Assembly: GCA_965178125.1 (NCBI GenBank)
Contig: OZ237735.1
Coordinates: 682,001 to 746,000 of the forward strand
Reading direction: 5' to 3'
DNA length: 64,000 bases
Origin: Bilabrum cf. latius
Lineage: Eukaryota
Within the stretch, counting starts at the first letter, position 1, and the number at the start of each line of letters is the position of its first letter. Position numbers and translations under genes: made by a program. Shown here piece after piece: positions 1-64,000 of this stretch. A model generated the notes under the pieces. It did not search any database. It was not told the DNA's origin and worked only from the letters and a program-made list of their open reading frames with translations.

Positions 1-137
1 CTGCCCGTTCTTCCAGCTCGGACATGGATCAGGAGACGGGGCGTGGCAGTGGCAGCAGCCGGCCCCCTCCGAGTCGTCCCCGGCTGTAGCCGTCGCGAGG
101 ACGAAGGGAGGTTCGGCTGAGGGCCCACGGCAACTGA
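1..137 (+). CDS. possible 3' end of a gene entering the window (partial)
   Basis: Frame from position 3 reads ARSSSSDMDQETGRGSGSSRPPPSRPRL*PSRG..., with an in-frame TAG at 87-89 and TGA at 135-137. The low-complexity style matches neighbouring genes, but no homology is recognised. Confidence 0.3.
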
Positions 138-663
138 AACACTCTTGCTTGGCTGTTGATATTGTTGCTTGCGTTCATGTGAGTCTACTACGGCGGGTAA
201 GTAACCAGTTGCAGTTCGTGCATTTCGTACTGCAGCGCACTGTGGCACACGCGGGCGGCAAGATCCTGGAGAGTTCAGCACATCGCCTCGCTTGCCCACT
301 TTGCACCCTCATTTTCCAGGCGAGGAACGCGGTTGGAAGGTGAGCGCAAACAACAAAGAAAATATGAGACCCTGCCGCTCGGCCTGCGTATGGCGACTCT
401 CCTACGCCCCACCGCTCTGTAATGATCCACCTGCCACTGGTCAGACCTGGTCCGCACCAAGTGCGGCAGGTCAGGACACTCAGGTTCATGAGTGCAGCAA
501 TACCTAGATTAAGCAGTAGTAGCCAGTACCTGTGGTGCACTTCCAGCCTGACACTGCAACTCTCCAGGCAGACTACGGCTAGTTGGCTAGCCCAGCTCAT
601 CGGACGAATAGAGTCGCCACACACTGCGTGCAGCCGAGCCAAATTGTGTGCCCACCCTTCGAC

Positions 664-3282
664 TCAATCGTCGGTTGTCAGCTGGCTATCCACCTCTATG
701 CCCTTCCCCTGCTTCACAGGCTCGTCAACTTGCTCCACCAGACGGCTGGAGAGCTCCTCTATCTGGATCTCAAACACCTCTCGCTGCTCTTCCAGGGCCT
801 GCTTGAGCCGCTCGACCTCCTCTTCCCGCTCCCCCATGAGCTCAAGCAACACATCGTGCTTCATGCGGAACTCCTGTGCCTCCTCAGCAACTTGACGAGA
901 CCGCTTCTCACTATCACGTGCATCGGTTGCAGCGGCCTCTGCAGAGCGTACACGCCTGTGGAGCTCATCAAGCTGCTGCGCGGATGACCGTGCAGCCTCT
1001 AGTTCCACTCGCAGCTGGGAGCCTAGCGGGCGCAACAGCCCCTGCAGCTTCGCTGCAACATGCACCGGCACGTCCTCTTCCTCGATCGCACCAGTGACTG
1101 CCTGGGTCAAGGCCGTGTACGCTAGCACTGCAGGCGACTCGTCCACGCTAATCGAGCGCCGCGTTCGAATAGGGGATGCATACTAGCTCTTCTGCTCGAT
1201 TGTCGATGCTAAACGCCGGCTCGCACCTTCCGGTGGCGGTGCAGCGGCAACTGATTGAGACTCGCGAGGAGAAGCAGCACTGCTGCTGCAGCTGCTGCTG
1301 CGGGCGCCACTCGAAGCCTGTGCGCTTGCACGCACGCTCTCCTCCGCCTTAAGCCTAGCTGTCGACTCGTACTCTACGTCTCTCTGAAGCTCCGCGACGG
1401 TGGCTCGAAGTGCATCCATCGTCCGACGAGCGCCTGCAATCTCCTCATCCAGCTCCCTGCGCTTCTGCCGCTCAGCCTGCAACTCCCGCTGCAGGGCTTG
1501 GCTGTCTTTGGCCATGCTTTCCACTTGCCGACGTAGCTGCAGCGACGCGTCGTCCGACCTCTGCACTGCATCGCTCCGTTGGCGCAACCTCTGCTTGCAT
1601 GCATCCAGTTCCTGCTGCAGCTCATGCCTCTCCGCGGCCGACTCGGCCAGCTGGGCCCGCATGCCATCCTCATTATCTGAAGCCTATGTCCTGACATCTT
1701 CGAGCTCACGCTGCACCTGCAGCAGCTGCTACAGCAATGACTCAGATTCGGAAGCGCCCGACTTGGATGGGGTACCATCGCTGCTGCTACTGTCGCTTTG
1801 TGCTGGCTCAGCATCGGATGCCCCGGCGGAAGACGCAGACTTCGGGCTACGAGCGAGCTGCAATCGAAGAGCCGCAAGATCGTCCTCCAGCTTGTCTTCC
1901 CTCGCTGCCGACGCAATCCCCTCGGCACGAAGCCGTTGCTGCAGGCCAGCCACTTCGCGCTTGGATGCTTGGAGCTCTGACCTCGCTGCCCCCTCGCTCT
2001 GCTGCAGCTGCTCCAGCTGTGCCAAGGCCTCAGCTGCCTTGCGACTGGCCTCCTCTGTCTCTGCTTTCATGTCACTGATCTGCTCCCGCGCGTCGTCGAG
2101 CGCTGCGCTGGCCTCCTGCGCAGACTGCCTCGCCTCTGCCCGCTCAGCGACCAGCTTGTCAATCCTGTCAGCGTTCTCCTTCGCCTTGCGGGTGGCTGCC
2201 TCTGCAGAGGTGCGCGCGCTGTCGTGCGCCTGCCTGGCCCCGGCCGCAGTCTGGTCCAGCGCCTGCATCCTCTGCTACAGGGCAGCCACACGCTCCCGCT
2301 GCGCCTCCAGCTGCGCCTAGGCCTCCCCCCTCTTCTCCTCAGCCTCCTTGAGCTCCTGCTTCATGGACCTGCACCTGGCCAGCAGCTCGACGGCCTCCTT
2401 GTACTTTGCTTCGCCTTGCTTCTTCAGCCGGGCGGACAGCTGGCGCTCTTTCTCCAGCTCTTCCTTGAGCGCCTGGGCCTCCGAGGCGGCCTCCTCGGCG
2501 GCCTGCAGGTCTCTCCTCGCCATGTCCAAGGCCTCCCCCAGCTCGGACTCATGCTGAACGGCGGCTGCCATCTTGCTAGATAGCTCTGCCATCTGGTGTT
2601 CTCGGTGTGCGAGCTCTGCCTGCGCGTGGTCCCTGGCTTGCTGGGCGCTGTCAGCCCTGGCGACGGCTTGCTTCAGCTGCGATTTGACGCCTACTACGTA
2701 CTCGCGAGCCTTGCTCAGTCGCTGCCTGTACTGCACAATCGCTTGGTCCGGGGTCATTCCCTCTGGGAGCGATATCGTTCCAGCTGCTCTGCTAGGACTA
2801 GTGGACGGGGAGGCTTCTCCTTGCCTGAGGCAAGTCTCATCCTCGCGAGAATCAACTGTAGAGGCATCTACAGGGTGTGATACAGAAGCGATTGCGGCCT
2901 CTGCGTCCTTGCCACTTCCTTGCTGCTAATCTTGTGGATTCTTTTCGGTCTCCTAGCTCGAAACAACAGGACTATCGCTACTAGCCATAATATCTCCGTC
3001 TCGTCCTGGAAGAGTAGGGGGCTTGCTGTCCACTGCGACTGCAGGAGCTCGAGCAGCCTCTGGTGGCTGGTGCATTGAACCCTCCTATGATTTTTCGTCA
3101 TCACCATCCGAAGAACCACTATCGGTGTCTGCATCGTCGTCAAGCAAGGATCCGTCAGGATCATCTATGTCGTCGCCAGCAAAATCTTGCTTGCCTCTCT
3201 CAAGGACTCGTGTCAACTGCTCTCCTGCGCCATCTCGGATCTAGCTTAAACCATCAGCAACCTAGCCAAGCGTGCTCCACAT
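664..3282 (-). CDS. Golgin-like coiled-coil protein with C-terminal TMF/TATA-modulatory-factor-like domain (about 872 aa)
   Basis: ORFs 2317-2757, 1729-2268, 1183-1662 and 664-1146 share one frame and are separated only by TAG. ATG at 3282 (MWSTLG*VADGLS*IRDG), TGA at 664-666. C-terminal RMKHDVLLELMGEREEEVERLK resembles the TMF1/Sgm1 terminal motif. Confidence 0.75.
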
Positions 3283-3568
3283 GAATCGCAGGATAAATGC
3301 GCAATAGTATAGAGGAGACGGCATCATGGAACGTTCTTCAGCCTTGGCAGTGGTTCCTCGGCGGTCCAGCCTGCCTGCTGGGCGTGAGGGCCAAATGGTA
3401 AATAATACTCGCTGTCAGTTCAAACTGGGCGTGATTTCGGGTTTTGGTTGTGATACAAGATTCGCAGAATATCATTGGTAGTTCAAAAGTGCGAGTCGCA
3501 TGCCTCAAGTAGTGCCAGCCAGCTCGCCCATGCCAGCCCATCTGCACGCTGCCAGTGCCACCAAGAAG

Positions 3569-5191
3569 TCAAAACTCATCGTCACTGCCGCGATCAAGCA
3601 TGTCATGCGCGGGTGGGTCAGCTGCTGCTGAGACTGCAGACTACTCGTCAGGCATGTCGGCGAATAGCTGAGCCACTGCCTGAGCAGCGGCAGCGCGGGT
3701 GAGCCCTCCGCTCTCGTACGCTCGTGCGAGGCCGGCAACTAGAGTAGTGCCAGCGGCGGCGATATCCTGGGCTGAGGCAGCTTCACCTGCATCACCATCT
3801 TCCATGGCAACCTGTCCTGAATGACTCTTCACCTCCTCGGCACCGAGGCTCCCACTCAGCCGGCCCACGAGAGCAGCCGGGAGCGGGATGCACGCCTCGA
3901 CTGTGTCCGTGCCCGGGTCGCTCGCAGCTGGAACAGGCACCGGCCTGGTACGCTTGCCAGCGCCAGACCCGTCCTTGAATGCTGCTGGTTGGATCGACCC
4001 ATCCGCGGCGCGAGATCTGGCAGCCACCAGAGTTCCGAGGTAAGCGGTTCGCCCCATCTGGCGGTCGGCAAGGAGCTCGAGGCACTTGCGCTGCCACGCA
4101 GGTCCGAGCTGCCTCTCGTCCTCGTTTGCCGCAATCCAACGGCTGAGATCACGCAGAAGAGGGGATGATGCAGCCTCTGTCCCCGTGAGGCTGTTGTACT
4201 CCATGATGCTATGCAGCACTGGCGACGTGAGGGCAACGGGCTCGCTGCCGCTGCTGCGTTCTGCAGGCGCACCGCCAACAGCACTCCCTAGCAGGTAGTG
4301 GCATACGCACAAACCCGTCTTCTTCTTGTGGATGCACGTCCTGTGCGATGCCAACACTCTCTCCACCAGTATTGCGAGCACCTCGTGCTGGCACCGTAGC
4401 AGCGCAGTAGCAGCTCTTGAAGCTTGCTTCCAGCGCGCTTTTGAGGCCATCCGCTTGTCACTCAACCGCCTTTTTGCCGTTTTAATCTTTGAAATGGCCT
4501 CTTTGAGTGTATCCTCTAGACCATGCCCTGATTCTGGACGAAGCAGCTTGTCCAGGGTCTCGCCAGTTGGAATTGCAGGGATTACGAAACCAGCCAGTGC
4601 ATCAGCCAGGACCCCCTATTCAAACGACTGGAGCGATAGAAACTAAGGTGGAACATCTAATGCCTTAGCTGATTTACCAGCATGAGTTGCTGGGGTTTGC
4701 CGCACGTGCGCTAGTATGGCAGCGGTTAGGTCCGACTTGGCAGGTTTGCTTCCACCTGCTGAAGCGCCACCTGCGGCTCCCCCTGAAGTAGGACCCTCAC
4801 CATCGATTGAAGTTAGCACTACTTTATCTTCTAGTAGCGACGAAATCCATGCACGAGCGGTCTATTGAGTGCGGTGAACCCGGCTCGTGGTCTGCTCACC
4901 GCTGCTCTGCGCCTGCTTCGACGCCGTCTTCGCATGCTCTAGTGCCGCGATGACGTGCTCCAGCTTGCTGCTTCCATGAAGAACATTTGCATCAAGCTTA
5001 TCTGCCTTCGACTGGAGAGATTCTAGTACATTCTGCGTCTGTTTCAGCATCTCTTCTTCGGCCTCAAGTTCGACCTGTAGCTGCTTCGCACGTCGATTCT
5101 CAGATTCCAACTGCTCCTGTTGCGCCTCAAACTGGTGAAGTACAGAGTCATAGTGGTCTGAGGTTCCACTTGCGCCATCCAGAAGCTCCAT
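3569..5191 (-). CDS. hypothetical protein with N-terminal coiled coil (about 540 aa)
   Basis: ORFs 4862-5191 and 3641-4465 are in the same frame and joined through TAGs; ends at TGA 3569-3571. Confidence 0.7.
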
Positions 5192-5378
5192 AGCGCGCTC
5201 TGATAGCAGTATTATGGGTGCGTGCTCGCTTCAGCAAGCAATTGCTTATCTTCATCTTTCAAATCTGACGTGGTCGCAAGCCTAAAGTCAAGTTTGCCGT
5301 AGAAGCTGCGTCATTGCGCAAAAGGTGCAATATTTTCGGCTGGTTGAGAGCACTGCGTGGCATTGTACAAAGTTTCTG

Positions 5379-8300
5379 TCATGCTAGTTTCGATCCACCT
5401 CCAAGCACAGCTCCGCGGGCCGTTCGGGCCACTCGCTGGATCGCCTTGGAGCGCCTGCAGTAGTCGTGCCACACGGCGAACACGGCGAACCCGCACGGTC
5501 CCATTCCAATGAAGCCGCCAACGAACACTGCAGCAATGATGATCATCCAAGGCAGCACAACCCTCCTCAAGACAAAGGCACCCGCTCCCAGGCGCTCCAG
5601 AACCGGCTGCGTGGTTGCATCCTCTGCCCTGACATCCACAGAGCCAGAGCCCGACCTGTCTGCGTCCCGCAACTCTTCTCGCTCCTTCGGGGCTATCATG
5701 ATTCCTTGCAACGTTGCATCGCTCCCTTTCATGCGGCGGACCTGGGTTGCCATGAGCCAGTTGAGCCCAGTGGGCGAGGGGCACATGCCGGAGCCCTCGT
5801 GCAGCCGAAGCTGCCGCGTGTAAGCATCGATGGACTGCGAAGACCGGCGCACGAACCGGCGCCTCATCCCCAAGCCAGAAGCGTCACCTGAGCCCTCGGA
5901 CTCGTCGTCTGTTTTCCCATCCACACCTACCACCCGGTCGCTCGCCCACGCCTGCCACAAGTCCTCTTCCTGCTCCTCCACCGGCCGGCCATTCCCAGCC
6001 AGACCCTTCTCAACGCCACACAAACGGAGCAGTGCGCCGCTCTTTAGCTGCATCAGCGGTGCTGAAAGCGCCAGACCAGACCGAACAGCAGCCTGCGCCG
6101 CCATCTTTGCCACAAATTTGCCACCGACCAGCATGTACTCCCCGCTCAGCTGCTGCTGCTGCGCCCCATCCCCGTCCACCACAGCAAGGTACCTCCGGAA
6201 CGTGGATGCGGCACCATGGAGCAAAGCAGCATCCTTTGCAATCCCGAGGATCGCTCCGTAGGCTTGCTGGTACGAGTGTGCCGCTAGAGCTAGCCGCACA
6301 GTCGTGAGGTACTTGCGGAAGGCAAGCCAGCGCTCCCTGCAGTACGTCCTCGCTTCCTTCGCTGCGGGCGACAGGGCGTGTCGGGCCACGCGAGGCACCA
6401 CCACGTGCGAGTGCGTGCTCGACTCCTTGTCCTTGTTCTTCTCACCGGTGGCGTGCTCTCCAAAATCTTCGCCGCCTAGCGCCACCGCGACCGCAGACGC
6501 GAGCTGGCTGTTGCTGTCCAGCAGGTGGAAGGCCCGGGCCTCGGTGACGGCTGCTTCAAACGAAGCCAAGGCGGGTCTCAGCATGGCAAGCAGCGTGTTG
6601 CGCACCGCTGCATCAATGACGTGGAACGACAGCGACATCTCGCTGCGCTTCACTCGCTCCACAGAACTCTCACCCTGCCCGTTGCTGCCCGCATCCGGCA
6701 GCGCTGCCCTCGCCGGAGCAAACGGCCCAAAGGGCGTGTGGCTTGCAGACCACGCGAAAGACACGCCAAAGGCCTCGTCCGCAGTGGTGTGGTACGCCCC
6801 CAGCCGCCTAGACACCTGCGTGGGCACGACACCCCACGCGAACCGCAGTGCCTCCCCCACGAGAGCCCTACCAAGCCCCTGTTCCCCGAGATCCAAAGGA
6901 ATGGGGTTGCCGTGGCAGTGAAAAGCGGTCATGAGCTGGGTGCGGCCGAGACCCTGGCCCAGCGCCTGCTGGTACACTGCATCATCCGCATTGAGCACGC
7001 CGATGATGGCCGAGCCGTGGAATGTGCCCATGGCTGGCGACGTGTGCACGGGCTGCGGATCGTACTTGCTGGGGCGCCGGGCCTGCGCATTGGCCGGCAG
7101 CTTGTTCGTCCTGACGTGCTCTGACCAGGACGATTTGATCACGAGAGGGACGGCCGACTGCGCCTGCAGAGCTGCTTTCTGGTCTTCTCTCAGCGAGCTA
7201 CCGTCAGAACCCTGCTGCAGCGAGTGGTCGTCCGCCACTATGATGATGGGAAGTACCGCGGGAGAGAGGGCTCCGCCCTGGTAGAATGTCGTCGGCCCCG
7301 CCGCGCCATCCGTGGAGTCCTCGGAGCCCCTGGGCAGGTCGGCCAGCATGATCTCGTCCATGATGCCAGCCGCAGCTGCGCCCCTCGCAAAGTCATCCAC
7401 GTCAAAGAGCACGGCATCCGCGCCGCTGGGGCGACCCTGCGCCTTGGCGTGGTGCGCGGCGGTCGTCATGGCAAGCCCCCGCCGCAGGGCATGCTCCAAA
7501 AGAAACGGGCACCGCTCACAGTCCGATACGAGTACAGAGGCGGTCTGCACCGACGCCAGCGCGACGGGCGGCGCAAGCATCTCGCGCTAGGACGCCCGGA
7601 TACTGTCTCCATACCCCACGCCTAGGCCCTTCTTGGACCTTTTGACCTGCTTCTCCACCTCCTTCATCATATCCTCTCGGGCGCTTTGAGCAGGGGTGGC
7701 TCCGTTGCCGGGGGCCATGACCAGCGAGTCGGTGTCCACGGCCAGCGGACCCAAGCCTGCCCTCAGCCTCGCTCCGATGCGGGCGGCCACCAGGTCGGCC
7801 ACCTCCTGCCTGCCCATGCTGCCACTACTGCGCATCCCCTCCCAATCATCGAGCAGTGTGGCCACGTCCGCATCTCTCCACTGCAAGCCACCACCGCCAC
7901 CGCCATCCCCAGCGGCGCCCTGCCCTCTCCGCTTCATGTCCCTCAGCCGCTGCAGCTGATGACGAGCAGACCTGGCTCGACCCGCGCCCTGCCCGTTGGT
8001 GGCGAGCTTCTCTCCAGGAGACATGGCTGCGAGCTGGGCGTGCATCGATCCCACGCCATCGCCGCCGCGCCCGCCCCGTCCCGCACCACTCCCGGAGGCG
8101 CTGCTTTGGTCATCGTCCACCATCACGAGGACTCGAATGATCAGCGGTCGTGCGGCGGAGCGGAACGGCAGCAGCGCCTCCCGGAGGAACTTGAGCTGGG
8201 GGTCGGCGTCCTTGCCGGCAGCACCCTCCGCAGGCGCAACTTGGGCGCCTTTGATCGGAACCAAGCCCCGCCGCAGCATGGTCCGCGTCGTCTCTGATAG

Positions 8301-10412
8301 CATCCGTTCCCTCCAGTGCGGCAGCGCCGGCGGGATTAGCAGCTGCATTGCACTCCTGGCCACGTGCGCCGCCAGCTGGCCTTGGAATGCAGACATGGCG
8401 CCGGCTGCCGCCATGGGGTCCACACCGCGCGGCACCATGAGCCCTGGGCCAACCGAGTGCACCTCGTCGTGGGGCTTCAGCTCCTCGTTGGTGGACTCAC
8501 CCACGAGGCCCCAGGCGCCCAGATCTAGCCTGGGCAAAGAGGACTCTGCCCACGTGCCGGCGCTGCCCACAGCAGACTGCACGCCCAAGGAGGCGGGCCC
8601 AGCCCCCACGTCAATCCACATGAGCCGCTGCTGCCTGAAACCAACGTACGACCCCTTGCCTGGACTCTTGCCGCTATAGACCCCACCGCCGCCGAACCCA
8701 AGGGTGCGCCTGGCCAGCCCCTGCATCTTCCTGGCGATTTTGGCCTTGATGCTAGCCAGCCCTTTCAGCCCGTTCGCGATCCTATTCTTGGCGCTGGCCT
8801 CCGACTCTTGGTCATCGTCTTCGCTGAGACTGAGGCCCACGTGGTCCGCCCATGATGCCACCGGGCATCCCCCCTCGTGCTCCACGAACCACTTGCCTGA
8901 CTTGCTCGCCTTCTGCCTGCGCTTGCCAGAGGGCGTGAGTCCGTTGCCGGCATCTGCCACGTACCAGTACGGGAGAGAACGAACTCCAGTCACCACTAGC
9001 TTGCTGTCAATGGCATCCAGGCTGGCATCAAGCCTAGCTTTGTCCTCACTGGCGTCAGCTGCACTGGCCCCACCCTCCACGGCTTGCATGAGCTGCTGCT
9101 GCAGCTGCCTCTCCCGCTCGCCGCCAGCGAGGTAGTACAGCTGCCCCGAGGGCTCCAGCCGACCCGGTCGGATGTCCGCCACTTGCGGCCCCGAAGCCTT
9201 CGACATGGCCACGTGAATCTGGTCGCCGCCCCCGTGCGAGTGGGGCGCGGCCGTCATCTTGAAGCGCGTGGCGTCCTCCACAGAGGCCATCTCCACTCCC
9301 ATCACGCCCCCGTGCAGCACGTACACAGCGTGAGTCAGCCCCGCCGTGTCGCTGTGCTTCCTGAGCAGCTGCGTGACGTCCTCTCCGCGGACCATCACGC
9401 CGCCCGCATCCACGACAGAGGCAGCCACGACGTCCCTGACGCTGGCAGCCAGCTCGTCCGGGGCATGCCTCACCCTGAAGTTCAGCCGGTACCTGACCTG
9501 GCCCAGCTCGTCGTGAGCTGCGTGCGTGAGTCCCACGAACCGGTCAGACTTCTCGTCATCCCCGCTACCTCCTCCGGTGCCACTCAGGGGGACCGCCCCG
9601 GCGCCCGCTCCCGGCTCCCCGTTGGTGTTTGGGGCGTCCTGGCTGTCCTGCCGGGCGGCAGAACCAGGCAGCCGGTTCGGCAAGATAGGAGCCACAGGGA
9701 GAGCAATGGAGTGGAATGCATGGAGCGACTGCGCCATCTTGGTGCGATTCACCCGCATGGCACGGTGAAGCGGCGTGGCGTCCACTCTGCGCCACTTGAG
9801 GTATCTCGAGGGCCTTCCGTGCGCGAAGGGCGGAGGTACCTGCTATTTCGCATCGCCGTGAGAAATAAACTTATTCTGGCCTTCGCCCTCCTGTCGCTCG
9901 TTCTGCGTTGGGCCGTTCAGACCAACCAAGACAACGTCGACAGATATGGGCACTTCAATCGAATTTAGCAACGATTGAGCTGCTTGCCAGCTGGACGCAT
10001 CGTTGTCTTCGGCGATTAATGCATCCACGGCTTGCCTAATATCATCTACGTTGCCATCCATCCATTCCGACGCAGTCTTTTTCATGGAAGATGAGATCTT
10101 GGCAAGGAAGCTGCGCCCCAGAGCATACTCATCGATACCACTGCTGGCAGACCCCTGCGAAATGAAAGAATGCTCGTGCAGCAGTCTAGAAGTATTTAAA
10201 TCCGCAGATAAGTTCGCTTCCCCAGGAATGAAACAGAAACTCACGGAATGTCCCAAATTAGCCAAAGCCTCAGCAAACGCATCTCTGGCAGCCGATTCAT
10301 CACCACCCTGGTTGGATTCTTTGTACGATCGTCCCATTGGGCCTTCATCAAGCTATGAGATTGCTACCCTGAACAGGAAAGCCACAAATACGAACAAGGT
10401 CCCCCGCAACAT
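5379..10412 (-). CDS. large type-I membrane protein of unknown function (about 1677 aa), motifs resembling the plant At3g28720-like family
   Basis: ORFs 9843-10337, 7587-9785 and 5379-7580 are in one frame joined by TAG. Signal peptide MLRGTLFVFVAFLFRVAIS and a C-terminal TM segment. Motifs VPISVDVVLVG, WIDVGAGP, HTPFGPF and LSFHVIDAAVRN. TGA at 5379. Confidence 0.7.
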
Positions 10413-10498
10413 GACAAAGTGTGTAGATCGCTGATCGCTTCCACAAGACACCTTACAAAAGTACATTAAAACCAGATTGCAGCGATTGCCATAATACT

Positions 10499-12679
10499 AT
10501 GATTGCAAGCCAGAGGAGGGGCAATGGAGGAACACAGCGGTCTCGACATTCTTCTATATGTGGTAGCTCATCGCTTTTGTGCATAGGCACCGTATTCTGT
10601 TGTTTTGTAGCTCTCGTCCAAGTCGGTTTCATCGGCGCATTGGTTGTAACCAGGTCTGCAAGTCCTCCTGGCCAACCGTATCGTCCTGTCAGCACTCGTT
10701 TGAGAACTGAAACTGTCGAGGGGGGCTCTTCTACAGAGACCGCTGCGCCTAGCCCGATACCCGTCGCTGTTCCATCAACAGCACCGGATTTGGATCGCAA
10801 CGTTGGCGTAGCACTTACCCCGAGACCAGCTCCGGTTGAGGGGCAAGGCAGCACGGACATATGGGGGGAAGAAGAGACACATGGGAATGAAAAAGCAGTT
10901 CCCAAGGTCGAGGCATAGAGTCCCGCTGCAGTTGAGCCACAGCGATAGGCTGAGTCCATATCGAGCCCAACCAGCAACTCTCGAAATGCATGGACTCCAA
11001 AACTAGGAGAAATACCAGACTTATCGTCGCTAGCACCTTTTGAAACCGGAAGAGCTCGTCGTGCGAGCGACGTCGACACGAGCAGCATGACTGCGTTCGT
11101 GTCGTCGGGGGGAAGATTCCCGGTGGCTGTCGTCACGTGCTGCCGGCCCACCATGCTGCGCGAGTCCTTGGCCAGCCTGTTAAGCTGCAGGGGTATCACT
11201 CGGGACGATGTAATTGTGATCTAGGACGCTAGCAACCCTGACGTGAAGCCCGGCCTGCTGGCCGAAGTGGCACAGGTGGCCAGGGAGTTTGGTGTGGGCC
11301 TCGTTCGGTCCGAGCCTGGCAGGCTGCGGGGCAGACGGCCTGACGGAGCCGAGCGGATCGCCCAGCACTATGGATTTGCCCTGCGCACTGGTCTAGAAAA
11401 CACCCGCGCGCCTGGTGTAATCGTGGCCGAAGACGATTTCCTCTTCTCTCCCGATTTCTACGAGTACTTTCACGCGGCCGCCATCGGTATAGAGGCGGAT
11501 GACTCCATCTGGCTTGCGTCAGCTTGGAACGACAACGGGCTGAGACATAATGTCGCAGACCCGTGGCGCGTCTGGCGCACCCGTTTCTTCCCAGGGCTCG
11601 GCTGGCTGCTGCCACGAGCCCTGTGGTAGGGCGAGCTGGAGCACCAGTGGCCAAGGACCCACTGGGACCACTGGATGCGGGATAGGCGAAGGCATAACGG
11701 CAGGGACGTGCTGTTCCCTGAAATACCGAGGGACTACCACATCGGTGTGAAGGGCACCTTTATGGACAGAGAGCACCACGACAAGTACTTCAGGACCACG
11801 GCCATGCACGCCCCGCCCAAGCCGCTGCAGGGACAGTCTAGTTTCACGTGGATGTCGAATGACGGGACCGAGGCGATCCGTAGGGCGGTGTAGCCGGGCT
11901 TTGAGCGAGACGTGAGGGGGCTGCTGAAAGACGCGACTGCAATCTCGAAGCTCTCGGAGCTCATGGACTTGGTGGATGCCACGAAACTGAAGGGCAAGCA
12001 GGAGCCCGCCGTCGCGAGGGTGCGATACACGGGGACAGGCATGGCAGACAACGCGGATTTTAGGAAGGTATTGAACGGTTTCTTCGACGTGTGGCACGAG
12101 CCGCAGAGGGGGTCGCGGGACGGCATGCACGTGCTTCGGCTTCGCGGCAAAGGGCCCGAGACCTCCGAGGGGCAGGGCGTGCACAGCAAGCTAGGCAGTC
12201 CTGCCGTCCTCGTGCTAGCGCTGCATGAAGGTGAATGGGAGAAGATGTTTTCTGGGGAAGGCTGGGGCGAGTTTGTGAAATCGGTCAAGCAGCAGGACGA
12301 GGCAGCTGGTGTCAGGCCATTGTCACCGGGTGACTTCGCAGCCCAGCGCAGGGTGATCAACGGTGGCGTGGGTCCCAGGAGCGCGGAGCAGTGGAGGGAG
12401 GGGGGTAGGGCGCTGGGGAAAGGAGCTGGTCCCTTCACAGGCAGCGAGATGGTGCAGAGGGGCAGCGAGCAAGAGTTGGCGATGCCGTCGGTCATGTCTC
12501 CACTGGACGATGCTGCGGGCGAGAAGGCCGTCCTATCCAGCTAGAGGCTATTTGGTAGGGGAGAGGGGTCCAGCGCAGTGGGATTCTGGTGGGCACCAGC
12601 ATCTCCTGCAGGGCAAAAGTATGGAGCAGCTAATTTCGCTACGGCCCCTGCTGGCGCTTGGAAAGGCGTGAACACATAA
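10499..12679 (+). CDS. GT13 beta-1,2-N-acetylglucosaminyltransferase (GnT-I/POMGnT1 family), type II membrane protein (about 726 aa)
   Basis: N-terminal TM anchor; motifs VIVI*D (TAG 11222, matching the family SQD motif), VAEDDFLFSPDFYEYF, SAWNDNG, FFPGLGWLL and WDHWMR. One frame through several TAGs to TAA 12677-12679. Confidence 0.9.
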
Positions 12680-12788
12680 CGGCTTCAACACGGATATCAG
12701 CCCTGCCATGTTTTTTTTTCATGATACTTGATTCTCTACACCTTCACTGCGCTGTGCAACGCCATAGTGGGCTCTGCTGCCAACCGAT

Positions 12789-14324
12789 TTAGCCCCGTTT
12801 CCTTGCCCCATCGCCGTTCTCGCCACCTCCAGCAGGTGCACCGGCGCTCTTGCCGAATCCAGCCTGCGGGGCCTGTGGGGCAGGTCCGCCGTCTCCAAAG
12901 TCGTAGTCCTGCAGGAACTCATACACGGAATTGATGATACCCCAAGATACGAGGCTTCTCGTGTAGTTCACGTGCACTCCCCGGAACAGCCCCTAGAAGC
13001 CCCCTCTCTCCCGGTGCACCGTTCTGAACGTGCCCCACAGGCTGGGGTGGGGCCCTCCTACCTGCGACTGTACCACGCTCTTTATCACGTTCAACGGGAA
13101 AAACAGCGTCGATATGCCCGCGCCGAGCAGCGCCCCCGTCACAAAGTTCCGGCCGATCTGCCAGGCGTGGCTCGGCTTGCCATCGGCGCCCACAGGGACA
13201 GGCATCATGTCGCGCACGGGCTCCCGGAAGATAAAGTACATGGCATTGGCCGGCCCGTTGCGCAGGAGGATGGGCAGCGTGCCCCTGTAGTACTCGCGCA
13301 GGCCGTGGGACCTCAGCTTGATGAACGCATCCATCATGTTCTCGTACCTGCTGGTGAAGTGCCGGTGCTGCAGCACGGTTTGGACCCGCTCGAGCGGAGT
13401 GAGGATGGCCTCCGTAGAGCCTGCCAACAAAGCTGCAGTGAGCTGCTGAGCCGCTGGCACGGAGTCAAACACTCCAAATTGATGGGTCTTCTTCAAGAAG
13501 TAGTCGTAGAGGCCGAACATGCAGCTCATAGTGAGCATTTTTTGAGCCAGCGGCGGTGCAAGCCCTCGATACAGGTGCCTCCAGCCCTCTTTCCGCATGC
13601 TCCTGGCCGCTTGCCACAGCGTCAGATTCTCAGCGGCCTATCTAAACATCAGCTTGTTTATGGGAAAAGTTGCCACAATGTTGACAAACGCAGCAATGGC
13701 ACCCCGGGCAAACTCTGGCCCGGACGATCCATTAGGATCCCTTCGTGGCACCGTCTTCCTAGGAACCGATCTCGATACCCCAGAAGTTGCACCATCTTTG
13801 GCAATCTATGCGGACAATGACCCACTCGGCGCTCCAGATAGGGCGGGAGCAGCACTGGTAGTTGCAAAAACAAGCGGCAAAGATGCAGATCCGAGTGGAT
13901 GTCTGAAGTAGCCAGAAGTCTAGGGTCGTGCCGATTCTGAGCCATAGCTTGGACCGCATAGTTCCTTAACAGGTATTCTATGCTCCAAGTAGTGCTTTGC
14001 GTGCCCAACGAGTCCTCCAATATACCGCTTCCCCTCATCTATCGCAACTCTAGCTCCCTTGCCAGCACGAAAGACGCTACCACAGAGACCTTCCATATTA
14101 ATTTCAAAGTTTAGCAGACGTAAAGAACTGGAAGCCGCACTCGAGGATGAGCATGAGCTCCAGCTAGTTGTATTTGAGCCGACAGATAGCCTTCCTTGCG
14201 CAGCCCGTGATTCAACGCCAGCAAGCCAGTTTGAGGGAGCTGCCCTGCCTACGTACGTTTCCTAATGACCATATTCGAACCTCCCGGCATTTATGGTCCC
14301 AATTGAAGGCAGAGTACCATCCAT
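12789..14324 (-). CDS. mitochondrial carrier, SLC25A51/MCART1-like (putative NAD+ carrier), with long N-terminal extension
   Basis: Motifs [38 protein letters not shown] and [27 protein letters not shown] match SLC25A51-type carriers. First in-frame ATG is 14324 (alternative 14096); TAA at 12789-12791. Confidence 0.85.
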
Positions 14325-14765
14325 GTCGGCTACCGCAGGATGCTGTCAATCGCAAACAACCTTAAGTCAATGTCACGTACCTACAGTTACGTTGATCTAC
14401 TGTCAATAGTAGTCAAAACTACAGTTCCGATGCTCCTTACAGCTGGTGAGAGACTTAGATCGCAAAAACACCGCACGTGATCGGCACGCAACTCAGCAGC
14501 AGACAGCAGTCTATCAGCTTAGCTAGTGCAGCAGCAGCTGTGTCTGTACCTACTACTTGACAAGTAGAAAAGAGTGGCTGCTTCAAAACTGCCCCCTTGC
14601 GACAAAGAGGGGCTTATGCCAGGTTGCAAGAAGTGTCTTGTACCACGAGAAGTTGCAACCGCCGCGTCGCCGGCGCTCCTGTCGCTCCCGAATCCGGGGA
14701 TCAGCTGAATAGCTGTTTGCACCTGACAAGTCAACATACGCGGTTATCGTCATTCTTAATGCAAG

Positions 14766-17700
14766 TTACCTTCTTCTTCCTGTTCTTCCGCGGCTGCTAC
14801 GACCATTCTCCCGCTCGGTGGCGCCTGGATCCCCGACCGAAGATCGCCTGCGATGACCGCGGGGCGCACTACCCCCATCCCCAGGCTCTTTGCGCCCGCG
14901 CCGGCTCCTTCGACGCTAGCCACGCCGAGACCGACTCCTCCTGTCACGATGCCTCGCCCCTGACTGGGCCCCGACTCGTACTGCCCCCGATAGGCTACCT
15001 CTCGGAGACTACAGCCCTCCGGCCATTCCGTGGCGAGACACCGTCTCAGGAGCCGCACCGGAATGCGATGCACTCCGCTGCCTACCACCGTGCCGAGCTG
15101 CCCACCCGCCAGTCACGGCGTGTCCATGCACACCAGCGCGCACCGCCATCACGACCTTCCCATCCCCAGGCACCCCTCCACGTGTGCCAGCTGCGGCGTG
15201 CGCTCCTTCAGTGGAGCTGGCGGGCACTCCCGGCTGGTGCCACCTGCCCCGCATCGAGTGCTCGTGCAGCGACGCTGTCGTCCCAGTCACCTCCGACAGA
15301 ACAGTGCTGCCTGCGCTGGAGCTCGTCACAGACCCGGCCTCCCCCTCCTCTCCACTCGTCACACCTTCCTCTGTCCCCTCGTCCGACGACCGGCTCGCCA
15401 GCTGTGCCCTGGGCTCTGCACTCTCGCCGACCGCGCCGAGCACTCCGAACCCCAGTGCACCAGACGTGCCGGCAGCGGGCGTCCCCGGCCCACTGACGGC
15501 CTCGCTCTCTGAGCTGAGCCCAGACACCTCACCCGTCAGCAGAGCTCGGTACATGCCTGCATGCACGCCGGGCCGGGGCGGGCCCCACCCGTCCCCGTCC
15601 TCTCCCGAGAAGTACCCCGCGTTCTCCTGCGCCCGCACGCTCCTCGCCCTCTCCTCCAGCACGTCGGCCGCCTCTTCCCCAGAGGAAGGGAAGCGCCCGA
15701 GCCCCAGCGCTGCAGCGTCCGAACCATGCCCCGTCGAATCTGACGAGGGGGCAGCAGCATCAGCAGCATCAGTAGCAGCATCAGCGGCGGCACCAGGAAG
15801 CTCAAAGCTTGTCAAGTCCTGCGCATCCTCATAATCTCCGCCTAGTTCAGTGCCAGTCAAGCGTGGCTAAGGCGGCAATCTGTGGGTCTCCGACCCCAGC
15901 ACCTGCATGACTGGCTTCAGCTCTGGGCTCCTCCCAATAGAAGCTTCTAGGCCTTGCGCATCCCGCTGCTGACGCTCCTGCAGCGCCCTCTCCTGCTGTT
16001 CGTCGTAGCGCAGGGTAGACCAAGACTTTTGCCGCTCGCTCTCTATGGCAGATAAAACGGCCTGCCCACGGTACTGGGTAGAAGTACCGCTGGGCTACGG
16101 TCCAGAGTAGTTGCTCGTGTCGGTTGCCATGCTAATCGAACGCTCCGGTGCTCCTCCTGCACTAGCATCAGCACCAGCGGCAGAGACAGAGGCAGAGGCA
16201 GAGGCGTTTGTCTGCCCCGAGGAGGAGGCATTGTCAACGCCATCGGGACTGCTCGTAGAACTTGCCGATGCGGAGCCTGCCGTGCCAGCATCCTTCGCCG
16301 AGGCAGACGCTGCACCAGGCGCTGCAGCCAGCATCTTCCGACGCACGTCCGCACCCTAACCCATGGCCACCTGACGCGAGAATTTGCCGCCGAACTTCTG
16401 ATCCACGCACCAGAGATCCACAAACAGCCAGCCGGCGTTCTCTCTAATGTAGTCCTCGATTGACTCGAAGCTTGGAAACACTCCATCTCGCACGGACTGG
16501 GGGCCATGCACGAACATGTTGCGGAGGTAGTGCACCAGGCCGAACAGCGGCCATCCGTGGTGCACCCACTTCTGCTCGTATTCGCGAGGGGGAAAGTGCG
16601 TCCGCCGCCCCTTCTCGGATTCCCAGCCCTCGGGGCCGAGGGTGGCGGGCGGCGGTAGTGCCCTGAACCAAGAGTTGCCACCGAGTCTTGCCCGCACCCG
16701 GCGCTCCAGGGACCTGGCGAACTGGATCTCGCGCTGCCTCTGCTTCGCCCTCTCCCTGTCCGCCTCGCGCTAGACCCGAGAGGCTTCTCTCTCCGCTGCA
16801 GTAGGGCGGTGGTCGCGCTGCTCCCTCCTGCGGTGCCGCTCCTGGCTCTTGCTGCGGCGCCCCATCCCGCGAGCCCTGTGGCTATCCCGGACCTCGATGC
16901 CCTCTGCCACCAGCACCAGAAGTCGGAACTGCGCTGCCCTCGGCCAGAACAGTACGTGTTGGGTCAGTTCATGCACAGGCTGCCTTCGCCTGTGGTCGTG
17001 GTGCATGAGCCGAGACACGAGGTCCCGGGCGGCGAACTCCTGCCTCGAGCTGAGACCGGTCAAGTCTGGCTTCGACCGGCACCGTATGCCCCTCACCCGC
17101 TCCTCGGCAGTCTTACCGTACGGATGCTGGCCTCCAGTCATCACAAAGTGAATCAGGCATCCTAGAGAGAAACTGTCCCTGTACTGCGCCTCTGCCTCGG
17201 CCTGCACGCCGGTGAAGTAGTCCGATCGGGTTGGCCTGCCCAGCTCAGTCGGTCTCTTGCTGCTGCTGCTACCGTCTCCTGATCGACGGGCCCACGCCCG
17301 AGAGTACTTCTTCTGCTGACCGGTCCTATGGCCGCGCCGATGGCCGCCCCTTGCATCAAGCTCCTCCTCCTCCTCTGCCAGCTCGGCCCCAATGCGTCGC
17401 AGCCGGTCTACTTCTGAATCCGCGCGCATCTGCAACGAACGCTCAGAGTCCGTGGTGGAGCCGTTCGAGCCACCGTCATGACACAGCGGCTCAAAATCTG
17501 TGGCACTCAATGCCCAGACTCCATCGTGGTCTGCGAGCTCCTCGCCGAAAGCACCAACCGGCCCGCTCACGGCATGCGTGCGCCTCTGCTCTGGAAGCAT
17601 GCCGCGCCTAAGCTGCCTGGGGTACTCGGTCCATTCGTCAAAATCCTCGCGACGGACGTAACCCCCCAATATAGATCCGTCCTGCGTGATCTTCCCAACG

Positions 17701-19280
17701 CTGAATCGCCTCGTACGATTTCTCTTCGGTGCAGCGCGGCCAGATGCAGCGGCGGCTTTGCCCGCATCTCGACGATCAGCGGCCGGCGGCTCCTCCTCCT
17801 CGATTCCTCCTTCTCCTAAATCGTCATCATTGTCGCTGCTACTACCATCCCCCGCTGGATGGATACCTGGCCCGTGAACGGATGCGGGCGGGGTTGCAGC
17901 AGGCTGCATCAAGCGGAGACTGGCAGCCGTGCGGTGGATCGCACCCCGCACCTGCAGCTCTGCGATCTTTACCGTGTCCCCGCGAATTAGCACGTTGCTC
18001 GGCTTGAGATTGCGATGGAATACAGCCCGTAGGCCAGCAACTCCCCTGGGTCTGTGCAGAAAGGCCACACCCTCGCACATCTGCCTGCACACCTCTCGCC
18101 TGACTCCCCTCAGCTCTCTTGAAGTCCGCACTGGCCGGAGGATGGGCATCACCGGCGGCCTCAGAGCCCCGATGGCGGCTTGAGCCCGCGCCATCGCAGC
18201 TTCATCACGCTCGTAGACCGCCTGGCTGCATGCCTTCAGGCAAGCATCCACCCGCTGTGCATCCTGCACGAAGTCACGGAGCGAGCCGTCGCACGCCTCC
18301 AGCACCACGCACAGCACCGACCCTGGCCCGAGTAGCGGGGGCATAGCGCTAGCGGTATGGTTCTGCGTGCTTGAAGACTATTGGCTGCTAATGCTGTCTG
18401 CTTGGCTGCTGACGAGCACGCCGCTACTGCTCTTGCCCACAGCACCCACAGCACCAACAGCACCCACAGCACCCACAGCACCCACAACGCCTCCCTCCCT
18501 CACGTGCCCCACCCCGCTCCCTTGCCCTGCGCCTTCAGTGCCACCTATCGATGATGGCTATGTCTTGCTCCACTAACCTCCCGTGCTGTCTCCATCCGCT
18601 CCCATGGGGCGCGAGCTGGCGCTGCCATCGTCGGCCTGGTCCTCCGCGGCCAAGATGCCCTGCCGCTAGGACTGCTGGAGAGTGGCGACCGGCGTCACCG
18701 ACATGCCTTTGGCCTTAACAGAGACTTGCTTGCTGATTTTTAAAGCTGGCTCAGATGTATGCGATGCATTGAGTGCCGTGCCAATAGAGGGACCGGCAAT
18801 GCGAAGCGGGCTTGGAGCTCCCGCAACAGCGGGGAAGGCAGACTCGCTACGGGACGACTTAGGACTATGCAGGTCGCTGCGAATTCCAGGAGCCAAATTA
18901 CCTGGCAGTATGACTTCTACCTATCCATTCGATCTCCTCCTGGATTTGTGCAGCAGCTACTGCACAGCCGATCTTCCGTCGCTGCCTTGCATTTGCAGGA
19001 CCTGGGCGGTGGTCATTACCTAGCACGTGTACGTTCTCAAGTAGTGGTGGCCCCCAGATCGAAGTGTCAAAGCATCTTCAATGGCTGCAGAAAGCGCTAC
19101 ATTCGCAGCTATGCCGCTTGTATCTGCAAATGGTGCGTGTATTCGCTTCACCACAACACGCCGCCCGCAGAAGGCTGCAGAGAGTGTCTGCTCTCCTAGC
19201 TTTGACAGAGTATGCGCCCTCGTCCTTCTATCAACGTTCGTAAATCGTATCTCTCCGTTCCATGGGTACACGAAGTCCAT
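14766..19280 (-). CDS. IRE1/RNase L-like pseudokinase plus KEN ribonuclease domain protein, apparently soluble (about 1504 aa)
   Basis: ORFs 19020, 18666, 16770, 16356, 16095 and 15009 share one frame joined by TAG. Motifs HRNLKPSNVLI, DSFSLGCLIHFVMTGGQHPYG, ARDLVSRLMHHD..HVLFW and KEN-type LVHYLRNMFVH. TAA at 14766-14768. Confidence 0.75.
18436..18487. repeat. 9-bp tandem repeat (CCCACAGCA-like) within the kinase-KEN gene
   Basis: About 5-6 imperfect copies are visible directly. Confidence 0.8.
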
Positions 19281-19409
19281 GATTTTGCTGATCTCGCACG
19301 CACAAACGTGCCGGTGGTCCAGCAGTTGTCACACGCCCCCAAGTGAAACTGCCCGGGATTGCAAAGAGGATGCACCTTTTCAGGATATGATCGGGAGTGA
19401 TGCACTGAG

Positions 19410-20534
19410 ATGGTATTGATCTTGGAGAATGGTGTGCGCATGCCTGTGGACAGGCCAGCCCTGGTCCTAAGATCTCCGCAACGTGTCCCCAGGCATGGAG
19501 GCATTCGGACTCCAGCTGTACTGCGGAATCTTGTTGAAATGCTGGGTGTGCGAGACATTATCTCTTTGATGAGCAGCAACCGGGGCATCTTGCAGCTAAT
19601 ATCCAAGAACCGGTCGTTCTTGGACTTGCCAACAAGCCAATTGCCGGTGACCGCCGACAGCAACTACCCGTTCGGTATTCGTCGTGGGTCGCCTTTCTGG
19701 AAGTGGTACTCGACAAAGAAATACGAAAAAGTACTGAGGTGTTGCATTGCTTCGCTCTCTGCGCGGTCGAGTCTGCGCTAGCTCGATTTTGGCGGGGCAG
19801 CCGACCCGTGGACAATGCAAGGGATCTTCTCATCCAAGGACGGACTTCAGATCCCTGCCTCGCTCGGTGCGATGTACATGCACTGGGGAGGCCATCTTGG
19901 ATCCAGTGCCTCCCTCTCCGGGAAGACAGTACTGGGATATTTGCTGTTGCAGCCCGAGGAGGCCGCATCTAGCAGGCGCGCCATGCTGCTGGACGCAGCC
20001 ATTCGAATGCAGCTGGGAGCAGCGATTGCTCCGCTAGGCCTGATCCCCGATGATCTTCTGCCAATCACGCGCGATACCAGCACTCACAGTCTTTTTGTTG
20101 TCTGTGCTCGCTCAGTCACGTTGATGCGGGGCCTCAGCAGTGCCAGTGGGGCAGCTGCGTGTGGACCTGCCAGCCGTGCATGCGGTCGAGCCAAGGATCA
20201 TGATGGGCCTGCAGCTGTGGTGTTAGCATAGTCAGCTGCGGCCATGGACGAAGAATATTCGACAGGGCCGCCCCGCAGAGCTGGGGAACACGGCGATCCC
20301 AAGGCCAAGGCAAGCGCTGCTAGTGCCACCAGTGATGACTAGGAGGCTGCCAGCGCCAGCTCGGGGGCAGCCCGGGGGGCCTATTCTGCAGCTCGCTAGC
20401 CGCTAGCTTCGGCCGCTCCATGCCGTCCTGAGTCCAAGGTGGCCCCGATAGGATGCGTTTTGCGCATTCAGTCGCTATCGGCGCACGTGATTGCACGGAG
20501 TTTTTCGGATTTTATGGTGAAGGCGGCATTCTGA
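19410..20534 (+). CDS. hypothetical protein (about 374 aa)
   Basis: ORFs 19410-19781 and 19815-20231 are in the same frame and continue through TAGs to TGA 20532-20534. Divergent from the kinase-KEN gene. No homology recognised. Confidence 0.5.
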
Positions 20535-20631
20535 TGCGTACGGTAGAATATGGCTCCAATCCTTCACTTTCAAGACACAGAAATTATTCTTACTTTATCA
20601 TCATCAAAATCATGCATGAAACGCTGCATCA

Positions 20632-23600
20632 TCAGCTCTCCGCATCCCCCACGTCCTCCAAATCACCGGCACCCGCTCCAGACGCAGCCCCACTAGCGCC
20701 GCTCCCCTCCTTGGCCATCCACGCGCCCTCCCCCCCGTCGGCCCCTACAGCAGTCGAGGCCTGTCTGACCTCTCCGCCTTTGTTGGGGGCCAAAGATCCC
20801 TCCGATGATGCGCCGCCGCGCGTTGCACCAGCCGCTCCTCCTGCATCGACACCTTCCTTGGATTCACGCACTGCCGCACTCGCGCTGGCTGCACTGGCCG
20901 CGCTACTACGCCCCGATTGGAAAGGATCCGCCTCTGATCCGTCACTGTCTTGGTCGTTCATGCCTGCCCTCTGGTGTTGCTGCCGGAGCACTGCCTGCGC
21001 CGGCGTCTCCTCCGCTTTCCTGACAGCAGCAGCGTGCACACGGCCCACCTGCAGCCGCATGCGCGCCTGCCTCTGGGCCATCATGTGCTCCTGCTGCTTC
21101 TCCTGCAAGGCGATCCTCTGCCTCCATTCCGCAATGGCCTTGGCACGACTGATGCCCTTCTCCAGCGTGTGCACCTCCTTGGCGATGCGCGCATTCGCAG
21201 TCGCCACGTAGCTGGCAGTGGACACGTCCGAGATGACCTCCCAGGTCTTCATTCTCTCGCCCCGGCGATGAGGCCTGCCCATCACGTCGCCGTCATCCGG
21301 CCACACCCGAATCTTTTTCTGGCACCTCCCACCTCGGATGGGATCCGGCACGATGCGCCACCCCTCGACGTGCTCATCGCCCCCGAGGAAGTGGTGCACT
21401 CCCGGCTCGAGCTTGGCCTCGTACAGGCCAGTGTACGGGGGGTTGTACTTGAGTGGTGGCATCCCGTCCTCGTCCTCTTCGTCGTCCTTGCCCGCAGTGC
21501 AGAGGTACCCGCACGTGATGAGCGCGATTAACCGAGTCAGCAGGCCCCATAGCAGAGGGCCAATCGTGTACTTGAGCAGCAGCCAAATGAGCACCACAAG
21601 GAACACCGCAAGCTCCGGGAGCGTGTTCTCTCGCGTCAGCCTCTCCACCAGGTCAGCGTCGCTGTTCTCGCTAGTCACCTGCACGGCCGATTCATAGGAT
21701 GAGGCCACCCCGCCGAGGCCAGCCCGGTCGGCAGCCGATCCCTCGCCAAATACTGGCCTAGATGCGAGCGTTTGGTCTTCCTGGTACATCCACAGGGCCG
21801 TTACGGCATGCAAAAGGAGACCGATGGGCAAAATCTCCAGGGCAAGCTCGATGAGCATGGCGCGCATCGGTGGGGGCTTGCCCATCTGCCTCAGGATCAC
21901 GAACTTCTCGGACCAGTACTGCAGGAAGCACGCCACCGCGGCCACGGGCAGCAGGATGGGCAGTCCGGCCGAGAAAAACATCGTCACAAGGATAGTGTTT
22001 AGCAGGGTGGGCAGCCTCACGCTCGCATCCCACACCGGTTTCTCAAAGACCTGGTCAGCCTCCTCCTGCGTGACGGCACAAGACGCCCTGCACCTCCTGA
22101 CGGGGCCCAGGAGGCAGTCCACGAAGAGTGGCTGGAAGGGGGGCACCACCGCGTTGATGAGCATCGTGTACACGATGGTCACGCCCGGACCCACGTACCA
22201 CCGAGGGGTCATCGAGTCGAAGTCACCCGAGAAGACCGGGAGCCATCCTGGCAACTGCTCCGATACGGCGGGTAGCCTGGCGTTCACCAGCAGAATCAGC
22301 AGGGCGGTGTTGAGGAACGTGGAGATCGTGGTCTTCCAAGCCACGGCGCGCAGCTCTTCCTGCGTTGAGCTGTGCCGCTCCCACCTTGTGATGGCCTGCA
22401 GCACGTACCGCAGGGCCAGGTTGATCACCACGATGATCAGCGACGCAGCGATGGCGCTTGCCTGCGCAAACGCGTAGGATTGCCCGAACTCGAAGCACGA
22501 GTCCCGCTCCGAGTCAATGATCTCTTTGGCCCCGGAGAAGATGCCCTGGTTCTGGATCGCCTGCGTCAGTCGGCTGAAGCAGTAGCACGCCAGTACCGTC
22601 GACCTGGGCACCTCGTCGCCGTCAGGCAAAGCGCACTTGTCAGTGCTCCGAGTCGACACGCACTTGTTTGTCAAGCAATCTGGAGTCGTAGATTGCGCCT
22701 GAAGAGTGGCGTTGCTGTAGACGGGAGCGGGGATATAGGTGGAGGGTGCTCCGCTGAAGGAGCCCTCCTGCTCCATGGTCATGCCCGCCGAATCCGCAGG
22801 ACTCGCGACCCATTCGAGGAAAACCGAGCTGCCGCCGTTCTGACGGCACTGCTCGTCCTCATCTCGATTCCTACGAAGAGTTGCAGAGTTGGGGAGCTCC
22901 TGGCCGGGCCAGTACGTCTCTGGCAAGTCGCTCGAGCACACCGCGAAGTTGGGCAGCGTCTCGAGGTACTGAGACTGGGCGAAGTGAGCGGCAAAGATGA
23001 AGATGAACGACACCACCAGCAGCAGCACCATGCACGTGTTGATCATGAACTGCCTGCAGAACCTCTCCGCAATTGGTGTCTCGAGGTTCTCGTGGATCAC
23101 GTCGTCGGGCTCGGGAGCGGGCTGGACCGTGATGGGCCACCGCTCCAGTCGCAGGAGCTGCCTGGCCGGTTGCGGCATCTGCACCTGCCCTGCCTAGGGC
23201 GTGGCCCCAGCCGGTGCTACCCTGGCCGACGCTCCTGCGTGTGACATGTTGGCCGGGGGGTTCCTGTACACGTGCCTCTCGAACTGTAGGGGCGTGGCCT
23301 GCATCCAGTTGCCCCAGAACGTGTCGCTGCCCCTGTAGTCCGCCACACACCTCCTGAAGGACTCCTCGTTCTGGAAAATGACAAAGGCGCCCACGCAGTC
23401 GCTGGAGCTATGCTGCAGCGCGGCTGCGTGAATCGAGTCGAGCTGCCTCTCGAGCCCCTCCCTCTCCTGCTCTGCCTGTATGAGCAGCTTGTCGTTGGAG
23501 TGCTAAGAGTCCGGCATGTACTTGCGGACCAATGCCCGTGCCCTGCGGATCTTGACCAGCAGGGGCTGGATCTCCTTATACTGGCGAATGAGATCTCCGT

Positions 23601-24699
23601 TGGGGTTGACGATTGCGACCTCTGCCACCCATTTGCGCAGGTAGGCCTTGTTGGCCGTGTTCTCGCAGTTGAGGACCGGTGCGATGATGGTGCCCCCGGG
23701 ACCGAGGCACCTGCGGAGCTCTTTGCGCTGCTTTCGCTCCAGTCCAATATCAATGTCCGGCTCCTCGCCCGTCTGCTCCGCCCGCAGAAGCGCCTACCGC
23801 TCGATGGAGAGGATCTCACCAGCGATCTGGCGCGCTGCGGTCGTCGGCGCCTTGTACTGGCGACGGCGCTCGGGTTTCGCCCGGCTGCAGCAGCAGCAGC
23901 ACGCGTGGCCGGGAAACGTCCAGTCTGGATTTCTAAGGTCGTACAGCCGATTAAAGTGAAAGAGCACCTGCTCGTGGGTGGCGTCCCTTGGCAGGTTGCG
24001 CACGTAGATGGCGTAGTCGGCGGCGCTGGTGTTGTTGTCGCCTACGATTGAAGTCACGTGGCGGATTCGGCAGCTAATGAACCAAAGCAGAATTGCAAAT
24101 CCGATCGAAATGACGACATCCACTCCCGTGATAATGAGCGAGGCGTCTTCCAAATCGAAAAAAACTCCCGTGAACGCCATCTCAACTTGGAAGGCGGTGT
24201 TGCACGCCTCTGACCTCTGTCCAGACTCGCACGCGGTCACATTCAGTTCGAGTACTGATTCTTGGCTGGGGCCCAGGTTGCCTACGGAAAATAGCGACGT
24301 CTGAAGCACGTCAATCTCTTCCTTTGGAAGCCTGTCTCCTCCGTAGCACAGCAGCAGAGCGGGAGCTGCCACTATCGTGGCTAACAGAAAGAAGCAGCCA
24401 GAGTACATGATTATGCGAAAGTACATACCGACCAGGACTCCCATGCTCGAAAGCTGCTGAATGTCGGTGCAGATCGAGCCGCTCCCGCCATCGAAAACGG
24501 AAGCAAGGCTGACTTTCTCTGCCTGGTCCACACTTGGTGGCTTCCACACGATCCCGCGATCTCTCCAATCTTCTCCACCTAGTCCATCATCGTCGTGCTA
24601 CTCGTACGCTGCTACCTGGGCTAGTCCAGTGGGTTGCTGTTCGGCACGCTCCAATACCTCTTCAGGAACCTCATTCTCGCTGCTGTCGTGCCCTTTCAT
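20632..24699 (-). CDS. OSCA/TMEM63 (CSC1-like) multi-pass ion channel (about 1355 aa)
   Basis: Motifs SAADYAIYVRNLP, GAFVIFQNE and VQPAPEPDDVIHENL, many TM helices, and FFSAGLPIL. One frame through TAGs from ATG 24699 to TGA 20632. Confidence 0.85.
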
Positions 24700-24929
24700 C
24701 TCGGGACAACTCTACCGCTTCTCGCTGATTCGTATATGGGATAATTTTCACCTTCGCCTTGCAAAAACGCAAGTTATTCAAGCAATGGGCGAGGTGGGGC
24801 CGTGTAGAAGCGCGAAACCGACCAACCGGCTGTCGCAAGCGCCGGTCGCAACCGAACGGACTGCTTCGCAACGAAGGTTCGACGAGGGTTCGATTGTCAG
24901 GCCAGGTAAACTTCCGCTCGTAAACACGG

Positions 24930-25348
24930 ATGGTTTCAACAAATCACGATGCAGATAATGCTTACTTAAGACAGGGTCTCGTTCCTGTCGCATCGCTTGG
25001 ATTATCATCGGCTCTGCGATTTCTGTGGCTAGATGATGGCATGCTCATTTCGATTGCCTCTACTCTCGCTTGTTGCGTGGTCCTGTGAGCTCATGATTGC
25101 TTCTGCTCGCGTTACAATTCTACCCATTATTGGATTGCAAGATGGCTGGTGCCGAGCTTTGCCGTGTCCATGTCCGTCGCAGGTACGCAGCAGTCATCTC
25201 GAAGCTGCTACCTGCAACTGGGCACCCCGTGCTCGACGCAGTACGGAATGACACGTACTATTGTGTCCTTATCCCATTGCTAGGCATCCCTTTGTTTCTG
25301 TTTTCATACCTGAACTGGCTAAGCTTCAAGCTGTTCAGGCACAACTGA
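24930..25348 (+). CDS. PIG-Y/Eri1-like GPI-GlcNAc transferase subunit; one intron 25085-25182
   Basis: The spliced product reads ...LACCVVLYAAVISKLLP...DTYYCVLIPLLGIP..YLNWLSFKLFRHN, matching the PIG-Y family C-terminus. A GTGAG...CGCAG intron restores the frame. Confidence 0.75.
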
Positions 25349-25352
25349 GCAC

Positions 25353-28300
25353 TCACAAGGCCGTGAGGCTCTCCAGGAAGTCTTGGATCGAGTGCTTCAG
25401 CAGCAGCAGATCCGCGAACTCCTGGCGGTGCGTCATCCCGGATCCCACGGGACGTGGTGTACCACCAGCCGCCTGGGGAACTGTACCATCTCCCGCCGAA
25501 TGCTCGTGCTGGCCGGAAGTTGCCTCGGTGGCGATGAGCGTGCTCGCCTTGTCCGTCGTGACGAGCGGCACGGGTTCCCGAGAAGCGCTCCCTGCCCCGG
25601 TCGATGCCGCCAATCCAGATGCACTCATCAGAGGCTCGCTTCGGCTGGCGGGAGCGGGCGCCTGCACGATCCCGTGTTTGACCCCGGCGTTGATCGTCGC
25701 CAGCACGTCCCGCCTCAAGCTGTTGAGGTAGCCACCCTGGAAGTCGTCGGTGCGCATGGCGCTGGTCGGATCAAGGCCCGGGATGGGCCGCCTCCGCTGC
25801 AGACCCGCGGTCAGCCGCCAGCTCTGCATGCACGCGGCGTGCACGGGCATCTGGTCGGCCAGGGCAGCGGCATGCCTCGCTGTTCCCTGGGGGGTCTCCA
25901 GCTCCTCCTCGCCGCCTGGCTCCCCGCCCCCGCCCACGCCGCCATGCGCCCCTCCCTGCCCCCGGCTCCTGCGCATGGCGCTCTGCAGCTGCTGGAACAT
26001 TCCCTTGACTTCCTGGGAGAGGCAGTTGACCCGCGCGTTCGCCATGTCGTCCACTAGGAACGTTCCTTCGGGGCCGGCGAACGGATACTTGCGCAGCGCG
26101 GCCTCTCGAGCAGCGTCGATGACCTGTTCGTTGCCGGTGCCGCTAGAGGAGGAAGGCGGCGGCGAAGACCCGCCAACAGCCGACTCCGGCGGTGCTTGTG
26201 CCCCGGCGGCCGCCTGCACGGCGTCAGCCACTCGGTTCCAGTCCCTCGCGATCGACCGCGTGGTGACTCCCACCAGGGCCGCCGTCCCCGCGGTGAACGG
26301 ACACCTCTGCATGGCAGACCGCAGGATGAAGAGCCTGGGCCGGGGGGCGATGGCATCCAGGAAGCACTCGGCGGTAGCCATGGCCAGGCCTTTCACGGCG
26401 CTGCCGTCGGAGGGACCACCACTGGTGGCTGCCAGCAGTAGGGCCCTCAGGACGAGGCTCTCGGGGACTGCGGGCGGGAGGACGGGCATGGGGGGGGGGG
26501 GGGGGGAGTATGGAAAATATTGGCGGGGTGGGCTTGTGCCGGTGCACTGAAAAATGAATGCATGATATTGTTCTAGCATGCGTTGGCGTACCCGCTCGCG
26601 GAAATATCTCTCCATGCAGAGTGGGCCATGGTCCAACTAGCGGCAAACTATGCGACCAATATTGTTCACGTGCGCTCGCTCTCGCTGTCTCACCGAGCTC
26701 TTCGTCCAGCACATCGGCGTCAGGATCAGCCCCTGTTCCCTGGGCAGCGGCCCTCCGCTCGGCAGTCTGCATTGCAGAGGCCTTGGCGACTGCCAGCACT
26801 GCCGGTTGCACGCTCTCCTGAGGAGCAGCGAGGGACCAACGAGCCGTGGCTGCAATGCCCGCCTGGCTCTGCGCGTGCATAACAAATTGAAAGGGGGGGC
26901 GTTGATTCAAGTAGGTGTGGTCGGGGGCCGGGGCGGTTGCAGACGCATGTGGTGTGGCAGTCGGTGCACTCGAGAGGGAGCCTATAGAGGAGTCGCACGC
27001 GGTGGGGCGATACAATAGTGCGATGCACTTGACTCACCAGCTCGCCTGACTCTTGCAGCAAGCACAGCGCCAGTGGAAGCCACTGCTACCCCACGGCACT
27101 GGGCGGGCTGACGCCAGTCCAAAATCCCGTGCCTGCCACCGCCTCGGCAGTCGTGGTAGCGGAGGGCCGACAGCACCACATGGCCAGCCTGATGTGCCCC
27201 GGCCGGATCTTTGCAAGGCTAGACACCTCCATCCTGGCGCCTGTGGATGCGAGCGCGCTGCACGCCAGCAGCCCAGTCCCTCTCCGGGTGGCGGTAGACT
27301 GATGTCGCGTGGCTTCCCGGGCTCGGATGTAGGGGGCTTCCAGAGCGAAGCTGCCTGGGAGGTCTTTGAGCACCTCAGCTATGGAGCCAGCCCCGCTCGG
27401 CGGCGCGAGGCAAGCACTGCTGTGTGTTCCCAGCCCGCACGCGACGCAGCAGTGCAGCCAGGCCTGGTACAGTGCTAGCACGACTGGCCGGATGGATGCA
27501 TCATCACTAGCAGACTCTTTCTCGTATACTTTCTCTCCAGCAGCGGCTTCTCTTGCTCCCGAGGAGGCGCGCTCGCCAGTCCCGCCAGACAAGCCCGGGT
27601 TGCTCGCGCTCGCCGGCCCATCTGCATCGATTCCCAAGTTTGTCACGGCAAGCAGATCCTCCCGGATGCATGCGTGGCACAGGAACCCCCCGACAGCCAT
27701 GCAAAGAACGGCGACGGCGTGCCGCAGCTTGGCCTGTGAACGTGCTCCGTTGGGCTGAGCAGGTGCTCCGTCGGCTCCGAGTCCTTGCTCGCTCGTGCCT
27801 GTTGTAGACGGCGAAACTCCCAAGCATCGCTGCGTGACCGTGTCAATGAGCTATTTTGACCCGTCTCTAAGCAGATTCGCGGCATCTGCCGCCCTCCCGG
27901 CTGCCAGCTCCTGCGGCGAGCTGCCGGTGCGCTTGCCTTCCGGAAACAAAACCGAGCAGCCCGCAGCTGCGCACTGAATCAGAATAGAAATTGCGTGACA
28001 GATGCGGGTTCTTGCAGCACGTTGCAGGTCGCCGTCTTTGTCTCTGCTGTCGGGGTCCAGCTCCCCATCGTCCATGTCCCCAAGCCGGTCGTGCAGTTGG
28101 TCGACGGCCACGCGCACGTCCGACACCAGCGATACGATCCTGCGCGAATGCCTTTGGCGCAGCAGGCTGCTTGTCATGAGAGCCAATAGAAACAGGCTCT
28201 GCTCGAGTCCAGGGGCTGTTTCTGTCGGTATGCCCGATTCGTACTGATCTGGCGTTTCGTCTGGTGGAACGCCACCGGTGCCCTGCACCGCTTGCAAAGC

Positions 28301-28630
28301 AGCGACGTGCGTTGCACCGGGGTCTTCCATGTCGATGAGCTTCTCCCAAATCGCAAATGCTTTTGACGTGGTCGATGCCTTGGCAGATACCTTCGCAAAG
28401 TAGTCCAGTCCCGTCCATCGCAAACTATCCATGTCGATGGATTCGATGGCCTTCACCTCTACGCCTCCGTCGCCCACCACAGAGTCAATCTGCTGCTTTG
28501 TTTCCTTGCTAATGCCTTCCATGTCGCCTGGTCGCTGATTATGGTGGCTTGTTGCTCGGAAGAAGTCCGCAGATTCCGGATGGATCCACTCTGGGCTTTC
28601 GTTCTTCCCCCAAGGTGATATTAGGCTCAT
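25353..28630 (-). CDS. hypothetical protein; introns 26869-27037 and 26468-26591
   Basis: ORFs 27851 and 27086 are joined by TAG, then two GT...GCAG introns link the frames into ORF 25353-26636. TGA at 25353. Confidence 0.6.
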
Positions 28631-28670
28631 TTTAACGCTGTTGCGATACTCTTCGATTCTCACTCAAGCC

Positions 28671-31389
28671 ATGCCTATCGTAGTGCAAGCCAAGCTGAAT
28701 GGTGGTGAGTGTCGCTGTTGCAGTTTCACCAGATTCAAATACTGTTGCTACCTTTGCGTGCATCTTATCATGCTTTCGAACGATATACGCAGATAAACTT
28801 GTACGAATTCGTTTGGATGATAGTGATACTGGAGATGCTTTGTATCGACAGCTATGTTCCCGGTTGAAGGCGGGCCAGGCACGACTAGACGTGCGAAGGC
28901 AAGATTCTGCCTAGTCCGTTCCAGAAGTTCACACCGGGAGCGACGCTAGTGTCGGGACATTTTTGAGCAGTGGTGACGTCCTTGTAGTTGCGAAGGCTGG
29001 GGATAAGCCGAGCAGTCCGGCTGATGGCGCTGGTGTTGCAGCCCAAAGCCGTCGGCCGGGACAGAAGCAGCCAAACAAGCAAAAACCAAGAACGAGTGAT
29101 AGCGATAGTAGCGATGAGGTCGTGGATTTGTCTGACGAGGACTCTCACGCACCCGCCCCCCCGCGCCCTCGGGCCCGCCCCGCTCGCGCCTCGGCGGCCG
29201 CAGCTCGCGAGACATTCGTTGAGGCCAACAGGGCCATTGACGCGCTGGAGGCCGAGGAGAAAGGGACAGGGAAGAAGGGCTCTAGGAAGCGCGGGAGGCA
29301 GGCGGGCGGTGGCCTGCACGGGGCCGCGGAGCTGCTCCGAGGTGCCCTCCACGCCGAGGGCAGGAGGAACGCCCGGAAGCTCACCGGGGGGGGCAGAGGG
29401 GCGGCGCCGGCGGCCGGGAAGAAACGCGGCCGAGGGAAGGCGGCCACTGGGACATTTGGGGGGGCTGCAAAGGCGGTGTCCTCGTCTCCGTCGCCCGGGA
29501 GTGCCGGCAGTAGCGCGGCCGCGTTGGAGGCGCTTGCTGAAGGGAGGAGGAAGCGCCGGTTGCAGGCACTCCAAGCCAGGTCGCAGCAGCAGGCCGGTTC
29601 TCCAACGAGTGCAGCCGCCGGCAATTCATTGGCCCAACCCTCGTCTTCCTCCAGCGCGAGTCCTGCCAGTGCTGCAGGGCCAGGCCTGAAGACATCGGCA
29701 CAGGCACCCAGTGCCGGCTCAAGGGCCTCTGCTTCTAGCTCCGCACCTTCCTCAGCTGCCGCTGCCCCGCGGCTTCCTCGCCCCTCCGTGTCAGAGGCGC
29801 ACCGCAATGCCCTGCATGACGCCATGCTTCAGGAGGCCGTGCCGTCTGCTGCAGCTGCCATCGAGCGCAGGCACACGGCTGGGGGGGCTGCGGGAAACGC
29901 GACCGAGACGTCACGCCGCGCCTCGGCCTCCCATCGAGCAGCTGTGGCCAGCCTCGTTTCTATGACCAAGAGCTACGTGCAGACGCAGTACGCTATCAAC
30001 GTAGCGAGCGACAGGTATGCAGCTGCCCTCGGCAGGTCCTACGTTGTTGTCCAGGGAGCGTCCTAGTTCGACCTGCGCACTCCAGGCACTGTCTTGCAGG
30101 TGTTCCCAGCCCCTGCCTCGGCGGCATCGGGGGCTAGCCGGCCGGTCGGGGAACAAGTGGCTGGCGGGCGGCAGCTTGGGAGTGGCAGGATGAGGACCGT
30201 GCGGGTCCGGTTCCCGCGGAAGACGTCCGGGCACAGGTGCCGGTGGCTGGAGGACGTGGTTGAGGTCACGCCGCCGGCAGTGGTGGTGCAGGTGCTGGAG
30301 CATGCGCTGGAGCACGACAGCGCCGCGGATCTCAGGCTGTAGCACCTCGCTGAAGTGAGCCCGAGGCTCTTCTGGGGCATCGTTCTCAGCACAACGTGCA
30401 AGGCACAAGATGCCCTGGCCTCCCTGCTGCCCGGCCGGGACGTGAGCTCCGCGGGCCGTCGCGTGGGTCGCCTGTCGGCCAAGGCTCTTGCGAACGCGGA
30501 ACAGGGGTCGCTCCCCCCGGGGCACGAGCGAGCCGCCAAGAGAAGGAGGGTGGATGCAGTCGACCTGGTGTCTGATTCCGGATCCAGCGACGGGGCGAGG
30601 GGGGAAGGAGGGCGCCGCATACACGAAGGAGAGGAGGAGCGGGAGCAGGAACAGGAACATGAACAGGACGGCGTAGTAGACTTGACCGGGCCACCCGTGA
30701 GTGCCCCCATGCAGGGGGCTAGCGGGGAATAGGGCGATTCCAGCCGCGCAGCCCGCGAGATAGATCCCCGCAGATCTGGCGGGGAGGAGCACCCCGATTT
30801 GGAGGAACAGCAGGAACTGCAGGAGGATGTCCAGGGAACAAACCCCGCCCAGAAGGCACTTGGCGATACGGAGAGCACTGCTGCGTGGCTGGCGGCCCTG
30901 GGCCTCCCCGCCAGCGCGGGGTACATGCCGATCCCCGCCACAGTGTCGCGGTCTGTTCCCCAAGGGGACGCGATCGCGAGGGCCCTCATGGACGTGCAGG
31001 GCATGCGAAACGACCTTGCCATGCATGCGGTACTGAGCCAGCTCGTGCTGGAAGAGTCCTGGCCGGAGGGGGACCGGCCCCAAGGCAACGCGGAGGGCTG
31101 GGGGAAAGACTTACGGTGGAAGCCAGTGGCATCTCCAATGGCTGGGTGGACCCTGGAGGCTGTGTGCGACCCAGACCTAGCGAGCATGCTGCGGAGCATG
31201 GGGATAGGCGAGCTTCAGCTGGCCAATGCTTCCAGTCAAGGATTGCTGCGCGCTGCTGCGCAAGGTGGCACCGTCGCGTGCCGCAGTGCAGTGCAGGCGG
31301 CCGTGGCCAAGGACACGACGGACCCCATGGTGGCGCTGGTCGGGTGCTGCGTGGCTCTGCTGGCCCTGCCAGAAGACGATGACGATGAT

Positions 31390-31433
<44 letters not shown>

Positions 31434-31995
31434 AGACATCGCAGAGGTTGCAAAGAGCTCGCAGTCCTCCTCCTCCGGTGCTCTTGCGAGCAGCAGTAGC
31501 AGCAGCATCGACCGCGTGCTTCGCCCCTTGCACCAGTGGATGGGCTCGCAGCGAAGCAAAGACGTGGCCTCGCTCGTCCTCGCGGCGTGTCCCAGGACCG
31601 TGGCACTGGCGCTCGAGGCGGCCGAGACGGTGCAGGAGACGCTGCAGGCCAGGCTGAGCGAGCAGTTCACGAGAGACGCCTGTGCGCTCGCTGCTCGGTC
31701 GCAGCCCGGCGCCGGTGCTACAGTGGAATGCAGCCTTCGGGGGCTGCTGGGGGAGCTATCGCTGGCGGCAGGCGAATCTGCGAGCATGTCATAGGAGCTG
31801 CTGGGCACGGCGGTGGAGGAATCTCTAGGGAAGGTTCCGTCGGCGGGCTCGGCGGCGGCAGCAGCAGGCACGGGGTCTGCGATCGCGGCTGAGCTTCTTC
31901 GGGTCGCAAGGGCGGGGATTGTGGCCATGCCATGGCTGAAGGATTTCTCGTACCAGGACCAGTGGGCTGGGCTCGAATGGCCACAAGAATCTTGA
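28671..31995 (+). CDS. hypothetical protein with possible N-terminal ubiquitin-like domain and an acidic tract; intron 28705-28792
   Basis: Spliced N-terminus MPIVVQAKLNGDKLVRIRLDDSDTGDALYRQL. ORFs 28963, 30094, 30355, 30799 and 31813 share one frame joined by TAG; TGA at 31993-31995. Confidence 0.65.
31375..31437 (+). repeat. (GACGAG)n/(GAT)n coding microsatellite encoding a poly-D/E tract
   Basis: The direct repeat is visible and translates as DDDDDDEDEDEDEDEDEDEED. Confidence 0.9.
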
Positions 31996-32084
31996 TGTGA
32001 TGGACACAAGTTGCATTCATTGGGTAGTCCGCCAGCCGAACACGGCTGGGAGATTCCGAAAACATGACAAAGCCATGCTTCCTG

Positions 32085-32747
32085 TCATGACTTTGAACCA
32101 GCCCCTCCAGTTTCGTCCAGCCCTTCTCGCGCAGCCGTCTACAATGCATCCTGCTCTGTGCAAATCCTCAATATTTCTCTCTTGTTGACCTCTTGCAGAT
32201 CCCCTCCGATAAACACTTCGTCAAGCAAGTAGTACGCCTTGTGGAAGTTAAAAATGATATCAAGTTCGCATACATTCCCGAAATACCTGTCCAGAACCTC
32301 AACAAAGTGATGGATGGCCTCGAGAGCAAGCAGCTCGTTGGCATCGGGATCGATACCCGCGACAAAGTACAGGCTGGCATAACTGCGTGCGTAACGAGAG
32401 CATGCCTAGAGGCAGACTACGTATTGGTGCATGAGCATGACTTGATCAAGGACGTGGGTGGCACGCCACGGTCTCACCGTCGATAAATTACTTTCTGGCC
32501 GCCCCACTCCAAGAAATTACACAGGCGACTGGGTCTTCTCAGCACAATGGTGCTAAGCTCTCGCATGATTCTAGTTTTCTCTTTTTGCTTGTAAGTCTCG
32601 TACCACTTGGTCAGGCGCACTTTGCCTTGCCGCGAGACAAGCAACAGGTAATTCAGCTGCAAAAAGGACGGAAACGAGAGGTTTTGAAACGATTTAAAAT
32701 GCTTAGAAGTCCTTCCCAATGGCGAGCTGCTGCCTTACCATCCCCAT
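32085..32747 (-). CDS. AP1S: AP-1 adaptor complex sigma subunit; introns 32657-32738 and 32383-32477
   Basis: Reads LLVSRQGKVRLTKWY...KVIYRRYASLYF...VEVLDRYFGNVCELDIIFNFHKAYYLLDE. In-frame TAG at 32139-32141 in EQDAL*TAA; TGA at 32085-32087. Confidence 0.92.
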
Positions 32748-33062
32748 GGTGCTATGAATGCGGTCTTGTGTCGCTCGCTGCCGGTAACTTGAAGCCGTGC
32801 TTGTGGCAGTTGCAACCGGCTCGTTGCTCGCCGTAATCGTCCAAATCCAATCAATACACATAAATTGTCATTCACATATTGTCCCTGTCATTAAATAGTC
32901 TTATTCTGCGCCGCTTACTGCTGATCGTGTTGCAGGTTGGCAAGGTTGCCTGTGACAGATATCTCAGAAGAATCAGACCAAGGAAATCTTTGGCATTCGA
33001 ACACTTGACAACACGCTCGAAAATTGTATACTTGGCCGATGCAGCAGTAGACTCGAGCTGCG

Positions 33063-34397
33063 ATGGCGCGACGTAGTACCTATTCGGAGGTGATCGACCT
33101 TGTGAGCGACAGCGGCAGCGATTGTGTGGAGAGCGATGACGATAATAGGAGTCGCGTCGCTGAATTGAGAGCCAAAGAGGCGGGCAGAGATGCTTGGAAT
33201 ACACTTAACCTGCAGCGACATGAGGCGACGGGTTCCCGAGCTGGTTCATCGTCTGTCAGAGGTACACGAGCCTCGTGTGCCTCCAGGTCTTCAAATGTCA
33301 GGGTACCTGTTGAGCGTGGCAGTACTAACTCGTCGAATCAGGTCGAAAGGGCCGGTACGATACCTAGAATATCCAGAGGCAGTGAATCTCGACCAGGCCC
33401 TACATTGGCCGGGAAGAAGCGCAGCAGGGCAGCCGAAGCAGACTCACATGGATCGATGGTATGCACAGGCGAGGCCAAGTCTAGGGCAAGGAAGAGGCGC
33501 CGGAGGCAGGAAAGGGCTGAAATGGATTGGCATGAGTGTGAGGTGTGTGGGAAGGTGCTGAGCTCGATGTGGAGCTTGCGGCAGCACGTGTCCGTGGTGC
33601 ACCTGGGGGAGCGCAAGCACGAGTGCGCAGTGTGCGGCAAGCGCTTCGGGACGGCAGGCAATCTCAAGACACACATGACGGTCGTGCATGTGGGGGAGCG
33701 CAAGCACGAGTGCGCAGTGTGCGGCAAGCGCTTCGGGAAGGCAGGCAGTCTCAAGACACACATGACGGTCGTGCATCTGGGGGAGCGCAAGCACGAGTGC
33801 GCAGTGTGCGGCAAGCGCTTCGGGGAGGCAGGCAGTCTCAAGACACACATGACGGTCGTGCATGTGGGGGAGCGCAAGCACGAGTGCGCAGTGTGCGGCA
33901 AGCGCTTCGGGAAGGCAGGCAATCTCAAGACACACATGACGGTCGTGCATGTGGGGGAGCGCAAGCACGAGTGCGCAGTGTGCGGCAAGCGCTTCGGGGA
34001 GGCAGGCAATCTCAAGACACACATGACGGTCGTGCATCTGGGGGAGCGCAAGCACGAGTGCGCAGTGTGCGGCAAGCGCTTCGGGGAGGCAGGCAGTCTC
34101 AAGACACACATGACGGTCGTACATCTGGGGGAGCGCAAGCACGAGTGCGCAGTGTGCGGCAAGCGCTTCGGGGAGGCAGGCAGTCTCAAGACACACATGA
34201 CGGTCGTGCATCTGGGGGAGCGCAAGCACGAGTGCGCAGTGTGCGGCAAGCGCTTCGGGGAGGCAGGCAATCTCAAGACACACATGACGGTCGTACATCT
34301 GGGGGAGCGCAAGCACGAGTGCGCAGTGTGCGGCAAGCGCTTCGGGAAGGCAGGCAATCTCAAGACGCACGTTACAGCCCTTCACGGCGGCACGTGA
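33063..34397 (+). CDS. C2H2 zinc-finger protein with 10 tandem fingers (444 aa)
   Basis: One divergent finger plus nine near-identical HECAVCGKRFGxAGxLKTHMTVVH fingers with GERK linkers; basic NLS-like segment; TGA stop. Confidence 0.92.
   Translation: MARRSTYSEVIDLVSDSGSDCVESDDDNRSRVAELRAKEAGRDAWNTLNLQRHEATGSRAGSSSVRGTRASCASRSSNVRVPVERGSTNSSNQVERAGTIPRISRGSESRPGPTLAGKKRSRAAEADSHGSMVCTGEAKSRARKRRRRQERAEMDWHECEVCGKVLSSMWSLRQHVSVVHLGERKHECAVCGKRFGTAGNLKTHMTVVHVGERKHECAVCGKRFGKAGSLKTHMTVVHLGERKHECAVCGKRFGEAGSLKTHMTVVHVGERKHECAVCGKRFGKAGNLKTHMTVVHVGERKHECAVCGKRFGEAGNLKTHMTVVHLGERKHECAVCGKRFGEAGSLKTHMTVVHLGERKHECAVCGKRFGEAGSLKTHMTVVHLGERKHECAVCGKRFGEAGNLKTHMTVVHLGERKHECAVCGKRFGKAGNLKTHVTALHGGT
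33600..34372 (+). repeat. 87-bp coding minisatellite (zinc-finger array), about 9 near-identical units
   Basis: The unit CACGAGTGCGCAGTGTGCGGCAAGCGCTTCGGG... recurs every 87 nt. Confidence 0.95.
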
Positions 34398-35042
34398 CAT
34401 GGGATGCGGGCAAAAGGGAACAGGAGTAGGGCAGACTGACGCGATGGGAGGACATGGCAGATTGACTTGAACCTGCCCATGGGCATGTATAGGACAGGAT
34501 GGTGTCGATGTGGTGTGATGCATGGAGCAGCACGCGAGGACCCTAATGCAAGCCGAGGGGGCCCGCAACGACAGGGGCATGCCGAAGACACGTGGAGGTG
34601 TCTTGGATTTGGGATGTATTCTAGACTTCCTTGTTTGTACGGGACCTACGTGAGCTAGTCGACCGGGGTGGCTGACGCCCAGTTGCTCCGCAGGTGTCTA
34701 CAGCCTTGGTTGAAGTTGTGCAAGTTACGCACGTGGACGGCGGGTTCGTCAGCGCTGGGTACACTGCTGCCAATGGTAGGGTCTGATTTGGAAGGTATCG
34801 AGCCAAGCGTGGTGCTGCATGTTGACACAAATCTGAATTCGGATTGGCCGTCGACAAGTCTGGTGGCGGGGCCCCGGGGGCCTCCACTGCACACGAAGCC
34901 GTCAGTAGCTATCGCTGACCTGTGCGGTGATTCATGATATAAAATATATAGGCGGTATTATCTCAAAGGGGTGGGGTGATACAGTTGCAAACATGTCATG
35001 CTTCTACTATCACTGTGCCTAAGCTTGTCTTGCACTCAAATT

Positions 35043-35498
35043 TCAGACTGTCAGCCTCCACCGACCCTTTTGCCGTCGCCTGTTCAGCACCCTCCTGCCC
35101 TCTGCAGTGCGCATCCGCTTCAGGTATCCATGCTTCCTCCTCCTTCTTCGCACATTGGGCTAGTACGTTCGCTTCACCATCTCATATGCCAAACCCTTGC
35201 TTGATTCTTCCACAGTGTTCGGCTTAGAGGGGGATTCACACACGCCATCCTCAACCACAACTACATGGCCTCGCTGGGGTAATCCAACGTGCGAGTCCGT
35301 TTGATGAGCCCATGGGGTAAATACGAGCTAACTTCTTGATTCAGAACCAACACTTTCGAGTTGAGAAGACGAGGGTACCACAATCGGAGGAATCGTCGGC
35401 GTCTAGCTGGTTACACAAGCAGCATGGCACATTCGGCACCCTGCTACGCTCCTCAGTGAAACTTGCATACTGCGAAAAATCGCTTGCCGCAGTGCCAT
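35043..35498 (-). CDS. MRPL34: mitochondrial ribosomal protein bL34m with N-terminal presequence (151 aa); absent from the ORF track
   Basis: C-terminus [44 protein letters not shown] is the L34 signature, with TAG at 35160-35162. N-terminus [20 protein letters not shown] resembles a mitochondrial targeting peptide. TGA at 35043-35045. Confidence 0.92.
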
Positions 35499-35669
35499 TA
35501 CACTATCCACCGATTTTACGCCGAATTTTAGCATAGTTGCACGAAAGGCCAGTCGTGGTAATTGTACCGTACAGTTTCATAAACACAATCTGAATTAACA
35601 CAGACGCACTGCGCACCAGGCAAGCACAGACACACAGACAGGCAGATAGACAGGAATGCTCAGCCCATT

Positions 35670-38600
35670 TCAGTACTCGGTGTCCACCGTAACCTCGAAA
35701 GGGAGGCTTGACATGCCAAGAGGCTACAGTTCTCCGCGACCGAAACCGGCAATCGAACCCCCATCGCCCTGGTTCAAATGCTGGGACCGATCCGCTTGCT
35801 CGGGCCCGCTGCTGGCGGGGTCGTCCGCCAGCTAAGACACGAGCCCGAGTCGCCTTGCCTGGGCTTGCCACCTCGTCGTCTCGCTGCTGCCATAGAGCCG
35901 AGCATGCAGCCGTCTCTGCTCCGCCGCGGCAGCTTCCTGCCTCGCGTTCCACCTCGCCTAGGCCAGTGTGAGGGTGCCCCCGTGCCTGCCAGTGCCAGTG
36001 GTGGCAAGGACCATCTCCTCGCCGTCACCGGCGCTCGCACTGACGGCGTCGGGCTGCACCGAATTTCTGGCGTGCTGCACACCTGCACGACCACCCCTGA
36101 CCCGGCGAGTTCTGAAGCTCGGGGTCTGCGCGGGCCGCTTGGGATAAGTCGGCATTCTCGGGACTGCCTTGGTGGAAGAGGACTGTGAGGAGGAGGCTCC
36201 TTCCGTGCCTCGGGGATTGCGGCGGAGCACTGGCTGCGCATGGGACCTGGACCTGGCAGCACTCTCTGCACCTGCACCTGCACCTGAGTGACTTGCCTGT
36301 GGCATTGAAGGACCTACCCTTGGGGGCCACCTGCCGCCGTGCAATGCGCTCAGCACTCGACCACCAGAAGCCGTGTTCGTGTCTCCTCCACCTTCACCCC
36401 CGTCTCGCGCGTATAGGGACACAGACCTCCGCCGCAGAGAAGACTTCCTCCCCGCGGCACCGCTACTGTCACCAGAGACATTGCCCGGCTGCTGCAACCG
36501 CTCCTGCTGCTGCCCTCTCGTGGACAACCCTGCCCCTGCCCCTGCCCCTGCCCCTGCCCCTGCCTCTTTCTGTGCATCCCCTGCAAGCTCGAAGCCCACT
36601 CGAGCCCCGTCAAGGCGCCCTTCCTCCGAGTCAGGCAGGGGCATGCGACCACCAGTGAGCAGCGCAGGCACGACCAGATCACTGCCCGGACCATCCTCGG
36701 CCAGCATCGCGTTTGATCTGCGACGCCCCTGCTTAAGCATGCCAACTTTGGATCGACTCTGCAGGCGGGAAGAGGCGGATCGGCTCTGCAAGGTGGGATC
36801 GGCAGCAATCGCCGACGCCGCATGCACCACTCGCTGCCGGCCACTGCGAGCACTGGATCCCCTGCTGCCCCCCACAGCACTCCCCGTGGAGCGGTGTGCC
36901 CTCCCAGCTTCCCGCCAGGCTCCAGGAGCGGCGCCCGCGAGACCTCCTCCTGTAATATCGTAGCCCTCGGCCTCCAGCGCAGCGTGCCCAAACATGGAAG
37001 AAGCTTCAGCGGTGGTCCAGTGCGACCTCGTCTTCTTGTCCACTGCCTGCACCTTGCGACGCAGCAGGGCGTTGCCTCGCCCCTCGGGCTGCAGCTTCAC
37101 TAGCGGGCGCCGGCCGTCCAATCGGTCCGTGCTCAGCATGCTGAAAATGCTGCCGCTCTTCAGGGCTAACCTCTTTTCGTCCAGCCCTTGTCGCGGTTGA
37201 GATCTGGCCAAGCTGCCTTGCCTGCGGCTCGTCCTCGACAGCCCGCCCTGCCCGTCCTAAAGAAGGCTGCGCTTCGGGGCAGCCCTGGCACTCAAACTGC
37301 CTGGCACAGCTCCGCTAGCTGCGGCTTCTTCCTGCCTGGTCCCTGGCATATGAGTTCGCGCCGACATTGGGGCTACTGGCACTGGCTCCTGCCTCGCACT
37401 GAAGCGGCCCAGTGTGGCCGCCCCGGCAGTTCCCCAGGTTTGATTCCGCTGGCTAGTGGCCTCTGAGGGCACCAAGTCAAGCAAGCTCGCCAGTTCGATG
37501 GTGTTTCGGGGCAGTACTACTTTCTTGGGCTTGTGGCCCGGCTTGGGACTGGGTCCTACGGGACTGCTGGATAGCTGGCGGGCAGACACTGAAAACGCAT
37601 GCGGTTGGCTCGATTGTCCTGCGCGCTCCCCAAGCTCGTGGCGCAGCCTGGCGCTCTCCTGTTCCAGGTGACGCACATCTTGCACCGCCCCCTCGCCAAG
37701 AACAAGCCCGATCTTATCTAGGCTAAGCCTTGGAACGGCATACTTGCTCTGCAGCTTTGCTGCCTTGCCGATCTTGCCCTCCAGGGATACTCCCATCGAC
37801 ACTGCCTCCAGGCCGCTCTTCTTCTTCTTGAGTTGCCGCAGGCGGTCTTTCTCCTCCGTCTCGAGCTACGCCTTGCTAGACTTGGCCCAGTACCGCGCCG
37901 CTGTCCGTAGCTGTTCCGCGCTAGGCACCCCGATCCCGGCCATGGCCCACCTGGCCTGGATGGTGGAGCTCTGCATGAGCGAGAGAGCAGCTGCCTGCGC
38001 CTCCGCTTCCTCCATCGTAGGTGGGTGCTCGTCGCGAGCTTCATCAGGATTGACCATTCGGATCAAGTTCTCTAGCTTCTCTTTGTACTCCCCTGTGATG
38101 TGCCTCTTCCGCTTGCCTCTGAGCTTCTCGTTGCCCTCATCATCATTGTTCGTGTCCTCGCCGGATGAGTCGGAGCTAAAGCTGTCGTCGCGGTAGTACT
38201 TGACACCCTGCCTCTTTGTCATCTTTGCGTGCTCTTGCTCGATCTGCTTGGACTCCCGATTGACTCGCCTTTCCAAGCTGCCGAGAACAGAGCCCAGCCG
38301 CTTTGGCTGCCGACGTGGAACAGCAAAGCTGGGTGTGCGAGGGGTCGACTTGGACCCATGCTTCAGCGGGCGGTACATGCTGCCGTTCTTTTGCATGCGG
38401 GGGCTAGGAGTACTGGGCACGTTCATGTTTCGGTGCGATGCTACCTGCTTCATACCGGCGTTGACGTCCCACTGAACGGTGCCAGGCACAGCAGACCCCG
38501 TCTAAGGGCGCGCCTGCAGCTGCACCAGGCCAGGCACCGCAACCACAGATGTCCCATTGCCCACAAATACGGGCCCCTCCCCGCGGTCCAAAGCCTCTCC

Positions 38601-41600
38601 CCCTTCGTTGTGCAGCAGATTTGTCTGCTGGAATTGATCCAGCAGCGCATCGCCAGCAGTGAGCTTGCTGGACGTCTTGGCCGCCGACATGAAGGGGCTT
38701 TTGGATGGACTAAAGCTGTGCATGGAGCCGAGCTTCCCCGTATCGGTCCCAGTTCGCATCGGAGATGCTTTTCCACCGCCTCCACTGCTACGGCTTGGAC
38801 CGTGGTCTCTCCTGCTGGAGGCTCCTCTCCGGAGCTGGGCCGGCGTCGGCAGCAGGTCCCTCTGTGACAGAGCCGATGTGATGGCCTCCCTCCGTCGCTT
38901 CGCTTCAGACACGCCTGAAGAGACCGCCACAACGGAATTCTACAGTTGCTGCATGCTCTTTCTCCTAGACAGCTCTCGCTGATCAAAGTGCTCCAGCTCC
39001 AAGTGCCTATCGTATCTGCTCTCGACCTCTCCGAGTGTGGATGGCACGACAAGCCCTAGCCTGGTCTTCAGCTTCGGGCGATACATGACCAGGTGGCCCT
39101 CACCGGCTACACTTTCGTCATACATTATAGCCTTCTTTTGCTTATCAGTGAGGCCTTCTCGCGCTGTCTTGGGACCTGCGCCGTCCACACTATCAAGCTC
39201 CAGAGCTGTGCGATGCGGGTGCTACATCTCGGCGCCCTAGCTGCCCTATTCTGTTGCAGCTGGTGCGCCTTCGTTGGCTGTATTCGCTACGGGCTTAAGG
39301 TCTGTACTGGTCAGGTTGCTCGGATCGTTAGAGTCTGCCAGCGAAGGGCCGGCAAACGGCCGCCGTGCGACGGGTGCAGCGATGTCTCGCTCTGCATGAA
39401 CCCCCCCTGCAGCTGGCTGGCTGTCCGCTGCTTCAGCAAGGCCCACTACACCCTTAGATGAACTGGAACCGCTGCTCTGCAAAGCAAGCAAATCGGTATT
39501 TTCATCGAAGGCGCCAACTTCGGAGCCGTCCAGGTCATCGTCGTCGTCATCATCGAGCCCCGAGGTAGGTCTATGCTTTACGCCGCTGCCCCCTAGCTGC
39601 GTACCAGACGAACTTGCACCATGCCCGGATGATTGATCATACATCCAAGGCTAAAGGCCAGCTTCGACCTCTTTTGTAATTCCAGTGTCTACTAGCACGT
39701 GGCCTAGTGATTTGAGCACCCCTTGCATGCCTGAAGATGCCTTGCCCAGGCTGGCCCTGCGGACGTGCCCGACGCGATCCGGCGACAGCTGCAGCTGCAA
39801 GCACGCAGCCGTGTTGAGCGAAGGGCCGGACTGTACCAACAACCCATGCCGCAGCAACGGAACAGATGGTCGAGGCGTACATTGATCGTCGGGCAAGCCG
39901 TCCAGTCTTCCGTAGTGCAGCAGTGCCCCAGCGATCCTGCTGGCTCTGGGGCCGCCCAGTGCTGCCACCAGCTCGTGCTGCACTAGGGCAGCCCCATGAA
40001 TACCCCGCACTACAGAAGACTCGAGCCCCTTCATAAGGATTGCGGCCGTCTTCTGACTATCGGATTTCTAGTCCTGGTCCGCCTTGTGCAGCAAGAGCAG
40101 CGGGTATCCCTTGGACTGGCCAAAGCTGGACCGTACTAACTCGTCAAGTACGACCGGTGCCTCGAACAGCTGCGCGCGACAGCCGCGCTTATTCTGCAGA
40201 CCGGCAGGCATCAGCTTGCTCAGAGCGTACCTCGACTCCCAGCCGGCCGATGGTGCCCTGCTGCTGCCGTCCGATGTAGAGCTGCTGTCAGTCGAGTCAC
40301 TGTCACTCCCAGAGTCAGTCGACTCGGCTACCGATCCATCACGCTCCCTGAAGCGCTTAAACGCAAGCTCTGGTGACTCGCATCCAAGCTCTGACTCAGA
40401 GATGACGTGAGCAAGGCCTTGCGTCAGAATGTGCCCCCCGAATACTTCAGGATCAGCCGCAAATCGGAGCAGGCGAGCTGCAAAGACAGACACTGCCTTT
40501 CTCTGCGCGGCATGCTTTCGATTCATCGCATCAATATCTTGATCGGATTGGACCTCGCTGGAGTAGTCCCCCCGGGGCGCAAGTGCAGCTGCCGCGATGG
40601 CGGCTACGAGCCCGTGCTCACACACGCTAGCCAGGATGCTGGACCTGTCAACGAGCTGCCTATCGGTAGCCTCTTTGTCCACGTCATCCATGAGCTTTTC
40701 CATCGCTGGACAGTCTCTCGAGCAGGCTAGCACCTGCTACTTTGACCATGCAGAGCAACGCTCCAATACTGCCGCAAGGTTTGGCCCGGACTGCTGCACC
40801 CGGGTTGCCGCGGCCCGCTCCATGCCGTCTGGATCAACTTGGCCACCACTGGCATCATCAGAAGCCTGTGTATAACTGCTTTCTACGCTCTAGTTCTTTG
40901 ATTGCTCTCTGGCAGCCTAAGCTGCCGTGTCTAATGCTTTTGCCTGCTGGCACAGCTGCCAAATCCTCGCCCTAGCCAAGATCCGACGGATCGCCTCCAG
41001 GCAAGCCGTCTAGCACGTCAATGGGACCGACCCCGCCCTATCCACCGCCTCTCGATGCGATTCCATGTGTACAATTGCATCTTCATCCGGGAGCGACACG
41101 AGAGAAGGCATTTCCAGCGACTCTGTGACGCTGCCGCTTGGCCCAACAATCGTGCCAGAGACACTCGCAACTTCACTGGCAGACGTACTGGCAGACTGCA
41201 ATATGCGCGTGTCAGCTGAGGTCCAATCAGCGTCTAAAAATGAAGCAAATGGGTCATGGAATCTCGATGCGGAGCAGCCGTTTGTCGTGCTACTGATGCT
41301 ACCATCCATGAGCTGCGAACTAGCCTGCGCGTGCTCCAACCGATCGATAGCTTCATCGCCTAGCACCGTCACCGTTGCGAGATCCACAGCTTGCACGCTT
41401 CCGCGGGCCAAACCGCGCCGCAAGGCAGGAAATAGAACAGGCCACGCCCTTGAGTGGCTCGCCAGCGCGGGAATGCACCAAACTGCCGCAGCATACACGG
41501 CGTCAAGTGGCGGCGGCAGCCGAGGAGCCGGGACGGGCTGTTCTGAGCCAGCGAAGGCAGCAGCCATCCGAGTTGCCCGCGAGTCGCCAATCGCAGTTAG

Positions 41601-42875
41601 AGCGGACGCTGCCCTTGCGAGCCCAGGTAGCACCATGACAAAGCTCGGGAAAAGGTCGACGCAAGGCAACAGGGCGGCGGTCCGATGCGCGGTGGCGCTG
41701 TCAGCGACTGATGAAGCCTGCCCGTGCCGCTCTGGTTTGGCTTCTGCTGACGATAGAGTTGTCGCAGCCGAGCCGCGGGCTGTGTCGAGCAGTTTTCCAA
41801 TGCACCCGCTCGCACTCACCCACGCCGCCACGTTCCCTCGCATTCGAAGTACTCCTCCCAGCACCCGGCATGCTCTCTCGAACGCAACTGCTCTAGCCCC
41901 ATTGCGCGATTGACTCTCCTCGACCGTCTTCAGGATCAGCTGCTCTGCCTTGGCATGGCACTGCTCCACTGCCCTCCACCGCGACATGCCTGCTGCATCG
42001 ACGTTGCCCCTTTCCCGACCTGAGCGCCCCCCAGCAGGAGGGACTCCCGCCGCCTCCACAGTGCCGGCCTCGGGCGGATCCACGTCCGGCTTCCAGCGAG
42101 ACAAGACACGGCCAGCGGCTCGCAAACCGCCCTGCTCCGACACGCTATCAGCAGCAGGAGCACCTACCTCGGATACTAGCTCACACAGCAACGTCAGGCA
42201 AGCAAGGTCCACAAGGAGCGGGGAGGTCTGTGAGCCAGCCAGTCTGCTCAGAAACCCGACGAGGCGCTCCGAGAAGACCAGACTTGCCACGCTTTCGTTA
42301 TGGATCGTTGCGTTGGACCGCAGAAATACAACCATTGCCTACAATGCCTCTGCAGGGGGTATCGAGCTGGAACCACCATCCACAGCTCTTCGCAATCTTG
42401 CTTGGCTTGGTCGAGTGCTGGCCAGGCCGACTTGCTGCAACTTATCGTCATGTGCAAGGACAAACGCCTAGATTCTTGCAGCAATTTGGGCTACACCAGA
42501 ATCCCCGAATGCATCGGCAATGTCATCCCCGCGTTTCGAGTGGAATGCAGCGGCAACACCCCAATTCAGATTCGATACATCCGTTGCAGTTGCCGTGCTG
42601 GATTGCAGCAGCGACTAGGCTGCAAATCCACTCTTTGTCGATCGCTTGCTTGTCTAGTGCGTGCTCTTGAAGTAGTGACTAAGGGTGACGTTATCCTCCA
42701 CCTGCTTTGCGTGAAAATATCGAGCAATGTCCTCTCCAGGCACCTGCAAACTTCTAAGCAACAGCAGCCTGCGCTTCTTGGATCCACGTTCCCACGCTCC
42801 CCGAAAGTCAGCTGCTGCCTGCCTTGAGTTTCTAGCAAACCACCACCTTGGTGGGTGAAGGAAAGGATCAACCAT
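35670..42875 (-). CDS. very large hypothetical protein (about 2400 aa); N-terminal half predicted helical, C-terminal half low-complexity
   Basis: Ten standard-code ORFs (42654, 41010, 40068, 39651, 39246, 38940, 38502, 37866, 37257, 35958) lie in one frame and all end in TAG. ATG at 42875, TGA at 35670-35672. Confidence 0.7.
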
Positions 42876-42922
42876 TTTTTCCCTGTGCAAAGAAGGATAG
42901 ACTAGCCCCAAGAGGAATCGGC

Positions 42923-42947
42923 GGTCGCAACCGGCGAACGGTCGCAA
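42923..42947. promoter_or_regulatory. candidate promoter element, 2x GGTCGCAA, in the divergent intergenic region upstream of IFT74
   Basis: The same motif occurs at 5272, 24844, 62031 and 62041, all in short regions upstream of start codons. Confidence 0.4.
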
Positions 42948-43124
42948 TTTCTAGAATGCTGTACAACTTTACCTTCGATTGAGTATCGCGACCTCTTGTA
43001 AGCTTCGTTTTGCTACGTTAGTGACGAAGGTTGCATGCATTTGGACCGGTAGCCTTTCATTCCACTTATCAGAGCCAATCCCTCCCGTGACCGTTGCACT
43101 CTTCCAACGATCTGCAGACTGAAC

Positions 43125-45091
43125 ATGTCCAGCTATAGACCACCGAGTGGCTATGGGAACCCACCTGGTGAGAAATGCCTACTTATTCATGATTTCACGT
43201 GCTTCGTCGCCTCGATAGATCCCGACTCGGGTGTTTTGCTTGAAATACGCGCAGGAACTGGCCGACTTGTTTCCGGACGGCTCGTATCTGGAGCTGCTGG
43301 CGGTGGATACAAGGGCGTTGGCTTATCTACTTAGGTTAAGGTATCGGATAGGCCAGTCACCAGAGGTGGTGTGGCCGGGATGGAGAGTAGACTGCAGAGC
43401 GCTGGCCCAGGGCGGCAAGTGTACGATTTGAGCTACTTTATCGGCCTTATCCGGCAGCGTTGCGGGGATCTCACGAAAGAGATCGCAAAGTTAGGTAGTG
43501 AAATTTAGAGAAGGAGCAGAGATGCCAAAACCATGGAATCGCTTGAACGGGAGTACGACGATCTCATCAACGAGGTACGCCAGCTAGAGGGCGAGCTTGC
43601 TGACTATAACCTCGCAATGGATAAGAGCAGGGCTGGTACCGACCCCTCGGAGCTCAAGGTGCACCAGATGAACTTGAAGGCGCGCAACGCTGTGAGACTG
43701 CGTAGCTTCCGCCAGATCACGTCTCCCATCGTCGTCTTTCCTGCACCTGTACCGACCCCCCCCCACCCCCCCCCTCCCAAGGATGTACTTAACCTAGCAT
43801 TTCGCAGGAAGAAGCTCGAGCAGTAGATGCTGTGTTTTTGGAGCGTAGGGAGCGGGAGGAGGGGATCAAGCGCGTTGAGGAAGCGATCGAGGCCCTGCAC
43901 AAGAAGGCCGAGGAGAGGCTGGCGTCGCTGCCCCCCGCTCTGCAGCAGGAGTACAGGCAGCTGCAAGACAACAACAAAAAGATGGAGCACCAGGTCACTC
44001 AGATGCAATCTGAGCTCGAGCGGATGAATCATGCCGTTTAGGAGGCAGAGCAGCAGCTCCGCAGCGACCGCAACCGCCAGGAGTTCGCAGGCCTGGAGCG
44101 CAAGCTCCACGTGTTCAAGCGGGAGCAGTCGGCACTTGAGGAACAGCGTCGCATCGCGGAGATGGACCCTGCAGAGGCTCGACAGAAGATCCTGCAGAAG
44201 GTGAAGCAGGACGTGGCAAGGATCCAGGCGGCCGAGGCCCAGATCGGCGAGCTGCAGCAGCAGCTTGAGCAGGACGAGCGGGCCGTGAAGGAGCTGGATG
44301 TGGCTGTTGAGCAGCGGCGCAACGGACAGGGCGATGGGGACAAGTACGAGGAGCTATACAAGCACGATGCAAAGATGACTGCAGTGCTAGACTCGTTCCC
44401 TGGTGCGAAGCAGAGGGAGATGGAAGCGCAGGGCAGGCACAGGGAGACGGTGGTGGCGCTGCTGGAGCACATGAGCGGAGAGATCGAGCGCGAGCACGCG
44501 ATGCCGACCAGAGAACAAGCCAAAGAGATGGCCAGCGACGTGGACGACAAGAAGCGCGAGCTGGGCGCCAGCAAGACCACCATGGAGCGGCTCCGAGAGG
44601 AGCTCAGGAAGAGGCAGAGCGAGCTGACCAAGATCACGACGCTCGACGAGAAAATCCAGCTCGAGTTGTCCTCGCTGCGGACCAAAATGACCACCATGAA
44701 GGCCGAGCTCGAGGTATTCGAGGACCTGGACGCGCTGCGGAAGCAGTCCGAGGCCACGACCGAGGACCTATCTGCTCGCAAGAGGGAGTACTCGGGCAAG
44801 CTGGAGGGGATCAACCCGGTCGTGGCGGAGGCTGCGCAGGAGTTCAGGAGGCTTGAGAAGGCCCTAGAGACCCACCCGAAAGCTAAAGAACTCGCAAGTG
44901 CGGAGAAAAGGGTCAAGCAGCTCGAGCAGCAGATCTTTGGGATGAAGGACTTCATCGCTAGCAAGGCCGTGGCGTGCGACTACTCCACCGTGAAGGCCGA
45001 GGTGCTCGGCCTCGCTTCCGAGGTGAATGAGCAGATTTGCAAGGTGCAGTCCGAGGTGAAATCGGCTGGGCTAGCCTCGGGCATGTATTAA
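43125..45091 (+). CDS. IFT74: intraflagellar transport protein 74; introns 43168-43254 and 43692-43807
   Basis: Reads GLST*VKVSDRPVTRGG..GPGRQVYDLSYFIGLIR..LEGELADYNLAMDK followed by a long coiled coil. TAA at 45089-45091. Confidence 0.9.
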
Positions 45092-45161
45092 CTCGATTAC
45101 GCGCAGAAATATATATCCTCTTTGTGCAACTGCAAGCTATCAGCAGGGTAGAATCTCCCAG

Positions 45162-48100
45162 TCACCCCTTAACCGTCCCGAGTGGGGTGCGCTTTTTGGC
45201 TCCCAATGTGCGCTTGACCGCCGATGCACCCCCGGCTACCTTGCCTGAAGGTGCTTTAGACCCAGCAATCCCCGGCCTCGTCGCGTCCCGAACTGAGCCT
45301 CGCGCCGACGCTGCACCGCTAGTCTGCTTGGCCTGCTTGCCGGCTGGCCGTCTTTGCACCACGCTGAGCCTAATGTTGGGCACTGAAGGTGGAGCCACGG
45401 CCCGTTTAGAGCTCGGAGCGGCTGCAGCTGCCCGTTTCTGCTGCCCAGCCCTGCCATTGCTGGCAACTCCAGCCGAGGGCTTGCCTCGCCTAGATGCAGC
45501 TGCAGAGGAGCTTGACTTGCGGATGCCCCCTGGCTGCTGTCGACCGCGTCCCGCCCCTCTGTCGCTGGCCTTCGATTTGACTGATGCGTCGCTGTCCGCC
45601 CCAGCTGCCTGCCCACTCAGCCGTGATCTTGGCCTCTGTTTTTTGACCGTCTTGGGCGGCGGTTTGGGGGCCTCGTCGTCTTCCCTCCAGTCGGAATCGC
45701 TCGAGTCGTCGTAGAAATCAGTGCCGCTCTCGCTTAGCTCACTCTCGCTGATCAACACGTAGTTCTTGCGACGGTTGCGACGCAGCGCCCTGTCACGAGC
45801 GGCGGTGCCAGCCTCGCTGTCACTGCTGTCAGATGAGTCGTGCCCTCGTGCTTGCGGTCGCTGCCTTCGAGCAGATTCCTTTGTGTGGTTCCTATCTTGG
45901 CTTCTGGCTGAAGAGGTCACTGAGGTCGTGTTCGCACCGCTACTCGCCTAGGAAGAAGAGGTTCTCGACGATGCCTTGCCCCGGCTTCTGATCGTGCCTG
46001 GTGCTGCCTTCGCTTTGCTGCCCCCAGCACGGCGCTAGGAACCCCCTGACCTCGAGGCAGCCCCTGGTCGCTTCTGCTAAGCCGTATCTGCATCGTGCTC
46101 TGTGCTAGATCCATCCCCTGCAGCTCTTCGTTCCTTGTACGCAGCAAGGGTAGCAGCTGCTTGCTCGGCCTGCTTCTTGGAGGCAGCTGCCTCAGCCTTG
46201 TACTTGGCAAGCTGTGTCTCCAAGCGACTGACCTTGTCATGAACGCCAGCAAGTTTCGCAATTTCGGTGCGCATTTCCTCCATCCGAGTGCTGGCTGCAG
46301 AGTCAGCATCCTGACCAGAAGCAGCTTCCTCGCTGCCATCCTCTTGCGATCTTCCGCCGCTCCCGCTGCTAGAGCTCGACTGTCCGGAAGAGAAGCCCAT
46401 GAATGCTACGAGCCTCTCCTCCGCCTCTCGGCTTGCATCGGCAGCCCGTGCTTCTGCGTCGAGCCGCTTGGAAACAGCTTCGTCTCTATCTTTCTGCGCC
46501 TCTTTCAACGCTTCCTTGGCTTCTGCTACCTGCTGCTCCGCTCTCGACGACGCCTTGTCCGCGTGCCAGACCGCTGCAGAGGCAACATCCAGCAGCCACC
46601 CCGCCACAGCACGCCCCTGCCGCACGTCTGCAATGCCCCGCTCCCAGCCAAACCCCTTGCAAGAACCTGAAAGCACCTTGATGCCTAGCTTGGACGTCTC
46701 CCGCAGCTTCGCCTGCGACGATGTCACCCCAGCCAGCTCTTGCGTAAGTTCCGCCACCTCTGCTTTGGCCCTGGAAACATCCGCCTCGGACGCTCCAATC
46801 TCTTGCATCTATCCCGCTGCCTGCGTCCTTGCTTTCAGCAGGCTTTCTCGGAGACCCTCGCACCCTTTCAGCGCGAGATGGGTGCGGATCTCGCCGGCAA
46901 TGCAGGCTGCCACCGCACCAGGCACCGCGCGCAGGTGCTTGCTGCGAACTGCAAGCACCTGCGCCGCCCCACCCTCCAGCCTGGGCGCAGCGCAAGACGT
47001 CAGCAAGGCGTTGTCATCCCGCAGCACTGTCTCGGCGCTTGCGTCTTGCTGATCAGAGCCCGCTGCGGCTGCTGCGGCCTTGGCCCCGATGCCACCCCCC
47101 ACGATGCCCTTGCCCTTCGCGCTGGCCGCTGCCCTCTTGCCCTAGATTGCCATGCGCTCCCTCTCCCTGAGCTTGCGCTGCGCCGCCATGAGGTCCTTGG
47201 TCTTCTGTCGGAGCGTAGCTCGCTGCCTGTCTGCCAGAGTGGCCAGCCTTGTCGCCTCCGCGGCGGTCTTGCGGTTCTCCTTCCTCAGCTCGCGCGCCTC
47301 CTTCTCGTACTGCTTGAGGCTGTCTCGGAACCGCTGTGTCTCCTGCTTCATGCGCCGAGTGACGCTTTGCCTAGCCTTGCGCAGCTGGGTCACCTCGCTG
47401 GTGAGCTGGGAGGACCTTGCCTCGGCCTTCTTCCGCAGCGCTTGCACTCTCCGCAGGTCCTTGGCCCTGCTCTGCAGCGACTTGATCTCTTCCTTCAGCT
47501 CGTTGATCCTGGCCGCCTGGCGAGGATCCGATGGTACCTTGAGCGCCTTCTTCGCCTTGCTCTTGCTCTTGCTCTTGCTCGAGCCCCTGCCTGCTGCATC
47601 AGGAGCGCTCGATGAGTCAGCAGCCTTGCCTTCGTCCTCCTCGCCAGCGCCCGCACCGCCTGCAGCGCAAGAGGAACTCTCCCCTTCCTCCGCGTCTTCC
47701 ACCTGGCAGGACTGCTCCAGGTGCCCAAGCTCCTCCTTGAGCTGCTTAATGCGCGCATTTACCTTGGACTGCTCCGCGGCTGCCTCGGCACCTACTACAC
47801 CCATCCCAGCCGAGCTGGTTGACGTCGCTTTGAGCTGGCTCTCCTTTGCCTCCAGGGCCCGCCCGATGGCAGACAACTCCGACCGTAGCCTAGCCTGCTG
47901 CCCTGAATGCTACTGCACAAGCTCCGCCGCGATGCCGTCAAATGCTTCGTCGAGAAAGCTCATGGCCGCTTCATCCGATACCTTGGCGCACATCGGCTTC
48001 GGGACTGCCGCCTTGCCGTCAGCTGCGCAAGTGCTTGCGGCGGCTGCAGCCTGCACCGCCTGAGCACTGCCGCCTGCTGCGGCTTTGGATGGCGACGGCT

Positions 48101-49769
48101 GCGGCGACCTTGTGCTTGCAAAGATCTTGAGCGCCTCGGCCTCGATGTCGTCGAAGGTGTTGCTGTTCTGCCCGATCCAACCCACCGCCGCGTCCCGCTG
48201 GTCCTGCACCGACGCGAGCTGCTGCCTCAGGTCGCTTGCCTCCGCCGTGGACATCGCCGCGGTGGTGCTCATCTTCCTCAGCTCCCTCTCTAGGCTCGCG
48301 TTGGCTCGCTGCAGCTCAGAGATTCTCTCGGCTGCCCTAGACACTGCGTCGGCCCGGGATGCAATCCCGTCATCTCCACCCCCAGATGCGGAGCTCGCCC
48401 CCGCAGGCACAGGCATGCCCTGAGCCCCGGGACCCATGCTGCCGCTCTGCAGCAGTGCCAGTTGGAGCTGCTTGACCTGCGCTCTCAGCGCCGCAATCTT
48501 TCCTTCCTGGGGATCTCGGCCCAGGGTGGCGTGGTTGACGATGGCACGGGCCCTAGAGGCGTACCGCAGCGTGTTCAAAGTCTCATCGTACGAAGAGTCC
48601 GCGGGCGAGACGCACGCGATCATGACAGTCCGGGCGTTCCCGCCCAGCGAGTCCCTGAGCAGCCTGGTCAGCTTCGAGTCGCGGTAGGGGATGTGCACGC
48701 TCCTGGCCGGCTGCAGCCTCGAGTCGTCGTCACCTTCTTCCCCTGCCCTCGCCCCCGCCCCTGACGCTGAGGAGCTTCCACCCTTTGCCTTTCTTCTGCC
48801 CTAGGCCCCCGACCTGGCCACGAGTGCGTTGATCACGTTGCCGAGGGCGAGGAGGCCCTTGTTGATCGATACCGCTTCCTTCAGCCGTGCACCCTCCGCC
48901 TTCGTCTTCTTCTGCCTCTCGGCTCCTGCCAGATCCACCAGGTACAGCTTGGAGCACAAGGACTCGCCGCCCCCTCGGCCCGCTCCGTCACCGTCATCGT
49001 CGTCATCGTCGTCGTCCTGCTCAGCGCCCTCCACCCTCTCAGCATCTTCAGGGCAGTATTCTCGTGTCTGCCTCAAGGTGAAACAGCACAGCGCGTGAGA
49101 TCGACTGCTCCGGTCGTTCATCGCCGTGGATCCCGTGGCCCGGGCAGCGAGCCCAGACTGGACTGCGGCCAGCAGGCTCGCTGGAGAATCTACCTCTACT
49201 TCCGCAAGGCCTTTCGCATGGACGCCACCGTCCACAGATTCTCTTACTTTTACAATGTTGCCACCAACCAGGCACTTTGCCTCTTCTCGATACACTTCGA
49301 GGGCGGAGACGGACACGGTGCACGCCCAACCCTCCTTCTGTCGGCCTCGCACCAGCGCAAACAATCTATGAGCAGCTCGCGGGAGAATGCCACTCTCAAC
49401 GGGTAGCTTGACATCCACAGTCCTGTCTGAACTAGCGTCTGACGCCGCTTCTAGAGCTCCATGAGGGCCAATCACCGTGTGCGTCTTCCCAGCCGCGGTT
49501 TGGCCGTACGCAAGGAGGGTTGCATTAAAACCCAAAGAGAACTGCTCCAGTAGTGACTATATTTCAGTAAACGATTGCTCTTGTGATGATTTGCGCCCCA
49601 AGACCTTGTCAAAGGCAAAACTTCGTGCCGATGCCCCAGCCTAGATCGTCGCGCCAGTCTGTGAGGCCTTTGACAGACATGTGGAGCATCCTTCGGCTTC
49701 CTCTCGCGGATTGAGGGGTCGAATACGCAGAACAACTTTTACAGAGTCAGACTTTGGAGAGGTACTCAT
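45162..49769 (-). CDS. kinesin with N-terminal motor domain, kinesin-4 (KIF4/KIF21/KIF27)-like (about 1535 aa)
   Basis: Motifs [51 protein letters not shown] and [20 protein letters not shown]. Seven ORFs share one frame joined by TAG; TGA at 45162. Confidence 0.92.
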
Positions 49770-49871
49770 ATTTGGGCCACCTGTGGGGGAGTGCACCAAC
49801 GGATCCGAACATGAAATCAGATTCAGAGTAAGGTTATGTTTCATCTCGAATGCGGCGCCGCTATGGGCCAA

Positions 49872-51089
49872 TCAAACATTGCTTTCTTGGTGATAGTCCA
49901 AGGTACCGTTAATCCCAAAAGACCCCGGTAAACCTAAACCACTTCGTAGTGCCTCCAATCGCGGGCATCCGGGCTGCTCGCAGAAATGCCAGTAGGTGAT
50001 GTCGTGCTTCTGGAACGACAGCCCAGTGCTGCCAGTGAAGCCAGCCCAGGCCTGCCCCTGGGCCAGATTGAGCGCCTCATGGATCGCAATTGGGAACGCA
50101 ATCACCGCATCCTGGTCGTCCATCCTATCCAGCCACACTGCCATCGTTCCAATCCGCCGGTTTTCCCCCCCGTCACGCAGCAGGGGAAGGAGAGCAGGTT
50201 GGGCGGAAAACCTAGGAAGCAGGTCCTGCCTGACAGCGGGGTAGTACGCTATCTTCACGCGGTGCTCCCGGCCATCTCCCAGCGAGGCGATGGCTGGTAC
50301 TGCAATGCGGTGCACCTCACCCTGCCCCACAGGCTGCCCCAGCCGCGCGGGACCCGACGACTGCACCGACATGTGGTCCTGGATCACGTCACCGTGGTCG
50401 GGGTTGTAAAACATGTCAAACTCGAGAACCAGCGCGGTCCGAATGCCTGCGTAGCCCAATCCATCCCCACCCTGCCCGATCGTAGCCGTCCCGTTCGGGT
50501 CCGTGTGCAGGACAAACGCGAACCCATCCGCTCCGTGCGTGGAGCACGACTTGTACAGGCCTGTGCCGTACGCCACGTCTCGGACTCTAGTGCACTTCCT
50601 GGAATGATCGGTCACCTGGAACTTAAACTCTGTCTCGAAGCCATCCAGCACCAGCAGCCTCTCCGATCTCCACACCGCCCCGCGCTGGAAGGGCATCGAG
50701 GCCGTGATTCGAAGCCTGTTTGCGCACGTCCGAGGGTCCTGCGAATCTTGGGCCTCCGGCCGGTGGCCAAAGGACGCCGAGGTTTCAGATATACTATCCG
50801 CCTCTGGGTCGGCTTTGGCTGTCATAATGTCAGTGGATTCTATTGTCGACGTCGTCTCTTCGAGAACCTCTGGCACCGAAGTCCCATCATCGATTGGGTC
50901 GTTTGTGCCGTGCCGCGGCTAGTATGAAAATGGAAATCCTGAATCACAGCTTGTCGTTGCAGATCTGCCTACAAACATTAAGCCAGTTGTATCATTGAAG
51001 TCGTTGTACAGAAAATCAGCATTGCCGACCGTCGCAAGCAAACTTGCCAACACCAGGCACCGTCGGGAGCAGCCACTCAGGGGCCGCAT
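49872..51089 (-). CDS. secreted legume (L-type) lectin domain protein (about 405 aa)
   Basis: Signal peptide followed by FLYNDF; motifs GAVW, GFETEFKF, GADGFAFVL, GLGYAG, VLEFD and AWAGFTGSTG. One in-frame TAG at 50919; TGA at 49872. Confidence 0.85.
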
Positions 51090-51273
51090 CGAAATTCTAA
51101 CAAGAAACAGAAAACTACGTTATGGTAGGCGCCCGGCAATCAAGCTGTAAATTATAATAGGATACTTTTCATGCGTTGCATTACAATGTCTTCATCTTCA
51201 TCAATGGCTTAGGCTGGCTGCCGAGTTCCGTCGATCAATGCATCGCTTCATGCACGCAATAATTCAGCTTTTG

Positions 51274-52861
51274 TCACTCTTTCTGCTTTCGACGACTGGA
51301 AGCGCGCCGCCTGCCGACTCCAAGGCTACCGTGTCGCGGTGCATCCTCGGCAGCCTCTGCCTCACCCGACTCCTGCTCCTTCGATTCATGACAATCGGTC
51401 TAAGCCCTGTCGGACTCAACAACCTTCACCCCATCCAGTCTCAACTTGGAGCCCCCACATGCAGAAGCAGTACCACCTGTCCTGTAATGCAGCGAGGCGC
51501 CAAGAACCGCAGCCACGCCGGCCACGAACACAAGCGACGGCCACTCGCCGCGGATGCACTGCACTGCGGCAATCCCCACGACTGTAGACGCAGTCGTTGC
51601 CATGTTCTTGGCCATGGATGACGTGTACCGCGTGACAAGTGACACCAGGATGCCCCCAGCCGCCAGCAGCACCACAAAGGCCCACTCCACGGTCGACATG
51701 CCCTGGGCGTGGCTAGCCACCCCCTCGAGCGCTCCCAGGACCGGTTCCACCAGCCGGGCGGGAGTGTCCATGCCTGTACCAGCCAAACGCATGCCCTCCC
51801 CTGCCCCTCTATGCTCTTGCGCTGCAATGGGTTGCACCCTGGAGGAGTCCCTGTAGAGAAGCCCAGCGAGCCCGAACAGGATCCCATACAAGGACAGCTG
51901 CACGTTCCTGGTCCAGATCCCGACTGGCTCAGCAGCTTCAGCTTCAACCGTTGCTGGCTCTGTACATTCCATCTCTATGCTAGTTTGCTGCTCTGATTCT
52001 CCCTTGGAATCGGCTGGAGGTCGCCCAACGTCAGTCTGCCCCTGCTGCTTCGACTTGGACTTGAACATGGTCTCGAGGAAGACCCCGTTGAACCCGCTCA
52101 GGCTGCTCGCCGCCAGGCTGGCCACGAGCCCAACCGCAGCTACCAGCCAGTCGGGGTTCAGGTCCGGCGATCGGTTGTCTTGCTCGGACCGGATGGATCC
52201 GACGAGCTGCGCCCCTTCGACGTCACTTGCGTCCGCTGCCTCGCCTTCCTGCACGACGCGCACCAGCCCTTCGCTTCTGCCACGAGGCTCGACTGCCGAG
52301 GCTCGTGAAGCAGCATCGAATTGTACAAGGGCTGCTCCGGCCATCAAGACGCCTAATGCAACCCACTGTGGCATTTTGAGCCTCCTGCCAAGTATGCAAT
52401 AGGAAAACAGTGCGGTCCACAGAAGTTTGACCTGCTACAACACTTGTACGACAGATGCAGGGAGCCGGCTTGCTGATATGAATACCAAATTATTCTGCGC
52501 GCACAAAAACTTCAAGTTTTATCGAGATAAGCTCAGTGCCTACGTATAACGAGACATTCGGCAGTGGTTGCAGCATTTGCCTTACCTGCAGGACAAACAG
52601 AAATCCAGGCAGGAGCATCCATCCTGCCTAGTTCGTAATTGTATTTTTAATCTTGTTCCATGACAAGGTCACTCGATGCAGCTTCATGTCGAGCACTGCG
52701 CTGCAGGGCAGCGATATAACTAGCTTGAGCATTTCCACTGCAACGACGAGCCGCACGCCGTCAAAGGACCGCTCTTTTCGGCTTAACTCCAGAATAATGC
52801 ATTGAAGAATACCCTATAATAACAAGAGTGCTATACTTAGAGTGCCACGCTAGTCAGTCAT
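51274..52861 (-). CDS. SLC35A-family nucleotide-sugar (UDP-Gal/CMP-Sia type) transporter; intron 52495-52585
   Basis: Reads IALLLL*GIL, VEMLKL, PGFLFVLQNNL, QVL*QVKLLWTALFS, QWVALGVL, SGFNGVFLE and WTRNVQL. TGA at 51274-51276. Confidence 0.85.
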
Positions 52862-53049
52862 CGTGGTTCAGCCAAAGATGCTCCAAACGACGAGCCACGG
52901 AAATGATGCCGACCGAACCGCTCTCGAACGAACCTTCTCCGCTACACCGGTGGCAAATCCGGATCCGATCCGCACGAGACGCTGCGAGGGTACGTCTTCC
53001 CTGCCGCGGCAAGAAGAGGCATCGGATGCAGAGACTCCCCCTGCCACGC

Positions 53050-56000
53050 TCAGGCGAAGAGCGCGTCCACCGGCCCGTAGGTCTGGGGGTAATCCCCATC
53101 GATAAAGTGCCACTCGTCCTGGAAAAAGTAAACGCCGGCCAGCAGGGTGTCGATCGCCGCCTCGGCCTTGGGCCCCAGGTCCACCGCCACGAAGCTCGAC
53201 TTGCCCTGGAACGTGTCCCCACCCGTCTCCTCGTAGCTCACGATGAAGTACGACCCGAGCGCCGGGAGGTGCAGGGTCTCGGGCAGGTGTACATAGGCCA
53301 TCCCGTCGGCCCTCAAGGTTGGGCTCCCCTGCTGGCAGGCGGTGGCCATGTCGATGATCGCGCTGCCAAGCAGCTCCACCCTGCCGCCTTCCCCTCTGTT
53401 GTCTCTGAACACAGACAGGGTGTGCGAGTGGTTCGCGATCGACCCGCAGTACCTTCCCAGGGACGCGACCTCGAGATCCTAGACAGTGTGGAACTGCATG
53501 CCCACGAATCCATCGAACGTGTTGCGCTCCGTCGTCATCGTGTAGCTGTGCAGCATGGCGTTCTCCGTGGAGAGAGTCTCCCCTGCAATCTCGAGATCGT
53601 CAAACAGACTGTAGTGCCACCCCGAGCGATAGCCCACCAGCCCCTGCGCTGGCGCGCCCTGCGACAGGTCCAGCAAGACGTTCGAGGCCACCACGGTACC
53701 GCCCACCTTGGCCTGCAGAACCGCATGCGCGCCCACGTCGAGGACAAGGTCGGTCCAAGTGGACAGACTGACTCCGCTGGGGCACGAGCCACCGGCCAGG
53801 TAAACGGGTGCCGGGTCGTCCCCGCTCTGAGAGCCGAACCCGAGCTCCCACTCGCACGCGGCCCCGGAGCCCAACAGGCCCGTGCCCACGAGCAGATACA
53901 CCCCCTGCCCGTAGCGCTTGGACACGCGGCTCTGGATCCCCGCAAAAGTCGCGTTGAAGAGCGACTGGCCCAGGACCTCGCCCTCGCTCTGGGCGCGTCT
54001 CTGCCTCCAGTCCGACCTCAGTGGCAGCACGCTCTCGGCCTCTTCCTCAAGCCCTTTTGTGAGGGCGAGGCGCTCCCACGCGACCCCAGTGCGGTGCTTG
54101 GCCGCGGGATCGACCCCCAGCACTGCCAGCGCGTGCTCGGACAGGTGGGACGCGGGCACGGGGCCCTTCACGAGCACCCGGGCGGACATGTTCACCTAGC
54201 GCCAATTGCCGTCGCCCAGCGCCGTCGTGGGCTGCGGCTCGTTCCGAACCCAGGCGTTGCTGCCGGGGTCCACGGGCTGTGCCTGCAGCAGCACCTGGTT
54301 GCCGGCATCGAAGGGGTCAATCCCCTCGGCCACCTCGAAGCTGCCCCCGTTGTCGGCGTGGTATCTCCCGGGCCTAGGGGCGGCGGTGGACTCGTAGTCG
54401 TCGGAGTAGGGCAGCTGCCAGTGGCCTGAGGCAGGCACGGGTCCTGCCGAGCCCTTGGCCTGGCCCGTGGTGGTGGTGATGGTCATGATGGTGTCCCTGG
54501 GCAGGTGAACAGTGAAGGTGCCGTCCTGCGCGGGCTGGATGTCGGGCATCTGGATGAACTGGTCCGTCGAATTGGTGAGCCAGACGTGCAGCGGCCTGCC
54601 AGACTTCAGCGGTTCCTCGAGGCGCACGGTCACGTCCTCGGCCGTGGTGCTCGGCACCTTGCAGCGGAGGCAGTCGCCCTCTAGCTTCTCCAATACGAGG
54701 GTGAAGTCGCCCTGCGACAGAGAGGCCGTCTCCACCCTCGTCTCCAAGGGCTTCTTGTTGTTCCCTGTCCCTGCGCTGGCGCGCAGATGGGCGCCCGTTC
54801 CCTCGATCCCGTCTCGGTCCTGGTCCTGGTCTCTCGAGTCCGGTGGGATCATCGCCACGTAGGAGCCGCCCCCGGGCAGCATCCCGATCGATGGCCGCTC
54901 GAGGTACCTCCAGCCCGGCTGCGCGAACTGGGTCGTGTGAGCAGTGGTCCAGATGGCGGCGTTGACTTCGTAGTGCCCCGTGCGCGGCTGGAAGGCATAC
55001 ATGAGGCCGTTCCCGTAGTAGATCTCAGTGCTGTACACGCTCCAGATCGTGGACCACGAGATGGTGGAAGTAGCGTTCAGTTTCACCATGTTCTGGTTAA
55101 GCGACCGTCCCCAGCAGCCGGCTCCCTCCCAGGTCGCGACAGTGCTGTAGTCCTCGTTGGCCCAGTACTTCTTGCCCGCCGCGATCACCTCGGGCTCTGC
55201 TCGCTCGCAGGGGTAGTGGCGGCCGAGTGCGCCCAGCGCGTCCCTGTAGGTGGCGTTGGTCGTGAGTGCCGTGAGCTAGTCTGCGGGGATGCCACCGTCC
55301 GCTCCAACAATGGTAGTGTGCTGCAGGCCGGCCTCATCGAGGGCGCGGCGCAGCTTGACTGCGAAGTCTGTCATGGAGGTCATGTCGTAGGAGATCCCTC
55401 CCCATGCACGCTCATTCCAGATCCCAGTGTAGTCCGCGACGATCCCGTACTCATTCTTCGCCCCGAGGGCGAAATCGACTTGGTATTGAACATTCTCGTC
55501 CGAAAAGTACGTGGGGCCAGCTCCATTCACGTCACCCACCCAGCCTGCGATCAGTGAGGCAGCCAAACACACACCAAGTAAACACACAGTGAGGACTCAA
55601 AATAATGGTCGCTGGAAACTCAAAATGCTCAGCTTCGTATGAATTGCGGCGAAAGGTGGGGTGCGCGTCATCAATCGGTAAGCGAGTTGTTGTGCTCAAG
55701 GTGGGAACGTCCAGCATGTTGACCCCGGTCGTCGATTCGGCTGTCAATGATAGCCACCATCGCGGAAGTATGCGCTCGGCTGAAGGTGTTCGGCTTCGAG
55801 CCGATCGTCGTGAGCTCTCGTGCCAGTGGGTGCCAAACAAAAACTAGCCAGCCGACAATGCCTTACCTGGCACACCCCAACTCAAGAAGTACGTCAACAC
55901 GTTTGGGTTCCGCTTCTTGGCTTCGGCCATCATCCAGTACTCGTACCCTCGTGAGAAGTTAAGGTCATGTCGGGTATGCTTAAAGCAAGATTCAGTGCCA

Positions 56001-56254
56001 TCCGTACTCTGCACATCCCCCCCATTTTCATGCTTTGTAATGTGCAGCGAGGCTCCAAAATTTGGTTTGTATAGATAGTCGAGGATCTCGTTGCGCTGCT
56101 GCTCTGGATAGTCGTAGAGCAGTCGACTCGAAGCCCCAGCGGAAAGTCCGCCGTGGCCATCGTACTCGAACTGACCGGCAGTACCAGACAACGATATATC
56201 TGCACAATATGATAGTGGGAGCAGTGCAATCACGCCGACAAGGAGAGACCGCAT
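53050..56254 (-). CDS. GH59 galactosylceramidase-like glycoside hydrolase, secreted, with C-terminal extra modules; intron 55545-55866
   Basis: Motifs [64 protein letters not shown] (across the intron), GIWNER and [12 protein letters not shown] at 53050. Confidence 0.9.
55680..55833 (+). pseudogene. decayed 5' fragment of glutamate 5-kinase (ProB/PRO1-like), antisense inside the GH59 intron
   Basis: Reads [15 protein letters not shown], then a frameshift, then [30 protein letters not shown]. This matches the G5K N-terminus (xVxKxGTSSL...GxxVxxVSSGA) and is truncated afterwards. Confidence 0.7.
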
Positions 56255-56391
56255 GCTGTCTAACGCGCGAAAAGGGTGTCAAGATGCCGCGATCCTGCCG
56301 CTGGTGCGGAACCAATACTGTTGTCGCCGCGCAAACGGCAGCTTCCCCTTCAATTTTCTTTCCAACGAGCAAGCCATTCACCACAAGAACA

Positions 56392-58143
56392 TTACTGTCC
56401 ACGACCCCTGCTATTGCCCCTTCCCCTCCCTCTTCCACGACCTCGCCCTCGTCCCCGTCCCCGTCCCCGTCCTCGCCCGCGCCCCCCACCCCGTTCAGAC
56501 CGCGACTCAGAGGGCCCCGCATCCCCACGACCCCCGGCTGCCTTGCCGCCCTCTTGGCCCTTCTCCTTCGCCCCTATCCCAACGTTACCGCCACCGCGAT
56601 CCCGCCCTCTGCCTCGCTCACGCCCTCTGCCCCTGTCTCTGCCCCTGTCTCTGCCCCTGCCCCTGCCCCTGCTCCTGCCGTGGCCAGGTTCATCGTCACC
56701 GGCTGGGACCTGTGGAGGCCCGGCCCCACGCGGCGCACGGGGCCGGGCACTACCACCTGCTGCACTCTTTCGTGCCGCCGCACCACCCGTAGGCTGGGAA
56801 GCACCCGCACCGCCATGCGGTGCACCGGCTCCAGACCCCTTCGCAGCCGCCGCCGCGTTGGCTGCCTGGACTTCGCTCCAGCTCTGCGCTGCGCTGCTGG
56901 GTCCTGCCTAGCTCTGAGCCTTCTTTACCTCCCCCCAGCTCCGAGTAGTGCGCTCTTTGTTGCCCCTACCCCCTACAGAGTCAGTCTCCTTGTTCCCAGC
57001 GGCTCTGCGCCGTGCAGCAGCCGCTGCTCCTCCCGTTTCACTACCGGTGGCTACAGCCACGGCTCCGCGGCCCCCTCGCCCCTCCCCTTGCCTGCCCGTC
57101 CTACCCACCCTCGCTCTCGCGCCGCCAGTCTTGCCCTCATCGTGAGACCGATTAAGTGTCTGCTTGGGGGCCTTTTCACTAAGCTTCGATTGGACCGCCT
57201 GCGAGCTCACCAGCGTGCCGCCCTGTCGCCAGCCTCCGCTTCCCCCGCCGCTGCCGCCAGTAGCGGGGCCCCCGCCCTTGTGCCGCGCGTTAGCCCCGCC
57301 AGTAGCAGATCCCAAGTCTGACCCCGCTTGCTTGCGAATAGGAGCTCCCCAGCCTGTTCGAGCCTTGGCCGCAGCCCCGCCCGTGGCACCTCCACTTCCT
57401 GCAAGAGGACGTTTCGCTCCGGCTGCTCTAGAACTGTCCGAAAACACCATGACTCCTTTCTTTGGCTGGGCCCGCGCTGGCCGCCCGTGGCGATTACGAC
57501 TGTCTTGCTTCATCTGTCGCTTGCCCTTGGATCGCCCGCCTGGACTGGAGGCGGCCCTCAACTCGTCTACAAGCAACGCTGTCCGGCGCTGGGCAGGGGG
57601 GCTGCCCTGTCCCTCACTTGGGGACTTCTTCTTTGGCAGCAAACCCTCCAGCGGGATGAAATCGACAGCATACCCGCCGCCTTCCAAAAACTTCATGAAC
57701 TTTGCGTACTCTGGGGCTCGCTCCAACGTCCCTGCGAATGGGTTGTGCTGCTGTTCGGTTCGAAACGACAGCACTGGAGGTGGTTGCAGACTAGGCGGAA
57801 TCTGTAGCGCCAGCTGCCTTTCCTGTCCTTGCATAGTCGTAAATTTTGACCGCTGAATCGCGTGCACGACACGGGACAGGTCATCTCGATTGATCCTGAC
57901 AGCTGCGGTTGTGTTGATGTTTGCTGGCGTCAATACGCGCTTACCAACGGTGGACACGTCGCCTCCACGCAGTACATGCAACAATCGAACAGCTATACCA
58001 GATTGGCGTAGGGTGATTCTTAAGTATTCTTCAATATCACTATCATTCGCCACACCAGGGATGCCTTGCAGCCAAACCTTAATGCCGGTTGCTACAGACT
58101 TGGACGGGCGCTCTGATCGACGGGCTGGTCGCGTACCAGCCAT
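56392..58143 (-). CDS. UPF3/Smg4-like nonsense-mediated decay factor with RG-rich C-terminal tail (about 583 aa)
   Basis: RRM-like N-terminus (IKVWLQGIP...KFTTMQGQERQLALQIPP) followed by AGTLERAPEYAKFMKFLE, resembling the UPF3 GTIExDPEYxxF motif. Reads through TAG 56908 into (RG)n; TAA at 56392-56394. Confidence 0.65.
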
Positions 58144-58312
58144 TAATTCTGCAGGATTTTGAAGTCCCTCCGTTCACAATGATCAAAATGGCGTGTGCGA
58201 GGCGATTAGCTCCGCTCAGGCGAAATGTCACTCGTCACGCCGGCCGTCGCAAACAAAGCGCAAATGCTAGTCGAATAACCACGACATAAAGGGCAACCCG
58301 CATAAGAGGGCT

Positions 58313-61300
58313 TTATGCCTGCATGCTACGGCGTAGCTCAGCCACAGCGGCCTCAGCCTCAGAGATCTCGTCCCCACTGGCAGCTCCCACCTCCCCATCG
58401 CCGGCCTTCGCCTCCCCATCGCCGGCCTTCGCCTCCCCATCGCCAGCCTTCGCCTCCCCATCGCCGGCCTTCGCCTCCCCATCGCCAGCCTTCGCCTTCC
58501 CATCGCCGGCCTTCGCCTCCCCATCGCCGGCCTTCGCCTCCCCATCGCCGGCCTTCGCCTCCCCATCGCCAGCCTTCGCCTCCCCATCGCCGGCCTTCGC
58601 CTCCCCATCGCCGGCCTTCGCCTCCCCATCGCCAGCCTTCGCCTTCCCATCGCCGGCCTTCGCCTCCCCATCGCCGGCCTTCGCCTCCCCATCGCCGGCC
58701 TTCGCCTCCCCATCGCCGGCCTTCGCCTCCCCATCGCCAGCCTTCGCCTCCCCATCGCCGGCCTTCACCTTCCCATCGCCAGCCTCCGCCTTCCCATCGT
58801 CGGCCTCGTACTCCACTGATTTTCCGCTAGCATCTGGTCCAGAATCAGGACCAAGCTGCAGATTCATGTTGCTAGCAGAGTGCCGCAGCACCTGTTCTAC
58901 GTGGCTGACAGCATCAGACGGCAGGTTGTGCTGCTGCGCGAACATCTCGGCCAGCGACTTGGCCGAATCGCCCCTGCGAATGACCACCTCAGCCACCTGA
59001 TCCTCCGATATCTCCACTTCAACAATGGCTTCATCAGCCTCAGCCTCCCCATCGCCGGCCTCGTACTCCACTGATTTTCCGCTAGCATCTGGTCCAGAAT
59101 CAGGACCAAGCTGCAGATTCATGTTGCTAGCAGAGTGCCGCAGCACCTGTTCTACGTGGCTGACAGCATCAGACGGTAGGTTGTGCTGCTGAGCGAACAT
59201 CTCGGCCAGCGACTTGGCCGAATCGCCCCTGCGAATGACCACCTCAGCCACCTGATCCTCCGATATCTCCACTTCAACAATGGCTTCATCAGCCTCAGCC
59301 TCCCCATCGCCAGCCTTCGCCTCCCCATCGCCGGCCTTCGCCTCCCCATCGCCAGCCTTCGCCTCCCCATCGCCAGCCTTCGCCTCCCCATCGCCAGCCT
59401 TCGCCTCCCCATCGCCGGCCTTCGCCTCCCCATCGCCAGCCTTCGCCTCCCCATCGCCGGCCTTCGTCTCACTGCCTCCAGAGGGAAGCAAGTCGTCTAG
59501 ATTACCACTGCCGTTCGGTAGATGCACAGCAATCTCTTCATCTGCCTCCTCCTCGTCCTCATCATTAATGGCACCATCCTCTTGCACCTGCTTCTCATTG
59601 CCGCCCGGAGCAGAATCAGGACCCAGCTGCAGATTCATGTTGCTTGCAGAGTGCCGCAGCACCTGTTCTACCAGCCCAGCAGCATCAGACGGCAGGTTGT
59701 GCTGCTAGGTGAACATCTCGGCCAGTGACTTGGCCGAATCGCCCCTGCGAACGACCACCTCGGCCACCTTGTCCTCCGATATCTCCACCTCAACGATGGC
59801 CTCGTCCAGCCCATCGTCTTGTGCAGGCTTCGCTTCACCGGCCGCGCCAGAGGACTCCTGCGAAGGCGCACCGTCAGCCATTTCACCGGGGGTCGCAGAG
59901 CTCGCGTCGCCAGTCGGCTGCTGTGCTCTGTCCGCTGCTTGTGCGGGCTCCGCATTGCCCGGGCCAGAGCTCCCAGCTTCGGCCGGCTCTGAAGCACCCG
60001 AGGACATAGCACCCCCGCTGTTCCCAGCACCAGTCGCCTGATCCGTGTCATCGGTCATGGTGCCAGTGACAATCCCAGAGTCTTGCAGCACGGAGGAGGG
60101 CGAGCTTGGCTTGGTGGGCCCCACGTTGTCGGAAGAGACATCTGTGTCGAGCGATCGAAGCCCGACCCGCCCCGTAGCTTTGGATTCTGATTTCGACGCT
60201 GCCGGGCTACTCTTTGTAGATTCGCGTGCTCCGCTCGGCGGAGTGTCTTCCAGCGTCCGAACTGCGCCGCTTGCAGCCGACTTGGCGTCGAACTGGCCTC
60301 TGGGCTCGCTGCCTGCGAACGAAGCGACCTCGTTGAGGAAGTCCTGCAGCTCGTTGCCTGTCTCCCCGTGGTCTACTGGGGAAGGCACGTGCGGCAGGCG
60401 ATCTTCCACTGGCGGTGGCGTGCGGCGCCGGGAGCCTGCTCTCTGCAGCGGCTCTGCTTGCCGTGCGGGGGCATCTCGACCTCGACCTCGCTCTTTCGGC
60501 TCGCGCGGGGGTGGCGCTTGCCTGCGTGGTGGTGGTGCTTGCGGCGGAATGCTTCCTCTCGTCGGCCTGCTCTTGGCGTTAGATCGGCCCTTGTTCCCCA
60601 AGGGAGATGCATGGGGCACTCTGTCGCCTGAGGGGCCCTTCTGCGCGCCGAAACGGGACGGAGCTCCCGTCGATTTCGTCCCCGCCTCGCTTCGTCTCGC
60701 TGGCTTGTTGCCCTTGCGCCGTCCGGCACCCGCGCCCAAGCCAGTGTCTACTTTCGACCTGGCCCCTTCGATGCTGGCGCGCCGCTTGCGCTGCGACTTC
60801 TTCCCGAGGCTCGCCTCCAGCTCTGCCTTCCTCTGCCGCTTGCCCTGCTCGATCGACATCCTCCGCTTGCGCCGTGGCCGTCCACCAGACCGACCGTCGC
60901 CCGCCACGTCACGGTCTGCCGAATCACCCCCTGGGCCGTCCAGGCCCGAAAACCTCGACTTCCTGGCAGAAGCACCCGACTTGGACCCGCCACGAGCACC
61001 CGACGATCCCGCCGCATCGACCTTAAGAGGCGAGTGGTCAATCCTTGACGTCGAGAGCAGGCCGGTCGTGCCCCGGCCCTGCTGCCTCTCGTCGGCGTGA
61101 GCGAGTGCGGCTCGGGCCTCCGCCTTGCGAGCATTCGCCATAGCGCGGCGTGCCGAGTCGGCCGCGACTTGCACTGCGACCTCGACCTTGTACCGACGCC
61201 ACGCAGCGGCTTTAGCCTGCGCGGCTTGCCGCCTTCTGTCCGAGGCTAGAATGGCTCGCTCTCTGTCTTTTTGCTCGCGTGCGCGCTACTTGGCCTCCTG

Positions 61301-61951
61301 CTCGGCTTTCTTTTTCTTCTCGAGCCAAGTCTGCTTTGACTTCCACTCAGCCTCGGCGTCGCCCATCTCTTTGTTTCGCTTCAAAACGGCAGCTCGTTCC
61401 AATCGACGGGCTGTGCTCCGCCGCTCCGCCCAACGTCGCTCAATCTCCTTAGATTTCTTTTGCTTGTCTTCTTTCGCGCGCTGTTCTTCCAACCTGGCGT
61501 GCCTCGTGCGCTCAGCGTAGGCTTCCATTGCCTCAATCCGATCGACATCGTCCGGGTTCTAGAGGTAGCTCATGGGGCGCGTGGCGGTAAAAAATGACTG
61601 CGCGGTTCTTGCTTTCGATCCGGCTTTGACATCGCTGCCACCGGCCGCTTCGGCCAGCAGTGACATGTCCTTCAATGCCTGTTCTGCTCTCGCCGCGGCC
61701 AGCCGAGCCCCCTCCACATCTCCAGCGGCCGCAGCGTCAGCTGAAATGCCTGCCCATTGTTCTGCTACCTTTGCAGGGCGAGACATGTCTTCGATTGATC
61801 CATCTGGGTCAGCCGTTTCGGATTCCACATCATCGAGCAATCGTGAGACTTGGCTGGATCGCTCAGGCGAAAACAAGCCAAAATGGCTGCCACGCCTGAC
61901 TGAGCTCCTGCCTTTGGCCGGTGAGTGCTCTGAGTCTGTACTCCCCTCCAT
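58313..61951 (-). CDS. hypothetical repeat protein (about 1212 aa) with coiled coil, three copies of an about 60-aa module and AGDGEAK repeats
   Basis: ORFs 61559, 61286, 59705 and 58313 share one frame joined by TAG. ATG at 61951, TAA at 58313-58315. Confidence 0.75.
58390..58806. repeat. 21-bp coding tandem repeat (AGDGEAK), about 19-20 units
   Basis: TCCCCATCGCC(G/A)GCCTTCGCC repeated head-to-tail. Confidence 0.95.
58801..59310. repeat. 255-bp near-perfect tandem duplication (2 units), with a more diverged third partial copy at about 59610-59805
   Basis: CGGCCTCGTACTCCACTGATTTTCC starts at both 58801 and 59056. Confidence 0.9.
59300..59466. repeat. second block of the 21-bp AGDGEAK repeat, about 8 units
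   Basis: Same unit as 58390-58806. Confidence 0.92.
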
Positions 61952-62030
61952 CCTTGAATATCGCAGGCTCAGATAGTGCGCCGTTGCCGCGACTGCTCGG
62001 TCCAGCCAATGGTCGCAAGCGGTCGCAACC

Positions 62031-62048
62031 AAGTGCCCGTTGACCTCG
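62031..62048. promoter_or_regulatory. candidate promoter element, tandem GGTCGCAA, between divergent genes
   Basis: GGTCGCAAGCGGTCGCAACC lies between the starts at 61951(-) and 62104(+). Confidence 0.4.
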
Positions 62049-62103
62049 GCCCATTTCAGCCCATAAAACAGTATACCAAGGATAAAATACACTTCCTGTC
62101 ACT

Positions 62104-64000
62104 ATGGAAGTCATGCGATAGCTTTCAGGGGCAACTGACTTGGACAGATTGCTGCGATTTTGGACTAAACACACCCCCGAAGGCAGCGACGGTCTGCCGC
62201 TTGATTTGTTTGTTCAGGCATTTCTGTACGTTTTTGAGAGAAATGGTACATTCCAGCCTAAAGATGTCCACGTCCTACGAAGTACAGATCCTTTGATCAG
62301 GTCGTAGTACCCCGATAGGTGGAAATTTGTGCTGCAAGTAATAGCTGCTTTGCTTGAAGCCTTCCGAGACATTGATGTGAACGGAGACAGTCAAATCGAG
62401 TGGCATGAGCTGACAGCTTATATTGCTTAGGCTGGAGTTATTGCGCTTAAGAAGACGGCCGGCGTGTACGCGCGAGGGCAATACCAGGAAAGGAATGCAG
62501 AGTGGCGTGACACTGGGGTCGACCCGCATGGACGAGGTGTAGGCTCAATATTTGTAGTCGAATGGCCATTTGAGTACGAAGGCCTCCTGTACTCTCCTAC
62601 ATCCAGCTACTATCCGCATTCGGGCGGGAAAGGTCCCTGCCGATTCGACGGAACGCCTGCCATTGACCCAACAGGAGCCGTGGACTAGGGCAACCAGTCT
62701 GGGGACAGCACACGTCGAGCCATCGCAATGCGCCACTAGCCCATGGAATTATTTGTAGTAGAAAGTGGCAGCACTCGCCTGCGAATCCTAGATGCAGGGT
62801 CCAGAGAGGCCGCCTCGGAGCGGGGCAGGGAGCCCATCGAAGGCCTGCGGTAGATGGAGAAACTGACCTCGAGCGCGCAGCCAGCCTCCAGCGGTGCAGG
62901 TGGAACGATGCCCGGTACAAAAGGCACTGAATCATTGGATGCGGAAAAGGGGGAAGATGCAGTGCACAGCAGGGCTGGATTTCACGGCAGCTCTGGTGCA
63001 GCGTCTAGTGGTGACCAGGCACAGCTCGACTTTGCCAGCTCGCAGCGACAGGTCAACAGCAAGCGCACCGGCCCGTTTGCCGATGAACGTGGCAGGCGAT
63101 CTATTCGCTACCCCGGAGCCGTGATATCTGCTTGTGCTTCGCTCCGCTTCAAGTACGAGGTCAGGGCAGACAGCCCGGCCATCGAAGTGATTGCACGGCA
63201 GGAGGCCAGCCGGCCGTCCGACGTTGTGGCGCTCCGACGATCAGCCATGGCTGGAGACCCCTCGGGTAGCACTTCCTTTGGCAGCGCCGATCTGCAAATG
63301 GCCATGCTAGGTGTGGGTGGGTCCAGAGGGATCGGCATTTCCCCGAAGGTGTACATGCCCACGTTTGAAGATACCATGCGGATGCTGGCGCCGTCTGCGA
63401 ATCTAGTGGCCTCCGTCACGAGCCACGGAGCCAGGGCCGGCGGTGCAGATGGTGGCACATCCGAGCAAGGGCAGAGAGGCGGTGGGCTGATGACCGAGGC
63501 TCTGGAAGCGGCCGCACATCTGCGCAGGAGAAGGAGGCTGGAACAGCAAGGAAAATAGCTGGGGTTACTCACCGATGCTGGTGGAGACGGCATAGGAAAG
63601 AGCCGGGGTTCCAAGAAAGGCAGTCGGTCAGCCGCTGCTGCATCCAGGAAAAAGTAGCAACTCAAGTCGCTCTTGCGAGCATCGCAGACTCACAAGAGCG
63701 GGACCGGGGCGGGCTCAGGCGGCAACAGGTCCCAGGCCAAGCCTCCTCAAGCGGCCAAGACTTAGTCAGACCAGGCCAGTCCGTCCATCAACAGCGTCTG
63801 TCCGTTGGTTTTCCAGCCAAATTTGAATGCGGCCAGGATGCAGGCTGGTGTGGAGCCTGTCTCAATGGGGCCAATTGCTGCCCCCACCACCACCGCCACC
63901 TCCAAGCAGCAGCGGAAGCGCCTGCAGCAGCAACTGCCAAACATTGAGCGAGGCATCGCACTGGGACAGTCTGATGGCCGAATTACTCTATGGCGGCTCC
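62104..64000 (+). CDS. EF-hand-containing protein, 3'-partial (N-terminus typical of EF-hand/WD40 proteins)
   Basis: ATG at 62104; EF-hand AFRDIDVNGDSQIEWHELTAYI. The frame continues through TAGs (ORFs 62464 and 62854) to the window end. Confidence 0.7.

Follow-up and report, generated by a model that had tools for sequence, protein, structure and literature searches.

Genes and termination codons in the window

The window, a stretch of 64,000 nucleotides, belongs to a 48.6-Mb genome of a bicosoecid-like stramenopile with a GC content of ~60%; at least one contig of the assembly, C95, is foreign and bears a second, different 18S gene. The features on which the analysis rests are collected in Table 1. 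Eighteen long frames (16,850 codons) contain 96 TAG, 610 CAG and 155 CAA codons and end in TGA (12) or TAA (6). Together with four further TGA-ending models they reproduce the 16 TGA and 6 TAA ends counted over 22 models in the first-pass annotation, spliced models having been built here for fewer than all 22. The six TAA stops all lie where that annotation had placed them, those on the minus strand appearing as TTA on the plus strand, and each ends a long frame that depends on readthrough of TAG to stay open. The absence of internal TAA and TGA that it had reported holds in the window frames, where it is partly so by construction, and extends to dynein frames outside the window. Homology fixes the end of IFT74, in which query residue 354 of 369 matches residue 638 of a 641-aa homologue, and the TGA of bL34m (35043-35045) coincides with the end of the homologous region.

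Table 1 Features of the window (positions in the 64,000-nucleotide stretch)
Feature	Positions	Strand	Remarks
GT..AG intron, 90 nt	10154..10243	-	removed in run X1 contig
In-frame TAG opposite Gln of solved GnT-I	11222..11224	+	phmmer, TAG=X, against PDB 1fo9
TAA stop, GnT-I/MGAT1-family gene	12677..12679	+	gene 10499-12679, 6 in-frame TAG
TAA stop, mitochondrial carrier gene	12789..12791	-	gene 12789-14324, 5 TAG
TAA stop, kinase-like gene	14766..14768	-	gene 14766-19280, 13 TAG; end without homology anchor
Further TGA-ending model	25353
Further TGA-ending model	26726
Further TGA-ending model, AP-1 sigma	32085	-
In-frame TAG opposite Gln of AP-1 sigma	32139..32141	-	17 codons ahead of TGA stop
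Further TGA-ending model, bL34m	35043	-
In-frame TAG at conserved Gln of mitoribosomal bL34m	35160..35162	-
2401-codon frame	35670..42875	-	20 TAG, TGA end
TAA stop, IFT74	45089..45091	+	homology-anchored end
TAA stop, 583-aa gene	56392..56394	-	gene 56392-58143, 1 TAG, no Pfam match; end without homology anchor
TAA stop, repeat-rich 1212-aa gene	58313..58315	-	3 TAG; end without homology anchor

Four runs were compared with the window. All of them consist of contigs and therefore poly(A) sites cannot be read from them; none of the four is recorded as RNA, and run X1 was taken as RNA solely on the strength of one spliced joint and of the gaps that it leaves between genes. Its contigs show no differing letter over 211-3285, 5369-10372, 10511-12703 and 12768-14622, and the TAGs are kept unedited. 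The third of these ends 24 nt beyond the TAA at 12677, contig ends of this run being only a weak hint of transcript ends, and the fourth lies over the mitochondrial carrier gene. In run X4, from a diverged strain or relative, none of the 40 of 327 differences that were listed falls on a TAG codon. Sequencing error, pseudogenes or editing of UAG to CAG could in principle produce such codons, and foreign material is present in the assembly, but TAG occurs in essential single-copy genes across many contigs, eRF1 included, is retained in spliced X1 contigs identical to the genome, and is also found in frame in a separate metagenome contig. An artefact or editing is thus scarcely credible.

Reading of UAG and choice of stop codons

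Across the genome, 19 dynein frames (60,152 codons) contain 272 in-frame TAG and no internal TAA or TGA. For the 161 TAG in columns where 60 or more of the 120 homologues are represented, log-likelihoods are +75.9 for Gln, -82.8 for Glu and -103.7 for Lys, and identical scoring returns the standard residue for 61 of 61 sense codons. In dynein columns at least 90% conserved, Gln is the residue at 28 of 41 TAG, 326 of 470 CAG and 32 of 49 CAA codons; Tyr is found at none of the 41 TAG. Columns aligned with the genome's own paralogs give the same picture, with Gln shares of 20.1% (TAG), 18.3% (CAA) and 21.1% (CAG) and a Tyr share at TAG of 0.9%. The eRF1 gene itself has an in-frame TAG at Q44, a column that is Gln in 90 of 95 homologues; its second TAG lies opposite Leu in 89 of 95 close homologues and opposite Gln in 43 members of a wider set of 132. 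In two small GTPases a TAG codon encodes the Gln position of the DTAGQ box. In-frame TAG therefore falls at conserved Gln columns in the dynein, paralog, bL34m, AP-1 sigma and GnT-I data, the mark of a UAG=Gln code, and the reading of UAG as Gln with UAA and UGA kept as stops is well supported. The residue present in the protein at UAG is accordingly predicted, from these alignments, to be Gln.

Strongly conserved Glu columns deserve separate mention. There, 10 TAG were observed against 4.4 expected relative to CAA/CAG in the same genes (odds ratio 3.4, p~0.004), in a post hoc test in which 3 of the 10 cases are one column that tolerates Gln. One GTPase has two TAG codons in its DTAGQE box, one at the Gln and one at the Glu position, and the D-arm of the CUA-anticodon tRNA described below is equally like those of tRNA-Glu and tRNA-Gln(UUG), with 16/19 matches each. 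These observations would suit a mainly Gln but partly ambiguous UAG, with the tRNA sometimes charged with Glu (or Tyr) and TAG tolerated at Glu sites. Against this, the paralog-column profile of TAG equals those of CAA and CAG, Tyr never occurs at TAG in conserved dynein columns, and, since GAG becomes TAG in a single mutational step, recent Glu-to-Gln changes can account for the excess. We consider such ambiguity unlikely.

Stop usage was sampled at 35 gene ends fixed by homology, of which 26 are TGA, 9 TAA and none TAG, giving an upper 95% bound of 8% for TAG in this sample. They comprise 12 dyneins (9 TGA, 3 TAA), the 20 of 30 small GTPase loci that have a Cys prenylation motif at the end (16 TGA, 4 TAA), and eRF1 (TAA), IFT74 (TAA) and bL34m (TGA); the ten GTPase loci that lack this motif and the seven dyneins that do not reach their C-terminus were excluded. 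Twelve of the 19 dynein frames run for 3,057-3,295 codons up to the conserved C-terminus without TAA or TGA; of the remaining seven, six are still open at the edge of the 10-kb stretch and one closes at a TGA that seems to be intronic.

A ciliate-type code in which UAA and UAG both encode Gln (table 6) is the commonest variant code in the available text of one survey (PMC5304391), and three of the six TAA ends in the window have neither a homology nor a transcript anchor, so that TAA ends might have been mis-called. However, ~46 internal TAA would be expected in the dynein codons if TAA encoded Gln at the CAA:CAG ratio, and none is present. Nine TAA ends are anchored by homology, the TAA and one of two TGA inside GTPase matches are intronic, and scans of the genome found no UUA tRNA. 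We see almost no room for table 6 here.

We also looked for signs that TAG terminates near gene ends. Over the final 30 codons, 94 ab initio frames show no TAG depletion (12/2820 versus 134/28,492, p=0.88); in the last 50 codons at 46 convergent gene ends TAG is slightly but not significantly commoner (p=0.12), and CAA behaves likewise (p=0.24). Tandem stops past gene ends are not enriched either (TAA+TGA 8/276 in frame versus 16/552 out of frame). A context-dependent code of the Condylostoma or Blastocrithidia type was rejected on the 0/35 ends at TAG and the lack of upstream depletion. A milder version, in which UAG is Gln within genes yet terminates a minority of them or acts near poly(A), with eRF1 merely outcompeted, is compatible with the 8% bound and with an eRF1 that keeps E55, T32 and Y125. 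It sits poorly with sense TAG close to true ends (10 codons ahead of the CaaX end in GTPase locus L233, and in AP-1 sigma), with the missing depletion, and with frames of up to 47 TAG served by a single tRNA gene, and appears quite improbable. In the 47-TAG dynein frame each TAG would have to be read as sense at least 98.5% of the time for half of the product to be full-length, and therefore an eRF1 that largely ignores UAG would be needed in practice.

The CUA-anticodon tRNA, GlnRS and eRF1

The first-pass annotation had predicted a CUA-anticodon tRNA charged with Gln and a specialised eRF1, with neither gene in the window. ARAGORN indeed finds no tRNA there, and both genes were located elsewhere in the genome. 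The tRNA gene (C23:907607-907679) is single-copy, folds as a cloverleaf (z -2.68) and has a T run directly downstream. The tRNA search scored 63 of 780 candidates. Three pattern scans of the genome, not exhaustive ones, turned up no other CUA tRNA and none with UUA; one UUA-like match (C3:1136980) was rejected as not a tRNA. Over its whole length the tRNA is identical to tRNA-Tyr(GUA) at 50/73 positions, to tRNA-Gln(UUG) at 50/73 and to tRNA-Gln(CUG) at 44/73, while its acceptor stem matches tRNA-Tyr at 12/14 positions, Gln(CUG) at 6/14 and Gln(UUG) at 2/14. It combines a Gln-type G73 and D-arm with a Tyr-like acceptor stem, anticodon arm and variable loop, and has C1:G72, a eukaryotic Tyr determinant (PMC9976931). 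A simple suppressor derived from tRNA-Gln(CUG), the scenario in the available text of PMC5304391, does not fit, the genome's tRNA-Gln not being closest. An origin from tRNA-Trp found no support, the Trp row being out of register in the comparison and its counts unused.

Charging with Gln is suggested by the identity elements: ordinary GlnRS most likely charges this tRNA via U35, G73, G2:C71 and the Gln-like D-arm. The GlnRS gene (on C33) has no TAG over 840 aa. Its product has six unusual positions relative to 118 homologues, one of them an Ala-to-Val change, shared with the two nearest relatives, in the anticodon-domain loop; as a cause these give a hint only.

Apart from pelota, the genome has one eRF1 gene copy. 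Its product is divergent, with a stem branch of 0.43-0.53 against median tips of 0.08-0.10, and among cluster representatives no close relative of its N domain was found (best 72%). Rare N-domain changes are G29A (in 0/84 and 0/75 homologues), F117P and K130H (0/105 and 2/150). T32, E55, S70, V71 and Y125 are retained, and the residues that are known to recognise G3 are unchanged. The single eRF1 is indeed divergent; any rejection of UAG would have to arise with the canonical contact residues in place. S60V, N30D and L69Q were considered as causal changes and are weak singly; neither position 60 in human eRF1 nor position 30 in the yeast protein gave a clear effect when changed alone (PMC3632111, PMC4381064).

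Together, the data are best explained, with a probability that we put close to 0.9, by a nuclear code in which UAG would be Gln everywhere in coding sequence, only UGA (~3/4 of genes) and UAA would serve as stops, one CUA-anticodon tRNA charged by GlnRS would decode UAG, and the single eRF1 would have lost most UAG recognition via changes near, not at, the canonical contact residues. UAA would remain free because C34 cannot pair with A.

Origin of the code and comparison with known systems

In a dynein tree (FastTree, 34 rows) the source lineage is sister to the Cafeteria clade with support 1.0, and the eRF1 tree supports a wider group including Cafeteria relatives (95/91). Cafeteria roenbergensis is the best named match for both eRF1 (69%) and dynein (66%). 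It presumably uses the standard nuclear code, as suggested by an eRF1 N domain conventional at positions 29, 30, 60 and 69 and by a deposited dynein of 4210 aa. Its mitochondria read UGA as Trp, as here, and so do those of the related Cafileria in the available part of its description (PMC6723347). Among 80 metagenome eRF1 loci compared, the sole close one (L085, 92% identical) has TAG where the source genome has CAG, at a site that is Glu in other homologues. A separate bicosoecid lineage (L127) may have gained in-frame TAG independently. A literature search found no published stramenopile case of UAG=Gln, and this rare code seems unreported in that part of the tree.

A bolder joint reading takes the code as the first departure from the standard nuclear code in stramenopiles, has its decoder arise from tRNA-Tyr(GUA) by G34C and then switch to Gln identity (A73 to G, a new 2:71 pair, a Gln-like D-arm), and has UAG captured at least twice among bicosoecids (source lineage and L127). 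As a whole we regard it as possible but doubtful. Glutamine mischarging is familiar from laboratory amber suppressors; if the reading is true, the Tyr-derived decoder would be a natural case of it, bicosoecids would be a small hot spot outside ciliates, and standard-code sisters could pin down how eRF1 distinguishes UAG from UAA.

Reassignment of UAG alone is rare. Where it became Gln, the evidence in the available parts of the reports comes from transcriptomes or from incomplete assemblies, without the decoding tRNA having been found (PMC5304391, PMC11687900). The present genome is contiguous, yields tRNA, eRF1 and GlnRS together and has a well-studied relative in Cafeteria, so that two questions become testable: which eRF1 residues part UAG from UAA/UGA when canonical contacts are intact, and by which route a CUA tRNA acquires Gln identity. 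Engineering of an eRF1 blind to UAG alone has reportedly been attempted in eukaryotic genetic-code expansion, for which a naturally blind eRF1 would be the very target. In practical terms, standard-code annotation would truncate most genes of the source lineage.

The earlier view that UAA and UAG are coupled by wobble holds in so far as it forbids reassignment of UAA alone; UAG can be reassigned on its own, and cases from several lineages are already reported in the available text of PMC5304391 and PMC11687900, on which, with PMC10553269, the published comparisons below draw. The same assignment, with a CUA tRNA and an altered eRF1 likewise predicted, is described for Iotanema spirale (Fornicata), an unrelated lineage known from a transcriptome with the tRNA predicted only; its eRF1 carries T32G, at a position that is unchanged in the eRF1 described here, and its dominant stop is UAA rather than UGA (PMC5304391). 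UAG=Gln is also described for the ciliates Hartmannula sinica, Trochilia petrani and Protocruzia tuzeti (PMC11687900). As here, UAG alone became Gln in these three, and in the first two, both phyllopharyngeans, context dependence was not seen, but the accessible account gives the suppressor tRNA of these two as not detected, in contrast to the CUA tRNA found here, and UAA ends 87-98% of genes in these phyllopharyngeans against 9/35 anchored ends here (PMC11687900). The present code thus arose at ~60% GC with UGA as main stop, in contrast to UAA-dominated ciliate cases; GC in the phyllopharyngean class is 27-54% (PMC11687900). In table 6 lineages (Tetrahymena, hexamitins, ulvophytes, Amoeboaphelidium) UAG is likewise Gln, via tRNA-Gln(CUA), but UAA is Gln too, whereas here it is a stop and no UUA tRNA was found in the scans. 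Finally, UAG is Leu in the rhizarian exLh and TARA ciliate genomes, Ser in Scotinosphaera and Glu in the ciliate PL0344, where UAA is Lys (PMC5304391, PMC11687900, PMC10553269). In all of these UAA and UAG are uncoupled, as here, with other amino acids, and the tRNAs found have a CUA anticodon; they most resemble tRNAs of their own amino acid, while the one described here is Tyr-like.

Reading of UAG and of gene ends

UAG encodes glutamine in this organism and UAA and UGA are its stops, a code feature that is real: the proposal of the first-pass annotation is borne out by dynein alignment columns, by gene ends anchored through homology and by a tRNA with a CUA anticodon. Within the window, the 16,850 codons of 18 long frames include 96 TAG, and the frames close with TGA (12) or TAA (6); with four further models ending in TGA they reproduce the earlier tally of 16 TGA and 6 TAA, and the six TAA codons lie where they had been placed. 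Because frames delimited by TAA or TGA can hold neither, an externally anchored test was sought in the dyneins. A search of the assembly (48.6 Mb, 111 contigs) for the dynein AAA1 domain gave 28 matches in 19 genes, and 10 kb was taken for each. Twelve frames run for 3,057-3,295 codons up to the conserved C-terminus and then end in TGA (9) or TAA (3), six remain open past 3,332 codons, and one stops at a TGA within an apparent intron. The 60,152 codons of these 19 frames include 272 TAG, 2,183 CAG and 369 CAA; TAA and TGA never occur inside them, as the annotation had reported for the frames it read.

For codon meaning, TAG was masked as X and every dynein frame aligned to 120 homologues. Well-covered columns contain 161 TAG, which gave log-likelihoods of +75.9 (Gln), -82.8 (Glu) and -103.7 (Lys); as a control, the same score returned the standard residue for 61 of 61 sense codons. 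Where columns were at least 90% conserved, Gln stood opposite TAG (28/41), CAG (326/470) and CAA (32/49) at similar rates, and TAG is also aligned with Gln in the window genes bL34m, AP-1 sigma and GnT-I. TAG resembles the minor codon CAA, both being commoner at lower GC3 (Spearman -0.86 each, 19 genes). Some ambiguity in the meaning of UAG is possible, given that TAG falls on conserved Glu columns 10 times against 4.4 expected within genes (p ~0.004, post hoc), an excess that one-step GAG-to-TAG mutation may explain.

Among small GTPases (65 matches), 30 loci were examined; in 20 of them a Cys prenylation motif closes the protein and the next codon is TGA (16) or TAA (4). TAA or TGA occurred inside three of the matches, and in the two that were checked the codon is intronic. 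Pooled with the 12 dyneins, eRF1 (TAA), IFT74 (TAA) and bL34m (TGA), the 35 anchored ends comprise 26 TGA, 9 TAA and 0 TAG, an upper 95% bound of 8% for TAG. An ab initio set of 94 frames, drawn from three contigs over 484 kb, ended in 72 TGA and 22 TAA, some of these ends being intronic; near its frame ends TAG was neither depleted nor clearly enriched.

Genes of the window (C1:682001-746000, ~60% GC, many genes, few introns) are also covered by X1, a run of transcript-like contigs that omits one intron. RNA editing of TAG is disfavoured by these contigs, which have no differing letters over the window genes that they cover. Their ends lie 10, 24 and 21 nt beyond the stops at 5379, 12677 and 12789, and 453 nt beyond a TGA in one further contig; X1 is not recorded as RNA and does not fix transcript ends, so that this evidence is only a hint.

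Coordinates of features in the window and elsewhere
Location	Strand	Feature	Reading
Window 175-663	-	162-codon open stretch, in frame after the TGA at 664, mostly under the same X1 contig; scored non-coding	Probably chance
Window 5369-5379, 12679-12703, 12768-12789		Transcript-like contigs stop 10-24 nt after the stop codon	Hint of very short 3' UTRs
Window 10154-10243		90-nt GT..AG intron omitted from an X1 contig	
Window 33039-34397	+	C2H2 zinc-finger protein, its nine fingers near-identical	
Window 56392-58143	-	583-aa gene, no Pfam match, long Arg-Gly tail	N-terminal part may resemble the NMD factor UPF3
Window 58313-61951	-	Protein with three PFU-like domain copies and long 7-residue repeats	
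C23:907607-907679	-	CUA-anticodon tRNA	
C95:6099-7900 (L083)		Second 18S rRNA gene, quite unlike the tandem copies on C12	We take its appearance to be dinoflagellate-like
L127:1-1310		eRF1 of a bicosoecid-like lineage, N domain strongly altered (N61Q, L69N, S70A, human numbering)	

A CUA tRNA and a divergent eRF1

The CUA-anticodon tRNA that had been predicted is present. It was found in an Rfam tRNA search of the assembly (63 of 780 candidates scored, at least 48 matches), folds into a full cloverleaf and is followed by a T run; no second copy was found in the assembly, and three pattern scans of it detected neither a further CUA tRNA nor a UUA tRNA. Neighbouring genes carry TAG at the ordinary rate (153 in 39,120 codons).

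Its identity is 50/73 to both tRNA-Tyr(GUA) and tRNA-Gln(UUG), and 44/73 to tRNA-Gln(CUG). The acceptor stem matches Tyr at 12/14 positions versus 6/14 and 2/14 for the two Gln tRNAs, the anticodon arm matches Tyr at 12/17 and Gln(CUG) at 11/17, and the 5-nt variable loop is Tyr-like. The D-arm matches Gln(UUG) and Glu at 16/19 versus 11/19 for Tyr, and the discriminator is G73 as in Gln(UUG), Tyr having A73. The Tyr likeness of the acceptor stem is suggestive, since 12/14 is reached by 1 of 268 different-isotype tRNA pairs of the assembly, and not decisive, since 24 comparisons were made. Eukaryotic Tyr determinants include A73 and C1-G72, bacterial Gln determinants include G73, G2-C71 and U35 (no eukaryotic Gln set is given in the portion consulted), and amber suppressors derived from several tRNAs accept Gln (PMC9976931). 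We infer that the tRNA descends from tRNA-Tyr, or is a mosaic, and was switched to Gln.

Elsewhere in the assembly, near-identical Met(CAU)-type tRNA genes (L027, L037, L041, L048-L050) have an acceptor stem and D-arm like those of tRNA-Pro(UGG), with an odd anticodon loop in L048-L050; they may represent a repeat derived from a tRNA, or else an initiator of unusual form. Nuclear tRNA-Ile genes L013 and L045 have the anticodon GAU, where AAU is usual in eukaryotes.

Two Pfam searches of the assembly gave one eRF1 (on C35) plus pelota. The eRF1 gene has four exons and two in-frame TAG. In human numbering, with the offset set by motifs, GTS, E55, NIKS, R65, S70, V71 and YxCxxxF are intact, and unusual residues include A27T, G29A, N30D, I35V, S60V, L69Q, E107Q, F117P, N129S and K130H. 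G29A occurs in 0/84 close and 0/75 distant homologues, and the stem branch to the organism and two close relatives is long (0.43-0.53). Published work links E55, Y125 and partly N129 (PMC3632111), L69 (PMC4381064) and T32 (PMC5304391) to UAG; S60V and N30A mutants are close to neutral (PMC3632111, PMC4381064), and Gln at position 69 is common in other homologues (43/132). A frame with 47 TAG would demand sense decoding of 98.5% or more at each of them, which makes a specialised eRF1 likely. In the eRF1 proposed to reject UAG, the N domain is divergent and the key contacts are intact.

Affiliation and number of origins

The organism is called a bicosoecid stramenopile because Cafeteria roenbergensis is the top named match for its eRF1 (69%) and for an axonemal dynein (66%), because in a dynein tree (FastTree, 34 rows including 33 of the 120 homologues) it and the Cafeteria clade are sister groups (support 1.0), and because its 38.4-kb mitochondrial genome (C111) has UGA=Trp, as in the bicosoecid Cafileria (PMC6723347). 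In the first 30 kb of C111, which are 24% GC, ARAGORN finds only 10 tRNA genes in all; certain frames for ribosomal proteins are of great length, at 808 and 1063 codons. The divergent 18S gene on C95 indicates at least one foreign contig in the assembly.

Among 80 metagenome eRF1 loci compared, L085 is 92% identical to the organism's eRF1, has TAG where the latter has CAG and ends in TGA. The divergent eRF1 of L127, also ending in TGA, has two TAG opposite Gln of its sister L121; this case, two codons on one contig, is possibly a second reassignment or a divergent paralog. A single gain with later losses, instead of two gains, is possible, but L127 lies in a separate clade (support 100/99) and a tree grouping it with the organism is rejected (p-AU 0.0007, 20 rows). 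The metagenome eRF1 contigs L141 and L145 combine a divergent N domain with several stops in frame, a pattern to be expected of ciliates with a variant code. P0008, an eRF1 entered under Symbiodinium sp. KB8, falls among bicosoecid sequences (100% support), pointing to a contaminant in that entry.

Comparison with known codes

UAG=Gln with UAA and UGA as stops has been published for Iotanema spirale (PMC5304391) and for the ciliates Hartmannula sinica, Trochilia petrani and Protocruzia tuzeti, with no suppressor tRNA detected in H. sinica or T. petrani (PMC11687900). The Discussion of the latter study (2024) names no stramenopile, and the consulted part of a 2024 stramenopile review mentions no such code (PMC11412368). 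Our search of the open literature, with subscription journals outside its scope, found no stramenopile, bicosoecid or Cafeteria case. The code described here is a member of a known rare type, apparently of independent origin, and for stramenopiles we found no prior report of it. Its decoding tRNA is identified and is unexpected in make-up: Tyr-like or mosaic, whereas tRNA-Gln(CUG) has been proposed as the simplest source of a UAG decoder (PMC5304391).
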